Source of the DNA: Leucoraja ocellata
Taxonomy: Eukaryota
Direction of reading: 5' to 3'
Length of the DNA stretch: 64,000 bases
Assembly: GCA_036785375.1 (NCBI GenBank)
Contig: JAWMAR010000098.1
Coordinates: forward strand, 3,162,001-3,226,000
Position numbers and translations under genes: made by a program. Below the pieces are notes generated by a model. The model did not search any database. It worked only from the letters and a program-made list of their open reading frames with translations, and was not told the DNA's origin. Below are positions 1-64,000 of this stretch, one piece after another; within the stretch, counting starts at the first letter, position 1; every line of letters begins with the position of its first letter.

Positions 1-1050
1 TCATTATCAACTTTGCAACGGGAAGTGGTGGCGGGAGGGGGGTGGGGGGAGTGGGGAATAGGCGGGTGGAAGGGGAAGAAGAGAGAGCACGCTCTGTCAA
101 GGCAGCTGCAATAAAAATCAGTCATCTCAGTACCATTTTAAAGCTGAACATGAAAAAAATATATATCATGCTTTCTTTTGCTGCAGCTGATAAGAAAGTA
201 ACCAATGCAGGAAGATGACAAGGCTTTAGACTGCCAAATGCATCCTTAAAATAAAACTTTCTGTAACGGCCTCTGCTCCGGGATCATTAGATTCACTTGA
301 TAAATTATGCCATGTTTCTGCTAATGAGGTCTTCAGTTCATTGTTGGATACCACTAGCCTCTCCCAATTATACAAACTGTCTTAACTACACAAGCTATCA
401 GACGGAAACTATTGCACGGAGGACTGGGGGAGGAGAAAGGGTGCCTGTCACTCTCAGGCCTTGACAATACAGATCTTTCAATAATCAGAAAATGGTTTAC
501 GATGAACATTCTCAATTAAGTAGGTAAAATGCGGCCAGTTTATGATGCAGATAAATTGATGGCTTCCATCAATGTAAGAGAAGCCTGACTTTTATTTTCA
601 TACATAAATAACACCAAATATTTGCACATGAATGTAATTTAATTAACGGTGCATAATTTAACTGCAGAAGTCAGCTCTGCTTTAAATCTATGGATAATAC
701 GTAATTCAAATCTTAAAACATAGAAAAGGCACTGTTTTCTGGGACAGGTGAAGGGAGAGAAGAAATCCTTGTGAGTTGGTGTTATTCCACATTTGAAAAC
801 CAAAATCAGCATATACCATCCCCCGAGTGGAACCACATTACCTGTCAAATATCAGGTTTGCCCACTTCTTTTGATGAGCTGTTGGTTAGCAGATCTAATT
901 GCACTGACAAAGCTCAGTTGATTTGCAATTCATCATTAATTTTAAAGCCTCTTGTCCCAATATTAAAAATGAACACTGCATGTCTACGGAGGACTGCTCA
1001 AGTCTTTCACTAATTTCTATGTTAATTTGCATCGGCCTTATCTTACATAG

Positions 1051-1133
1051 ACACACGTGTGTGTGTGCACACATAAAATGCACGTAGAATGCACACATGT
1101 ACAAAAACACACACACACACACACACCCACACA
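1051..1133. repeat. (CA)n/(TG)n microsatellite region
   Basis: acacacgtgtgtgtgtgcacaca...acacacacacacacacaca. Confidence 0.9.
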
Positions 1134-3214
1134 GGGTAATCACAGACTGAGAGGCTTGTCAGTGAGAAATAATTACTCCAAATGTGTCCTTTAACCTCTG
1201 TACTGCTAGAAATGAACAATGCATTGCTGCATTTTAATCAAAACATATCGGACAGTTCACAAAAAAACAGGCGTTGGGATCTTTAGAAATGCAAAGGGCA
1301 AAAACCCAGAACCACTTCTCAAGAGGAAAAGCCAGATCTCAATGCAAATCTGAAGCTTGTTTTAATGTCACGATATAATTTGTCACTGCATGAATCAACA
1401 TTTTCTTGGTATTAAAATGCCACAAAGTAACACCCTTTTTGCTATTTTGTTCCTCTAAACAAGGCACCTGCATTTCAACCTTCAAGAATTTTGGAAATCG
1501 CTTCATTTGACATGTGTAGTTATAAAATGGGTTGAAAAATAAAGATAGCATTGTAACTATCGAGAGATCATGTAGAGATTTTTTTCCCCAATTAGCCAGT
1601 TAGTAGTTTATTAATAAATTTGCTAGCCTGACCCTCACACTCATCCAGCTATTAAATCATTCCTCTGGTAATGAATCTGGCCTGTTCCCTTCATTGTGCT
1701 GCGAAGGAAGTCATGGGATCTATGCTGAGGTTTAGATACTTCTTTATCGGCAAATGACAGGTTCAAATCTACAGGATATTGTTTATTTGTTTCCTCTTGC
1801 CTCTTGGATCAAGTTCCCAGTCAAATTTATTGGCAAAAGTTACTGCCTTATCATTTACGATGCTGCTTTACACCATAAAATCCTGAACATTTTCTTCCGA
1901 GACAAAAGGTAAAGATTATCATTTACTTTCACTGAAAAAGTTATCCTTTTGACACAATTTGTTTGAAATTATCCAATCATTATGACACGATTTGACAAAT
2001 AAAAGAGCAGGATCTTCCTGGTGACAGTGTCGAAGCAAATCTATTTAAGCTCCAGATAAGGGATACTGTCTCTTCAAATACCTCTTCCTTTAAATATACT
2101 TTAGGGCATGACAAAGATTTCCTCATTTCCTTTTAAGAGTGCTTCGCTGAACTGTGTAGTTCAGAGATCAATGCAGTGATTGGCAGCTAATGTTTTTTCC
2201 CCGTTATGTCTTAGTAAATTCAGTCTGACAGCTGTTCTTACTGATCAAAAATGGCAAAGGTTGTTTGATTTTTGTATGTAGAAAGCAGTAAACAGCACTG
2301 ATGATATGTCTTAATTGGGTTTAACGACTTAAAAAGGCAATGCCAAGCAGATGAGAGTTTAAAGTTCTGTTGCATTTCCTTAAATCTAATATCGTGACCA
2401 AAGAATGTGTTTGGGAGCACATTGTTGTCTGATGTGAAGTTTCGTATACTAAAATGTTAGGAGAACCCAAATATAATCAGATACAAATCCTTAAGATTCA
2501 GATAAACTTTTCGCAGGCCCCCATTCTATTCTTGAATTCTGAGTTGTGCATCACAGCTATTTTCAACTTCTTGCCCAACCTGATATATTCCATTCATGGT
2601 CAGGTTTACTGCACGGCAAATAATTTGAGATTGATTAGTTACACAAACTGCCAGTATACATGCCAGGAGGCTGTGGATTGTTTGCTGTATATTGGTCAGT
2701 CTCCCACAAGGAATAGGAAGATATCAAATGGCATCCCATGCAATAAGAATAAAGTCATGACAATGACTGGAATTTAGCCTGAAGTAGTTGAAATCGGTGT
2801 CATAGGACTGGAATGAAGTGAATTCACTGTTGCAGAGGGAGCGAAGAATGACTTATCCTGCCAATGGCAACAAGAAGAACCAATAGGTCCAACAGATTAA
2901 ATCAGAGGGTTTGCCAAGAGCTTGAAGAAAAGGACTTAGAAAAAAATGTATGGTGTAATATTTGTGGCATTCGAAGTTACCTTGCCAGAGAAGGTAAAGA
3001 AAGACAATTCAAATAGTTATATGTAGAATGATGTGTATGTTGCACATAGGCAGATCAAGAAGAATATACTGTAGTTTTGATCCATTTTAAAATCTGTGGG
3101 ACGCTAATGCAGTGAGCAATGTTATATGCAACATTTTAAAAGCCATGTGGTGTCAACTCAAGCCCAATGTGGGACGAAGTAGGTTACCACCAAATGGCCA
3201 TTTGTTATGGACAT

Positions 3215-3555
3215 CTATCATGTGAGTAATAGATCGGGAAGATGCACACAGTCGCATGCCCAGAGTGGGTGAATCGAGGACCAGAGGACATAAGTCTAAG
3301 GGGAAAATATTTTATAGGAATCTCAGGGGTAACATTTTCACACAAGGGATGGTGGGTATATGGAACAAGTTGCCAGAGGAGGTAGTCGAGGCCAGGACTA
3401 TCCCAATATTTAAGAAACAGTTAGACAGGCACCGAGAGAGGACTTTTTGGAGGGGTATGGAGCATACGCGTAGTGTAGCTGGGACGTGTTGGCCGGTGTG
3501 GGCAAGTTGGGCTGAAGGGCCTGTTTCCACACTGTATCACTCCATGACTCTATCA
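3215..3555 (+). mobile_element. CR1 LINE 3' fragment
   Basis: ORF PRVGESRTRGHK...FTQGMVGIWNKLPEEVVEA; tail gctgaagggcctgtttcc. Confidence 0.85.
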
Positions 3556-4413
3556 CTCTGTGGTGCTCCAAGTCCTGTGGCTCTTCCACTCAACAATCTC
3601 AATAATCTGGCACCAACTATCACCTGGATGCAAAACTCATCTATGAAGGCATAAGGGATGTCAGAGATGGGAAAGGAAATGCCACACTGGTAGAGCATTA
3701 GTGTTGATCCTGAAATAATTGGGCAAAGTTAAACTCCACTGTTGTGGTTAACAATGCTGTATTTAATCTGGAAATATTTGATGTTGATATTGACATTGGA
3801 TGCTAAAAACGTTTAAAAAATATCCTATTCAGCGGCACTGACAGCCCTCATCTTAATAACCACAAAATAAATCTTTAAAAATTGCTGCCTCATCGTTCGC
3901 TGGAACTGACTTTTGGCAAAACTTCAATTTAAAATATAGATTATATTTTAACAATGTGATAAAATATATTTGCACTATTGATTTTATAAATTATCTTCCG
4001 CGATTTGTACTTTTCATCAAATAGTCAGACTGGTCATTATATATTTATTTGCATGGAAAGATGTATGAGGGATCTCAATATTGTTCACTTGCAAAACAGT
4101 AACACTGCTCCCTGGCAGAAGCACAGGCACTTGCAAACCACCTCCTTCAGGCTAGAGCTGCTAAATGACAACCACAGTTTTCAAATATCAGCACGCCCAC
4201 TCCTTACAAATCACAAACAAGACTTGTAGCACTATCTGGTTGCATAATGTAAAAGTCAGACTCCATTCGGAAGGGTTCCCAATTAGTGAATATTTGTGCT
4301 AACTAAACACAATTGTCTCTACAACTATTTCAGAAATAATACAGAATTTAAAAAAAAAAACATTGACATTGATTGTAAATTTCAAAAGACAGCAAGTATC
4401 AACATTAAAACTA

Positions 4414-4770
4414 AAGATAGACACATAAAACCGAGAAGAAGTCTGAAGAAGGGTCACGACCCGAAACGTTGCCTATTCCTTCTCTCCATAGATGCTGCCT
4501 CACCCGCTGAGTTTCTCCAGCATTTTGCGTCTATTGTCGATTTTTCTAGCATCTGCAGTTCTTACTTAAACATAAAACTGGAGTAACTCAGCGGGTCAGA
4601 CAGCATCTCTGGAGAAAAGGAATAGGTGACATTGCCCGTCTTCTTCAGAAGAAGCATCTCGACCCTAAATGCCACCTATTCCTTTTCTTCAGAGATGCTG
4701 TCTGACCCGCTGAGTTACTCCAGCTTTTTGTGTCTACCTTTGGTTTAAACCAGCATATGCAGTTCCTTCT
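4414..4770. mobile_element. PLE fold-back element with a second PLE terminus nested at 4432-4569
   Basis: Outer direct repeat tcaacattaaaacta (4399-4413, 4771-4785); inner direct repeat acataaaac (4423-4431, 4570-4578); the inner copy has ctgaagaagggtcacgacccgaaacgtt. Confidence 0.8.
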
Positions 4771-6104
4771 TCAACATTAAAACTACTGTATCTCAAACCA
4801 AAGCATTTATTCTGGTTTTCACTGAAATCAGCCCCACAGATCTCACAAAAGCACATTTGAAGTGGCTAGTTCTGTTCCACAGAGACTGCAGCAACCTTTT
4901 CCCGTAAGACAAAGAAAACCCTACTACCCATCTGATTTCTAAGGTTGCTTGCTGAATATTGTTCATTATAATTTTCAAAGCATTCCTTCGCAAAGTTCAT
5001 CAAAATTATCTAGGTTATTTTTCATCATCTCTTTAACTTCAACCTCGTTTCATTTTGTTCCCCAAATGTTCACAGGTGAAACTTTTTCAGCCGTAGGATT
5101 TGCTGGTAAAGTGTCTATTTTTTTCCCCCACCTATAAAACTGACTGGATAAAATTGTCGGGTTCGCTCACTAACTCTGCTTTTAAGTATATTTTGCATCA
5201 GTGGACAGTATCCCGAAAGCCAGTTAATTAATCTTCACTCAAACTCAATTCTGAATCTTTCTAAATAGAAAAATAGGCATTTAAACACAGTAAACAAGCA
5301 TTGGACAAGCACTAAATGCAAAGGTGAAGTGGCTGAAGCATTTCAGGATTTCATGTTTGACTGCACTTTCTCTGTCCACAGGGACCAATCTTCTCCTGCC
5401 CTAAGTCCCTTAAAGCCCTTGGCTTGTGAGCACATCCCTCATAGAGATGGGGCAGACTCCTTGCTTGGAGCTGGTACATGTTTCCTTTTAAATGGTCTTT
5501 TAACAAGCATCCGATTGAACCCTCAAAGGTACACTCGGACCTCTTCTTAAGCACCAGGTCAGGGTGGGAGCAACATTTTCGGAATTCAAAAATCTTCCTC
5601 TATTTCCAACTCCAGTTAGATTTAAAGGGACAGCTCACATGCATTGGCCAGTTCCTTCCTACACATTGGCCTCCATCATTAATAATGTAAAGATTGCCAT
5701 AGTATAAAGCAATGAAAATAAAACAAATTCCTCTAATGCAACGTAGATAGCTGTTGCTTAAATTGTATTTCAAAACCCAGCCATTATCTTGTCTGAGGTT
5801 CATATATGTTAGGCCACAGGATGCTTTAGCAACCACAGCAGGCACACCACAAACTTCAAAAGATAACAGTATTAATAGTGGTATTTACATTAATTCACAT
5901 GTTACCCTGGCCTTAGTGCTATAGCTAAATGTGACAGTCGTTTCCCCAGCTTTCATGCTTGCAGTCTCTAACCTCACATACGGGAGTGGTGCTTTCACTT
6001 TTAGAACAAGAGAAAGAACAATGACCACTGAAAATAAAACGACAGCAGTCCCAATTGAAATGCTCCACTCTATTGTTTGCTGAACTGTCTGGGAAGGGAC
6101 GATG

Positions 6105-6350
6105 GAGAAAGGAAAAGTAAATGACTTGCACCGATGTAGCATTGTTTACAACCCCAGGAGGCCCCAAAGAACTTTGCACCTAATGAAGCATTTGTTTTTG
6201 AAGTGTAGTAACACTTGGAATGGAAACTCAACCGCAAATTTGCACACAGCAAGCTCCCACGTCAAATATTATTATGAAAGAGGCTCTTGAAGTTGATGAG
6301 GGGCATTTGTTGGTGAGGTTGGTGAGAGTTGATTAGCCAGGACATCAGGG
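6105..6350 (-). mobile_element. DeuSINE (SacSINE1-like) 3' half
   Basis: The reverse complement has gggagcttgctgtgtgcaaatttgc...ctacacttcaaaaac...ctttgggg..cctgggg...tgcaagtc, typical of Deu-domain/L2-like tail SINEs. Confidence 0.6.
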
Positions 6351-6808
6351 ATTTTACCAGAATGCTGCCCAGGATTACGGGATATTCGCCTGGTTGGACA
6401 GGCTGGGATTGTTTTCTCTGGAACGCCAGATGTTGAGGGGAGACCTGATAAAGTATATAAACTTACGAGAGGCAAAGTTGGGGTAAACAATCAGAATCCT
6501 TTATCCCAGGGTGGAAATGTCTCACCGACAGGAGAACATAGTTTTAAGGTGAGAGGGGCAACGATTAAAGGAGTTATGCGGCGTGAGTTCTTTGTTTACA
6601 CGGAGGGTGGTGTGTGCCTGGGATGTGCTGCCTGGGATGGTGGTGGAGGCAGATATGATAGCGGCATGAAGAGCCTTGTAGATAAGCACATAGATATGTA
6701 GAGAATAGAGGGATCATGTGCAGGCAGATGAGGTTTTACCTTTGCACTGTGTTCAGCACAGACATTGTGGGCCGAAGGGCCTGGTGTTGTGCTATAATGT
6801 TCTATGTT
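6345..6808 (+). mobile_element. CR1 LINE 3' fragment
   Basis: tttaccagaatgctgcc...ggagacctgataaagtatataa...gggccgaagggcctgg...tgttctatgttc. Confidence 0.8.
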
Positions 6809-7547
6809 CGAAATATCACCCTCACTTTCCTTCAAATTCAGCATAGCAACACATGCATCCACTCGAGAGAGAGAATAAATGTATCCCCAATTACAGTCTT
6901 CTCCGAATTTTACATTTCCACAGTGCAGTGATATACTGCAAGGCCAAATGACATTTCTGCGCTCACTTTGAGTGAGGCTTGCACCCCATAAACCAAACTC
7001 TGAGCAGCCAACTGAGCCACAATTAACACTGGGAATGGAACTGGGAAGTGGAAATCCACAATGATGGGTGAACCACATAAAATGCAATAAAGTGTCCGTG
7101 ATCTATTCTTAGTGGTCTGGCAATTAAAGTACAGCACATGAAGGGCATAGTAAGAACAGCAGGCAAACTAAAACAAAAAACCCTGCACACCTTTTATCAT
7201 AATGCCCCTGCCTCACAGAGGTTTTCTTCACCTTGCATTCCTCCTTTCTTACCTGCACTGCAATAACCCAACCCTCATCAACCACCAAGCCCCATGGAGT
7301 TGTTGATCACCACAGCATGTTATTAACAATCCCATTAACCGGTATCCTAGAACTTGTGCTAATATGTATGGCCCCTCAGAGAACCATCTTCTGTCCGACA
7401 CAGAAGAGCTCAGTCAATCTAAAGAGCTTTTTTTAAAACAAAGAACCTTTATGCTATTAAGCATGGAAAAAAAGCATTGCTGATTTTTCATTGTAGTCTT
7501 TGACAGGAATATTGAATATCAGATATGCAGCTCATTCATTAAGCCAG

Positions 7548-7885
7548 AGTGACACAGAATGGAAACAGGCCACTCAGCCCATCGACTACGAGTCGCCCAT
7601 CAAATAATCATCCGCAGTCTTCTACGCTAATCCCAGTTAATTTGCCCCACCTTCCTCCTGGATTCCAAACCTAAACCACACACCAGGGGCAATGTACATG
7701 GGCCACGGTATTGATTTAACAACCCACATGCTGTTGGGTTGTGGAAGGAAACCGGAGCACCCCAGCAAAACCTATATGGTCACAGGCAGAATGTGCAAAC
7801 TTCACACAGACTCTGCTGGAGTCAGGATTGAATGCAGGTCTCTGGAGCAGTGAGTTGAGGCAGCAGCTTTTCTACCTGTGCCCCT
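7548..7885 (-). mobile_element. tRNA-derived V-SINE (HE1-like), diverged
   Basis: ggaaggaaaccggagcacc...ggtcacaggcagaatgtgcaaacttcacacagac...gtcaggattgaa. Confidence 0.7.
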
Positions 7886-8318
7886 TGGCATTAAAGTAGA
7901 ATACATGCATCTACTTCACATAAACTATCTTCACCTTCCATTCCTCGTGACATTCAACTTCACCAAATGAAGCATTAAGTTTGTAACCATTGAATATCCA
8001 CAACTTTCTTCAAAACTTCATTGATGATATGGCACCTAAGTGGTCGCTCTGTTTAGTGCCATATTCTATCCTGCCCAGTTTAAAGTAAATAAAGCGAGCT
8101 TCAGCAACAATAATCTGCTCACCTTAAACTTGTGTATTAACTTGATAAAGATATTAAATTGGCACCAATGTATACAAGTGACTAAGACATATGGATCACA
8201 AAGATCCATGGTCCCATCAGAACCCAGAGTGCATTCAAGGCATTGTGAATGGCAGCAGGGCCTTAGACCGAAAAAGGGGAGACATGGGTAGGTTGGAGGA
8301 ATAGGTGCATTACTGGAA

Positions 8319-8447
8319 GACATAAAAAACTGCAGATGCTGGAATCTTGAGCAAAAGACAAAGTGCTGGAGGAACTCGCAGTTGCAGGCAGCAACTGGGG
8401 AGGGCATGGACAGGTGACTTCTCGGACCAAGACCCTTTATCAGACTG
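8319..8447 (-). mobile_element. Older PLE terminus copy
   Basis: actgcagatgctggaatcttgagc...gctggaggaactc...gaccctttatcagact matches the family, diverged. Confidence 0.65.
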
Positions 8448-9223
8448 ATTGCATATCACACGATATCTTTAAAGGGTTAAAGTATTCTGCCAAAGAGGAC
8501 GGTGTCCCTTCATCCAATGGAAGTGTAAACATTATTTATATATCTGACTACGGCGCTTACTGTACAGTAACCTGCTGCTTTTATAAAATGCAAATGTGTG
8601 AAACCACTGAAGTGAGAGTTGTCTGACCTTTTTTCAACCATCTGCGTCTTGTGAATAAAAAGAGAGGAATTCACAAACCCCCTTCTGCTTACCTGCAATT
8701 TTAATGACCTTCTCTCTTAAATCAAATCACATGGTTCCTATAAAGGTACTGTATTCATTTAAAAAAATATTTAAAAGAATATTTCTTGATGAGAAAACAA
8801 GGTGTGAAGGATATTTTCCAGAGCAACAATGAAAACCAGATGACAATCTTTCTACCACAGGAGAGCTTTATTACAAAAGGATGTAATCTTCAAACAGTTT
8901 TCGGCTGCCTAGGAACGAAAATGGAGAAAACATGAGCGCGCAATGGCAGATGATTTATAGACTGCAGGCTTGCAGAGCGAAAACAGCCAACAATTAAGCA
9001 AAAAATTGTTAGTATCACATGAGAAAGGTCCAATGCATCGCAAGGACGCACAAACCCCAGACTCGGGTAAAGAAGGAACACAATTAATCAATGCGAAAAT
9101 ATTTAGAATTGTCTTGGATGAAGATGGAAGTAAATGGGTACAGAAATATTTCATTGTTAATTCGTTCAGAATTGAAATGTATACTTCCCGTCTTTTTAAA
9201 GATCCCCTAGTGCTGCTTATACT

Positions 9224-9259
9224 GTAACTGCTTATAACTGCCTATAACTGCTTCTAACT
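9224..9259. repeat. Short 10-bp tandem repeat (taactgctta)
   Basis: gtaactgcttataactgcctataactgcttctaact. Confidence 0.8.
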
Positions 9260-10366
9260 TCCCTCCTTGTCTTTCTCAAGTAACTTGATGGTAATCAATA
9301 CAAAATAAACTAATGGGATGGTCCTGCCTGAGGTTAAAGGGGGGACGAGAGACCCTTCCTCATGGTGAAATATCATACCAGTCCTCAGCTACATATGTGA
9401 AATTCTATTTATTTTACATCTGTGGCATTTCACTGTTATCCTGTTGCGAAAAGAAAAAAAAATTGGGAGGGGGGGGAGACACAATGAGAGATTAATGGGC
9501 AGATCACATTCCATACAGCTGTTATGCACATGAATGCAGCAAGCAACCTGTGTTATAAACTTGCCTCTAAGAATAACGATTGACCAACAGTGAGAGGGTG
9601 AGATTGCACAATCTGTGGGATACATCGGCCTTTTCTTGCACGGTGAAATCATTTTCAAAGGAACAGCAGCCTGGTTTCATTCCCTTCCTGCCTATGGTAT
9701 TTTTCCTCTAAACTATGGAATTCAAGGAACCAAATTCAACCTAACTAAGCTAAGTGAAACAGGACGCGTTATAAAAAAGATCAGTGTTCCTCACCTTACA
9801 ACTCTACTTGCAAAAATGGTCTTGATCAACCAAATACCACGTCGACTGTCCTGAAGGAGTATTGCTCCCTATTACTAGTTCTGAAGGAATATGTTCATCG
9901 TCATTCATTCCTTTTTCATTATTGTCTTTTCTTCCCATTTTCCCAAATGCTCCTTCCTCTCAAAAATGTGGCGTTGTGTTATTGCTCTTTTGACTACGAT
10001 GGCTTTCAGCTTTCTTCTGCTTCGGTGTGGTTCCAAAGACTGTGAGAGCTACAAGCTGCTTTGCCACACCCTTCATCTGCTCAGATGCACTATAGATATC
10101 GGTAGTAACACTCAGGACATTGTAGATGTCTCTAGTCCATTGACGAGTGGAAGAGCATAGTGGACAATCATCAGGCATCAGTTATTCTATGTCTGAACTA
10201 TCATTTAGCTGATTATTATCAACTCCATATCTCACTAGGAACTGGTTCCAACTTATTTTTTATTATTAAGTAAAGGTCAAGGGGATTTGTACAGTCATGG
10301 GGTCATATAGCACGAAATCAAGCCTTTCCGCCAAAGTGGTCATCCTGACCAAGATGCCTATCTATG

Positions 10367-10462
10367 ATGAAGATAGACACAGAAAGCTAGAGTAACTCCG
10401 CAGGTCAGACAGCATCTTTGGAAAAAAGGAATAGGTTTCTAGTCGAGACCCTTCTTCGGACT
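10367..10462 (-). mobile_element. PLE terminus inserted into a CR1 3' tail (about 10290-10520, minus strand)
   Basis: gaagatagacacagaaagctagagtaactc...gtcgagacccttcttcggact interrupts tctatg|ctaatcccatttgcc. Confidence 0.7.
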
Positions 10463-13400
10463 TTTCTATGCTAATCCCATTTGCCCATGTTTGACCATTT
10501 TCCTCTAAACCTTTCCTATTAATGAACACTGTTATGGGATATTTATTTTCTCCTCCATTTACTCCCTGACATTTCATTTAAATGCAATTCTGAGATACTT
10601 TAAGGCAATGAATATAATTAATCAGACTGGTGAAAATTTATCAAGCATTAAAGATGCAGAGAAATTTAAACAAAAAGTGAAGGAGGCACAGATACAATTT
10701 ACAAACAAATTTCCAAAGAGTTAGGTTACACATATAGACCAAATGAAATGTTTAATACTGGAACCTACTGTGCCTTGCTGAATAGTGAATGACGTTTTGT
10801 TTAAACCACTGTGATGAAATAACATCACATATGCTGTGGAAATCTTGCACAAAGATACTGAATTAATGACAGAACTTGAAAGCTTAACACGGAAAGGTTT
10901 AAAATTCAATAATCATTTCCAAGCCAACAATGCCTTCAATAGTTAGCATCCATTTACGTGCTAACCACACAAAAGAGCAGACCCAGAAATAAAGTTTTAG
11001 AAAAAGATCACCAATAACATGAAATGTGTTGGCATTAAATCAAAACAACAGGATTTTGAACACTGAAGCTTCATCTTTATTTTAACTTCAAAGACCAATG
11101 GTTAGCCCTTTATCTTAAGACTCAAGACCTACTGTATGTTAATTAGGTGTGACCAAATGCGAAGATTAAAACATTAAATTTGCAGAAAACAGAAAACAGT
11201 GATTTTATTTGTATTTCATGCTTTAAGAAACCATGTTATTCAGTCATGGGATTCTTTCAATTTATCCATCCGAATGAATCCAACCATCAGAAGTGATCCT
11301 AAAAACAGAGGTACTATCAAATCTTAGTTGCCTCAAATACATCCGGTTAATATTTCTGCTAAGAGTTTTGAACCTCTTAATTATTTTCTCTTTACACAGA
11401 TGCTGCCTGAACTGCTGTCTGTTTCCAGCATTTTCTGTTTATTTCGGATTTCCAGCATCTAAAGTTTTTTTGTTTTTTTAATCTCGATTAATACTTCAAT
11501 GTTTCTTTTAGAGATTGGAGTAACATTTGATAATTGGAAGCAAAATGTATTTAGCAAGGTACTTTGGAATATGAACAAGGATGTTACTTTAGGCACATTA
11601 TATTGGTTTGTGTCTGTATCTTTACCAACTGCCTTAATTCTGGTTGCTGGAATTGTACTAATCAATTATCAAATGGGATCTAAACCAAAGGTACAGCATC
11701 CATTATAAATAACACTACATGGAACTTGTAGGGAGCTGCAGTTAAGTTTAGCAACACAGCTGATTTTATACCTTCAACAAATAAAACTCATTGATTTTAC
11801 AAGCTTTCATATTATGTTCTTCATTTAACTTTTAATGTGTTTTATATAAAATAGTTTCATCACACGAACAAAAACTTTGTTTGTGAGTTCTCTTAATTTA
11901 ATATTGTGACATTCACAACATACTAGGCATGGCACGCTACTGACAGTATGGTAATAAAACTTCTAGTGATGTGGCTCATGAAAGCCTGAGTTAGTAAGAG
12001 CAGTAAGATGGAAGTTTTCTGGCTGTGCATTAACAGTGTGTCTATATTAATTAGTAGAGAAACAAAACGATGGTTTCTGAAAATGAGTCAACTTATATTC
12101 TTTCTTCATTATCCTGCTCACTGTTTACTGTCAATCCCTCAGCTTCATGTTCATAGTAACATGCTCTGTTAGATATTTTCAAACCTTTTGAGCCGACTAT
12201 TTCTTAGATTTTAAGCATGACACCAAAACTCTCCATTCATCTATATCTGGGCTCCTCACAATTTAGGCTAGGACATAGGATGGGGTTTGGGGACCACTGT
12301 ACTTTTTAAAGCTTAAACGTGAGCTAATCTACTCAATAGTACCAACAACACTCTACCACCCCACAACAAGCGCAGTCACATGCCCAGTGTCCCCCAACAT
12401 GTTCTTCAATCAAAGGCTCCTCCAGAGTCACATCACATCAAAAATTTCTAGAGGTATTTTGAAAAAAATATGGCGCAAAATTTATATCCACCACGAGTAA
12501 AATATAATTTTGGCCTTGATCGTTACTCCTCCTGCATTGATATCATCGAGATACTATTAATACTCTCTCTCCATACCAGTAATTTATTTACCAATGCCCA
12601 CAAAAATAGATATCAGGGTATCAAACAGAAATATAGTTTTTGAAGCATACGACTGCAGCTTGCCACATAGACCACCTTGCCTTTAAAATATTTTACGTCA
12701 GCCTTGACCTGATCAGCAAGTTGCATCCTATCTGGGAAAACCCAAATAAAGTAAATAAAGAATTGACCCCTCCCACTTTAAACCGATATTCTGATAAAAC
12801 TGGACATGTTAAAGAGACTAATCTCTCAAACATGCCCCGAAGCTACCTTTAAAGTACCATATACGTGCCTTAGAATAATGTCTAGACATTCACCTCCGGA
12901 TCTGTGTTGACGTGTAATGATACAGGCAGACCACTAAGCTGCTCTCTCTCCTCTTTCACAGCTCAGGTTCCAAAGAGACTAAAGAATGCCGACAATAAGA
13001 ATTAGACAGACAAATCATTAATTTATGAGTGTAGTGCATCCGCTCGCTAATTAAAGTATATTCTCAACAAAGTTCCAATTATTAGTCAATGACCTCATCC
13101 TCAGGCAGACTAACCATTATGTTTGTGTGAAGGTGTCATTAGCAAGGTTAGTTCAAGTACCATCACTACATTAAACAAAAACACGCAGCTCATTTCATTC
13201 TTTCCTCAGTATTTTTATACTAAGATTAGTTACAAACCACCTCTATTAAAATTATAGTTTGCTCATTTTTAGAATTTAGTGAATACAGTAGTCAATGTAA
13301 TTAAACCATGCAGTTGCACGATTACATATTCTTCCTTCTTTTACCGGTAACTCATTTGTTTTAAAGAGCAGCACAAACTTTTAAGTTGAAATGCAGTTTA

Positions 13401-13529
13401 TTGTTCCTTGGGTGGAGTTGGTTTGGTCTTAAGAGTAAATATCACTTTATGGAAAGTTATGGCTTAGTTTAAAACATCTCTCAAAGTTGTTGCATTTCTG
13501 ATCTTAACTGCGCTTTATAAGCAGAATAC

Positions 13530-13625
13530 ACAGAAGAAGGGTCCTGACCTGAAAAGTCCCCTGTCATTCCATCCACAGGTGCTACCAGACCTGCTGAGTT
13601 CCTCCAGCCCTTTCTGCTTTACCTG
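13530..13625 (+). mobile_element. Degraded PLE terminus
   Basis: gaagaagggtcctgacctgaaa...gacctgctgagttcctccagc. Confidence 0.6.
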
Positions 13626-13931
13626 GAAAAGCATCTGTTTGTGGAGGTTATCACAGGTTCGGGGCTGATAAGATGCTTATTTATTTTTTTGCACGGGCCG
13701 ATCAATACATAAGTTTAATTATGCATAAACAAAGCCAAAATATTACTATAATGAGCAACTTTTTAACGCAGGTGATAATATTATAACGCTAAAATGGATA
13801 GCCATGCAGAATTAGCTATTAAAACTAAGAAAAAAGTTCAGGAACAAACCGAACTCATGGACTGTGACAGGTTATGACAAATAATGGGCTGGGCAATGTT
13901 GTGAAATGTTTTAATTATTATTTATTCAAAT

Positions 13932-14031
13932 CATTTGCTATGTCGCTCTTCCAGGGAGATGCTAAATGCATTTAGTTGTCTCTGTACTGTACACTGACAA
14001 TGACAATTAAAATTGAATCTGAATCTGAATC
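13932..14031 (+). mobile_element. Very short LINE 3' tail (Rex1/RTE-like) with (gaatct)n end
   Basis: gcatttagttgtctctgtactgtacactgacaatgacaattaaaattgaatctgaatctgaatct; flanked by taattatta repeats. Confidence 0.55.
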
Positions 14032-14294
14032 TAATTATTACTTTATTTTCAATGAGAACTATTTTAGCAAAAATAAGACATCCTCCCTTGATCACATTAA
14101 TATGGACACAATATCCCAACATTTTCCTGATTTACCCTACAGGACTGATAGGGTAACCCAGCTGCCTTCCCTTCTATGTTATGTGGTCAGCTGTACATCA
14201 CGTTCACAGCCCAAACCAAGCTCCACATAACATGAAGAAACAATGACAGTCAAGGTGCTGTTGTCCCACTAACACTGACTGGATGTACGGCTAC

Positions 14295-14420
14295 TACACA
14301 GAGACGGCAGATGCCAGAATCTGGAGCAAAGGGAATGGTTCCAACCCGAAACATAGTCTGTCCATTTCCCTCTCTAGATGCTGCCTGGCCAGCTGAGTCT
14401 CTCCAGCAGTTCGTTTTTTT
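14295..14420. mobile_element. Degraded PLE fold-back remnant
   Basis: gcagatgccagaatctggagc followed by cccgaaacat...agatgctgcctggccagctgagt. Confidence 0.55.
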
Positions 14421-14439
14421 GAGCAGGAATTTAAGAAGA

Positions 14440-15210
14440 TTTATAGCAGACGCAGTATTTTTGGGTCATTCAGCACCTCTGCTTGCTCCATTCAATAAGA
14501 TCATAGTTAATCTTCAATTAGATCATGATTAATCATTTGCATCAGCACCACTTTTCTGCACTAATCTTGTTTCTTATGATTGTCCTGCTATCTAATAATC
14601 TACTGATCTCTGAGTTAAGTAAAATCACCAACTCAGATCCCAAAGCCATCCAAAAGCTCCCTGGTATTTTGTGAAGGAATTCTCCCTCATCTCATTCCTG
14701 AATGTTCAACCTCTTGTTTTGATACTGTAACCCTGGTTCCAGACACCCCTTCAAACGCACATCTACCTGTTCAGCCCACTAGGAAGTTAGTATGTTTTTT
14801 TAATGAGATCATCACTCACTCTTTTAATCTCAGGAGCAGAGATCGCACCTGACATCCCTGGAATCGATCTGGTGAATCTTTGCTGCACTCCCTCGATCCC
14901 AAGTGTACCTTTTCTCAGAGGGTGTGACAACCTCCGTGCACAATATTCCACATCTGATCTCAGTGGGACCTTCTCTAATTGGAGCTAGACATCTCTAATC
15001 TTGTTCTTCATCCCTGTTGCGATAATGGCAACCATTCCATTTGCTTTCCTTACCACATGTAAACTTCCAATGTCTCATGTACAAGGACATCTTATGTTCC
15101 TCTCAACATCAACACTTTGTAATATTTTCTCATGTAAAAATCCTCCAGCTTTCTTTTTTTTTCCTTAAGTGGATAACCTCACATTCTCCCCACATTATTT
15201 TCCACGTAAT
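14440..15210 (-). mobile_element. Old CR1 LINE fragment
   Basis: ctccattcaataagatcat...ccctggttccagacacc...ggtgaatctttgctgcactccctc...aagtggataacctcacatt. Confidence 0.7.
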
Positions 15211-15249
15211 GTCTTTCTGAAGTCCCTTGTCACAACCCACACCATCACA

Positions 15250-15392
15250 TGTAGAGTAGAAACAAAGAACTGCTGATGCTGGTTTATACCAAAGATAGAC
15301 ACAAAGTGCTGGAGTATCTCAGCGGGTCAGGCAACTTCTCTGGAGACAAAGGATGGGTGATGTTTCAGATTGCCACCCTTCTTCAGACTGAC
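15250..15392 (-). mobile_element. PLE terminus
   Basis: gaactgctgatgctggtttataccaaagatagacacaaagtgctggag...cccttcttcagactga. Confidence 0.75.
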
Positions 15393-18300
15393 TTTTTGGG
15401 CCGGGTTCCACCATGTATATATGTGAATACACTGCTTTTAATGTTCTGACCGAGATAGTCATCATAGTATATGAACAGCTGAAGCCCCAGCAATGATCAC
15501 TTTGACACCCCACTCAGCTCACGACCTGAAAACAACGTTCTGATCATTTCTACTCTCTCTGTTCTGCTCACTAACTAAGTTCTCTATCCACAGTGTATAT
15601 AGGCACTGCCACCATGCAATTTAATTCTGTTTAATAATATCTCCTGCGGTACCTTATTGAAGCATTCTGTAAATACTAATATGTGGATCAAATGCATTGT
15701 TCTTATTTATTCTGCTAGTTGCAAACACAAAAAACTCCAACAAATTTGTCAAAATCAATTCCCATTTTATAAATCCACATTGACTTTCCTAAGCCAATTA
15801 TTATTTTCTAAATGTTACCACTTCCTTATTTATAGAAATCAGCATTCTTCATATTTCTGGTGTCGGTTTAATTGGTCTACAATTTCCTGTTTTCTCTCTC
15901 CTTACATTGTTTCATAAGGTGTTGAATTTTTTTTATTTTTCAATCTGTGGGAACCAGAATAGAAATCGGTAGCGCAATGAAAGCTGACAACAAGTGCATC
16001 CATTATTTGCATGGTTCTCCCCTACAAAATCCTGGTTATCAGGCCATTTACCTGCGGGGATTTATCACATTTCAGTTCCATTAATGTTCCACGATGCTTA
16101 TGAGAAAGAAACGAGTTAAGCATTGAATAGCAAAGTTTGCAAGTGTGTGTGTTCAAAAATCCTTTCGTTGACAGATGTTAACCAAAGGTGTGGAATCAGG
16201 AGTGTAGTGAGGGCTGCCACTATCCCAGATATGAAACAATTGTAAGTGCCATCAAATGAAACTGGCACCGTGATTAATGGCTTTTGGCAACCCACGATGA
16301 AAATGGCTCCAGTGGGCATGACGTCAAGGCTCCTGCAATAAACCAACCCTACATAGTCTTCAACAAGCTCGGTATTTAAGCTTTACAATTCATACTAATG
16401 GGCTCGAAACAAAGAGAATGCTGCCTTGAATACACTGGACTTGGCTTTTCACAATCAAAGGCTTACAACACTTGCAAGGCTTTTGAGTCTATTATAGTTG
16501 CCCTTCAACCACCTTCCAAGGACAAGAATTATAATATTACTATGCCAGAAACACTGCCGTGTAATGCAGGATGCATTTCCAAATAAAGTGATGGAGGATT
16601 TCTCAGCATCTGGCCCCAGGCTCATCCATAGATTTTGACAGCAAGGCCTGTGGGATACCAAGATGATGAGGGGGAAAAAAAGCAACATTTTAAAATCTGT
16701 ATTCATTCCATGTGCATATTGTGAGCTCGGGTCCAGGGTCAGGTCAGACAGAGTGAGCCCTGTATACAAAAAAGCGAGAAACACTGGCCTACTGGTTCTA
16801 AACTGCAAGGTGTTAAGGCAGAATGTGGTTGCAAGTTTATACTAAAACCCCCAAGGAACTCAATATCACAGAACTGATGGAGACTTACTGATGCTCTTTC
16901 GCATGTGTGAGAGCTATTATAATGGCTGCTACTGTGAGAAGATTTTATTTTTAATAGTCTTTAAAGTAGACTTTGTGGTCCAAAAGTGTTAGCGTGTAAA
17001 TTTAGAATTCACAATATTGTGGTAAATAGCTCCTGACACACACACACACGGTTGACACACAATAACCCATTAGAGTTCTTTTCTGTAGAAACATAATCAC
17101 ATTTTAATTTTGGCCAGCCCGCTTGGCGGGTTAAGCATTTTGAACGAGCACAGCTGCAACTTGCTATTGATATAGTGTATTTAATTCAGCTGAAATTTCT
17201 TGATTGTGAAAAATCCCTGATCTAAGCCTGTAACTCATTTAATCAATAGGCTCAATGTAGACCTGGGGCCTCACGCAAGCCTGTCAGGTCACATTCAAGC
17301 CTTTGAAGTAACAAAAGCAATTATTACATTCCTGGTGATGAACTGTACCTGTCTGCTGCACAACAGAATGCCTCCTGTATCAACACCCTTTTCATTGTGC
17401 AAAGACCCTCTGGAGAAAGGACACACGATATTTCTACCTAAACATAAATATATCCTCTCCTTGGAGCTGGCTGCCTTATCCGAGTAGACCCTTATAGAAA
17501 GCCCAGTTCCCTCGTGTTTCATTGGTAACAAGTATTTATTTGATTGCCTCTGTCTTTATAAAGCAACTTGGTCTGCAGAAAATATAGAGCATATAAACAC
17601 GAGGTTGTTACAGTTGCACAGGGAGGCAGTATTTTAAAATAAATCTATGTCTCGATCTCTCCAAAGTGCTTAATCTGACAAGTTGCTGGTGAAATTAAAA
17701 TGCAATGTTGTTTCCAGGGGGGGAAAAAAACTGTGATGATTGTGTGTCTATCATATATATTTGACAGCATCATGAATCCTACAATCACACACTAAGCCTT
17801 TCGGACCACAAAGTCTTCTGTACTCTATTAATTTTTCAGGTAAATTTGGCATCTGTTTTTTCTTTTGTTTAAAATGCAGGAGACTGGAAGTTGGAGGTGA
17901 GACAGTCAAAATCTGGCAACAAAAACAACCCAGTTACTGAATAATTGTGATCCACGATTGATGAAGAAAGGTTGGCTGGAAATGCAGCTGAGTTAGGAAA
18001 ATACATTAAAACTTTTTCTTGTCTGGAATAATTCAGAAACACTGGCTTCAGCCTGAACGAATTCCACTTTGAAAGAAATCTCTAAGGGTTAAATAGGTAA
18101 TAGAATTAGAAGATTTATACCATTTTGCTAACTGTGCCAAAGAATGTATAAGTTAATTGGACACAATCATCCTTCGTAACATCTAACCATGCCTTGTACA
18201 TATACCGCAATTTAAAGACAACTTTTAAAAGATAGGTTTTCATAAAGGAATATTACATTTAAGCCGGGGGAATTCTGCTGCCCAACGACTCAAATTGAAT

Positions 18301-19751
18301 TGGTTACAAATACGAATAAACAGAGTAAGTTCAGCCAATGCAGACAGCAGGAAAAGGGAGAGGGAGTATATTAGAGATTTCAGCTGTGATAGGACCTATG
18401 CTCGCACTCACTCTGTAACTGGCATCTGGAGCAGATTTGCTGCAACAGACATTGAAGAACTAGATTACATCCAGTTAACTGGGCTCTAAACTGATTATGC
18501 ATGTGCCAAACTAATGGATTACATTTGCAAGAGGAAAAATAACATCCAATCAATCTCAATTACGGCAGACCACACCAGCCCAGATAAACTTGAAAGTATC
18601 CAGCAACTACCCACAACTGTACCTCCTCTCCTCTCCAACGGTTCGACATAAAGAGATCGGTATATTCAGTCCGAAACAAAAGTAGCTGATGGGGAAATGC
18701 CATCACTGCGAGGCAGCAAGCGATAAAGAGGCGGTTACACTCTCTGTGGGTTTTCTGGCCCATTATTTAGCTATTTTAGAAAGCACTGCCCTCCGAGATT
18801 CTTTTGTCTCCATGTTTTCAATTTGTTAAAAAACAAGTTAACTGCTGGTGAACTTTACACATATTATGGTGAGGATGGGATGTAGTTTAACAGTGCTACA
18901 GGCAGCAGTGCTTGACTGTCTATTAGATACCTGCCTATACATAAAGACCAGCCAATCAACTACCTATCGTATCCTGTCCCTGCCATTTGGATTCCACCCT
19001 GTCCAGTTGGGATGAAGTATAGTTTTCACAGGCCTTGGCAATAGAGGTCGGTGGTGGAATTTGACAAAACCAGGCAAATGCAATTTGGTCCCCGTTTTAA
19101 AACCATACACTGTCTCTGTACTTTTATGTTTCATTGTGAATTCCTGACACCCACATTAGTAACAGGAAATGCCTTTGTAAATCCGTAAGGCTATAATTTT
19201 AGACATCTGACGACCATGGCTTTCCATTGCCTCTACTGGTAGGACAGTGCAAGTGTTACAAGTTCACACAAGAGATCGAAAGTACAGCAAGCAGGCAGGA
19301 ACGACATTTACTTGGGATTTATTTTTTAATAACATTCATATTTTGATGTTATTGATACAAGATTGGTAAAATGTTGATTTATTGAAATCTGATGCGGCCC
19401 AAATATGAATCATTTTACAAACATATTCAGGGTATTAGCAGGGCAGTCACCTTGGGGCAGATGCGCTGAACTTTGACCTGCGTTCCCCTTAAAAGCAGAA
19501 ATTCAACATCCCACCCTGGCCACCAGGAGGAGCTTGTATTTCAATATCATGGACCAGGGAGACGGGAAAGGGTGGAGGAGATTCATGGAGAAATCCATTT
19601 CCTGGACCATCCAAATCCTGAGGAGGGGTGCAGTAAATAGGAGCAAAGACCTAAATGGGAACTGTATAAGTTTTAAATCGTATAATATTAACAACGGCCA
19701 TAGGTTTCACAACCTGCTGTTTATTTAATTAAGCATTTTGTGTAATTTATA

Positions 19752-19860
19752 CACACGAAGCTAGAGTAACTCCACGGGACAGACAGCATCTCTGGAGAGA
19801 AGGAATAGATGACGTTTTGGGTCGCGACCCTTCTTCTGACTGCATCCTTCTTACTCGTAG
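19752..19860 (-). mobile_element. PLE terminus with 11-bp TSD
   Basis: tgtaatttata at 19741-19751 and 19861-19871 flanks the family sequence. Confidence 0.75.
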
Positions 19861-20479
19861 TGTAATTTATAAATCTGGACATACATTAGATCTTGATAAA
19901 ATAACAGCCAAGCTTAGGGATGAAACAATAGCATTCAAAACTAAAGGGGGTGAAGTACAATAGAAACAGTTAGCAAGAAACAGCTTTTCAAGCTTCAGTT
20001 TAGGCCAATATCCATGCATTCATGCACCGCATACATGCACTCACATACATGCACTCACATACATGCACATCTCTCTCCCCGGCAATGCAAGCACGCCTGT
20101 CTCTTTTCTCCTCATCCCATTCCCCTGTTCTGAATGAGCTGTCCGAAGCTCTCTTGGGACACAGTTTTGGAACAGAGATAAACAATATTGTCATCAATTG
20201 TGTGTACCAGCACAGTGCCGAAACTGAAATCAAACATTCCTAGCCTGTAACAGCTACCAAAGAACAGTTTTGTCCAACATAATAATGACTCCTGTCTTAT
20301 CATCACCTTTCTAAGTCAAAATGCCCTTTCCAGTTGACGCATCAAGCATTGACCAGCTTCCTAAATCTCAAAACCCGAGCCGTAAGGAAAAAATAATGGA
20401 AAGTCCATTAGTGGATGCCTCTCATTATTGCCCTTCTTTGTGAATGATATGTGTGGAATAAGTGTAGACATTGTCCTTT

Positions 20480-20790
20480 GAGGAGTCAGCTTCACAATCC
20501 TCTGAGTTTCATACAATAATTTCACATGTTGACTATTCAAGTGCACATCCAATGCATTATTTAACTATGTAGTTAGTAAATTATCCTAGCTAACATTTAT
20601 TCCTGAGCTAATATGGTTAATTATAGACTACAATGTCCATTTATTCTTGTTGCTGTTTGTGTGACCTTATTGTGAGCTGACTGGCCACTGTGCTTGTGTA
20701 CAAAACATGTCTGACTGCACCAAAACTATTTCATAGGCCTAGTGTATCTTTGGATGTCATGGGTTCATGGAAAGAGCTGGATTAATTGTT
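20480..20790 (+). mobile_element. Degraded DeuSINE-like element
   Basis: atcctagctaacatttattcc...ttgctgtttgtgtgacctt...gactgcaccaaaactatttcataggc...tttggatgtcatgggttcatggaaagagct. Confidence 0.45.
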
Positions 20791-20890
20791 TAAAGAAAGG
20801 ACACAACCTGAAACATCACCTATCCCTATTTTCCAGAGATGCTGCCTGACCTGCGGAGTTACCCCAGCGCTTTGTGTTTCTTTTCAGTAA
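20790..20890 (+). mobile_element. PLE terminus (degraded)
   Basis: cctgaaacatcacctatccctattttccagagatgctgcctgacctgcggagttacccc. Confidence 0.65.
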
Positions 20891-20895
20891 ACTAA

Positions 20896-21205
20896 TGGCA
20901 GAGTGGCGCAGCAGTAGAATTGCTGCCTTACAGCATCAGAGACACAGGTTCGATCCTAACTATGGGCGCTGTCTGTAAGGGGTTTGTAAGTTCTCCCTGT
21001 GACCGCGTGGGTTTCCGCCAGGTGCTCCGGTTTCCTTCCACGTTCCAAAGGCATGCAGGTTTGTAGGTTAGTTGTCTTCAGCAAACCGCCCCTATCGTGT
21101 AGGATGCAAAACTGGGGTAACAGAGAATGAGTGTACGGGTGATCATTGGTCAACGTGGATTCGGTGGGTCAAAGTTTCCATGCTGTATCTCTAAACTAAA
21201 ATAAA
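20896..21205 (+). mobile_element. V-SINE (HE1-like)
   Basis: A box tggcgcagcag, B box ggttcgatcc, V domain, tail ctgtatctctaaactaaa. Confidence 0.85.
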
Positions 21206-21556
21206 TCTGCAATTCAAGTTAGTTTCATTTTCATCAACAGATGTTCTTCCACTCACCTAATACTGCTGATCAGTATTGGGTGCAGATTTTCGTTTGAGTT
21301 GTGTGGCCATGGTGACTCAGAATTTATATCTGGCAACCCAAAGTCAAGGAAGATCCGAGTGCCAGAGGCAGTGTGAGCCAGGCTTACTCTGCATCTTTTA
21401 ATGATTTCAAATTCAGTCTTTCAAATGCAATAAGGAAAAGGATTACATTTTCCTATCAATATCCCTCTAAACGACCAATGCAGCATTTTAATGCCGTTTA
21501 GTTCAAGTTTCCTGTTGGTCATACTTAATATTATCTTCTGAATTTCTGTTCCAGAC

Positions 21557-21890
21557 AGTCATACAGCATAGACACAGGCAGTGGCGGACTGGGTCTAAAA
21601 ATATTGGTTGCCAGGAGACAAAGGGGACCCACCCACAACTACAATGCTATCATTTAACAGGGGCCCACTTGCCATCACTTGCTGCCACTTCATCAGGGGC
21701 CCACGCCATCGGGCAAGCTGACACCCTGGCCAGTCCGCCAGTGGACACAGGTCCATCAGCCCAACTTGCCCACACCAACCAACGTCTCATCTACACTAGT
21801 CTCATCTGCCTACATTAGGTCCATATCCCTCCAAACCTGTCCTCTCCACATACCTGTCTAAATGTTTCTTAAACGTTGCAATTGTGCCTA
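21557..21890 (-). mobile_element. CR1 3' tail (host of hAT MITE)
   Basis: agtcatacagcatagacacagg[MITE]tccatcagcccaacttgcccacacc...acctgtctaaatgtttcttaaa. Confidence 0.75.
21579..21743. mobile_element. 165-bp hAT-type MITE
   Basis: TIRs cagtggcggactgg / ccagtccgccagtg (1 mismatch); perfect 8-bp TSD gacacagg (21571-21578, 21744-21751); inserted in a CR1 tail. Confidence 0.85.
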
Positions 21891-22033
21891 CGAATGGATT
21901 GATGGATTTGGAGAATGAGCCATATGTTCTTATTCTCATGTGCATTTTGATTATTGAGCATTTTTAACAATTAGGACAGAAAGCAATTAAGCTCCATTCA
22001 CCCAGGTCTGAAAGCAATACATGATTAATGTGT

Positions 22034-22238
22034 AAGAAGGAACTGCAGATGCTGGTTTAAACCAAAGATATGCACACAACACGTGGGACAGGCAGCATCT
22101 TTGGAGAGGAATGGGTGACGTTTCGGGTCGAGACCTTTTCAGGTCGAGTCTGAGGAAGGGTCTCGACCCGAAACATCACCCTTTCCTTCTGTCCAGAGAT
22201 GCTGCCTGTCTCGCTGAGTTACTCCAGCTTTTTGTGTC
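22034..22238. mobile_element. PLE fold-back element with 16-bp TSD
   Basis: Inverted arms around 22140; tacatgat(t/a)aatgtgt at 22018-22033 and 22239-22254. Confidence 0.8.
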
Positions 22239-22357
22239 TACATGATAAATGTGTTCGCTCCCCTTGAATTATTTTGCCCATACCAACATAAAACACATAA
22301 ATTGGGGGGGGAAGAGAGATGGGGAGTGGAGAGTATGTTACTTTGTAATGTCAATAA

Positions 22358-22530
22358 CTGGATGAATTCAAGAGGGAGTTAGATGTCACTCTTAGGGCTA
22401 ACGGAATCAAGGGATATGAGGTGAAGGCTGAAACGGGGTGCTGATTTTGGATGATCAGCCATGACCATATTGAATGGCAGTGCTGGCTCGAAGGGCTGAA
22501 TGGCCTACTCTTGCACTTAGTTTCTATGTT
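22358..22530 (+). mobile_element. CR1 3' fragment
   Basis: ttcaagagggagttagatg...gatcagccatgaccatattgaatggcagtgctggctcgaagggctgaatggcctactc. Confidence 0.8.
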
Positions 22531-25500
22531 CGGTGGGACTCACGGATTGGGGAATGAGATGGTATTCCAACATTAGCTGCTGGCTTATGTGCAACCAAAA
22601 TTGGCTCTATACTACGAATGTGAAACAGCATATGAATAAATAATTCATATTTTGTCAACTAAATTCCTTCTATTTGACGGAATTCAGAAATGTCTTCATA
22701 CACGGCCACGATTTATTGTGCAGGTGACCCATTTGTTCTACTTCATCCCAATGGTTTGAAAATCACCTTATTTCTAGTAAATGGTCGTCACTCGCAAGAT
22801 CTGAATCTTCATCAAATTCTCAACGTCACATTGAAAACAATGTTATGTAGTTTTTGCAAATGTTGCCAATGTCTGGTATAGCACCACCACCAGTGTGATA
22901 GCTTCATTACAGCACAAGATGAAGTGGATAAGTCCACTCCAGCATTGTTGCCAAGAAATTCATCCCTGGTCAGTAGCGGCAATAACCCCGAGCCATTTGT
23001 TGAAATCGGCCTCCGACATTCATTCCATTTCCTTCAGTGGACTCTAATTCCAGATGTTACGTGCAAGATTCTATTGCTGCATTAGAGCATATTTTACCCG
23101 GCTGACCACCAAAGAGATTTATTATGTAAAAATGAAAATTGCAGCAGAATGCTTGATTTTAAAATTGGAATAGACTTTCATTTGTGTTTCTTGGTCCAGG
23201 TGTCCCTTTGGCTTTAACTAAATCTACAGGGGCAAGGAGAGTGATAACTAAATAGAAATTTGCTCAGGAGGTGCCTAAAATAAGAACACATTTAATGCTT
23301 TTATGATGAAATGAAAAATGTACTGTACTGTAGCAATTTTTCCTGTCCAATCAACAATTTCCTTGTAAATTATTAGTTTACATTACTAAAAAGGACTGCT
23401 TGAAGCCAATACTTGGTGCCTATATTCTCATAGTCATGCCTTGAAATAATATATCAAAAGCGTTGTACGAAAGAGCTGCTTTGCAGAATCGTTCTTCGAC
23501 AAACTATGCATTCTGATTACAAACAGAATCTGCTCCCAAAAAACATAGGCTGCTCTGCGATCCTATCTCTGCTTTTTTAAATGAAACAGCTTTACTGGCA
23601 AGAAAGCGGCACTAAAAAAAATGTCCCAAAGCTACTGCCAAGTTGGGTTAACTACAAGTCTGTGCCTGACATTGAGTGGAAGGTAAGTGGAATAAGGCTG
23701 GTAGATTTATGGCCATTTGTACCTGATTGTTCATACTAAAGCCATTATGGAATGATTAGAGAAAAAGGTGAAGCTTTAAGTCCAGTGAAAATCAATATAA
23801 CTGTCTGCAGCAATTCAGCTGCCTGAGTCGAGTACCATTAACTGGATCTTTATCCCGTCTTAGGTTTCAGGGAGCTGGGCACAAGCTCGTTGCATGCCCA
23901 CCTGAACCGTGTTCTTCAGCCCGATTGCTAAGACATTTTCACCCCTTTCATAAACAATAATATTTTGCTTTTAAAATTGCTGATGATTTGAATGTACCCA
24001 ATATCATTAAAATGGCTTGAAGTCTGTATGGAAACGGATTCTTAACATTTGCCACCAATTCATACTGATCTATCCTCTCCTCAATATATCATCTTTGTCT
24101 GTAGCAGAATCGTTACCACGGCATCATAATATTGATATTCTCTATCCGACACCATTGAAGAACGTCTGTACATTACACTTTTTATACATAAATATCAGTC
24201 GTGCTATTTATTTCAGTACCATCACAGTTTTGGTCATTTGTAGATTAAGGTTTCACAGCACCATTTTGTTTAATTTGTGCATGTGGGCAATTCTCACTTC
24301 AACAGTAAAGTATGTTCACAAGGGAATGGAAGCTCGAAAGATGGAGCAAATATGTTCCCCAAACCAATTCCACTGAAGCCTTTTACATCCTTTCTCACAT
24401 TCCCTTTCCTTTCTACTTTCAGAACAAATAATCAACAAGCTGAACAACAGTACAGATCCAGACTGGCACAACAATTAAACACCAAACATGCTAATATAAA
24501 CATTCATGCTGGTTAACCCTTTAAAGTTTGGTAACAAATCAGAGCCTTGCACAAAGCACAGCCAAGGGTATTTGCTGGTCCATTTCTAGTCAGTCATTTG
24601 GTGGAGTATGGATAGAACGACTAATTCTGAATCTGAGTGGAAAACATTTCTTGATTGATACCATGTGTGATCTTGAAAGAAGCTTAAAACAAACAGTTTG
24701 AACCTCTGGGACTCTGTTCCATTCGGTCAAAATGCTGTCCCAGACCTTAAATGCGTAGGTATTTCAGAGATGTTTGACCTTACATTTGCCAGGAGTATAG
24801 TCTCCGAATATACAGTGCTGCATATTTATGTAGCCAGCAATAAAAATAAATTGAACATAGGTTATCTTAGCTGAAAGCCCTAACAGTTAAAATCTTTATA
24901 TCTCAGGTTCCAAAAGTTGTAAGCCAGTAACTGTTAAATCTAGACAATCAAAAATAGACTCGGCTACCAATTCCCCAGCACAAATGTCACCCCCCACCAT
25001 AATTTATTTATCAGCAAAAGCTACTTTAGACACAAATCTATGGAAAAGGACAACAGATCATACAAGGCACAACGTATCAGAAGAATTCGTTATTTTTGTC
25101 TTTGGAAGAAAATTACATTTTGACGAATAACATCACATCAGCTTTACATCTGTCTACAGGACGTGTCCATGCATCTACGTTTAGTTTAGACCTGAGATCA
25201 ACAGTGCGCTGATTTTGAATATAACAGCACATCACCAAAATTCATAGACACTCCTATGGTTGGAGGATTTTTGCAATTTCAATGAAGAAAAAACAAGTCA
25301 ACATGAAGATGTTGATAATGACCATTACTATTCTTCCCGACAGATGGGCCCCATATCACGCACATTTCCTTGACTGTGTTAGGTCGTGTTGTTTTGTTCT
25401 ACAATTAATTCCCCCCCCCACCCCACAATGAGAATGACATGCAGACAAAGTGAGAGAGCAAGTGAAGAAAAGACCAGTGAGATAGGAAGAATGAGATGGA

Positions 25501-25799
25501 AGGATGCACCGAGATATTGTGAAGAGAGGGCTATGCTAGAGAGGAAGAGAGATGGGACCGATATAGTGTATATAGCAATCAAGGTATAAATGACAGGTAG
25601 GTATCTGTCCTAGGGGGAAGACTGCAGCAATTATAACACAATTAGTTCAGTTTTATTGATGAGGGATTGGGGAGAATTGATGGTGATTGGGGAGGACAGG
25701 GGGGATGGGGGGAGGGACCGGGGGGGGGGAGGATAGGGAAAGTAACTACGTGGGCAAAACTTAGAAAGAAAGAATGGAGTGAAGTAAAAGGTCATGTAC

Positions 25800-26200
25800 A
25801 TTATAGAGTCATAGATACAGCATGCAAACAGGCCCTTCAGCCCAATTTGCCCACGCCAACCAACATGCCCCATTTGTACCAGTCCCATCTGCCTGCTTTT
25901 GGAACATATCCCCCTAAGACTACCCTATCCATGTACCTGTCTAAATGTTTCCTCTGACAGCTTGTTCCATACACCTGCCACCCTCTAAGTAAAAATGTTA
26001 CCCTTCAGGTTTCCCTTAAACCTTTCCTCCCTCACCTGAAACCTATGTCCTCTGGTTCTCGATTCCCCTACTCTAGGCAAAAGACTCTGTGCTTTTACCC
26101 GATCTATTCCTCTCATGACTTTGTAAACATGTATAAGATCACTCCTCACCTTCCTGTGCTGCAAGGAAAAAAACCCCACCCAGGTCAACCTCTCCCTATT
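25800..26200 (-). mobile_element. CR1 LINE 3' fragment
   Basis: ORF 25985..26188 DLIHVYKVMRGIDRV...PRVGESRTRGHRFQVR. Confidence 0.85.
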
Positions 26201-27582
26201 GTAGTAGTAATATGTTAATTACTTGATTAGCTTTAAAAGAAAGTGAATATAAGATTCAACAATCAGCACCTGTGCACACCACAGAGTTGCAATCAACAAA
26301 ACCAGTTGAATTTTTGAGCTACATTGGCAAATGAGTGGACAATGGGATGGCCAACCTTGCTGCCCAAGTTGCATTCCTGGTAATTGGGAGAATATTTCAC
26401 ACCCTGGAAATGCTGCAGAGGGGGGGTCAAAAAGCAGATCTATGGTCCTAGAGGACTGAGTAATGAGGGAAAAGCTAAAACCTAAGAATCTTTCAGCATA
26501 GAAAGCAGACAGTTAGGATAAGAGGGAAATATATGTCGCCCAGTGGAATACAAAAAAGCAAATCCTGAATACTAAATCATGCTAAATTGCAACTGCTTGA
26601 CAAGTAAGCATTGAAAATTAAGAACTTCATAGACAATGCAAGAAAGCATTGCTTCTTAATACAAATAAGTGAAAGCAAGAATAATGGATATGTGGAAGCA
26701 GATTGCAGCTTCATTGTATTAACGGGCTATGTGGGCCAAATGGCCTTGACTTATCTTTTTGAACTTTGCATTGAGAGACACATGAAGCACATGAGCAGGA
26801 TTGATATTGTGTAATTAGTAGGGGAAGGGAAAGGAATGAGTGAGAGTTTCAGAACCACAGAGTCGTGAATGGGAATAAAGTGACGAGTTTGCATTAATAT
26901 AAATTAATTATCTAACTCGACTTCATTCTGACTTTATGGATAGTTTTCCATAGACCCTAGGAGGTGCTGCAATGGGAGTCAACATTTGTATTCCAGATTT
27001 ACTTAATTGACTAAAATGGATCAGAGTATTGATTAATGAGTCAGGCAATCAGTCATGTGAAGCCTGTTGAACAACAGCCTGAGGGGCCAGTCTTCAGAAA
27101 GCTTGATGTTGAGCTCTGATTAAATAGGAAGGTTTTTCTTTAAATAAAACAAAATAATTTGCTCTCTGGTGTCACTCCCTTATGCTTACATTAAATGTGG
27201 AATTCTCAAGCCACCCAACCTTATTGGATCATTTGAACTGAGAGCCGAAAGAAACATTTATTTTTTGCTCGATATGTCAAAGTATTTTTAACTCCGACAA
27301 TATTTTCTTTCTAATCTGAGGACACCTCTTCTAGGTCTGTGGCTTCACCAATTTTACCTCAAACTTTCGTACAAAGCTGTTACATTCTTGAGTAAATTAA
27401 ACAATGTATAAAGTTTCTACAGGGCATTTTTTCTTAACTTGAAATGTCTAAAAAAAAACCTCCAAAGGACAATCCTTCATTAACAAATATTTGCTTTGCA
27501 AATTCCATGTATGGATAACTTAATGACTGCTGTTCACTGTAATTCAAGGAAGGACTGCATTGGGAGATGTTGGTTTCCTTAC

Positions 27583-28079
27583 CTTGTAGAGTTTCAAGCT
27601 GGCTTCATGCCTTGAGTTGACAGTGTGCAGTCGCAACTTCTCAATACTATTGGTGTAGTAATCGCATGCGTTGCATTTCAAGTGCACTGGGTTCCCAATG
27701 GCCACACATTTGAGTCGCCACTCGTTGGCCTTGCCTCCTTCTTTGATGTGTGCCACAAGCTGATATTTCTGCACGTGCTTATCTGTCTTACAGTGCAACT
27801 GGAAGTTGGCCTTGAGCTGGGTGTTGTAACGGCAGAGCTTACACTGGTAGGAATCGCCAATGAATGCTTTCCACTCCTCCTCGGGAAGGTGTCGCTCAAT
27901 GTTCATGTGCAGACTGAGTGTCTCCAGGTTGTCCGTGGTGAATCGGTTGCAGACGGCACACTGGAAAAGCTTCAAGGAAGGGTCGTTCGTGGTCGTGAAC
28001 GTTTCGCCGAGGTTCATGAGTTCTTCTGACACCAGCTGCCCACCTCCCAGTCGCATGTCAATAGGAATCTCACCGCCAA
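27583..28079 (-). CDS. zfhx3: zfhx3 next coding exon (497 nt; [14 protein letters not shown]...HEASLKLYK), three zinc fingers
   Basis: Acceptor ggtttttatgcag|TTGGC (28080/28079) and donor CTACAAG|GTAAGG (27583/27582). The G from the upstream exon plus TT gives GTT (Val), so the join is in frame. Fingers CAVC..HMNIERH, CKLC..HCKTDKH, CNAC..HTVNSRH. Confidence 0.95.
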
Positions 28080-31000
28080 CTGCATAAAAACCAGAGGATA
28101 AAGAGCAAGGATGAAATACTTGGGAACAGGTGCCAGAAAGCGACATTCAAACCCTGAGAAGAACCCCTCTAGTCATCAGTGAATGACCAGTCTTCACACT
28201 TCTTCTAAAGCCAGTACTATCAATAAAGTCCAATCTCCCATCAATGTCTGGGGATAAAATCTGCAGCATGGCAACTCTTTATACAAATTAAATGGCCAAT
28301 CTGCTGCAATGTTCAATAGGTAGAGATGAGAGTGCATGAGGCCTATTTACTTGATTTGTTGATGGTAAACCGTGCTTAAGAGTTTGCTTTATGCTCTTGT
28401 CTCTGAATACAAGACTGAGATGGTCAAAACTCATTTTACTTGTGATCAGTTATTAGCCTTCAGGGACAGTGATTCCTATCAGCTAATGCCAGATTAGATT
28501 TAAACTTTAGTCTGTGCAGGTTTCAAAAGTAAACATGCAGGGTACGTGTAGCAATAGAAAGAAACATAAAACGTGATCAAACGTAGCTCAAAATTGCTTA
28601 CATCATTTAAAAAGGCAATTTTAAGTGACGTTATCTCAGAATGCATCTTCAAATAAATATGTATTATTTATTTTACGTACAATCAGCATCCAAGAATGTA
28701 GGTTTACGATGACCATTTTGGTGTCACAAGGTAATGAATCAGTATTGCAGGACAAAACTAAAATTAAAATCATTCCAAATTAACATTTCTTTAGCTAAAT
28801 CCAGGAGATGCTTTTCTTTCCTTGGAATTTTTTTCCTTACATCGCCTACTTGCTTGAGAAAGACAAGATTGCCCGATCTTTTGAAGATTAGGCCAAATAA
28901 AATTGCTGGACGTATACTCAATGTCAATCTGCATCTAGACACTTTGAGCAAAGATCCGTTCAATGAATTTCGAAATGACTGCTTCATGTCTGAACAGTAA
29001 ATTGTCTGTTCTTTGTGTGGTTTCTAAATGACCTACTGTATGTGTTTCTCACCATTTTTATTTTAGATAGACACCATTAGGGATTTTTGTTGATATTATC
29101 TTAAAGCAAAATGCTACATATGTACAATATGGATTTTTTTTTTCCCCCCCCGGCCAACCTATATTTGGCTTAAAGCCGGCCCAAGTCTGCTGATCAACAA
29201 AGCAGAAAACGGGAAAAGAAACCTTCCTAATGATTTCCGCCAAAAGCTGAAAAAAATAGACAGCATAGGAAAAAAGAGGCAAGCTAATGAAATATACTCA
29301 ATGCAGAAAACAGGTTGAAATAGCTGCAGTGAAACTTGTGTAATGTCATCAACAGCAGCGAGGTAGAGCTAATTATCCCATTACGGCGTCAATACATCCA
29401 TTTAACAGAGTTGTGTCAGTGCCAGTGCAATGGGTGAGCTCATCAGTGGAAGGTGAAACCTTCTGCGCTGTACAGATCTGTCTAATGCCTCTGACTACAC
29501 AATCTTTAATACATCATTGACCAGACAAAACCAAGAGCTGACCTTGTCCAACTTACAGTAAATTAATAACAACAAGCTCTTTATTTATAGCACAAAAAAG
29601 CCTAGCAACCATGAATGGCACTTCCCACATTTCAGAAAATTCAAGTCCAAGGAAGGGTCGACTTTAAAATTCAGCTTATGGTTTCACATTTTTAAAGAAA
29701 GACTGATGGATTCCGTCCTCTCAACCTGTAGCTTGCCACCACCTCTAAACCCCTTCCCCACCATCCAACTCTCCTTTCCCACGGAAGTGACCTTCTGCCA
29801 CCGCGTAATGCTCCACCTAGTGGATGGGCTATGAACTGGAGGATCCCACCCACGGAGAGCGTGTGTGATTTGGATTAACTGTTACACTTTGGGTTTAGAG
29901 TTCCTCGCTGACCAATGGACCACTTGACCAAAGAGAATTCCAGCGCTAATCCTAGTGATATAAATGCAATTCTGTCAGTAGAATCAACCCAGTAAGATTA
30001 CCTACACCAGAGGGCTTTGATGAAAATCCACCCCTGCACACATCATGACATCTCATCTGAAGGCCTCCAACTGAGCCTCCAGTATTTTGTATACATCTTC
30101 GGAGCAAACCAGCATCTGCAGTTCCTTCCTACACATGACATCTGGTTTGTAAGTTAAAAAGACTATAATTGCTGAAGAGAGCAGTAGGTTTTAAACAAAG
30201 CCTGTTCTGAGCAGAGTGGCTTCAAAGAGTCCTGCTTCTCTGTCACGTTCCAAAAAGAGTCAGCAAAATGCAGCATTGCCACATTGTTTTTGATCAAATA
30301 CTGATCATCTTTAAAAGAATAGGTGATCTGTTGCTAAATTTCAAATGTTTTTTCTCTTCAGTTGTCTGGTCGGAAGTCAAACAGAGATGAGGGAACCAAG
30401 GATGATTTGCCTTTAATTTTGTTTCTTGATTAATATGGGCGCTGGAGGTTATGGGGAGAATGCAGGAGGATGGGCTTGAGAGGGAAAGATAGATCAGCCA
30501 TGATTGAATAGTGGAGTAGACTTAATACGCCGAATGCCCTAATTCTGCTCCTATACGAACTTTATGAACTTTCTCATTTGGGAAGTCTTATTCTCAAGAC
30601 AGTTTGTGCTAGTTCAGAAGTCATTGAGCTACCAGCATAGGGGGGAACCCACAATGCCAGTGCCAAAGTACCCTTATGTAAAAGCTGCCCAGCTAGCACA
30701 ATACAAGTATGCTCCACACCATCTGAACCTTTGACTGTTCTAAGCCAAGCTGGCCAACAACATTTCTCAACAATAATAGTGTTCAGGCATAATAGTGTGC
30801 TTACAATGCTAGATTGCTACATGTTAACCAGGCCATATTACATTTAAACTTAAACTTAGGCCAGTACTTCTGCTCAGAGAAGATCTTGGCTTCAGTTCCA
30901 AGTATATTTTATGGGAGTTGTGATTGCCCTGTCATCACACACTGAGTCTTGCTTTTGGCCATCTCCACTGATGTAGTAGAAATTCAATAAAGTGAGATTT

Positions 31001-32495
31001 TATGTACCGTTGGCTCTGCATTGACCTGCAGATTACAGCTCCCATACATCTCCTAGTCAGTCACTCTTAAGGTTTCAGCCAAATTAGTTGATGCATATGC
31101 TTATGTGACAACCAACTATGTACCATATCTAAGGTATATTTTCCAGCTGGAAACACAGCGGGCTGTTGCCGTAAAATAACCTTTAATTCAAGGTTGTTGT
31201 GCAAGAGTTTTTGACATTCATCATTTTCTGGCAGATCCATTATGAACAGAGAACTTTCCTATGAACTAATTGTGAACACAATTGAACATCTTTTCATTTG
31301 TTAAAAAGCGTCAGAATGTTGGGAAGTCTGCAAAAAGAAAACCACACAAGGTCGACTCCTTCCAAACCAAGTGGCTGGACTCGTTTGGCTGGAAAGAATC
31401 TCAGACTCTGAGCTATAACAGAAAGCCACGTGGGAGACCCAGCATGAAATTGGTGAAAAGAAGATGGCTTGGAATTTATTGAATGGAGCTGTGCAGATTC
31501 ACTCTTTGATGAGCATTGTTTTGGGAGGGTGAAAGAGAGAGTCCTAAATAGACAGTGTGAAGATCAGCAGAGATTCCGATGAAGACATATGACACCCACG
31601 ACCAGCAGCACTGAGGACCTCTTCGGTACCTTCAAAGTCATGCACAGGATTAAATGATGAATGAGCAAATTGGCGGAATTCACAATGGAACAGCTATGTC
31701 AAGGAATTGTTGGACACCACTTGGGAACAGATTCTCAAGCATTCTCACTGTTACAATGAGTTTATTGTAAAGGAGCAGGACATGTAAAGGAGCAGGAGCA
31801 GGAGCAGGGTTATGGTATGAGTGCAGGCAGGTGGGACTAAGGGGAAAAAAAAAATTGTTCGGCACGGACTTGTAGGGCCGAGATGGCCTGTTTCCGTGCT
31901 GTAATTGTTATATGGTTGTTTGTTATTTGCTGTTGAATTAGGCTTGCAATATCAGTAGGAGCTTTCTTCTAGCTGTTGCCATGTAGATTGTACCTTTCCT
32001 TCTGTCCTTTTCCTATCGTGTGCTTATCTAACCTCCCTTTGAGCATATCCATGCCTATGGCTTCTCCCATGCTCCGTTGTACCGATTTCTACCTTCTTAG
32101 CAATATTTGGAAAATAAGTTTCACCGTTATTGGATTTAGTTTGGATTATCTCATATTTATGCAGCCAAGTTCTGAATTCTCTTGCAAGTAAAAATATATA
32201 TTTCCACATCTATTCCTTCAAACCTTTCCATAACCAGAAAGACATCTATCAGGTCATCTCCCAGACTTTAGGAAAGAATGACATAGTAATGTTATACTAC
32301 AGTGATCAGAACTGTACACAATCCTCCAAATATGGTCAATGGGAGTTCAATTCTGCTTTTAAAATTTACTCTCTCACCATGAACCGAGATCTTTGTCTTT
32401 TTTAGTGGCCTTAGCCACTTTACTATAAAGTGATTTATATATTTGTTCATTAGATCCTTTTATTCCTCTATCACTTTTGATACTAAGTAGTAACT

Positions 32496-32730
32496 TAGAA
32501 ACATAGAAACATAGAAACATAGAAATTAGGTGCAGGAGTAGGCCATTTGGCCCTTCGAGCCTGCACCGCCATTCAATATGATCATGGCCGATCATCCAAC
32601 TCAGTATCCTGTACCTGCCTTCTCTCCATACCCTCTGATCCCTTTAGCCACAAGGGCCACATCTAACTCCCTCTTAAATACAGCCAATGAACTGGCCTCA
32701 ACTACCTTCTGCGGCAGAGAATTCCAGAGC
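32496..32730 (-). mobile_element. CR1 3' end with (tagaaaca)n tail
   Basis: tagaaacatagaaacatagaaacatagaaattaggtgcaggagtaggccatttggcccttcgagcc. Confidence 0.85.
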
Positions 32731-33210
32731 AGAGAGTTAGATTAGAGAATTCCAGAGCAGACTTAATTCCAAACTTAATTTTGCTTTTGCCTACATAAAC
32801 AACCTTTACATGGCAACAGCAAGAAGAAATAAACTTGTCATATGAATGCATCATCCACATAAACATTGACTATGAGGAAACAACAACACACAGAGCAACT
32901 TCATCTGCACCAGCTTTGAATTTTACACCTTCAACTTGTCCCAGCTATCACCTTAAACACGTCCGAACCAACAGAGTGAATGATGAAACACAGTCTTCCA
33001 GCTGTTCATGAAATGAAGGGATAAATGAATAATGAAATCCTACATTTCTGCAGCAAATGCCCAAGGAAAGCCTCCCCAATATGAATTTGATGGAAAAAAA
33101 TCATGCTAAGTGCTTATGTGAAGTTAAAATTCCAAAGGCAAACTGACCAACATGCAAAGTCGAAGTGAAATATCGTGATATTTTTTCCCCACACACACAT
33201 AAAAATGCAC

Positions 33211-33512
33211 AGGGTGGTATGGTGGTGCTGCGGTAGTGTTACTGCCTTATAGCGCCAGAGATCCGGGTTCGATCCTGACTATGGGTGCTGCCGGTACAGA
33301 GTTTGCACATTCTCCTCATGACCTGCGTGGGTTTTCGCCGAGATCTTCGGTTTCCTCCCTCACTTCAAAGACGTACAGGTTTGTAGGTTAATTGGCTTGG
33401 TGTCAATGTATAAATGTGAAATTGTCTCCAATGTGTTTCGGACAGTGTTAGTGTGTGAGGATCACGGGTCGGTGCGGACCCGGTGGGCCGAGTTCTCTTA
33501 ACTAAACTAAAC
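33211..33512 (+). mobile_element. V-SINE (HE1-like)
   Basis: gggttcgatcctgactatgggtgct...gtttgtaggttaattggcttgg...actaaactaaa. Confidence 0.85.
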
Positions 33513-34164
33513 ATGCTGGGATACAAAGATGAGACACTGCACTTTCCAACACAGAATAAGAAAAAAATTGTGAGAGGAAAAGAGAGCAACAGAGACTAAA
33601 CACAGTCAGATTCATTTACTGGCATATTTTACCAGTGAAATATTTATAAATGGCAAGTTGTCTCGAAATCTAAAAAATCCGCAGCAGTTCCAAACATTTA
33701 AGACCAATTTTATAGGTTTTGTGAAAAGCATACAGTTGCTATCTGTATTGGTTTAATTCACTTGGTTTATGTAAAAGTTTCAAAAATTTGTTTTACTTTT
33801 TGTGGCTGGACTACTACTAAAGTAACAATGAAAGATTTGTATGTGAGAGGAAGAGGGAGTTTCGGGAAAATCTTATGACTATTAATATAGCGTGGATCAT
33901 CCCACTTTTCCTCCCAAACTTCAATCAATATTTCACAGGATATAGGAGCATTCATAAACAGTGGTTTTAAACAGGCGGTCATGTTTTGGTGGGATCGGAA
34001 ACTCGGAAGCCAAGAGTTTACTAAGAATAGGTTTAAGTTTTTATTTCTGCAGCTTTGGAAAAGGGAAATTTAGTGGGAAAATTGTCAGGCGTCAAACAAG
34101 GATTGAGAAGGAACTCGATTGTAATTAGGATGTACATGATGACCAGAGTAAATCTTCATAAGTG

Positions 34165-34690
34165 TTTAGTTTAGTTTGGAGATACAGCATGGAAACAGGC
34201 ACTTCGACCCACCGAATCCACGCCGACCAACAATCTCCGTACACTAGCACTATCCTTCACATTAGGGACAATTTACAGACAATTTACCGAAGGCTATTAG
34301 TCCACAGGTCTGTACGTCTTCGGAGTGTGTGCGGAAACCACATCACCCGGTGAAAAGTAGTACCCACACAGGTCACGAGGAGAATGTGCAAACTCTGTGG
34401 AGGCAGGTTCGTTTTTATCATTTAAAAATAAATTGGATAGTTATATGGACGGGAAAGGAATGGAGGGTTATGGTCTGAGCGCAGGTATATGGGACTAGGG
34501 GAGATTATGTGTTCGGCACGGAATAGAAGGGTCGAGATGGCCTGTTTCCGTGTTGTAATTGTTATATGGTTATTATATGGTTATAAAACCCAGGCGGTCA
34601 CGAGGAGAACGTACAAACTCCGGACAGATAGCACCCGTAGGTCTCTGGCACTGTAGAGCAGCAACTCTACCGCTACACCACCGTGACACT
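34165..34690 (-). mobile_element. V-SINE (HE1-like) with nested CR1 3' fragment (about 34415-34583, plus strand)
   Basis: SINE tail tttagtttagtttggagatacagc; head ...gcaactctaccgctacaccaccgtg; internal gggactaggg...cctgtttccgtgttgtaattgttatatgg. Confidence 0.78.
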
Positions 34691-34724
34691 CTAAGTGGTT
34701 AATAAAAAATATAAATGAAGGTCT

Positions 34725-35350
34725 TTGAAGAATCTATTTTTGCTCAAGGATAAAGGAGGTGAATTTATGCTTGGAGTCAGAGTATGTGAGGAAGTACTGA
34801 ACAAGTACTTTCCATCTGTACTCAGCAAGGAGAAGGACATGGAGGACAGTGAGATCAACGTGAAGAATACTAATATGCAAGGGCAGTTTGAGATCAAGTA
34901 GGAGGGGGTGTTGTGGCTATTGAAGAGCACAAAGATGGACAAATAGCTAGGGCCTGATGGAATCTATCTCAGGTTATTGAGACAGCCAAGAGAGGAGAAT
35001 GCAGGAATCTTGACCAAGATCTTTGTATCTTCTCTAGCCACAAGTGAAGTCCTGGATGATGGAGAGTGGCCAATGTTTTTCTTTGTTTACAATGGGATGG
35101 ACAGATAATCCAGGAAATAATAGGCTGACGTGCCTCGCATCACTGCTAAGGAAGCTACTGGAGAGGATTGTTCATAATAGCATTACAAAGATTTGGAAGA
35201 GAATGGGCTCATTAGGGGCTCATTAGCCATGAACGGATTTGTTTACGGCAGGTCATGTCTTACAAATTTTTTGAGGTGACAAAGGTGAGAGCTATGGGTA
35301 GGGCAGTAGATCTCGTCTGCATAGATTTCAGTAACCTGTTTGATAAAGTC
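34725..35350 (+). mobile_element. CR1 LINE ORF2 fragment (continues at about 37128-37510)
   Basis: gggcctgatggaatctatctcagg (GPDGIY), gatttcagtaacctgtttgataaagtc (DFS..FDKV), resuming at gtccctcatgataggctg after the inserted element. Confidence 0.75.
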
Positions 35351-37127
35351 AATAGACCATAGGCAATAGACAAAAGGCAATAGGTGCAGGAGTAGGCCAT
35401 TCGGCCCTTCGAGCCAGCACTGCCATTCACTGAGATCATGGTTGATCATCCACAATCAGTACCCCGTTCTTTCCTTCTCCCCATATCCCTCTGCTATCTT
35501 TAAGAGCTCTATCTAACTCTCTCTTGAAAGCATCCAGAGAACCTGCCTTCTGAGGCAGAGAATTCCACAGATTCACAACTCTCTGGATGAAAAGGTTTTT
35601 CCTCATCTCCATTCTAAATGGCTTACCCCTTATTCTTAAACTGTGGCCCCTGGTTCTGGACACCCCCAACATCGGGGAACATGTTTCCTGCCTCTAGCGT
35701 GTCCATTCCCTTAATAATCTTATATATTTCAATAAGATTCCCTCTCATCCTTCTAAATTCTAGTGTATACAAGCACAGAAGCTCTATTCTTTCAATCTAT
35801 GACAGTCCCGCCATCCCAGGAATTAACATTGTTATTGAGGGAGTACACTTCACTCCCTCAATAGCAAGGATGTCCTTCCTCAAATTTGGAGACCAAAACT
35901 GCCCACAAAATTCCTTCTTCAGTGCCTTCTTCAGTGACTGATATACAAGGACACCCAGATCTCGTTGTACTTCCCCTTTTCCTAATTAGACACAACTCAG
36001 AAAATAATCTGCCTTCCCGTTGTTGCCACCAAAGTGGATAACCTCAAATTTATCCACATTAAACTGCATCTGCCCACTCATCCAACCTGTCCAAGTCACC
36101 CTGCATCCTCATAGCATCTTCCTCACAGTTCACAATGCCACCCAGCTTTGTGTCATCTGCAAATTTGCTAATGTTACTTGTAATCTCTTCATATCCAAAT
36201 GTTTCATCTTTTAGACCGCTATTTCATCTTTTATAATTGACTCTTCCCAACCACCGATGGACTATAATTCACAGTTTTCTCCCTCCCTCCTTTCTTAAAA
36301 AGTGGGATAACATTAGCTACCCTCCAATCCACATGAACTGATCCTGAGTGTATAGAACATTGGAAAATGATCCCCAGTGCATCCACGAGCCACTTCCTGA
36401 AGTACCCTGGGATGCAGACCATCAGGCCCTGGGGATTTATCATCCTTCAGTCTCATCAGACTACCCAACACCATTTCCTGCCTAATGTGGATTTCCTTCA
36501 GTTCCTCCGTCACCCCGGATCCTCTGGCCACTATTATATCAGGAAGATTGTTTGTGTCCTTCTTAGTGATGACGGATCCAAAGTACCTGTTCAACTCATC
36601 TGCCATTTCCTTGTTCCCCATAATAAATTCACCTGTTTCTGTCTTCAAGGGATCCACATTTGTCTTAACTATTTTTTTCCTCCTCACATACCTAAAGAAG
36701 CTTTTACTATCCTCCTTTATATTTTTAGCTAGCTTACCTTCGTACATCATATTTTCTCCCCATATTGTCTTTTTAGTTATCTTCTGTTGCTCTTTAAAAT
36801 TTTCCCAAACCTCTAGCTTCCTGCACATCACTGCTGTTATACTTCTTCTCTTTTATTTTTATGCTGTCCCTGACTTCCCTTGTCAGCCACGGTCGCCTCT
36901 TCCTCCCCTTAGAATCTTTCTTTCTTTTTGGAATGAAATGATCCTGCACCTTCTGTATTATTCCCAGAAATACCTGCCAATGTTGTTCCAACGTCATCCC
37001 TGCTAGGGTATCTTTCCTGTCAACTTTCCTCCCTCATGCCTGCATAGTCCCCTTTGCTCAACTGTAATACTGACACTTCCGATTTTCCCTTCATCCCTCT
37101 CAAATTGTAGATTAAAACTTATCATAT
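35351..37127 (-). mobile_element. CR1 LINE ORF2 pseudogene (1.8 kb, internally deleted) with 3' tail
   Basis: KSFFRYVRRKK, NKEMADELNRYFGSV, KSPGPDGLHPRVL, DWRVANVIPLFKKG, SKFADDTKL (about 36146-36175), SRTRGHSLRIRG..RVVNLWNSLP; frameshifts and stops. Confidence 0.92.
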
Positions 37128-37156
37128 AAGTCCCTCATGATAGGCTGATCCATAAA

Positions 37157-37300
37157 TGAAGATAGACACAAAAAGCTGGAGTAGCTCTGTAGGACAAGCA
37201 GCATTTTGGAGAGTAGGAATGGGTAACGTTTTGGGTCGAGACCCCTCTCCATACTGAAGAAAGGTCCCGACCCGAAACGCCACCCATTCCTTCTCTCCAC
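37157..37300. mobile_element. PLE fold-back element inside a CR1 fragment
   Basis: gaagatagacacaaaaagctggag...gggtcgagaccc...ctgaagaaaggtcccgacccgaaacgccacccattcc. Confidence 0.75.
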
Positions 37301-39209
37301 AATTTCCCACTTTGGAAATGTCAAAGACTAGAGGCTTGAGGATGAGAGTGGCAGGGGCAGATATGATAGGGGCATTTAAGAGGGCTTTAGCTAGGAACAT
37401 GGATATGCAGGGAATGGAGAGACAGAGATCACTTGCAGGCATCATGGTCAGCACAGACATGTGGGCCGAATGGCCTGTTCATGTGCTGTAATGTTGTATG
37501 TTCTATGCTCTGTGTAATCTAATGATATATTGCTAAATATTGAATGTATTTGTCACAAAGTATCGCTTTGGTCAAGAGCATTAGCTCCGTATTCTCTTTG
37601 CAGCAAATGTTGTCACGGGCACTATTTTTAATCCATGGAAAATGTGTTTAGTTTTAGAACCACTATTTTCATTCCCATATTTGGATATTTAAAATCTCAA
37701 TAGTCATTTTGCTTTCACCCACTCATTATAAATAGTTGCAAAACCTTTCCTTATCGACCAACTGGTTACCGACCACATTAACCCTGCAGTCAAAGAACTG
37801 ACAGAAGAAATTATGAGCCAAGTTTGACTCACGAGCACATCACACTTATATTCTTATTTTATGTTAAATTGAAGCCTAATTATTTTAGATGTATTGACTC
37901 TGTGATTTGGCGCTTATCTATTTTCTATTCCATTATAGCCTCCTGCATCAGAGGATTTGACCAAGATGGATGGGTTCAAATGAGGATAACCTCAAAAACA
38001 CTTCCAATGTGCCGTTCCATCCAGCCATTCATGGTGTTGAAATCCTTCGCTAACACTTCCCGCTCACTATAGACCTCCCTCTCACTCATATTAATGGCAG
38101 ATTTCTCAATTGGCCCAGATTGCTCAATTAATTGGCCCGGATTACTCAATTGGCCCGTATTTTGCTGTATTGACAAAAGTTGGCCACTTGCTATTGACCT
38201 CAAGGAAATCAGTCCCCAAAACCTCCGAGGAATTTATGCTATGGATTTCCCATTTCCACAAAACCAACTGGAATCCAGCTATGGTGGAATCATCATGCTG
38301 GCTGTGTGGTCAATCGAATTACAAGAAACCGTTTAACAGCAAGAAAGTCTCGTTTTGATCCCATTTTGTCACTATTTAACACGTCAAAATAAAGATTGGC
38401 ACATTCACTCAGACTGAGAAGAGGTTGAAACAAGAAACACTAAAACAATTAAGCTTATTATAGGGTCATAAACTCTATGATTCTATGGCCCTTTAAACTT
38501 GTTATCTTAAATCGGTGGAATTTTGAAATAATATTTTGCAACAATTAGACTCGGTACATATGGAAAAAAATATTTTGTCGGTGAGTAATTATCATGTTGC
38601 TAAATCAGACAGCACTTAACAAAGTTTAACAAAGCTTGATGGATTTTACTGTGAGAATTACACGTAGCTTTAGAAATATGCACCACGTCTCCAATTCTCC
38701 TGGAGATGTAGGTTTTCTCAAAGGTGAGACACAGAAAGACAACATGCAGGTACAGCAGGAAAGTATGAAGGCAAATGGAGAGTTGGGCATTATTGCAAAG
38801 GGAATCGAGTATAAATATTACTGTAATTGTACAGGAATAAAATGATTGACATATGTGGAAAAGTTGAGCAGAGTGGGTTTATGTTCATTGGAGTTTAGAA
38901 GAATGTGAAGAGGTCTTATTGATATAAGATTCTGAGGGAGCTTGACAAAATAGATTCTACATTCCAGAGAGCTTTGAAGGCTGAATCAATGAACACTGAG
39001 GACTGAGATAGTCAGATTTTGAACATTTCAGATTTAGTAGCTGGATTCAAATTTAGCTGAGACTACCTTGAAGTCCCCACTCCATTGCCACGAGGGGTCC
39101 TTCGAGTGCAAGATGAATACACTTGAAATGAACTGGGGCATATTTCAATTCTGTTCTTATTGAGTTGACCTACAAACAATTGTTTATTTCTTTCAGACAA
39201 GACACCAGG

Positions 39210-39367
39210 TTAATTCAGCGGGACAGGCAACATCTCTGGAGAGAAGGAATAGGTGACATTTCGGGTCGAGAGATGCTTCTCTCCAGAGATGCTGCCTGTC
39301 CGGCTGAGTTACTCCAGCTTTTTGTGTCTATCTTTGGTTTAAACCAGCATCTGCAGTTCCTTCTTAC
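39210..39367. mobile_element. PLE fold-back element
   Basis: Inverted arms; acaccagg at 39202-39209 and 39368-39375. Confidence 0.75.
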
Positions 39368-39556
39368 ACACCAGGATAACTGCTGTGTGAGACAGAGTAA
39401 GGGCACTAAGGGCACCAAGACTGGGATCAAGCACATTGTTAGGGTAAAGCTTAATTTGTTATTGAACATCATCAAACATGTTTCTTAATTCTTTAGTGCT
39501 AACATTGCTCACATCGTTAACGACTGTATTCACAAAAAGAAACAAAGGAAGTAAAA

Positions 39557-39660
39557 GGGTTTTACTGAAGAAGGGTCTCGACCCGAAACGTCACCTAGTC
39601 CTTTTCTCCAGAGGTGTTGGCTGACCCCCCTGAGTTATTCCAGCTTTTTATGTCTATCTT
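39557..39660 (+). mobile_element. PLE terminus with 8-bp TSD
   Basis: aagtaaaa at 39549-39556 and 39661-39668; intact hammerhead-like core. Confidence 0.75.
39565..39592 (+). ncRNA. Minimal hammerhead ribozyme core in PLE terminus
   Basis: ctgaaga a gggt-ctcg-accc gaaa cg tc. Confidence 0.55.
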
Positions 39661-40690
39661 AAGTAAAACCTCGAGTTGGAGGTCCTAAGATATGAGAGGT
39701 TGGAAATAGGAGGGACCATCTTATAACATTCAGGTTACCATGTGCATGGTTTAACCCTCAATGACCCAGCTAATCGGGGATGCGAATAGAGAAATAAATC
39801 CAAATCTGTCTCAAATTTAAAGGGTGAACAAATTTAAAGAAGTGCCAGAGCTGACAGTAGTGTTTCTTAAAGTTTGACAACTATAGCTTAAACTTTAGAA
39901 TAAGTACCAGGGAACTGGAGTGGCATTAAAATAGGCTATTGGTATTATACATCTCCAAATGCAAGCATTCTAATTCATGTGAGAATTAAACAGATGGTAA
40001 AAATTAGTTACGACAATCAATTTTTAATTATTGCGAAGAAACGTGGGTCAAACAAGCCTGTGCAATAACACATTGGCACTAATCAAGTCAACCACTGCAG
40101 GCATCTACATCATAATACGATTAACCCATTGTATTCTAGCCAACAAACAACATTTATTGTAGCAATTCTAAAAACCATTGTTAAACCACCCAATAATTTT
40201 AATTATCATTTTAACAAAACGTCTATGGATAATAAATCATAGTACACAGATTTGGAAAACCACACATGCAATTAATTAGTTTTTGAAAAATTGCTCGAAA
40301 GCACTAAGAATAAAGTTATTATAAAGTCAGAAATGTTTAATCTTTATTGCAATTTGGATTATTTCTGATCTTGTGACCATCTATATTACTGTATATTTTT
40401 AACATTGTGCCTAATTAACCCAAGGAGCATCTGAGCCCAATTCTACAACCTCTTTTAGCTTACTTCGTCCTCTATTTTGGAACTGTGCCATCATTACCAC
40501 AGGGGACCAGGAAACCCCACCAAGCAACACTGGTCCTACTCTCAAGAAGGTCATATTACCAAGAGATTCTTTCTAACAATGCGGCTGGAAATATAACAAG
40601 GATCCAGATACTACCACGTGAGCTCAATGGCAGATGTCATGAGATTCAGTGCCATGCGTTAAAATATGCTTGGACACTCTGATCTTTTTT

Positions 40691-40890
40691 NNNNNNNNNN
40701 NNNNNNNNNNNNNNNNNNNNNNNNNNNNNNNNNNNNNNNNNNNNNNNNNNNNNNNNNNNNNNNNNNNNNNNNNNNNNNNNNNNNNNNNNNNNNNNNNNNN
40801 NNNNNNNNNNNNNNNNNNNNNNNNNNNNNNNNNNNNNNNNNNNNNNNNNNNNNNNNNNNNNNNNNNNNNNNNNNNNNNNNNNNNNNNNNN
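40691..40890. other. Assembly gap (200 N)
   Basis: Run of N. Confidence 1.
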
Positions 40891-41104
40891 AAACTCTTAA
40901 TTCAAGGACAAAGCCTATTAAGCTGCATGATCATGTCTCATGGGAACCAACACATCCAAATGCTTATACTTTTTTATAATCTGAATACGCGTGCACTAGT
41001 TTGAATGGTATTTCCTGAGCCGCTGAAACAGATGTATTTATATTTCAATAGTCGTAAAGAATTAAGTGGAAAATATTTGGAATAATGAAGGTATTGTCTA
41101 TTAC

Positions 41105-43763
41105 CTAGTGCAGGTGCAAGTGCTGATACTGCATTTGTTGGGTCCAGTTGGAATCCACCCAGCATAAACTGTGTGTCGGTTGCATTTTCCAGCTTCAGGC
41201 CTGGGAGGTTCATGTTCTGGGCCAGGTAGTACTGGTAAAGCTCAGCCTCTGCAGGTGCCAGGTTGCTGAGGCCTAAGTGTCTGCTGTGCTGGATCTGGTT
41301 CATGTTCTGCTGGAGCAGCATCATGTTGTGCATGTGCTTCTCGCTGGTCATGTGAATGCGTAGGTTCCTGGCCACGTTGGTCTCGTAGTCGCACACCTCG
41401 CACCTCCAAGTGGGTTTGGTTTTTGGTTTGGTGGGCGAGGAGGCCCCGCAGGAGCTCATGCTGGCGGCGGCGGCGGCGGCGGCGGCTGCCACAGCCACGG
41501 CTGCCCCAGCGGTGTGGCTGAAAACCTGGTCGCCTCCGCCATTTTGCAAGTTCTGCATGTTATTGAGATGCTTGTCGGACTGCATATGAATACTGAGATT
41601 GCCTTTGGTTGTAGTGGAGTAGTTACATACCTCACATCGGAAAGGCTTGTAACCACACGTGTAACTCTCACCCCGGGCTAACCGAGGGTGAGGTTGCCCA
41701 GATTTGCAATAGCCACATGAGCCACCGGACTCTGGGTGCTTTTCCTTCATGTGGGCCTCCAGCGTCTGCTGGTACTTGTAGTGCCAGTTGCACTTTGGAC
41801 ACTTCAAGGTCTTGCACGAGTTCCGAGAATGCATCATGGTCATGTGCCCACCAAGGGACCGTGAGGAGCCCAGGACCGTGTCGCACTTCGGACACTCTAC
41901 GGTGCTTCCGGATGAGCATTCCCCACCCCCCAGGTCACAGGGAATGCTGGCATGTGGGTGATGGGAGGCATAGTTTCCTTCCTCACCATCGACAGGTTCA
42001 TTTGGTTCAGGAGCTGTGGCACTGTCTTTATTGGCACTTTCATCTACAAAGTCCATCCTATTACTCTCAGCGTTACCGGCACAGCTGTCGCCGCTTGCAC
42101 TGTCGTTTGACAAGCTCACTGCATTCCTCCCATTTGCACCATCGAAAACAACAAAGGAAGAAGTAGAAGAAGAAGAGTTGCCCCTCGGAGAAGGGTTCAG
42201 CACATTAGGCATTAAAGGAGATTTAGAAATGCTTTGGTTTGAGAGAGTGAGTTCCTTGTTGCTACATGCATCACCCTCAGGGTCTTCCTGGGGCTCATCA
42301 TCATCCTCATCTGACTCGTTTGGGAACAGGTCTTTGCACTCCTCATCTTCCTCTGCTTGTTCAGCAAAGTCCGCCTTTTCCATGAGGCAACTGTCAGCGC
42401 TAAACTCTCCACTGGCTTTTTTCTTCTCGATTTCCATCCCCAAATCCTTGCTCTCTGACATTTTGGTGGGACCGGAAGCAAGGTGGCCCAGTGGGACTGA
42501 GGTAATTGGGGTCTTTAGGGCTGAGCTGGTCAACCCTCCAAGATTCAACAGAGCACTCTGTGCCAGTGGGATTGGATGAAGCTGCTCAGTTGCACTCGTA
42601 CCACCTTCAGAGTCTTTGAATAAAGCCAAACCGGCCTGGACAGCCTCATCACCATCAACATGGATTCCACTGAAAGTACCGTAGAAGTTCTGACCAGGGC
42701 CAATGAGGTTAGCTGTGGAAACTAAAGGGTGTTGAAAGGTTTTGTTTTTTGGTTCCAGAAAGCTTATAAGAGGTTCCTTGTCTTTGCCTATCCCTTGGAT
42801 GATAGCAGACACGTTCTTATTACTTAAGAGCTTGTGCTCCTCTTCACTAAGGGTCATTCGGTGGTCATGCACAGCATGCGTTACAAATGACCTCACATAT
42901 CCAAAAGACAACTTGCACAAAAAACACATTAAAATCGGCTTTCGTTTGCCATAGAGCACGAAACTGTCAAACTTAGACAAGTCCACATTGTTAGGGACAT
43001 CTTTGGATACACAAGAGTTTTTGGCAGAGCCATCACTGTTCAGGTAATCCTTGTTGCTTTTGTGTCGCACGTCAAAAACACGGAAAGTGTGCAAGACAGG
43101 ACTGATGCCTGTCAGTGCTGAGGTATTTGGGAATGCCTGGTCAGAACCAAACCACTTCCCAAAAGATGAGGCTATGTGAAAAGTGTTGATGATCTGTGGA
43201 TAGACAGAGACGGATGCTGCGGAGGTGGACTCCCCTTGCTTATTCCCAGCGTTGGACATAGAGTTCATGAACAATGCTGGGAGGACACTACTGCCACTGG
43301 GCCCTCCAGGTTGGATGCTTTGCATTAACTGGTTCACATTCTCGACGATGTAGGCAGAGCCATCCGGCTGGTAGACAATCTCCCCAACCAGGTTCTCCAC
43401 GTCGCTCTCCTCTGCCTCGCTCATTTCACTGTCACTTTCCTCCTGGAGGAGCTGAGGGTGCGAGTTCGGGCAATGGTGTTCCATGTACTTTTGTAAACTT
43501 GAGAATGAGGATGAACACTCGTTGCAGCTGACCTCCTTGGTGGACAACGTGCCGTGTGTGACAGCAGCCGCCGCAGCAGTCTCTGAGCTGCACTCGTCGA
43601 ATGATGATCTTAGGTTCTCACACGGGATGCAGTTCTCTTGTGCAGATTCCATTGAACCAACTTTATCAGTGACCTGGGGGTTGGATTCAGTCCATTCCTG
43701 ATGCTGGGAAGTGCTACACCCATCCTCTTGCCCAGTGATGGTAGGGGAGTCACAGGTTTCCAT
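41105..43763 (-). CDS. zfhx3: Zinc finger homeobox protein 3 (ATBF1), first coding exon (886 codons + 1 nt, phase-1 donor)
   Basis: ORF 40974..43763 encodes several C2H2-type fingers (CNEC..HHC, CFLC..HAVHDH, CPKC..HMTMMH, CPKC..HMKEKH, CEVC..HMQSDKH, CEVC..HMTSEKH). It carries ZFHX3-type motifs [38 protein letters not shown] and [17 protein letters not shown]. The minus-strand donor CTAG|GTAATA lies at 41105/41104; the ORF tail after ...APAL is intron read-through. Confidence 0.95.
41463..41486 (-). repeat. (GCC)8 coding trinucleotide repeat, part of a 9-Ala tract
   Basis: Plus strand (ggc)8 followed by tgc; the protein reads [15 protein letters not shown]. Confidence 0.95.
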
Positions 43764-43793
43764 GGTGTTGACTACATGAGCGTTTCATTGCAT
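43750..43793 (-). promoter_or_regulatory. Cluster of three upstream ATGs / uORFs immediately 5' of the zfhx3 start
   Basis: Minus strand ggATGcaATGaaacgctcATGtagtcaacaccATGg: ATG-CAA-TGA (43793-43785), an out-of-frame 12-aa uORF overlapping the main start (43788-43750), and ATG-TAG (43777-43772). Confidence 0.6.
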
Positions 43794-43809
43794 CCAGTCT
43801 GGCAGGGGC
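43764..43809 (-). other. zfhx3: 5' UTR part of the first coding exon of zfhx3
   Basis: Minus-strand acceptor ctgttttgtttcaattttcag|GCCCCTG with the AG ending at 43810; 46 nt precede caacaccATGG (good Kozak context). Confidence 0.8.
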
Positions 43810-44413
43810 CTGAAAATTGAAACAAAACAGTAAGTGAGTGCCTTGCGTAAAGAAATAAACTCTTACATCTGACATCTCACTACTAAATACTTTATAAGAA
43901 ATTGGCCCTTAGAGTAGTATATTCCTTCTATATTTTTCCCGGAAAGAAAACTGAGTGTCTACAAAATTAACACTCCATAAAATCTGAAAGTGTGAATCAC
44001 TGCTGGCAATGCAAGTAGACAAAGGCTCAACTATTCAGTATGACATTTCTCTGCCCACTTTTTTAGCAGGGGTGTTAACTCCTTTCGAATAAATCACTCA
44101 GTGCTGGAGTCAGAAGACTAGTCAGCAGAATATCATACGATTGTGTCAAATCCTCACCCACTAAGGTTTCCTGTGATTTCCAAGCAAATAGGAGTGGAAT
44201 CGTTGCCTAACTGTTTCATCATCATACATCTGAAAATCAATAGAAACTCAACGTACAGAACAAATAGGACCACATAACTGGCAAACTCAGAAAGTGTTGA
44301 TTGCAGCACCAGGTCTAAGGATTATGAGGAGGAGGAGGCGGAAAGGAATATACCGCATGCGTGCAGTGCTGCTATGGATTTGCACGTAACATTTGTTAAA
44401 TTGTCTTTACCGT

Positions 44414-44817
44414 GTGGCACGGTGGCGCAGCGATAGAGTTGCTGCCTCACAGCGCCAGAGACCCCGGTTCGATCCTAACTACGGGTGCTATCTATGGGTG
44501 ACCACAAATTTCACTGTACCAATTGGTACGTGTGACAAATAAATGTATCGTGCATCTTGTATCTTGTATCTTATCTATTCAGAGTTTGTATGTTCTCCCT
44601 GTGACCCGTGTGGGTTTTCTACAAGATCTTCAGTTTCCGCACACACTCCAAAGATGTACAGGTTTGTAGGCTAATTGGCTGGGTTTAAATGTTTAAAACA
44701 ATTGTCCCTAGTGTGTGTAGGATAGTGTTAATGTGCAGGGATCGCTGGTCGTTGTGGACTTGGTGGGCCGAAGGGCCTGTTTCCACGCTGTATCACTAAA
44801 CTAAACTAAACTAAACT
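44414..44817 (+). mobile_element. V-SINE (HE1-like) with a short LINE tail nested at about 44497-44575
   Basis: ggcacggtggcgcagcgatagag...ggttcgatcc...gggccgaagggcctgtttcc...(ctaaa)n. Confidence 0.85.
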
Positions 44818-44819
44818 GT

Positions 44820-45165
44820 GCCTGGTGTAGTAGTGTTAACTTAATGTTGCACTAATATTCCGAAAGCCTGGACTGTTGATCTGCTGACATGGATGTGAAT
44901 CCCATCGTGACATCTGGGGAATTTAAATTCCAGCAAACAAATAAAATCTGGAATACCCTGTTAATATGAAAATAATGGAATTCCTTAAAAACCCATTTGG
45001 TTCAATAATGTCCTTCAGGGAAGTAAATCTGCCATCCTTACTTGGCCTGGCTTACATCCGACTTCAGATCCATCAATGCTTTGACTTTTAGTTGCCTCCT
45101 CACTTTAGGGGCAATTAGGAATAGACAGTAAACATTGACATTGCTGCCAATGTCCATATCCTGCT
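44820..45165 (+). mobile_element. Old SINE of a second family with a CR1-like gggcaattaggga tail
   Basis: gaatttaaattc...aataaaatctggaat...aaaacccatttggttcaataatgtccttcagggaagtaaatctgccatccttac...ggggcaattagga; related minus-strand copy at about 51225-51540. Confidence 0.55.
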
Positions 45166-46074
45166 AGTGATCAGTAGTTATTTCATCATCTTTGAATGGG
45201 CAAACATTTTTGCAATTTTCTTCAATGATCGAAAAGCAAAGGGGTTAAATGGTTTCGACGTGTTCCAGAAGTAAAAAAAAAAACTGATAGCAAACCAACG
45301 ACACAGTGTGCCTATTGATTTAATATGATCCAACTCTCAGCAGAGAATAGTGATTTTTGCTTCAAATATCATAGGGGAGAAGTCATTACAATTTTCAAAT
45401 ATTCAGCTACAGATGGTTTTCCTGGTAATTCCAGGATGCTGCAGAGTAACATAAATGCTTCTGCCCAGGTGATGTAATTGAGCTTTAGTATCATTGAAAA
45501 TGTACAACCATTCCTGATCAGCCGTTGGTTGGGGCTGCTGGACCCTTCTCCACCAACTGACAGCGTGATGAACTAGTGAAGCAAACATTTACTTAACCCA
45601 AGTTCAATCAATATACTTTATTCACAAAATTTCCACTCTGGAAACCAATCCAACAGGCAACTGGCTGAAGGCTAGATATGTCTGTGGCATTCTGTGCACA
45701 TCGTTCACCAAAATGAGATTATTTTTTAAAAAAACAACAAAAAGCAAGTATCACTAATGCAATTACCAATGTTTTTTACAGCCTAAAGTGGATTGTCTGT
45801 AGTTCTACCTTGCAACAGGACGGGGACAATAATACTGTTTGCTCATAGTGCTTTACTTTGACTGACATCTGCTCAGTTACAAGTGCCTAAAATGTCACTA
45901 ATTATAAATGAGATTTATAGTGTGTGCATTCACTGCCATGTACGACATTGCAGCTTTTGATAGAAGGTGAATATTCTACAACAATCATTTAAATGAAGCC
46001 GCAGAAGATTTCAAAGGCATCAGCAATTTCCCTCCTTTGGAGATGAATAATATTAACTCCTTTCAACTCGAGTA

Positions 46075-46430
46075 GATGAATAAGCCTGCAACTATATAGT
46101 ATTTCTTATATATTCTGAATGTCTTAAAACATTTCACAGCTAATGGGTTGAGTTTGATGTGATATTTAATTTGGCAGACAGTCAACCTATGGACAGCAAT
46201 GGAGAAGATAGCAAGAATTCTGTTTTAGTTTATGTTGGTTGAGAGTTAAATTTTGCAAGGACATTTTAAGGACTCTCCTAAGATAGACACAAAATGCTGG
46301 AGTAACTCAGCGGGACACGCAGCATCTCTGGAGGCGTTTCAGGTCGAGACCCTTCTTCAGACTTGGAAGGACCCTCCTGTTCAACAAAGGTGCCACAGGA
46401 TCTTTCACATTCTTCCAAACAGACAGCTAT
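46075..46430 (-). mobile_element. Degraded DeuSINE-like element (host of a PLE copy)
   Basis: gtcttaaaacatttcacagctaatg...tgttggttgagagttaaattttgcaaggaca...gtgccacaggatctttcaca. Confidence 0.45.
46280..46366 (-). mobile_element. PLE terminus inserted in an old DeuSINE-like copy
   Basis: aaggac(t/c)ctcct at 46268-46279 and 46367-46378. Confidence 0.72.
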
Positions 46431-46749
46431 GACAAATTGCACGGATCTTAGGCTGGATATGGCAACAATGAATCATGGAATTCAAAGTAGCAACATACAG
46501 AAGGAGACCATTTAGCCCTCTGATTGTGTGCTGGCTCTTCTTAACAGCAGGTCCTTGAGTTAATCCCTTTCCACCACATATTTTTCGCCCTTATATACTT
46601 ATCCACAATAGTGATAAAAATGCATCCACCCATCTATCAGGCAATGCTAACACCCTGTAATGTGAAAAAGTAACGATTTTTATCTTTAAACATCTCTAAC
46701 AAATCTACTCTGAATCTGAAGAACAATCCCAACTTCAGATTATCTTAGT

Positions 46750-46971
46750 GTTTAAGAAGGAACTGCAGATGCTGGAGAATCGAAGGTACACAAAAAAGCT
46801 GGAGAAACTCAGCGGGTGCAGCAGCATCTATGGAGCGAAGGAAATAGGCAACGTTTCGGGCCGAAACCCTTCAGTCTGAAGAAGGGTTTCGGCCCGAAAC
46901 GTTGCCTATTTCCTTCGCTCCATAGATGCTGCTGCACCCGCTGAGTTTCTCCAGCTTTTTTGTGTACCTTC
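46750..46971. mobile_element. Young PLE fold-back element: perfect 91-bp inverted arms
   Basis: Arms 46782-46872 and 46881-46971, 8-nt spacer, an extra tail of about 30 nt on the left, and direct repeat cttcagattatcttagt (46733-46749, 46968-46984). Confidence 0.9.
46876..46903 (+). ncRNA. Minimal hammerhead ribozyme core (UUCG-loop variant, GUU triplet)
   Basis: ctgaaga a gggt-ttcg-gccc gaaa cg tt. Confidence 0.55.
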
Positions 46972-46980
46972 AGATTATCT

Positions 46981-47255
46981 TAGTTTAGTTTAGAGATACA
47001 GCACGGAAACAGGCCCTTTGGTCCTCCAGGTCCGCACTATCCTACAAGCACTTGGGGATATTTTACAATCATACCAAGTCAATTAACCTCCAAACCTGTA
47101 CGTTTTTGGAGGGTGGGAGGAAACCGAAGATCTCTGAGAAAATCCACGCAGGTCAGGGGGAGAGCGTACAAACTCCGTACAGGCAAGCACCCGTAGTCAG
47201 GATGGAACCCAGGTCTCTGGCGCTGTAAGGTAGTAGCTCTACCGCTGCACCACCC
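46981..47255 (-). mobile_element. V-SINE (HE1-like)
   Basis: Reverse complement of the same consensus; tail tagtttagtttagagatacagc. Confidence 0.82.
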
Positions 47256-47784
47256 GTGTTGGCACATCACCACCGTGTCGGTACATCTGTTATCTTTCAT
47301 CCATGGAACAATTTCAGTTCATCTCTGATGAACCTTCTTCAAAGTTCTCCATCCTTCCTGGTGGGAAGTCCATCCTCTGAAACAACTTTCAAACTGCAGT
47401 CCAACCAATACAGGTTTACCATCAATAGCTCACTGTCTTCATTTAGAATAGCAAGGACCAGCCAATTGTACTCCCCTCACAGGTTTATGCAGAAACATAC
47501 CCAGGACTCGATTCATGCACCAGTTGAAACATTTTCTGTTTATTACCTGTTCTGATTCTCCTCACCAAAATGCGATCACCTTATACTATTCTGAGAAAAA
47601 AACTTCATTTGCTGGGAACTTAGTGGTTTGTGACCCTTTGACTTTTCCTTCACTACACTTAACACATCTTGCGCCCTCTGCAAATTTCAAAAGCCAAGTT
47701 ATTAATGTACATCAAAACCATAGCAGTCCCATGACTGAACCCTCCAGAATGCTAATCCTATTGGAAAAAATACCGCAAATGATA

Positions 47785-48000
47785 TATACAAAATGCCGGA
47801 GTAATTCAGCGTGTCAGGCAGCATCTCTGGAGAAAAGGAATAAGTGACGTTTCACACCTTTGGTTTGCCTCTCCCCTGACTCTGTCTGAAGAGGGGTCTC
47901 AACCTGAAACGTCACCTAGAGATGCTGCCTGACTCGCTGAGTTACTCCAGCATTTTGTGTCTATTTTTGGTGCAAACCAGCATCTGCAGTTCCTTCCTAC
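47785..48000. mobile_element. PLE fold-back element
   Basis: acaaaatgccggagtaattcagc...gacgtttc then ctgaagaggggtctcaacctgaaacgtcacc...gcagttccttcctac. Confidence 0.75.
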
Positions 48001-48402
48001 GCATTCATTACCACATTCTGTTTTCCATTATTTGAGGATGTTCCATTAAATGAAGAATATTCATGCCCTTACCACCTCTTTTAGACGGTGGTCTTTAAAT
48101 TTGCCAACAAACTGCATGGGATACTTCACCAAAAGCCAATAAATGTCCTTTAACATTTATCACTGAAAGATTTTGAATAGATGAAAAATGAACACAATCC
48201 AGTGAATAGTTGTCACTATCAAGAACATTTTGTTCGTCCTGTGGATTCCGATTCTCTACTCAATATTCCGAGAATTCAAAACAAAATGGCAATATTATTA
48301 TCATTTATTAAATGCATTTATACCAATGGGAGCCCATCATATCACAGAACCAACGAGTGTACAATAAATAGAGTTAACAGAGTAAATGCCAAAGTATCCT
48401 AG

Positions 48403-48512
48403 GAAGGGTCTCGACCCAAAACGTCAGTATGAGGAAGAACATCCATTCCTTCAATCCAGTGATGCTGCCTGTCCCGCTGAGTAACTCCAGCATTTTGTTT
48501 CTATTGTGTCTG
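48403..48512 (+). mobile_element. PLE terminus with 11-bp TSD
   Basis: aagtatcctag at 48392-48402 and 48513-48523. Confidence 0.72.
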
Positions 48513-49379
48513 AAGTATCCTAGAACTGTTTACCCCCCACCCACCCCCCACCGAAGTGAAGAACAAGTCATATGGAATATATTGAATCTCCCAAAGACAG
48601 GAGCACATCAGTAGGAAGGGATCTAGGTTCTGTATCAGAAGTCCTGCTTCCCACCTCTGCCATTGCCAATTATATTTCATCGTGCGAAATGCTCGTGAAA
48701 CTGGAAACCTTGATGAGCTTTGCTAACTGGTCATGCAGCAAGGCAGCATCTTCCAGAGCTTGAACTGAATGAGTCTCATGAATTGATTCTTAAATTCATG
48801 TAAATTAAAAACAATTTGACACTTTAATTTTTCCCAGTCTAAAGAAAAACATCCCAATGTCCTGCATGTGGCCCATGTCTGTGTCCAAATTTGAATCTCA
48901 CCAACATGATGGACCTGACACAATCACATATTAATATTATGAATAATTAAATCACATCCACTTCATGAAGTGCGAACAACATTAAATATTTCTTGTCTTA
49001 ATACACTACATGCTGGCTACATTTTAATGTTCCCCTGATGTTCGGCAACTGTGAACGAAAGGGTTTTAAAGATTTTACTTGCTACCACACCGGCCATCTG
49101 AGAGTTAATAACCTTATTGAATAATCAATGCCATAAATGGTTCTCAATTTACAGGAAAACGTGGTCTGCTAGGACAGTTATTGATAAACTGGCATGCCTT
49201 TGATCTTGCACTGGGATCCAGTTTACTGAAACTGAGTACGGCACTTCTGAGGTGGAATTGGCAGAGTATTTTGCAAGGATTAACAAATCATTCTTATCAT
49301 CCCTTCCTTTTCTCTGTTACTCTGTGAATTGTCAAAAGTTGACATTGCACACGAACTACGCTGACAAGGATATCTGCCA

Positions 49380-49853
49380 GGTAGACACAAAATGTTGGAG
49401 AAACTCAGCGGGTGAGCACCTATGGAGAGAAGGAATTGGCGACGTTTCGGGTCGAGACCCTTCTTCAGACTGATGTCAGGGGAGGGGGTAGGAAACAGTG
49501 GGACTAGTAGGATGACTGGGAAGGGGGAGGGGATGGAGAATGAGAGCAAGGGCTACCTGAAGCTAGAGAAGTCAATGTTCATACCGCTGGGGTGTAAACT
49601 ACCCAAGCAAAATATGAGGTGCTATTCTTCCAATTTGCACTGGGCCTCACTGACATTGGAGGAGGCCCAGGACAGAAAGGTCACATTGGGAATGGGAGGG
49701 GGAGTTGAAGTGCTGGGCAACTGTGAGATCAGCTTGGTTAAGACGGGCCTGCGCTTGGTCCCGCTGATGTAGAGAAGTTGACACCTGGAACAGCGGATGC
49801 AGTAGATGAGGTTGGAGGAGGTGCAGGTGAACCTTTGCCTCACCTGGAAAGAC
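49380..49853 (-). mobile_element. Penelope-like retroelement 3' fragment: degenerate GIY-YIG endonuclease + 3' UTR + pseudo-LTR
   Basis: Minus-strand frames give FTCTSSNLIYCIRCSRCQLLYIS.TKRR / DLTVAQHFNSPSH..DLSVLGL / KLEE*HLIFCLGSLHPSGMNIDFSSFR* (stop 49553-49555). A pyrimidine-rich UTR and the common terminal repeat follow. The copy is flanked by caagg(a)tatctgcca at 49365-49379 and 49854-49867. Confidence 0.88.
49441..49468 (-). ncRNA. Minimal hammerhead ribozyme core in PLE pseudo-LTR
   Basis: Minus strand CUGAAGA-A-GGGU(CUCG)ACCC-GAAA-CG-UC, with a palindromic ACGU stem III and GUC triplet; stem I is only about 2 bp. Confidence 0.6.
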
Positions 49854-49908
49854 CAAGGTATCTGCCATTTTATTTCAGGCTAATTATGATTTCCCCATCA
49901 GGCCCACC

Positions 49909-50245
49909 GGGCGGCACAGTGGCGTCATAGCTGGTGGAGCTGCTGCCTCACAGAGCCAGAGACACAGGTTCAATCTTAACCCCGGGTGCTGTCTCTGTGG
50001 AGTTTACATGCTCTCACTATGATCGCATCAGTTTCCTCTGGGTGCTCTGGTTTCCTCGCACATCCCAAAGACATTTGGGTTTGTAGGTTAATTGACCTCT
50101 ATAAATTGCTCCGTGTGTAGAGAGTGGATGCGAATGTGGGATAACGGAGAACTAGCACGAATGGGTGATCAATGGGCAGCATGGACTCGGTTGGCCGAAG
50201 GGCCTGTTCCATGTTGTATCTTTCAATCAATTAAAATCAATCAAA
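49909..50245 (+). mobile_element. V-SINE (HE1-like)
   Basis: gggcggcacagtggcg...ggttcaatc...ggccgaagggcctgttcc. Confidence 0.82.
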
Positions 50246-50744
50246 CTTCAGTTGTTGCAAACATGCTAGCCTGCCAATTCTTGAAGAATATTGCAAATGA
50301 TGGGTTTGATAGGGTACTGGTTCTAGTAGGAACACCACATTTGAGACAAAATTTGTTTTCATCCTATGCCCATACTTCCAGCTAATTGTCCACTGGACAT
50401 TGGGCTGAAGCCGAACTCACGAGTGGTTTCCCCTCCGTTTCAGTGGTTTCAGCAGTTTGGGGGTAACGTTGAATTTTTTTTTCAACCAATTCATCTGAAA
50501 TCAGCACAAACTTATGATCTCCTGCGATACCATTCGGGTTACCAACTACCTTAACCAAATGAACCAATTGGGTAATCTGAAACGACTTTTATTAAAGAAT
50601 TGCATAGATGCAATTTTCAATCCCTCTAGAAGTAGGTGACACAAACAACAGGTGTGAAGACCAACTCATCAAAATTCCATCAAAAGAAAATGGTTTTAGT
50701 CCAACAAATGCAATACTTGTTTCCCATTCAGTATTTGTGTATTT

Positions 50745-51055
50745 ATAGAGATACAGCGGGGAAACAGGCCCTTCATCCCACCAAGTTCACGCTGAGCATC
50801 GGTCACCCGCTCGCGCTAATTCTATGTCCTCCCATTCTCGCATCCACTCCCTACACGTTCAGGGCACTTTACAGCAGTTACACCAATTAACCTACAAACC
50901 AACACCTCTTTGAAATATGAGCGGAAACCGGATCATCTGGAGGAAACCCACATGGTCATAGGGAGAACGTGCAAACTCCATGCAGACAGCACCCGAGATC
51001 AGGATTGAACCCGGGTCTCCGGCCAGCTCTACCAGCTGTGCCACTGTGCTGCCCT
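50745..51055 (-). mobile_element. V-SINE (HE1-like)
   Basis: agagatacagcggggaaacaggcccttc...caggattgaacccgggtctc. Confidence 0.82.
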
Positions 51056-51779
51056 GAGATCCATTACTTCAAGTACATTTTTATACTTCAATTTTGCCTC
51101 CTGTTTCTTCTCCAAAGCCTGTAAACCTCTTCAGTTCTGGTGTGAAACATTAATTAATGGAAGCTGTAATGAATGACCTATCTGATTCACACTAGTGCTG
51201 TTTGTTCCTTACTCTTTTACATTCTTCTAGCCGGCAAGGGCCATATTTATTGTCCACCCATAATTCCCTCTAAATCAAGGAGGCCGTTAAATGCCACCTA
51301 TATTGTTGAGTCAACAACAGGCCGGACGGAGCAGGTATGGACAGCACATGGCATAACCACACATGGGCTTTCAGCACTATCTGGGAGTTTCATGCTCATC
51401 ATTACTGAGACTAATTTTAATTCCAGATTTGTTTAATTACTTGAATTTAAATTTCCTAACTGCCATGACAAGATTAGAACCTTGCATTAATAGGCTGGTA
51501 CTCTGGTAATAACCACACAATTTAACTATTGCATTGCCATATCACATAGAGTTTGGCATCATCCTAAAACCTTGTCTTGCAACAACAAATAAGGGTAAAC
51601 ACTCAAATTCAAAGCAAAAGTCTCTCAGAAGTTTTATATAAAAGATCCTTGTTCAAACTCCACATCACCGATTTGGATATTCAAATATGGTCCAAATTAT
51701 AAATGTGTTTATTCACTTTATTCTACAATCCCACACATTTATATATGTTTCTCCATCAATGTGCCAATGTCCTTGTCAC

Positions 51780-52130
51780 NNNNNNNNNNNNNNNNNNNNN
51801 NNNNNNNNNNNNNNNNNNNNNNNNNNNNNNNNNNNNNNNNNNNNNNNNNNNNNNNNNNNNNNNNNNNNNNNNNNNNNNNNNNNNNNNNNNNNNNNNNNNN
51901 NNNNNNNNNNNNNNNNNNNNNNNNNNNNNNNNNNNNNNNNNNNNNNNNNNNNNNNNNNNNNNNNNNNNNNNNNNNNNNNNNNNNNNNNNNNNNNNNNNNN
52001 NNNNNNNNNNNNNNNNNNNNNNNNNNNNNNNNNNNNNNNNNNNNNNNNNNNNNNNNNNNNNNNNNNNNNNNNNNNNNNNNNNNNNNNNNNNNNNNNNNNN
52101 NNNNNNNNNNNNNNNNNNNNNNNNNNNNNT
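51780..52130. other. Assembly gap (351 N)
   Basis: Run of N. Confidence 1.
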
Positions 52131-52370
52131 TTCGGGCCTACGTCTGTGCACGTGTGCCCCTGGAGAGGGAACATGCGGTGTTCACGGGGACTTTGGAGGT
52201 TTTCCGTGGGCGCTGGTCACCACGTGGGGTTGAGAGTATTGTGAACAATTATTGTAATGTTGTATTATAATGACACTTGATATAATGTAATTTCTTTTTT
52301 GTTTATGACTTGATCTGTTGTATCGTTTGTTGTGTCGAATAAGGTTTTGGAATTAAAGAAAAAAAAAAAA
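52131..52370 (+). mobile_element. L1/Tx1-clade LINE 3' end (ORF2 C-terminus, 3' UTR, poly-A)
   Basis: FRAYVCARVPLEREHAVFTGTLEVFRGRWSPRGVE (stop at 52270) resembles Tx1-type ORF2 ends; poly-A at 52359-52370; the 5' part is hidden by the gap. Confidence 0.7.
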
Positions 52371-52472
52371 GAGGCAGCGAGAGCGGGGCAGGGAGACAGA
52401 GAAACAGAGAGAGAGAGAGGGAAAGAGGGAGGACGAGAGAGAGGGAGAGGGAGAACGAGAGAGAAAGAGAGA
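52371..52472. repeat. Degenerate (GA)n purine tract
   Basis: gagagcggggcagggagacagagaaacagagagagagagaggg... Confidence 0.9.
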
Positions 52473-53024
52473 GCTACATTCCCTGTAAATCAGCATCCTC
52501 CTTCAAGCTAGCTAACTGATATGGGAACTGATTGTCACAGCAAATCAGTGGTGATAGAGCTTTCTGTGCTGCTTGCTTGCGGCAGAATGTGTGTGTGCTC
52601 ACCCCCTTCTTCCAAACTACTGTTTGACTCTCTGAAGTGGATCTTGATTCCGTCCCTGCCTGCTGGAGAACACTGTGGTAGCAGAGGCTTCAGTCTGAAC
52701 TCATCAAACAGCACATTGTGACAGCATTCTCTGATTAAAGTTCAACAAGGGAACGAGAAGGCTGCCAAACCCCATCCTGGGCAGAGTGACAACTTTCACA
52801 CTCCGGAAAAATGAGTAAAGTCACAAATAGGATAAATGGAGAAAAATAAAATTGGATAAATATATAACTTTGGTGGCCCTTTGACAACAATATGGGAAAC
52901 AACACAATCCATAAATCACTTGATGAAATGGCACAAATTCTGGAATGATAGCTGTGAGCTCCAAGTTCCTGGAAATCACAGATGGACTACAGCTGACTGA
53001 GGACAGCCAAACACTAATCTTCAA

Positions 53025-53171
53025 AATCTGAAGAAAAGTCTGAAGAAGGGTCTCGACCCAAGCCGTCACCCGTTCCTTCTCTCCAAAGATGTTACCTATC
53101 CCGCTGAGTTACTCCAGCATTTTGTGTCTATCTTTGGTCTAAACCAGCATCTGCAGTTCCTTTTTACACAT
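53025..53171 (+). mobile_element. PLE terminus with 11-bp TSD
   Basis: ctaatcttcaa at 53014-53024 and 53172-53182. Confidence 0.78.
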
Positions 53172-53270
53172 CTAATCTTCAAGCTCTGTTCAGAGTCCAG
53201 GGTGGCCTGCCAGGCAACTGTCCAAATACCTTCTCGCTCCATGTTGAAGGCACCTTGTTCAAACATCTGT

Positions 53271-53406
53271 GTGGGAAGGAGCTGCAGATGCTGGTTTACA
53301 CTGAAGATAGATACAAAATGCCGGAGTAACTCAGCGGGACAGGCAGCATCTCTGGAGAGAAGGAATGCGTGACGTTTCGGGTCGTGACCCTTCTTCAGAC
53401 TCACAC
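53271..53406 (-). mobile_element. PLE terminus with 18-bp TSD
   Basis: ccttgttcaaacatctgt at 53253-53270 and 53407-53424; intact core on the minus strand. Confidence 0.8.
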
Positions 53407-53729
53407 CCTTGTTCAAACATCTGTCTATCTGCCCAGACATCTGCGATGAAAGATTCAACAGCAGGACCTTCCAACCAGCACAGTGATGAAAACAAACACG
53501 ATTGTGAAGTCTGCCCATGTTATTTGTTTGTGCGAATACCAATGCTGGCAGATAATGTCCTGAGGATAAGAAGGTGACACTAATGAATGAAGACTGATAA
53601 GAAATGCAAATCAAAATTACCATATCTGATAACACTATCCTGTCACACCAGCAGGATGTCTAGTTTCCATGCAGAACAATTTATCCTAATTACCTTCCTC
53701 TACAATACTGATTCCCAGTGAAGGAGTTA

Positions 53730-53822
53730 AGGCACAAAATGCTGGAGTAACTCAGCGGGACAGGCAACATCTCTGGAGAGAAGGAATGGGTGACGTTTTG
53801 GATCGAGACCCTTCTTCAGACC
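53730..53822 (-). mobile_element. PLE terminus
   Basis: cacaaaatgctggagtaactcagcgggacaggc...gagacccttcttcagac. Confidence 0.75.
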
Positions 53823-54034
53823 CAGGCTGCTCAAGGAAAGGATGAGCTTGTATGTTAATCGCCAGTTGACAGCTCTTGGAAGCAGATGAAAATTGCTGTA
53901 GTGCAATGTAAAACCAACAAGATCAAACTCTTTGTGCTTTGTTCCTGGGTTCCAGGCATTATACACCAGGCTTTCAACAGGACAGTTCTAAAGGTTCAAG
54001 ACCAAACTTTTGGATGGGGCAAGCTCTCATTTTA

Positions 54035-54120
54035 AAGTCAAAGTCAAAGTCAAAGTAGCCTTTATTGTCATTCAGACCTTTCGGTCTGAACAAAATTTCG
54101 TTGCCTTGCAGTCATACATA
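54035..54120 (-). mobile_element. Very short LINE 3' tail with (aaagtc)n end and hairpin
   Basis: aaagtcaaagtcaaagtcaaagtagcctttattgtcattcagacc-tttc-ggtctgaa. Confidence 0.5.
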
Positions 54121-54994
54121 TAATAAAAATGACAAAAATCTTTACTTTCACTTCTGCCATCATTCTACATCGACTTTTTTTTTCTCTGAGGGGATGGACA
54201 GGGAACTCCTTACAAAGAGAAGAAAGTCAAGGAATTCCCCCTCCCCAAGCCCCAGCCCAACTATCTTACCTTCCCAAAGGTCAAACTACAACCCTTCAAC
54301 TCCTTCACCTGCACGAGCACGAAATGCATCACCAACTGATTGTTCTCAGAATTTATGCCAACAGCTTTGGTAATTATATATATTTTTTTAAACCCAATTT
54401 CTGAGCTTTCTGCTACTTGTACTCTGCTGCACTGTGGGGTGTTTACAATGTGCTGATGTAATGCCGACTCAGCAATTGACATATATGCAAACCACTGCAT
54501 CCTAATGATGTAACACAGTAGTAAGCTACACCGACAGCTAAAAATGTCGCCTTGCTTTCTTAAAGCAGCAGCGGCTCTTCTGCCTGGTCAAACTTTCCAA
54601 CAGCATAGAAAAGGCTTTCGACGGAGACCCACATCAATAATGAGAGATTGAGCTTATTGCCATATACATTAATGTGCAAGAAATTCCTAATTCACATGAA
54701 GCTCGCGGAGTAAACAATAAAATAATAAATATACAAGAAATGCAAGAATAGCAGAATGGTGCAAAGAGTGTAGAGTAAGCAGAAGTGGCACAACAAATTA
54801 AAATGGAATAATGGTGGAGAGATTATAGCTCTATACCCATGACTGTGTAGCAAGATGGAGGTCCAATGCCATCTTTAAATTGACTGTGATGCTAAATTGT
54901 GATGTGAAAATATTTGTGCTTTGATTTTAGCTTGGGTCTAACTTCAGTTCAACCTTCGTCTATTGTTTGCTTTGACCAACTTTTTAATGACATT

Positions 54995-55597
54995 ACACAC
55001 AAAATGCAGGAGTAGCTCAGCGGGAGAGGCAGCATCTCTGGAATGGGTGACGTTTCGGGTCAAAACCCTTCTTCAGACGCAAAGGGCCTGTCCCACTTGT
55101 CGATTTTTTCGGTGACTGCCGACGTCATATCAGTGTTGCCAAAAGATTTTGAACATTTCAAAATCCAGCGGCGCCAAAAAAAATGTTGTGACACTTGAGG
55201 AAACACCGTGCGTCAACACGTCATTACGCCGGGTCACGTTGCGTCAGCGCCGCCTTAAGCTGCATCATGCCGTGACTTTTTCGGTGACCTGATACGTCAA
55301 TGATGCCGGCAGTGACTGAAAAAAATCGCCAAGTGGGACAGGCCCTTTAGCGTCAGAGGAGAGGGAGTTACAGATAAGGAAGTGTAAGGGATCAAGAGAG
55401 ATGAATTTCAAGGAAAATGAATGTAGAATAGGCCATGATCATCTCTTTTGATCTCTAACACTTCCTTATCTCTGTAACTCCCTCTCTCCTGATATCACCC
55501 ATTCCTTCTCTCCAGAGGTGCTGCCTGTCCCACTGAGTTACTCCAGCATTTTGTGTCTATCTTCGGTGTAAACCAGCATCTGCAGTTCCTTCCTACA
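54995..55597. mobile_element. Long PLE fold-back (includes inverted 3' UTR) interrupted by a MITE
   Basis: Left arm 54995-55078 plus 55350-55410 is inverse to 55441-55560; imperfect direct repeat actttt(t)aa(t/c)gaca at both ends. Confidence 0.78.
55081..55348. mobile_element. Non-autonomous DNA transposon (MITE, PIF/Harbinger-like termini)
   Basis: TIRs aaagggcctgtcccacttg / caagtgggacaggcccttt, extending imperfectly for about 50 bp; CpG-rich interior. Confidence 0.75.
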
Positions 55598-56104
55598 CTT
55601 TTAACGACAATAGTGTCACCCTCAGAGGTATCTGTAGCCCAATACATTAATAATATTTTCTTTTATACTTTTCAAATTAATAAGCCAGGTTTCTTTCATC
55701 TGTGAAAATATGGAGCCAACATTATTTTATTTCACACTGACGGATTTAAATAATAAAATTGCGATGACTGAAAATTCCAACAAATAAGAGCATTCATGTC
55801 AGAGTTAAGGTGCACAACAGCACAGGAACAGGCGCTTTGGCCTGTCTGTCGGTACGGGCCATCAAGAATCCAATTATACTAATCCCAAGTCTGTAACCTC
55901 TATGCCTTCGCGATTCAAGTTACATTCTATAAATGAATTTTGCACGTTTCTGAGAATACCATGCATTGACACCCTTCAATAAACATTTAATTGTGCCATA
56001 TAACAGCACCAGATACTAAATACTAATGCTGTTATACGGCATCAGTGTTTCTAAATACTTTCAACACTAAATATTGGTGTGTGCTTGAAAGGAAGATATG
56101 AAGG

Positions 56105-56298
56105 ATGTTCTCTGCCTCAGAGGGCAGTGGAGGCCAATTCTCTGGATGCGTTCAAGAGAGAGCTAGATAGGGCTCTTAAAGATATGGGATATGGAGAGAA
56201 GGCAGGAACGGGGTACTGATTGTGAATGATCAGTCATGATCATATTGAATGGCGGTGCTGGCTCGAAGGGCCAAATGGCCTACACCTGCACCTATTGT
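56105..56298 (+). mobile_element. CR1 3' fragment
   Basis: ctgcctcagagggcagtggaggcc...gctcgaagggccaaatggcctacacctgcacctattg. Confidence 0.8.
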
Positions 56299-56371
56299 CA
56301 AAGTCTTTGTCAATGTGAAGCCACAGTAATGGTGAAGAAGATGGTTGTGGTCGGTCTACTGTGGGAGACTT

Positions 56372-56593
56372 TAGAAAGGCACAAATGCTGGAGTAACCCA
56401 GCATGACAGGCAGCATCTCTGGATAGATGGAATGGGTGAAGTTTCGGATAGAGGCCCTTCTTCTGAAAAAGGGACACGACCCGAAACATCCCCTATCCCT
56501 TATATCCAGAGATGTTGCCTGGCCCGCTGAGTTATTCCAGCATTTTGTGTCTATCTTCGGTTTAAACCAGCATCTGCAGTTCCTTCCTACACA
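56372..56593. mobile_element. PLE fold-back element with 10-bp TSD
   Basis: tgggagactt at 56362-56371 and 56594-56603. Confidence 0.78.
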
Positions 56594-56989
56594 TGGGAGA
56601 CTTAAAACTGTGTGTACATATGAGTGCATGCACTCACATCTACAGGCATGTGCAGGCAGCATTTTCTTGGATTTGTGTGCCTTACACTCACTTTTGTGAA
56701 GTCATGATGTAGCGGAACTCCAGGGTAAGAACTCCGAAAGTCAATATCTATAGTGACATTGTAAATGTGTTTGCAAAGATGTCCTCCATTGGGAACCTCT
56801 CACAGATGCAAACACACGTATGAAAAGAGTGTGTTTACAATTTCATGGCACAAGGTGACCACAGGAATTTTAACCCATCGAAGTTTAACAATCTAGAGTC
56901 TGTAACTGATGTAGAATTGAAGGGAGAAGGGATAGGTTTGTCCATCCTCCTCCGAGTCCACAATACACCAGGTGAAAGAAGTGAGTTCA

Positions 56990-57254
56990 ACATCTATGTA
57001 CGTAAACATAGTAGGAGGCCGTAGGAGTCCATGGATATATCGTGGCGGCCCGTAATGCTAGCCGTAAGTTCTCGGGGCATTAGATAAGTCGGGACGTTTT
57101 TTTTAACATGATGAAAATTGTCCACGAGTAAAAAAATAGCACCGAGTACCTACGGCTGGCATAACAGCCTCCAATGGACTCGTTACAATCATTCTGCGAG
57201 TTTGAAAACTCGGGAGAATTCGTGAATAACTCGGGAAAGTGGGACAGGCCCTTT
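56990..57254. mobile_element. Truncated MITE sharing the same TIR
   Basis: Ends aagtgggacaggcccttta; CpG-rich interior; the other TIR is absent. Confidence 0.6.
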
Positions 57255-57539
57255 AAGAGACTCTCTCAGCTCAGGCTGTGCGCTAATATTTTGTGATGGC
57301 ATTTAGATTGGGAATTAGATTAGGTCAGATGGGATTGGTTTATTGTCATGTACACTAGGGTGCAATGAAATTCCTTGTTCGTATGAAGCTTGTAGAGTAA
57401 ACAGTGTACATACAGTAGTGATAAATACAACAGTAAAGGCAATGAGTCAAAACAGCAGAATGGGGCTGGAATGTAATGAAATCTGAAGTAGAACCAAAAT
57501 ATTAAAAATGCTGTAGTGTGATGTATAGTGTGAATGCAT

Positions 57540-57860
57540 AGAGTCTCTTTCACAGAGGAGGGGAATCAAGAACTGGGGGTCACAAGTTTAAGGTAAGAGC
57601 AGAGAGATTTAATAGGAGCCTGAAGAGCAACTTTTTCACACAGAAAGTGGTGGGTACATGGAGAGAACTTCCAGATGAAGTAGTTGAGGCAAGTACAGTA
57701 ACCAAATGTAAAGAACATTTGGACACGTATAAGGATATGAATGATTTGAGGAATATGGACCAAATGTAGGCAAATGGGACTGGATTAGATGGGGCACCTT
57801 GGTTGCCATGGAGAAGTTAGGCCTTCGGGCCTGTTTCCATTCTGTGTGACTATGACTATG
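57540..57860 (+). mobile_element. CR1 LINE 3' fragment
   Basis: gggaatcaagaactgggggtcacaagtttaagg...ctttttcacacagaaagtggtggg...gggcctgtttccattctgtgtgactatgact. Confidence 0.8.
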
Positions 57861-58020
57861 ACAGAATATGATGTTCAAATCGTATTAGCCAGTTTGCTTG
57901 CGTTTTGTGATAAAGCTACTTCCACCAATTTGATCTTTGGACCATATGACTATCCAAGGCAGAAACACATCTTTGCAACCTGAGACACCTCAGTCTGACT
58001 TTCCGATAGCGTAACCCATT

Positions 58021-58290
58021 TGGGCGGCACGGCGGCGCAGAGGTAGAGTTGCTGCCTTCCAGCGCCAGAGACCCAAGTTCGATCCGGACTATGGGTGCTG
58101 TCTGTACGGAATTTGTACATTCTCCCCGTGACCGCGTACATTTTCCCCAGGTGCTCTGGTTTCCTCTAACACTACAAAGATGTACAGGTTTGTAGGTTAA
58201 TTAGCTTTGGGGAAATTGTAAACTGTCTCTGATGTGTGTAGGATACTGCTAGTGTACCGGGATCGCTGGTCGGCATGTACTCTGCGGGAA
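58021..58290 (+). mobile_element. V-SINE (HE1-like), 3' truncated
   Basis: ggcggcacggcggcgcagaggtagag...agttcgatccggact. Confidence 0.82.
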
Positions 58291-60073
58291 TCGAATAATT
58301 CTGACCTCAGTGTAATGTGGATGGAAAGGTAATGAAGAATACAGATTGGGTTACAGCCATTGATTGTAAATGTCTCTCAACTGCGCTGAAGAATTGGAAC
58401 ATTTGCTGATTCAAAATGTAATGCACATACATTGGATTGACTCTTGTTCAACAATAATGCAGTCATGGGAATCAGTTATCAGGGACTTTGCATCTAGTTT
58501 CTTTGAGTTCATCGTTTTATCTAAGATTTTAGAGTATCTCCTGGTACGGGATGTGAGATCTATGTTCAGTTCCATTGAAAAGATTATGACGTAAATGATC
58601 AGTAGTGTGCTCGAAGAATGCTTGACAGTGTACTTGTTGAAGATGGCACTTCTGGATATACAGTAAAAGGTGTAATATTGAACATCGCTGAAAAGCTTTT
58701 TAAGTTCATGAATAGAGTAGTAGCCTGAGGCACACATTCCCCATTTGTTCCGTGCTCCTAAACTGGCAGGAACACCTCTTAGTGCCTCTTGTATTTTGGT
58801 GTTTAAAAGGTTGCACTAGGTGCAAATGTTCATGCAGCTTACTGTATCCACAATGCATTAAAACTTGCATCACAACTTTCTGCTTTAGTGCAATGCATCC
58901 TTGCTAATATTTCACAATTGCCTTTTTTGTTATGATCCAACACTAGATTACTTCAAACATAAAAAGGTTTCCCTTCAAACTGCTGTTGCAAAACTGTAAT
59001 CTTCAAACTGTTAGCCCCTGTCTAATTGTTTGCATTCAGTTAATCTTTACATCATCGCAAATCTATCATACCGAGAATGAACATGGAATTTGAAGTTCCT
59101 AATGAAAATATAAGCCATTCTCATCCCCACATGCAATAACCACGCTGAGGTCCAAGAACATTGAAAAAGAAACTCCTGTAACAATGCTGTATCCAGCTCA
59201 GGCAGTGATGGCGCGATGGTTCATTTTATGAAATTAACAGCAGCCCATTAAAATTCTCCATTCTCAGTGTCTTATTTTCCCCAGGGGTAACTTTACAGAA
59301 GAATTTCCTAAGCTGCTTCGCACTAAGCATTTGCTTGAAACCCCTTTCTTGCTTTTTAGTCAATACAGGAAAGCAGAGTCAATTCTTACTTAAGGAGGCA
59401 AAAGTCAACCTGCTGGTCGATCATCTGTACGTCTGTGAACATGGATTCCCGTAAAATCAATGATCTTCAGTTATTGCTATCAGTCTGTTTCTAAAATAGA
59501 CTGGAAGCTGTTTAAGTTCATACATGCAGTCAGTGTGCCCAGGGCAAAATCACTCACTTATCTTCTCTCTATCCATTCTTCCATTTATTACAGTCCGCGA
59601 ACTCTTACTCAAACAGAACACAAATCTATAATATTAAGATTACACTAAATTTACTTCACAGAATGACAGCCAATTTGAATTGCAAGAGCAGCTGATTTTT
59701 TAAGAACTGTCACAGATTAAACTTTCAATATTGTGTCCTTCTCCACCACTCCCCTCCCCGATAATGCCCCCCCTATCCTCACCTCCTTCCAACCCCAGAC
59801 TGCAAGCCAGTTAACGAAAGTGTGGAAGCTCTATGGTTTGTTATAGTATGATTCGAATGGCCTTGTTTTACAGATTTACTGAATCTTTTCACAAAGTCAC
59901 AAAGGTACAATTGGTGGCGGGATTGGGAAGTAAGTGGTTAGGTGAGGAGGCAGGAGAAAGGACCAGGGTGGTGCAATGAGTTCATAGGTCGATGTATCCG
60001 TTAATTAAACATGCTTATTTCTGTAGGTGCTGTTTATTCCTTTGTGAACCACTGTGACAAATTCATTCCCATA

Positions 60074-60395
60074 TTTAGTTTAGTTTAGTCTAGTTTAGTT
60101 TAGAGATACAGCGCGGAAACAGGCTCTTTATCCCACTGGGTCAGCACCGACCAGCGATCCTTGCACTACCCTACACACACTAGGTACGATTTTTAAAATA
60201 TTTACACCAAGCCAATTAACCTACAAACCTGTACGTCTTTGGAGTGCGGGAGGTAACCGAAGATCTCAGAGAAAACCCACGCAGGTCACGGGGAGAACAT
60301 ACAAACGCCGTACAAACAGAACCCGCAGTCAGGATCGAACCCGGGTCTCCAGAGCTGTAAGGCAGTAGCTCTACTGCGGCGCCACTATGCTGCCC
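60074..60395 (-). mobile_element. V-SINE (HE1-like)
   Basis: (tttag)n tail, ...gtcaggatcgaacccgggtctc...ctctactgcggcgccactatgctgccc. Confidence 0.85.
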
Positions 60396-62109
60396 AGAAA
60401 GGCTGTGTACAATACTCATCCGATATTCCAAACATAAAGAAGACCAAAAAAGTCTTCACGCAGCCACGAGGAGGTCCTTTTCTCTACTGGACGCTTATTA
60501 AAATAAATTAGGCTCTTATTTAAAAGATTCACTGTGTCAAATACAAAAAGTAATGGAAACAGAACCAATGTTCAGAAAGACAGCATATTTATGAAAGTGT
60601 AAGGGCATAATATTAAAGAGAACATTGGGTAAAAATTCAATTGCATTTTTAATAGGGTAACTTTACTTAAGATGTACAAGCTGTGGTGTCTTTGCCTGCC
60701 ACCACCTTGTGTCCAACTGTGCTACATTTGCATTCCTAAACAGCTCACATCTTAGGACATGAAGAAACACGTCTACTGTTAGCCATGGACATTAAGGCTA
60801 ACTATCTTTTAGAGAGTGAAAAATATAATAAAGTGCAACCACAAAAACAAAGCCCTTGCATGACACTGCCACTGCCACTGCTGCTCATATTAATGCCTTG
60901 GTCCTGTCACATAATTTTAAGGTTTGGGCTCCACGGAGACAAAGCTAGCTCCATGGGATTGTGTCCCACTGGCATAACAAGGCGGTTTCATGTAGGCCGA
61001 GACAGCTCCTCCTGAGTATAAACATGCATAGGTTATGACTTCTCAACCCTTCCCTTCAGCAGAATATCTTCCTCGGTTGCCCCCAGCTAATTCAAATGCT
61101 AATGGACTATTTCAAAACAAACTCTCAGAGGCAACTAATTTCAAAAGGGGAAGAAGCTCCCCCACGCTAAGCCACGATTGGTACGCTTCACCGAGCGCTG
61201 TTGTAAAGTAGCTCGTAGCGCAGAGCCCAGAGGAGGTGGTGCCTCCATTTCCTATGAATTAAATATTAACAACGTTAGTGTGTAATTTTAATCATTAATT
61301 AGCACCAGGTTAATTACGTTCGTGACTCGCAATAGCGCTATAAATGGTGCTGGTGATAAACTAGCATTGAGGAAAGCATGAAATTGTAACTGCACTGCAA
61401 TTAGCTGGGAAACAGCCCATGTGCAGTTAGCGGCGAGGCTGATAGAAAGGCCCATTCAGGTGCTCTTTGTAGCCTCTATGTTCAGACAATATGGAACTGC
61501 AGCCAATTCAAACAAGGATAAGACAGAAGATAAAGAACAAAACGCTGCCAGAGCAGGTGATAAAACACAAGGGAACAAGACTCAGCTTCCTTTAGTTGCT
61601 GTGGTCTCTCACCTCAGGCAAGCAAACAGCTTGTTCCTCTCTTGTACCAATGTTTAACACTGAACATTTCATGCACTTTAACATCACGCTGCACTCAATC
61701 ACAAGCCTCCTTTACCTATGAAAGGTGCAATTCCAGGGAGTGGCCTGGACATTACTAATTATCTTCAGTTAAACGCTTTCTCAAATGGCTGCAATTTACT
61801 CTGTTATAAAAGTCCCAGTCCTGAGGAAGGACTTTTAATTTCTTGACAGTAATCTTCAATTCATTCATGGGCTACAGAACATCTGAACCAGTGAGTGCTC
61901 ATACGCCAATAACATGGATTATGAGGCTTCCAAATATGGATTCTGAAGCTTAAAATATATCATTTCTGTGAACAATCGTGGAATATGCTAAACTCCGGCC
62001 GAATGGCTTTGCAGGTGAAAAGACGGAGGTGCAGATTTGAGGACTGGCGCAAAGGTTGCTTCTCATTAAGTTTTAGCAAACACACAGAGTCACTACTTAA
62101 GCAGCATCG

Positions 62110-62270
62110 AACACATAGAATTCAGAGGGTCAAGCAGCATCTGTGGAGTCAAAGATTGGAAACTGATGTTTTGGGTCAAGACTCTGCATCAGGTGCTGAA
62201 ACGTCCATTTACACCTTTTCCACCCAAGATGCTGATTGACCCGTTGAGTCTTACCAGCATCCTGCTTTAG
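62110..62270. mobile_element. Old PLE fold-back element
   Basis: gggtcaagcagcatctgtgga...gactctgcatcagg|gctgaaacgtcc...gatgctgattgacccgttgagt. Confidence 0.6.
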
Positions 62271-62739
62271 TTTCACCAATGGTGTGATGTTTGGAACTGG
62301 CTTCAATTTTAATGTTTCAAGTTCGAAAGCTTCTGAGTTTCTGACTTGTGTATGTGGCTGGCTAGCATGCAACCATTATATTTTCATTGTAGCTGTACCT
62401 CACCATACGTGCATTTGACAATAAACTGAACTTGACTGCATCTTCACAAATCACTACGCTGGAAATGTTGAAGTGTGATACTCGTCCTCGATAAATGACA
62501 ATGTTATCAGTCTTTGGTCCCCTTCTGTTTCTCAAATGCCTGGTTGCACTGAACAAAACTGTATGAAATTATAGCTTCACTTCTCACGTGGGCAATGTGA
62601 ACTGTACTTGATTTTTATCATCTTGTGACCTCCACCATCTTCCCATCTTCAGAACATTTTCTCAAAGAAGTCGTGGAAAGACTGAAGCCAGTGGCTTTGG
62701 TTCCATTACACAGCACTCTCTGGCTACTCAGTCCATCCG

Positions 62740-63150
62740 TCTACTTCACAATTCGCAAACTATTTGTAAACTTGGTATGATCAACTGGGAGATGACGGTC
62801 AGACCACATTGTTGCTATCGAGATTCCCTACTCCCATCTCCACAACATCTGCCAATTCCAGTGTTGCCTCATTTCATCTGCGACAAAACACATGGACATG
62901 TCTTAGCTACATCCAGACTCGACTATTCCTCTGCACGACTAGTCAGCTGTCCACACTCTAAACCTCAGTGCATCCTAACCTTTGCCGCTCAGATCTTCAC
63001 TTATTACTGGGTAACATCTGTGTTCAATGGCCCACGTAAGCTCCTGCATAAGGAAGGACTGAATTGTAAATGTGTTTTCCCATCCCTCCATGCTTTCATG
63101 CCTCTGTTTGGTTGTAATTCTCTACAAGTATCTGTATCCTTTAATTGTAG
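62740..63150 (+). mobile_element. Ancient L2-clade LINE ORF2 remnant
   Basis: ORF 62777..63193 contains ATSRLDYSSARLV...FAAQIFT, resembling the L2 C-terminal motif TSRLDYSNALL...SAARILT. Confidence 0.6.
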
Positions 63151-63461
63151 TTCCAATCATCCAAGCGTTGTTCCAGCCAAAATCAGTAACTGAGGAGTCT
63201 TGTGGGTCGGGAATTGATGAAGCCTCTGTAATTCTGTTCAGGTTGATGTGTCAATACTTGACCAATGCCAAGTGCACACAGTGGACCTGATCATCAACCA
63301 GTATTTATTTTGTGCTTTGAACAGACGGCAGATTTTACTGAGATTTAGAATGAATGCAACACACAACCAGAAAAAAAAAACAATGGAAGGATAGTCCAGA
63401 GAGGAATTTGAGAGAGCTATATTGAGACAAGGACATTGAGACAGGCAATATTCTTAAAGCA

Positions 63462-63599
63462 TAGGAAGGAATTGCAGATGCTGGTTTAAACCGTAGATAC
63501 AAAACGCTGGAGTAACTCAGCGGGACTGGCAGCATCTCTGGAGTATCCTTCTCTCCAGCACTTATGCTGAGTTACTCCAGCATTTTATGTCTATCTGTG
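63462..63599. mobile_element. PLE fold-back element (ribozyme core deleted) with 15-bp TSD
   Basis: aatat(t/c)cttaaagca at 63447-63461 and 63600-63614. Confidence 0.75.
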
Positions 63600-64000
63600 A
63601 ATATCCTTAAAGCAGCATGTTATAGGTCCGCTGCTCCGATTTACTGGTGCCTACCACACATTTGCAACTTCAATTCACCACTTCCCAGGAACACACAGGA
63701 CGCTAGCTACAATTGGCACATTTTCATGACAGACTGTGATCAATGGACACCATCTCACTGAATGGTTATTTCAAGGGCACACATGGTCACTGGAGACTCA
63801 ACAGAACTGACACACACAGACTGTCTACAATGGCTCATGGAAAGTGGGCCACCAAACTGAAGCATGCACTCCACTGGGAGGAACTATAAGCAAGGCACTT
63901 ATCTAACACCTCTGCACAGCATATAAGGGGCGAACAGCTAGCTGCAATCTGGAGGAAGAAGAATAATCACAGAAGAAAGAAATGGTCAGTGCTTGCAGTT

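Follow-up and report, generated by a model that had tools for sequence, protein, structure and literature searches.

The short repeats scattered through a 64,000-nucleotide stretch of Leucoraja ocellata DNA (the window) are very probably copies of the 3′-terminal 95–134 bp, the pseudo-LTR end, of a cartilaginous-fish Neptune-type Penelope-like element (PLE), inserted by its own reverse transcriptase (RT)/GIY-YIG protein. With a profile derived from the window, 37 pieces were found, whereas 5 locally shuffled windows yielded 0 each. The pieces grouped into 27 loci, close to the about 26 copies counted by a sequence-only reading of the same DNA, and one nested copy brought the number of insertions to about 28 (Table 1). 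The repeat covered 3,996 bp (6.2% of the window), with a local density of 441 insertions and 95 strict hammerhead cores per Mb. The full short element of ~134 bp consisted of ~95 bp and an optional tail of ~35 bp. Most copies were decayed; their start and end points were sharp. No strand bias was observed, either among the pieces (19 plus versus 18 minus) or among the solo copies (9 versus 9).

Table 1. Repeat loci, their internal features and zfhx3 exons in the window (S1 and S2, subfamilies; position 0, common start of the element just upstream of the core)
Positions	Strand	Feature	Details
4414–4771	.	Composite head-to-head pair	15-bp perfect target-site duplication; minus arm (4414–4439 and 4567–4649) without tail, plus arm (4645–4771) with tail
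4440–4572	+	Full S2 short copy with tail, nested in minus arm of the preceding pair	Duplication of at least 9 bp; strict core 4443–4470
8328–8449	-	Older divergent copy	Tail present; damaged core
10369–10462	-	Solo copy from position 0	No tail; cleavage-site bases deleted
11382–11466	+	Older fragment	No core
13533–13637	+	Older copy	Damaged core
14333–14414	+	Older fragment	Damaged core
15261–15391	-	Solo copy with tail	Core bases intact; no palindrome; stem II wobble pairs
19749–19842	-	Solo copy, no tail	~14-bp duplication; U4 and G12 mutated
20793–20889	+	Solo copy	Damaged core
22029–22240	.	Head-to-head pair	Minus arm alone has tail; ~11-bp duplication
27544–28146	-	zfhx3 second coding exon (surrounding open frame)	
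30077–30135	+	3′ fragment	Tail present; no core
37158–37299	.	Head-to-head pair	Neither arm with tail; damaged cores
39211–39370	.	Head-to-head pair	Plus arm alone has tail; ~12-bp duplication; no complete core
39565–39670	+	Solo copy	Strict core 39565–39592, antisense to zfhx3
40974–43809	-	zfhx3 first coding exon region	ATG 43763; open frame to stop at 40974
46277–46363	-	Solo copy from position 0	~12-bp duplication; cleavage site lost by deletion
46749–46971	.	Head-to-head S2 pair	Minus arm alone has tail; duplication of at least 12 bp; arms 100% complementary over 91 bp; strict core 46876–46903 (+) locked in hairpin
47770–48003	.	Head-to-head pair	S1 plus arm with tail and 16 nt of upstream PLE sequence
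48403–48504	+	Solo copy starting at position 8	~13-bp duplication
49379–49860	-	5′-truncated Neptune-type PLE insertion, 482 bp	11-bp duplication; strict core 49441–49468, zfhx3 sense
49470–49556	-	Candidate 87-nt GT...AG intron	From endonuclease end to hammerhead
49553–49852	-	C-terminal GIY-YIG endonuclease remnant	Frameshifts and in-frame stop
53037–53170	+	Full copy with tail	11-bp duplication; GAAA box mutated
53268–53401	-	Full copy with tail	~18-bp duplication; strict core 53371–53398, zfhx3 sense
53730–53821	-	Solo copy, no tail	G12 mutated
54994–55078	-	Solo copy, no tail	Strict core 55049–55076, zfhx3 sense
55480–55598	+	S1 copy, tail present	Position 32 directly preceded by 18 nt of upstream PLE sequence; entire hammerhead deleted between two TCA repeats
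56373–56593	.	Head-to-head pair	Plus arm alone has tail; ~10–12-bp duplication; damaged cores
62119–62260	.	Older head-to-head pair	
63462–63596	.	Head-to-head pair without cores	Minus arm alone has tail; 15-bp duplication, one mismatch

The Penelope origin proposed by the sequence-only reading was borne out by the 482-bp copy, which joins, within its duplication, the GIY-YIG remnant to the short element. In order, this copy contained the endonuclease remnant, a pyrimidine-rich spacer, the hammerhead and the body without tail; the 5′ end of the short element is the hammerhead, collinear with PLE sequence. The upstream part of the copy matched 167 proteins at E ≤ 0.001 (best 7e-17), the best named matches being from Leucoraja, Hypanus, Stegostoma and Chiloscyllium. 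A GIY-YIG match was obtained in 9 of 13 scanned relatives, 4 of which also matched RVT_1. The relatives are RT, Cys-linker and GIY-YIG proteins with the RT upstream of the endonuclease, and the linker preceded the endonuclease in 10 of 11 relatives checked (one with the last Cys changed). A zebra-shark read-through protein showed the same order of endonuclease, spacer and a peptide matching the first 36 nt of the element. The Pfam scan of the remnant gave no match, and within the window neither an RT (by tblastn) nor a full-length element was found. The Cys linker is not in the window copy because this copy is truncated downstream of it. Judged from the one long copy, two upstream extensions of 16–18 nt and the protein relatives, the short repeats derive from a Penelope-type element. 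The Cys-linker domain is a mark of Neptune (PMC3846280); Nematis also has one, and the copies are called Neptune-type here by the linker of the relatives. With Neptune EN+ PLEs they share the C-terminal GIY-YIG, the Cys-rich linker (in relatives), target-site duplications, inverted 5′-truncated copies and a one-sided tail of 30–40 bp, but just the last ~480 bp are present here, the linker and RT being known from relatives.

The sequence-only reading had inferred a large, largely non-autonomous, ribozyme-bearing family. Such a separate family would be a SINE- or retrozyme-like lineage with its own short master copies, mobilised by a PLE in trans. The sharp 5′ end, the short length, the high density and the duplications would suit such a family, and retrozymes have been proposed as non-autonomous PLE derivatives (bioRxiv 10.64898/2026.07.22.740005). 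However, five S2 markers (G31, T49, C61, A62 and T74) were common to the short S2 copies and the endonuclease-bearing copy, and two S1 copies extended upstream into PLE sequence. Because both young subfamilies include upstream-extending copies, a separate lineage is not needed. The copies also showed the ordinary insertion signatures of PLEs (5′-truncation, inverted pairs, tail), no head-to-tail tandem arrays were found among the 27 loci, and the RNA of the Anolis PLE needs sequence downstream of the priming site (PMC11167929), which short copies would lack. A separate family is unlikely. ARAGORN found 0 tRNAs in the window, with which a decayed tRNA-like SINE head is still compatible. Non-LTR retrozymes (PMC7229834; bioRxiv 10.64898/2026.07.22.740005) resemble the copies in being short and non-coding, with a type-I hammerhead and kinship to PLE pseudo-LTRs, but they form head-to-tail tandem arrays, whereas solo or head-to-head copies with a minimal motif were found here; those of PMC7229834 have canonical ribozymes and circular RNA.

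The letters of the four core sites cited by the sequence-only reading were exactly as claimed, and the minimal type-I hammerhead that it recognized fits the published consensus of such motifs (min-HHRs; PMC4209133, supplementary file 2). CUGANGA, the extra base, helix II closed by G10.1-C11.1, GAAA, the palindrome and UH were present in the consensus and in 6 copies. The bases at both core ends were present in 22 of the 37 pieces; the core and four stem II pairs were kept in 9 of these 22, and the strict form (G10.1-C11.1 and ACGU) in 6 copies. A minimal-hammerhead descriptor gave 9 matches in the window, but 0 in 199 of 200 Markov resamples and 1 in the other. Helix I had 2 bp, G1-C32 and U2-A31 (U-G in S2), within the 2–6 bp of min-HHRs, and 70.5% of its cells were paired, later-starting copies included. 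Rfam searches at E ≤ 10, with the whole window and with two stretches of 100–120 nt, gave no hammerhead family. The min-HHRs of metazoan PLEs (Cervera and de la Peña 2014, PMC4209133) have the same CUGANGA core with one unpaired base, G10.1-C11.1, GAAA, palindromic 15.2/16.2 and UH, and are mostly solo copies, some of them close together on opposite strands. Both a 2-bp helix I and a 4-bp helix II are among the published examples, although helix II here lies towards the short end. The two searchable supplementary files of PMC4209133 had no entry for a shark, a skate, Callorhinchus or Leucoraja.

It had also been claimed that loop II varies while stem II is kept. The loop was indeed more variable than the stem (non-CpG mismatches of 10/46 versus 14/161), but the stems carried no compensatory signal: 1 both-sided change was found in 132 cells, which was reached by 397 of 500 shuffles. 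Covariation was likewise not above that of shuffles (194 of 500 scored as high); with one lineage and one window, both comparisons have little power. An excess conservation of the core was not obtained without the subfamily columns (mismatches of 12/228 in the core versus 113/1489 in the body, p = 0.27); if these columns were kept, the core was less mutated than the body (p = 0.016). This test is weak because inserted copies decay neutrally and selection acts only on source elements. The most mutated columns were those of CpG (46/235). By ancestry the motif is a genuine hammerhead, and it probably had a role in the source elements, in dimeric form and/or with the help of protein; the genomic copies here carry it as a neutrally decaying passenger.

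Head-to-head inverted pairs accounted for 9 of the 27 loci, 6 of them with a duplication around the pair. The tail was present on exactly one arm in 7 of the 9 pairs and on both arms in 0, an asymmetry that by itself was not significant (p about 0.08–0.09). The 3′ ends were bimodal, with 16 of 37 at positions 88–103 and 16 of 37 at 116–133. Target-site duplications of 10–20 bp were observed around copies. A duplication score of at least 9 was reached at 8 of 27 loci versus 8 of 702 mismatched flank pairs, and duplications were found in 12 loci if 6 internal bases were allowed; at 15 of the 27 loci no clear duplication was seen. Partner arms were barely more alike than non-partners (86% versus 82%). 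Inverted copies and a one-sided 30–40-bp tail are described features of PLEs (PMC8557442, PMC2377424, PMC11167929), and the inverted pairs, optional tail and duplications, which the sequence-only reading had not noted, are known PLE signatures. By analogy with the Anolis work, the PLE protein would cut both DNA strands, reverse transcription would be primed at two internal RNA sites, giving the optional tail, and two cDNAs at one break would anneal via short microhomologies, giving the inverted pairs. Poseidon PAc of Anolis (Frangieh et al. 2024, PMC11167929) belongs to a different clade, but there too about 100 nt separate the hammerhead from the 3′ end downstream of it, the tail is bracketed by two RT start sites, and uncleaved RNA is the substrate. 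An overlap of the motif with the ORF start, as in Poseidon PAc, was not found, the consensus matching no N-terminus among the compared relatives.

It was found that 22 of the 37 pieces started within -3 to +3 of one position just upstream of the core (position 0), including 10 of the 18 solo copies (p = 8e-6 even against a 60-nt uniform null). Only 1 of 37 started at the cleavage site, and that copy is an internal deletion; because no piece truly starts there, the RNA templates were uncleaved. One possible but tentative explanation, compatible with the 3′-end origin, is that the short copies are run-off cDNAs from the 5′ end of the transcript. The PLE promoter would start transcription at the A three bases before C3, and the RT, primed about 95 or 133 nt downstream on uncleaved linear RNA, would stop at the cap; longer copies would require a tandem or circular template. 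Apart from the clustered starts and their absence at the cleavage site, an A at position 0 supports run-off; of the 11 copies whose 5′ flank is independent, 9 have it (p = 6e-4). In the long copy this A lies in TCAGTCT, which matches the initiator pattern YYANWYY, as do 1.2% of positions, although the match to the downstream promoter pattern RGWYV was imperfect (4/5). Internal priming near the ORF start and the use of uncleaved RNA have been reported (PMC11167929), as has an internal TATA-less promoter (PMC2377424). In D. virilis, however, a 75-nt intron ends at helix I and transcription starts 46 nt before this intron, and in view of the similar candidate intron in the long copy the true start may be further upstream.

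Alternatively, position 0 could be a truncation hot spot in a longer RNA, where the RT stalls at the 5′ edge of a folded or protein-bound hammerhead. The boundary matches the end of the 2-bp stem I, several copies have short duplicated starts, and the S1 copy at 55480–55598 lost exactly the hammerhead, as expected of a template jump (15 of 18 matches, 1 of 20000 random). Nevertheless, the template jump is a single case and the predicted fold is weak and out-competed. Moreover, an RT usually pauses where it meets a structure, at the 3′ base, and not once it has read through, and stalling is rather doubtful. Run-off on uncut RNA, pairs from a dimeric RT and the ribozyme as a switch might together, though this is rather uncertain, make the stubs a fossil record of the PLE cycle. 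Each stub would be a cDNA that was primed at one of two internal sites and reaches the transcript 5′ end, three bases before the ribozyme core, on RNA not cut by the hammerhead. For a head-to-head pair, a dimeric RT would have made two of these cDNAs, joined at a single double-strand break. As a rare switch, the ribozyme would let long copies arise only from cleaved and circularised (or tandem) RNA, and its weakness would flood the genome with stubs of ~130 bp.

The host gene is zfhx3 on the minus strand (top named protein matches 65–71% identical), with a splice acceptor at about 43810, 46 nt before the ATG. The strict zfhx3-sense cores lie upstream of this acceptor and hence in the presumed first intron. 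Their transcription in zfhx3 pre-mRNA, as previously suggested, is plausible from the three strict sense cores before the acceptor, although no upstream zfhx3 exon was identified within the window. That these cores (49441, 53371 and 55049) dimerise in the pre-mRNA and cut is highly improbable. They are 1.7 and 3.9 kb apart, similar to the ~3-kb tandem spacing of PLEs, and cleavage by dimers of such motifs is low but measurable; yet in vitro the monomers are inactive and the dimers weak, the Anolis motif needs PLE protein and left no RNA-seq ends (PMC11167929), and 1 of 9 Xenopus dimers cleaved (bioRxiv 10.64898/2026.07.22.740005). The hammerhead-like fold was predicted to be 5.9–11.5 kcal/mol above the minimum for the sense cores, and 40 kcal/mol above it for the 53371 copy paired to the inverted copy next to it. 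With native downstream sequence, the predicted pairing probability of stem II was at most about 0.01 for the three sense cores, whereas stem II was predicted to form at 0.7–0.8 when the sequence was cut at position 36. The best predicted dimer was a stem II swap, not the ACGU duplex. These folding models take no account of Mg2+, tertiary contacts, proteins or co-transcriptional kinetics. Sense copies were not depleted. Given the small number of strict cores (6), the strongly mutated CpG columns, the lack of covariation and of strand bias, the predicted folds and the published assays, the genomic copies most likely do not cleave zfhx3 pre-mRNA to a meaningful extent; an effect on the host transcript would more plausibly arise via long double-stranded RNA from inverted copies.

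Solo min-HHRs from truncated PLEs are already known to be widespread in animal genomes (PMC4209133). What is new is a cartilaginous-fish Neptune-type member with very high local density and sharp ends. If the window is typical, its 6 strict cores in 63 kb are far above the 4,000–9,000 motifs per genome of coelacanth and Xenopus; extrapolated from this one window, a skate genome of 2.2 Gb would contain stubs in the order of 10^6 and intact cores in the order of 10^5. The sharp start and end points may record the copying mode of PLEs, and in a genome with very many duplication-flanked stubs, the statistics of 5′ ends, tails and junctions could test, with existing data, models of pseudo-LTR and inverted-copy formation in PLEs and of the role of the hammerhead (PMC8557442, PMC11167929).

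An iterated profile built from ten window copies of the element detected 37 pieces in the window and none in five shuffled windows. The pieces used both strands evenly and fell into 27 loci covering 6.2% of the window; as a nested copy, flanked by a duplication of its own, sits in one locus, about 28 insertions were counted. The element was numbered with hammerhead C3 as position 3, so that the consensus spans position 0 to about 133. Sequence was exact at all four core sites cited by the sequence-only reading, and a hammerhead structure descriptor gave 9 matches in the window compared with none in 199 of 200 resamples. Assembly gaps were present at 40691-40890 (200 N) and 51780-52129 (350 N).

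The proposed Penelope origin was borne out. One copy, 49379-49860 (-), runs 390 bp further upstream into a broken reading frame, and an 11-bp duplication encloses its entire 482 bp. When this frame was queried with X at its stop, a full HMMER search returned 167 protein matches (best E 7e-17). GIY-YIG was matched by 9 of 13 scanned relatives, 4 of which also contained RVT_1. A Cys linker ahead of the endonuclease, described as a mark of Neptune (PMC3846280) and as common to Nematis as well (PMC8557442), was found in 10 of 11 checked relatives. The named relatives were from skate, stingray and sharks. A zebra-shark read-through protein showed the endonuclease, a spacer and then a terminal peptide matching the first 36 nt of the element; therefore the same order occurs in another species. 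Because of the duplication-enclosed copy, the protein relatives, the Cys linker and the zebra-shark order, we read the short element as the 3′ end of a Neptune-type Penelope-like element (PLE). Its identity as PLE ends carrying the minimal hammerhead motif (min-HHR) is close to certain. With the endonuclease remnant itself, Pfam gave no match and a word-index protein search gave 17 candidates but 0 matches, owing to the shifted middle part of its frame. No overlap between the element and the start of the PLE ORF was seen: the consensus did not match the N-termini of the fetched proteins. A degenerate core pattern had no exact match in bacterial and archaeal genomes, and no DNA similar to the element was found in plasmids.

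The identification of a minimal hammerhead also held: the motif agrees at every letter with the published min-HHR consensus (PMC4209133). The alignment behind that consensus includes examples with a 2-bp helix I and a 4-bp helix II, so the short stem I, raised earlier as a caveat, does not exclude min-HHR membership. Rfam hammerhead models gave no match at E≤10 in the window, and the weak miRNA-like Rfam matches stem from inverted pairs. Among 22 pieces spanning both core ends, 9 keep the core and stem II, and 6 are strict (G10.1-C11.1 and ACGU). Three strict cores are antisense to zfhx3; the other three are sense, as had been suggested of several cores, and all lie upstream of the first coding exon. 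Conservation was assessed in 30 of the 37 pieces (young); 6 older copies, as well as 1 duplicate arm, were excluded. Non-CpG mismatches over all columns were 12/228 in the core vs 172/1672 in the body (p=0.016); without 10 subfamily columns they were 12/228 vs 113/1489 (p=0.27). Excess core conservation was thus lost once the subfamily columns were taken out, and covariation was no higher than in shuffles. The mismatch pattern is consistent with selection acting in the source lineages while the copies decay neutrally.

By folding prediction with downstream sequence included, the pairing probability of stem II was about 1% for the consensus as well as for the three sense cores, and 82% for the antisense 39565 copy. 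Inverted partners were predicted to disfavour the ribozyme fold by a further 40-49 kcal/mol. The predicted minimum fold was a hairpin burying the core; in 12 stretches it was no more stable than in shuffles (z from -1.0 to +1.8), and a selected 'off-state' hairpin is not claimed. No activity of min-HHR monomers and low activity of dimers have been reported (PMC4209133), and activity of the PLE motif was described as protein-dependent (PMC11167929). The hammerhead copies in zfhx3 are likely inert.

The host gene zfhx3 is the long minus-strand ORF of the window. Because a clear splice acceptor sits 46 nt ahead of its ATG, intron 1 presumably occupies the sequence above 43810. An exon upstream of this acceptor was not identified in the window and CpG observed/expected was ≤0.76 per kb, so that the promoter probably lies beyond the window.

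Duplications scoring ≥9 were found at 8 of 27 loci vs 8 of 702 mismatched flank pairs, and at 12 of 27 loci when six internal bases were allowed. Head-to-head inverted pairs occurred at 9 loci; six of the nine each lie inside a single duplication, so that each is one insertion event. In two pairs the arms join identically, overlapping by 5 nt on the near-palindrome of positions 2-6. The 3′ ends were bimodal (16/37 at 88-103, 16/37 at 116-133, 5 elsewhere). This difference of ~35 bp matches the 34-37-bp repeat of Penelope (PMC2377424) and the 30-40-bp one-sided tail of PLEs (PMC8557442); the PLE tail has been tied to two RT start sites (PMC11167929). The tail was on one arm in 7 of 9 pairs and on both arms in none, the asymmetry alone having p of about 0.08-0.09. 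At 19843-19857 and 53025-53036, a short extra sequence between duplication and element 5′ end repeats the element's first bases, which suggests template jumps. Two separate full copies, 53037-53170 (+) and 53268-53401 (-), lie tail-to-tail 97 nt apart and are 86% complementary over 134 bp; in the pre-mRNA the two would pair as a long double-stranded stem, which makes them a candidate editing target. The perfect 91-bp inverted repeat at 46782-46971, with sub-threshold miRNA-like Rfam scores, is very young or homogenised. In the copy at 55480-55598 (+), the hammerhead (positions 1-31) is exactly deleted between TCA repeats.

It was found that 22 of the 37 pieces start ≤3 bases from position 0. 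The A at position 0 is the element's own (present in 9 of 11 copies); the preceding base, a C in 3 of those 9, is not clearly part of it. A start at the ribozyme cleavage site was seen in only one of the 37 pieces, where it results from a deletion, and copies beginning there were rejected. Because no copy truly starts at this site, the templates were uncleaved there, as the sequence itself shows. Copying from RNA spliced across a candidate 87-nt intron was also rejected, since in 14 copies the 5′ flank agrees with the presumed exon end at 0-5 of 9 bases, no better than chance. Position 0 lies in an initiator-like context. With the internal promoter reported for Penelope (PMC2377424), this context would allow position 0 to be a transcription start and the short copies to be cDNAs running off the transcript 5′ end, a run-off model that we hold as possible and rather doubtful. 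A stall of RT is an alternative cause of the shared 5′ end.

A dedicated short master copy would be another source of the short copies and would explain the 5′ end as well. Regarding the two young subfamilies, five markers are common to short S2 copies and the endonuclease-bearing copy, and two S1 copies reach 16-18 nt further upstream. Both subfamilies thus include long templates, and truncation is the simplest account of the short copies; the non-autonomous family proposed earlier was not supported as a distinct one.

A second family of repeats, about 200 bp long, was present in 9-10 pieces (blast). Its head looks tRNA-derived, with a resemblance to elasmobranch SINEs; ARAGORN found no tRNA in the window, this family included. 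One copy begins 4 nt past a short PLE copy. A 112-bp repeat resembles a CR1-type LINE end. Three open frames, which resemble LINE remnants, gave no convincing Pfam match.

Coordinates of further repeats, open frames and the candidate intron in the window
Feature	Coordinates	Strand	Remark
Second repeat family	20893-21100, 33212-33414, 44412-44697, 49917-50098, 58022-58223	+	blast
Second repeat family	47061-47254, 50884-51023, 60193-60395	-	blast
112-bp repeat, four copies	22410-22519, 32527-32633, 35378-35490, 56186-56297		
Open frame	36313-36852	-	
Open frame	3226-3654	+	
Open frame	6333-6701	+	
Candidate 87-nt intron	49470-49556	-	ends at helix I, as in D. virilis Penelope (PMC4209133)

Solo and opposite-strand min-HHRs were already reported to be abundant (PMC4209133). 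The top 17-30 open-literature results per search contained no description of the family in skates or rays; Repbase and Dfam, outside this search, may well annotate it. No description of the 5′-end spike at the hammerhead was present among the top-ranked literature results, subscription journals being outside their scope. A retrozyme preprint includes a single chondrichthyan, whose tandem units average 363 bp (bioRxiv 10.64898/2026.07.22.740005). The original observation is real, its kind was correctly recognised and it is largely explained, and the run-off model gives a lead that can be tested.
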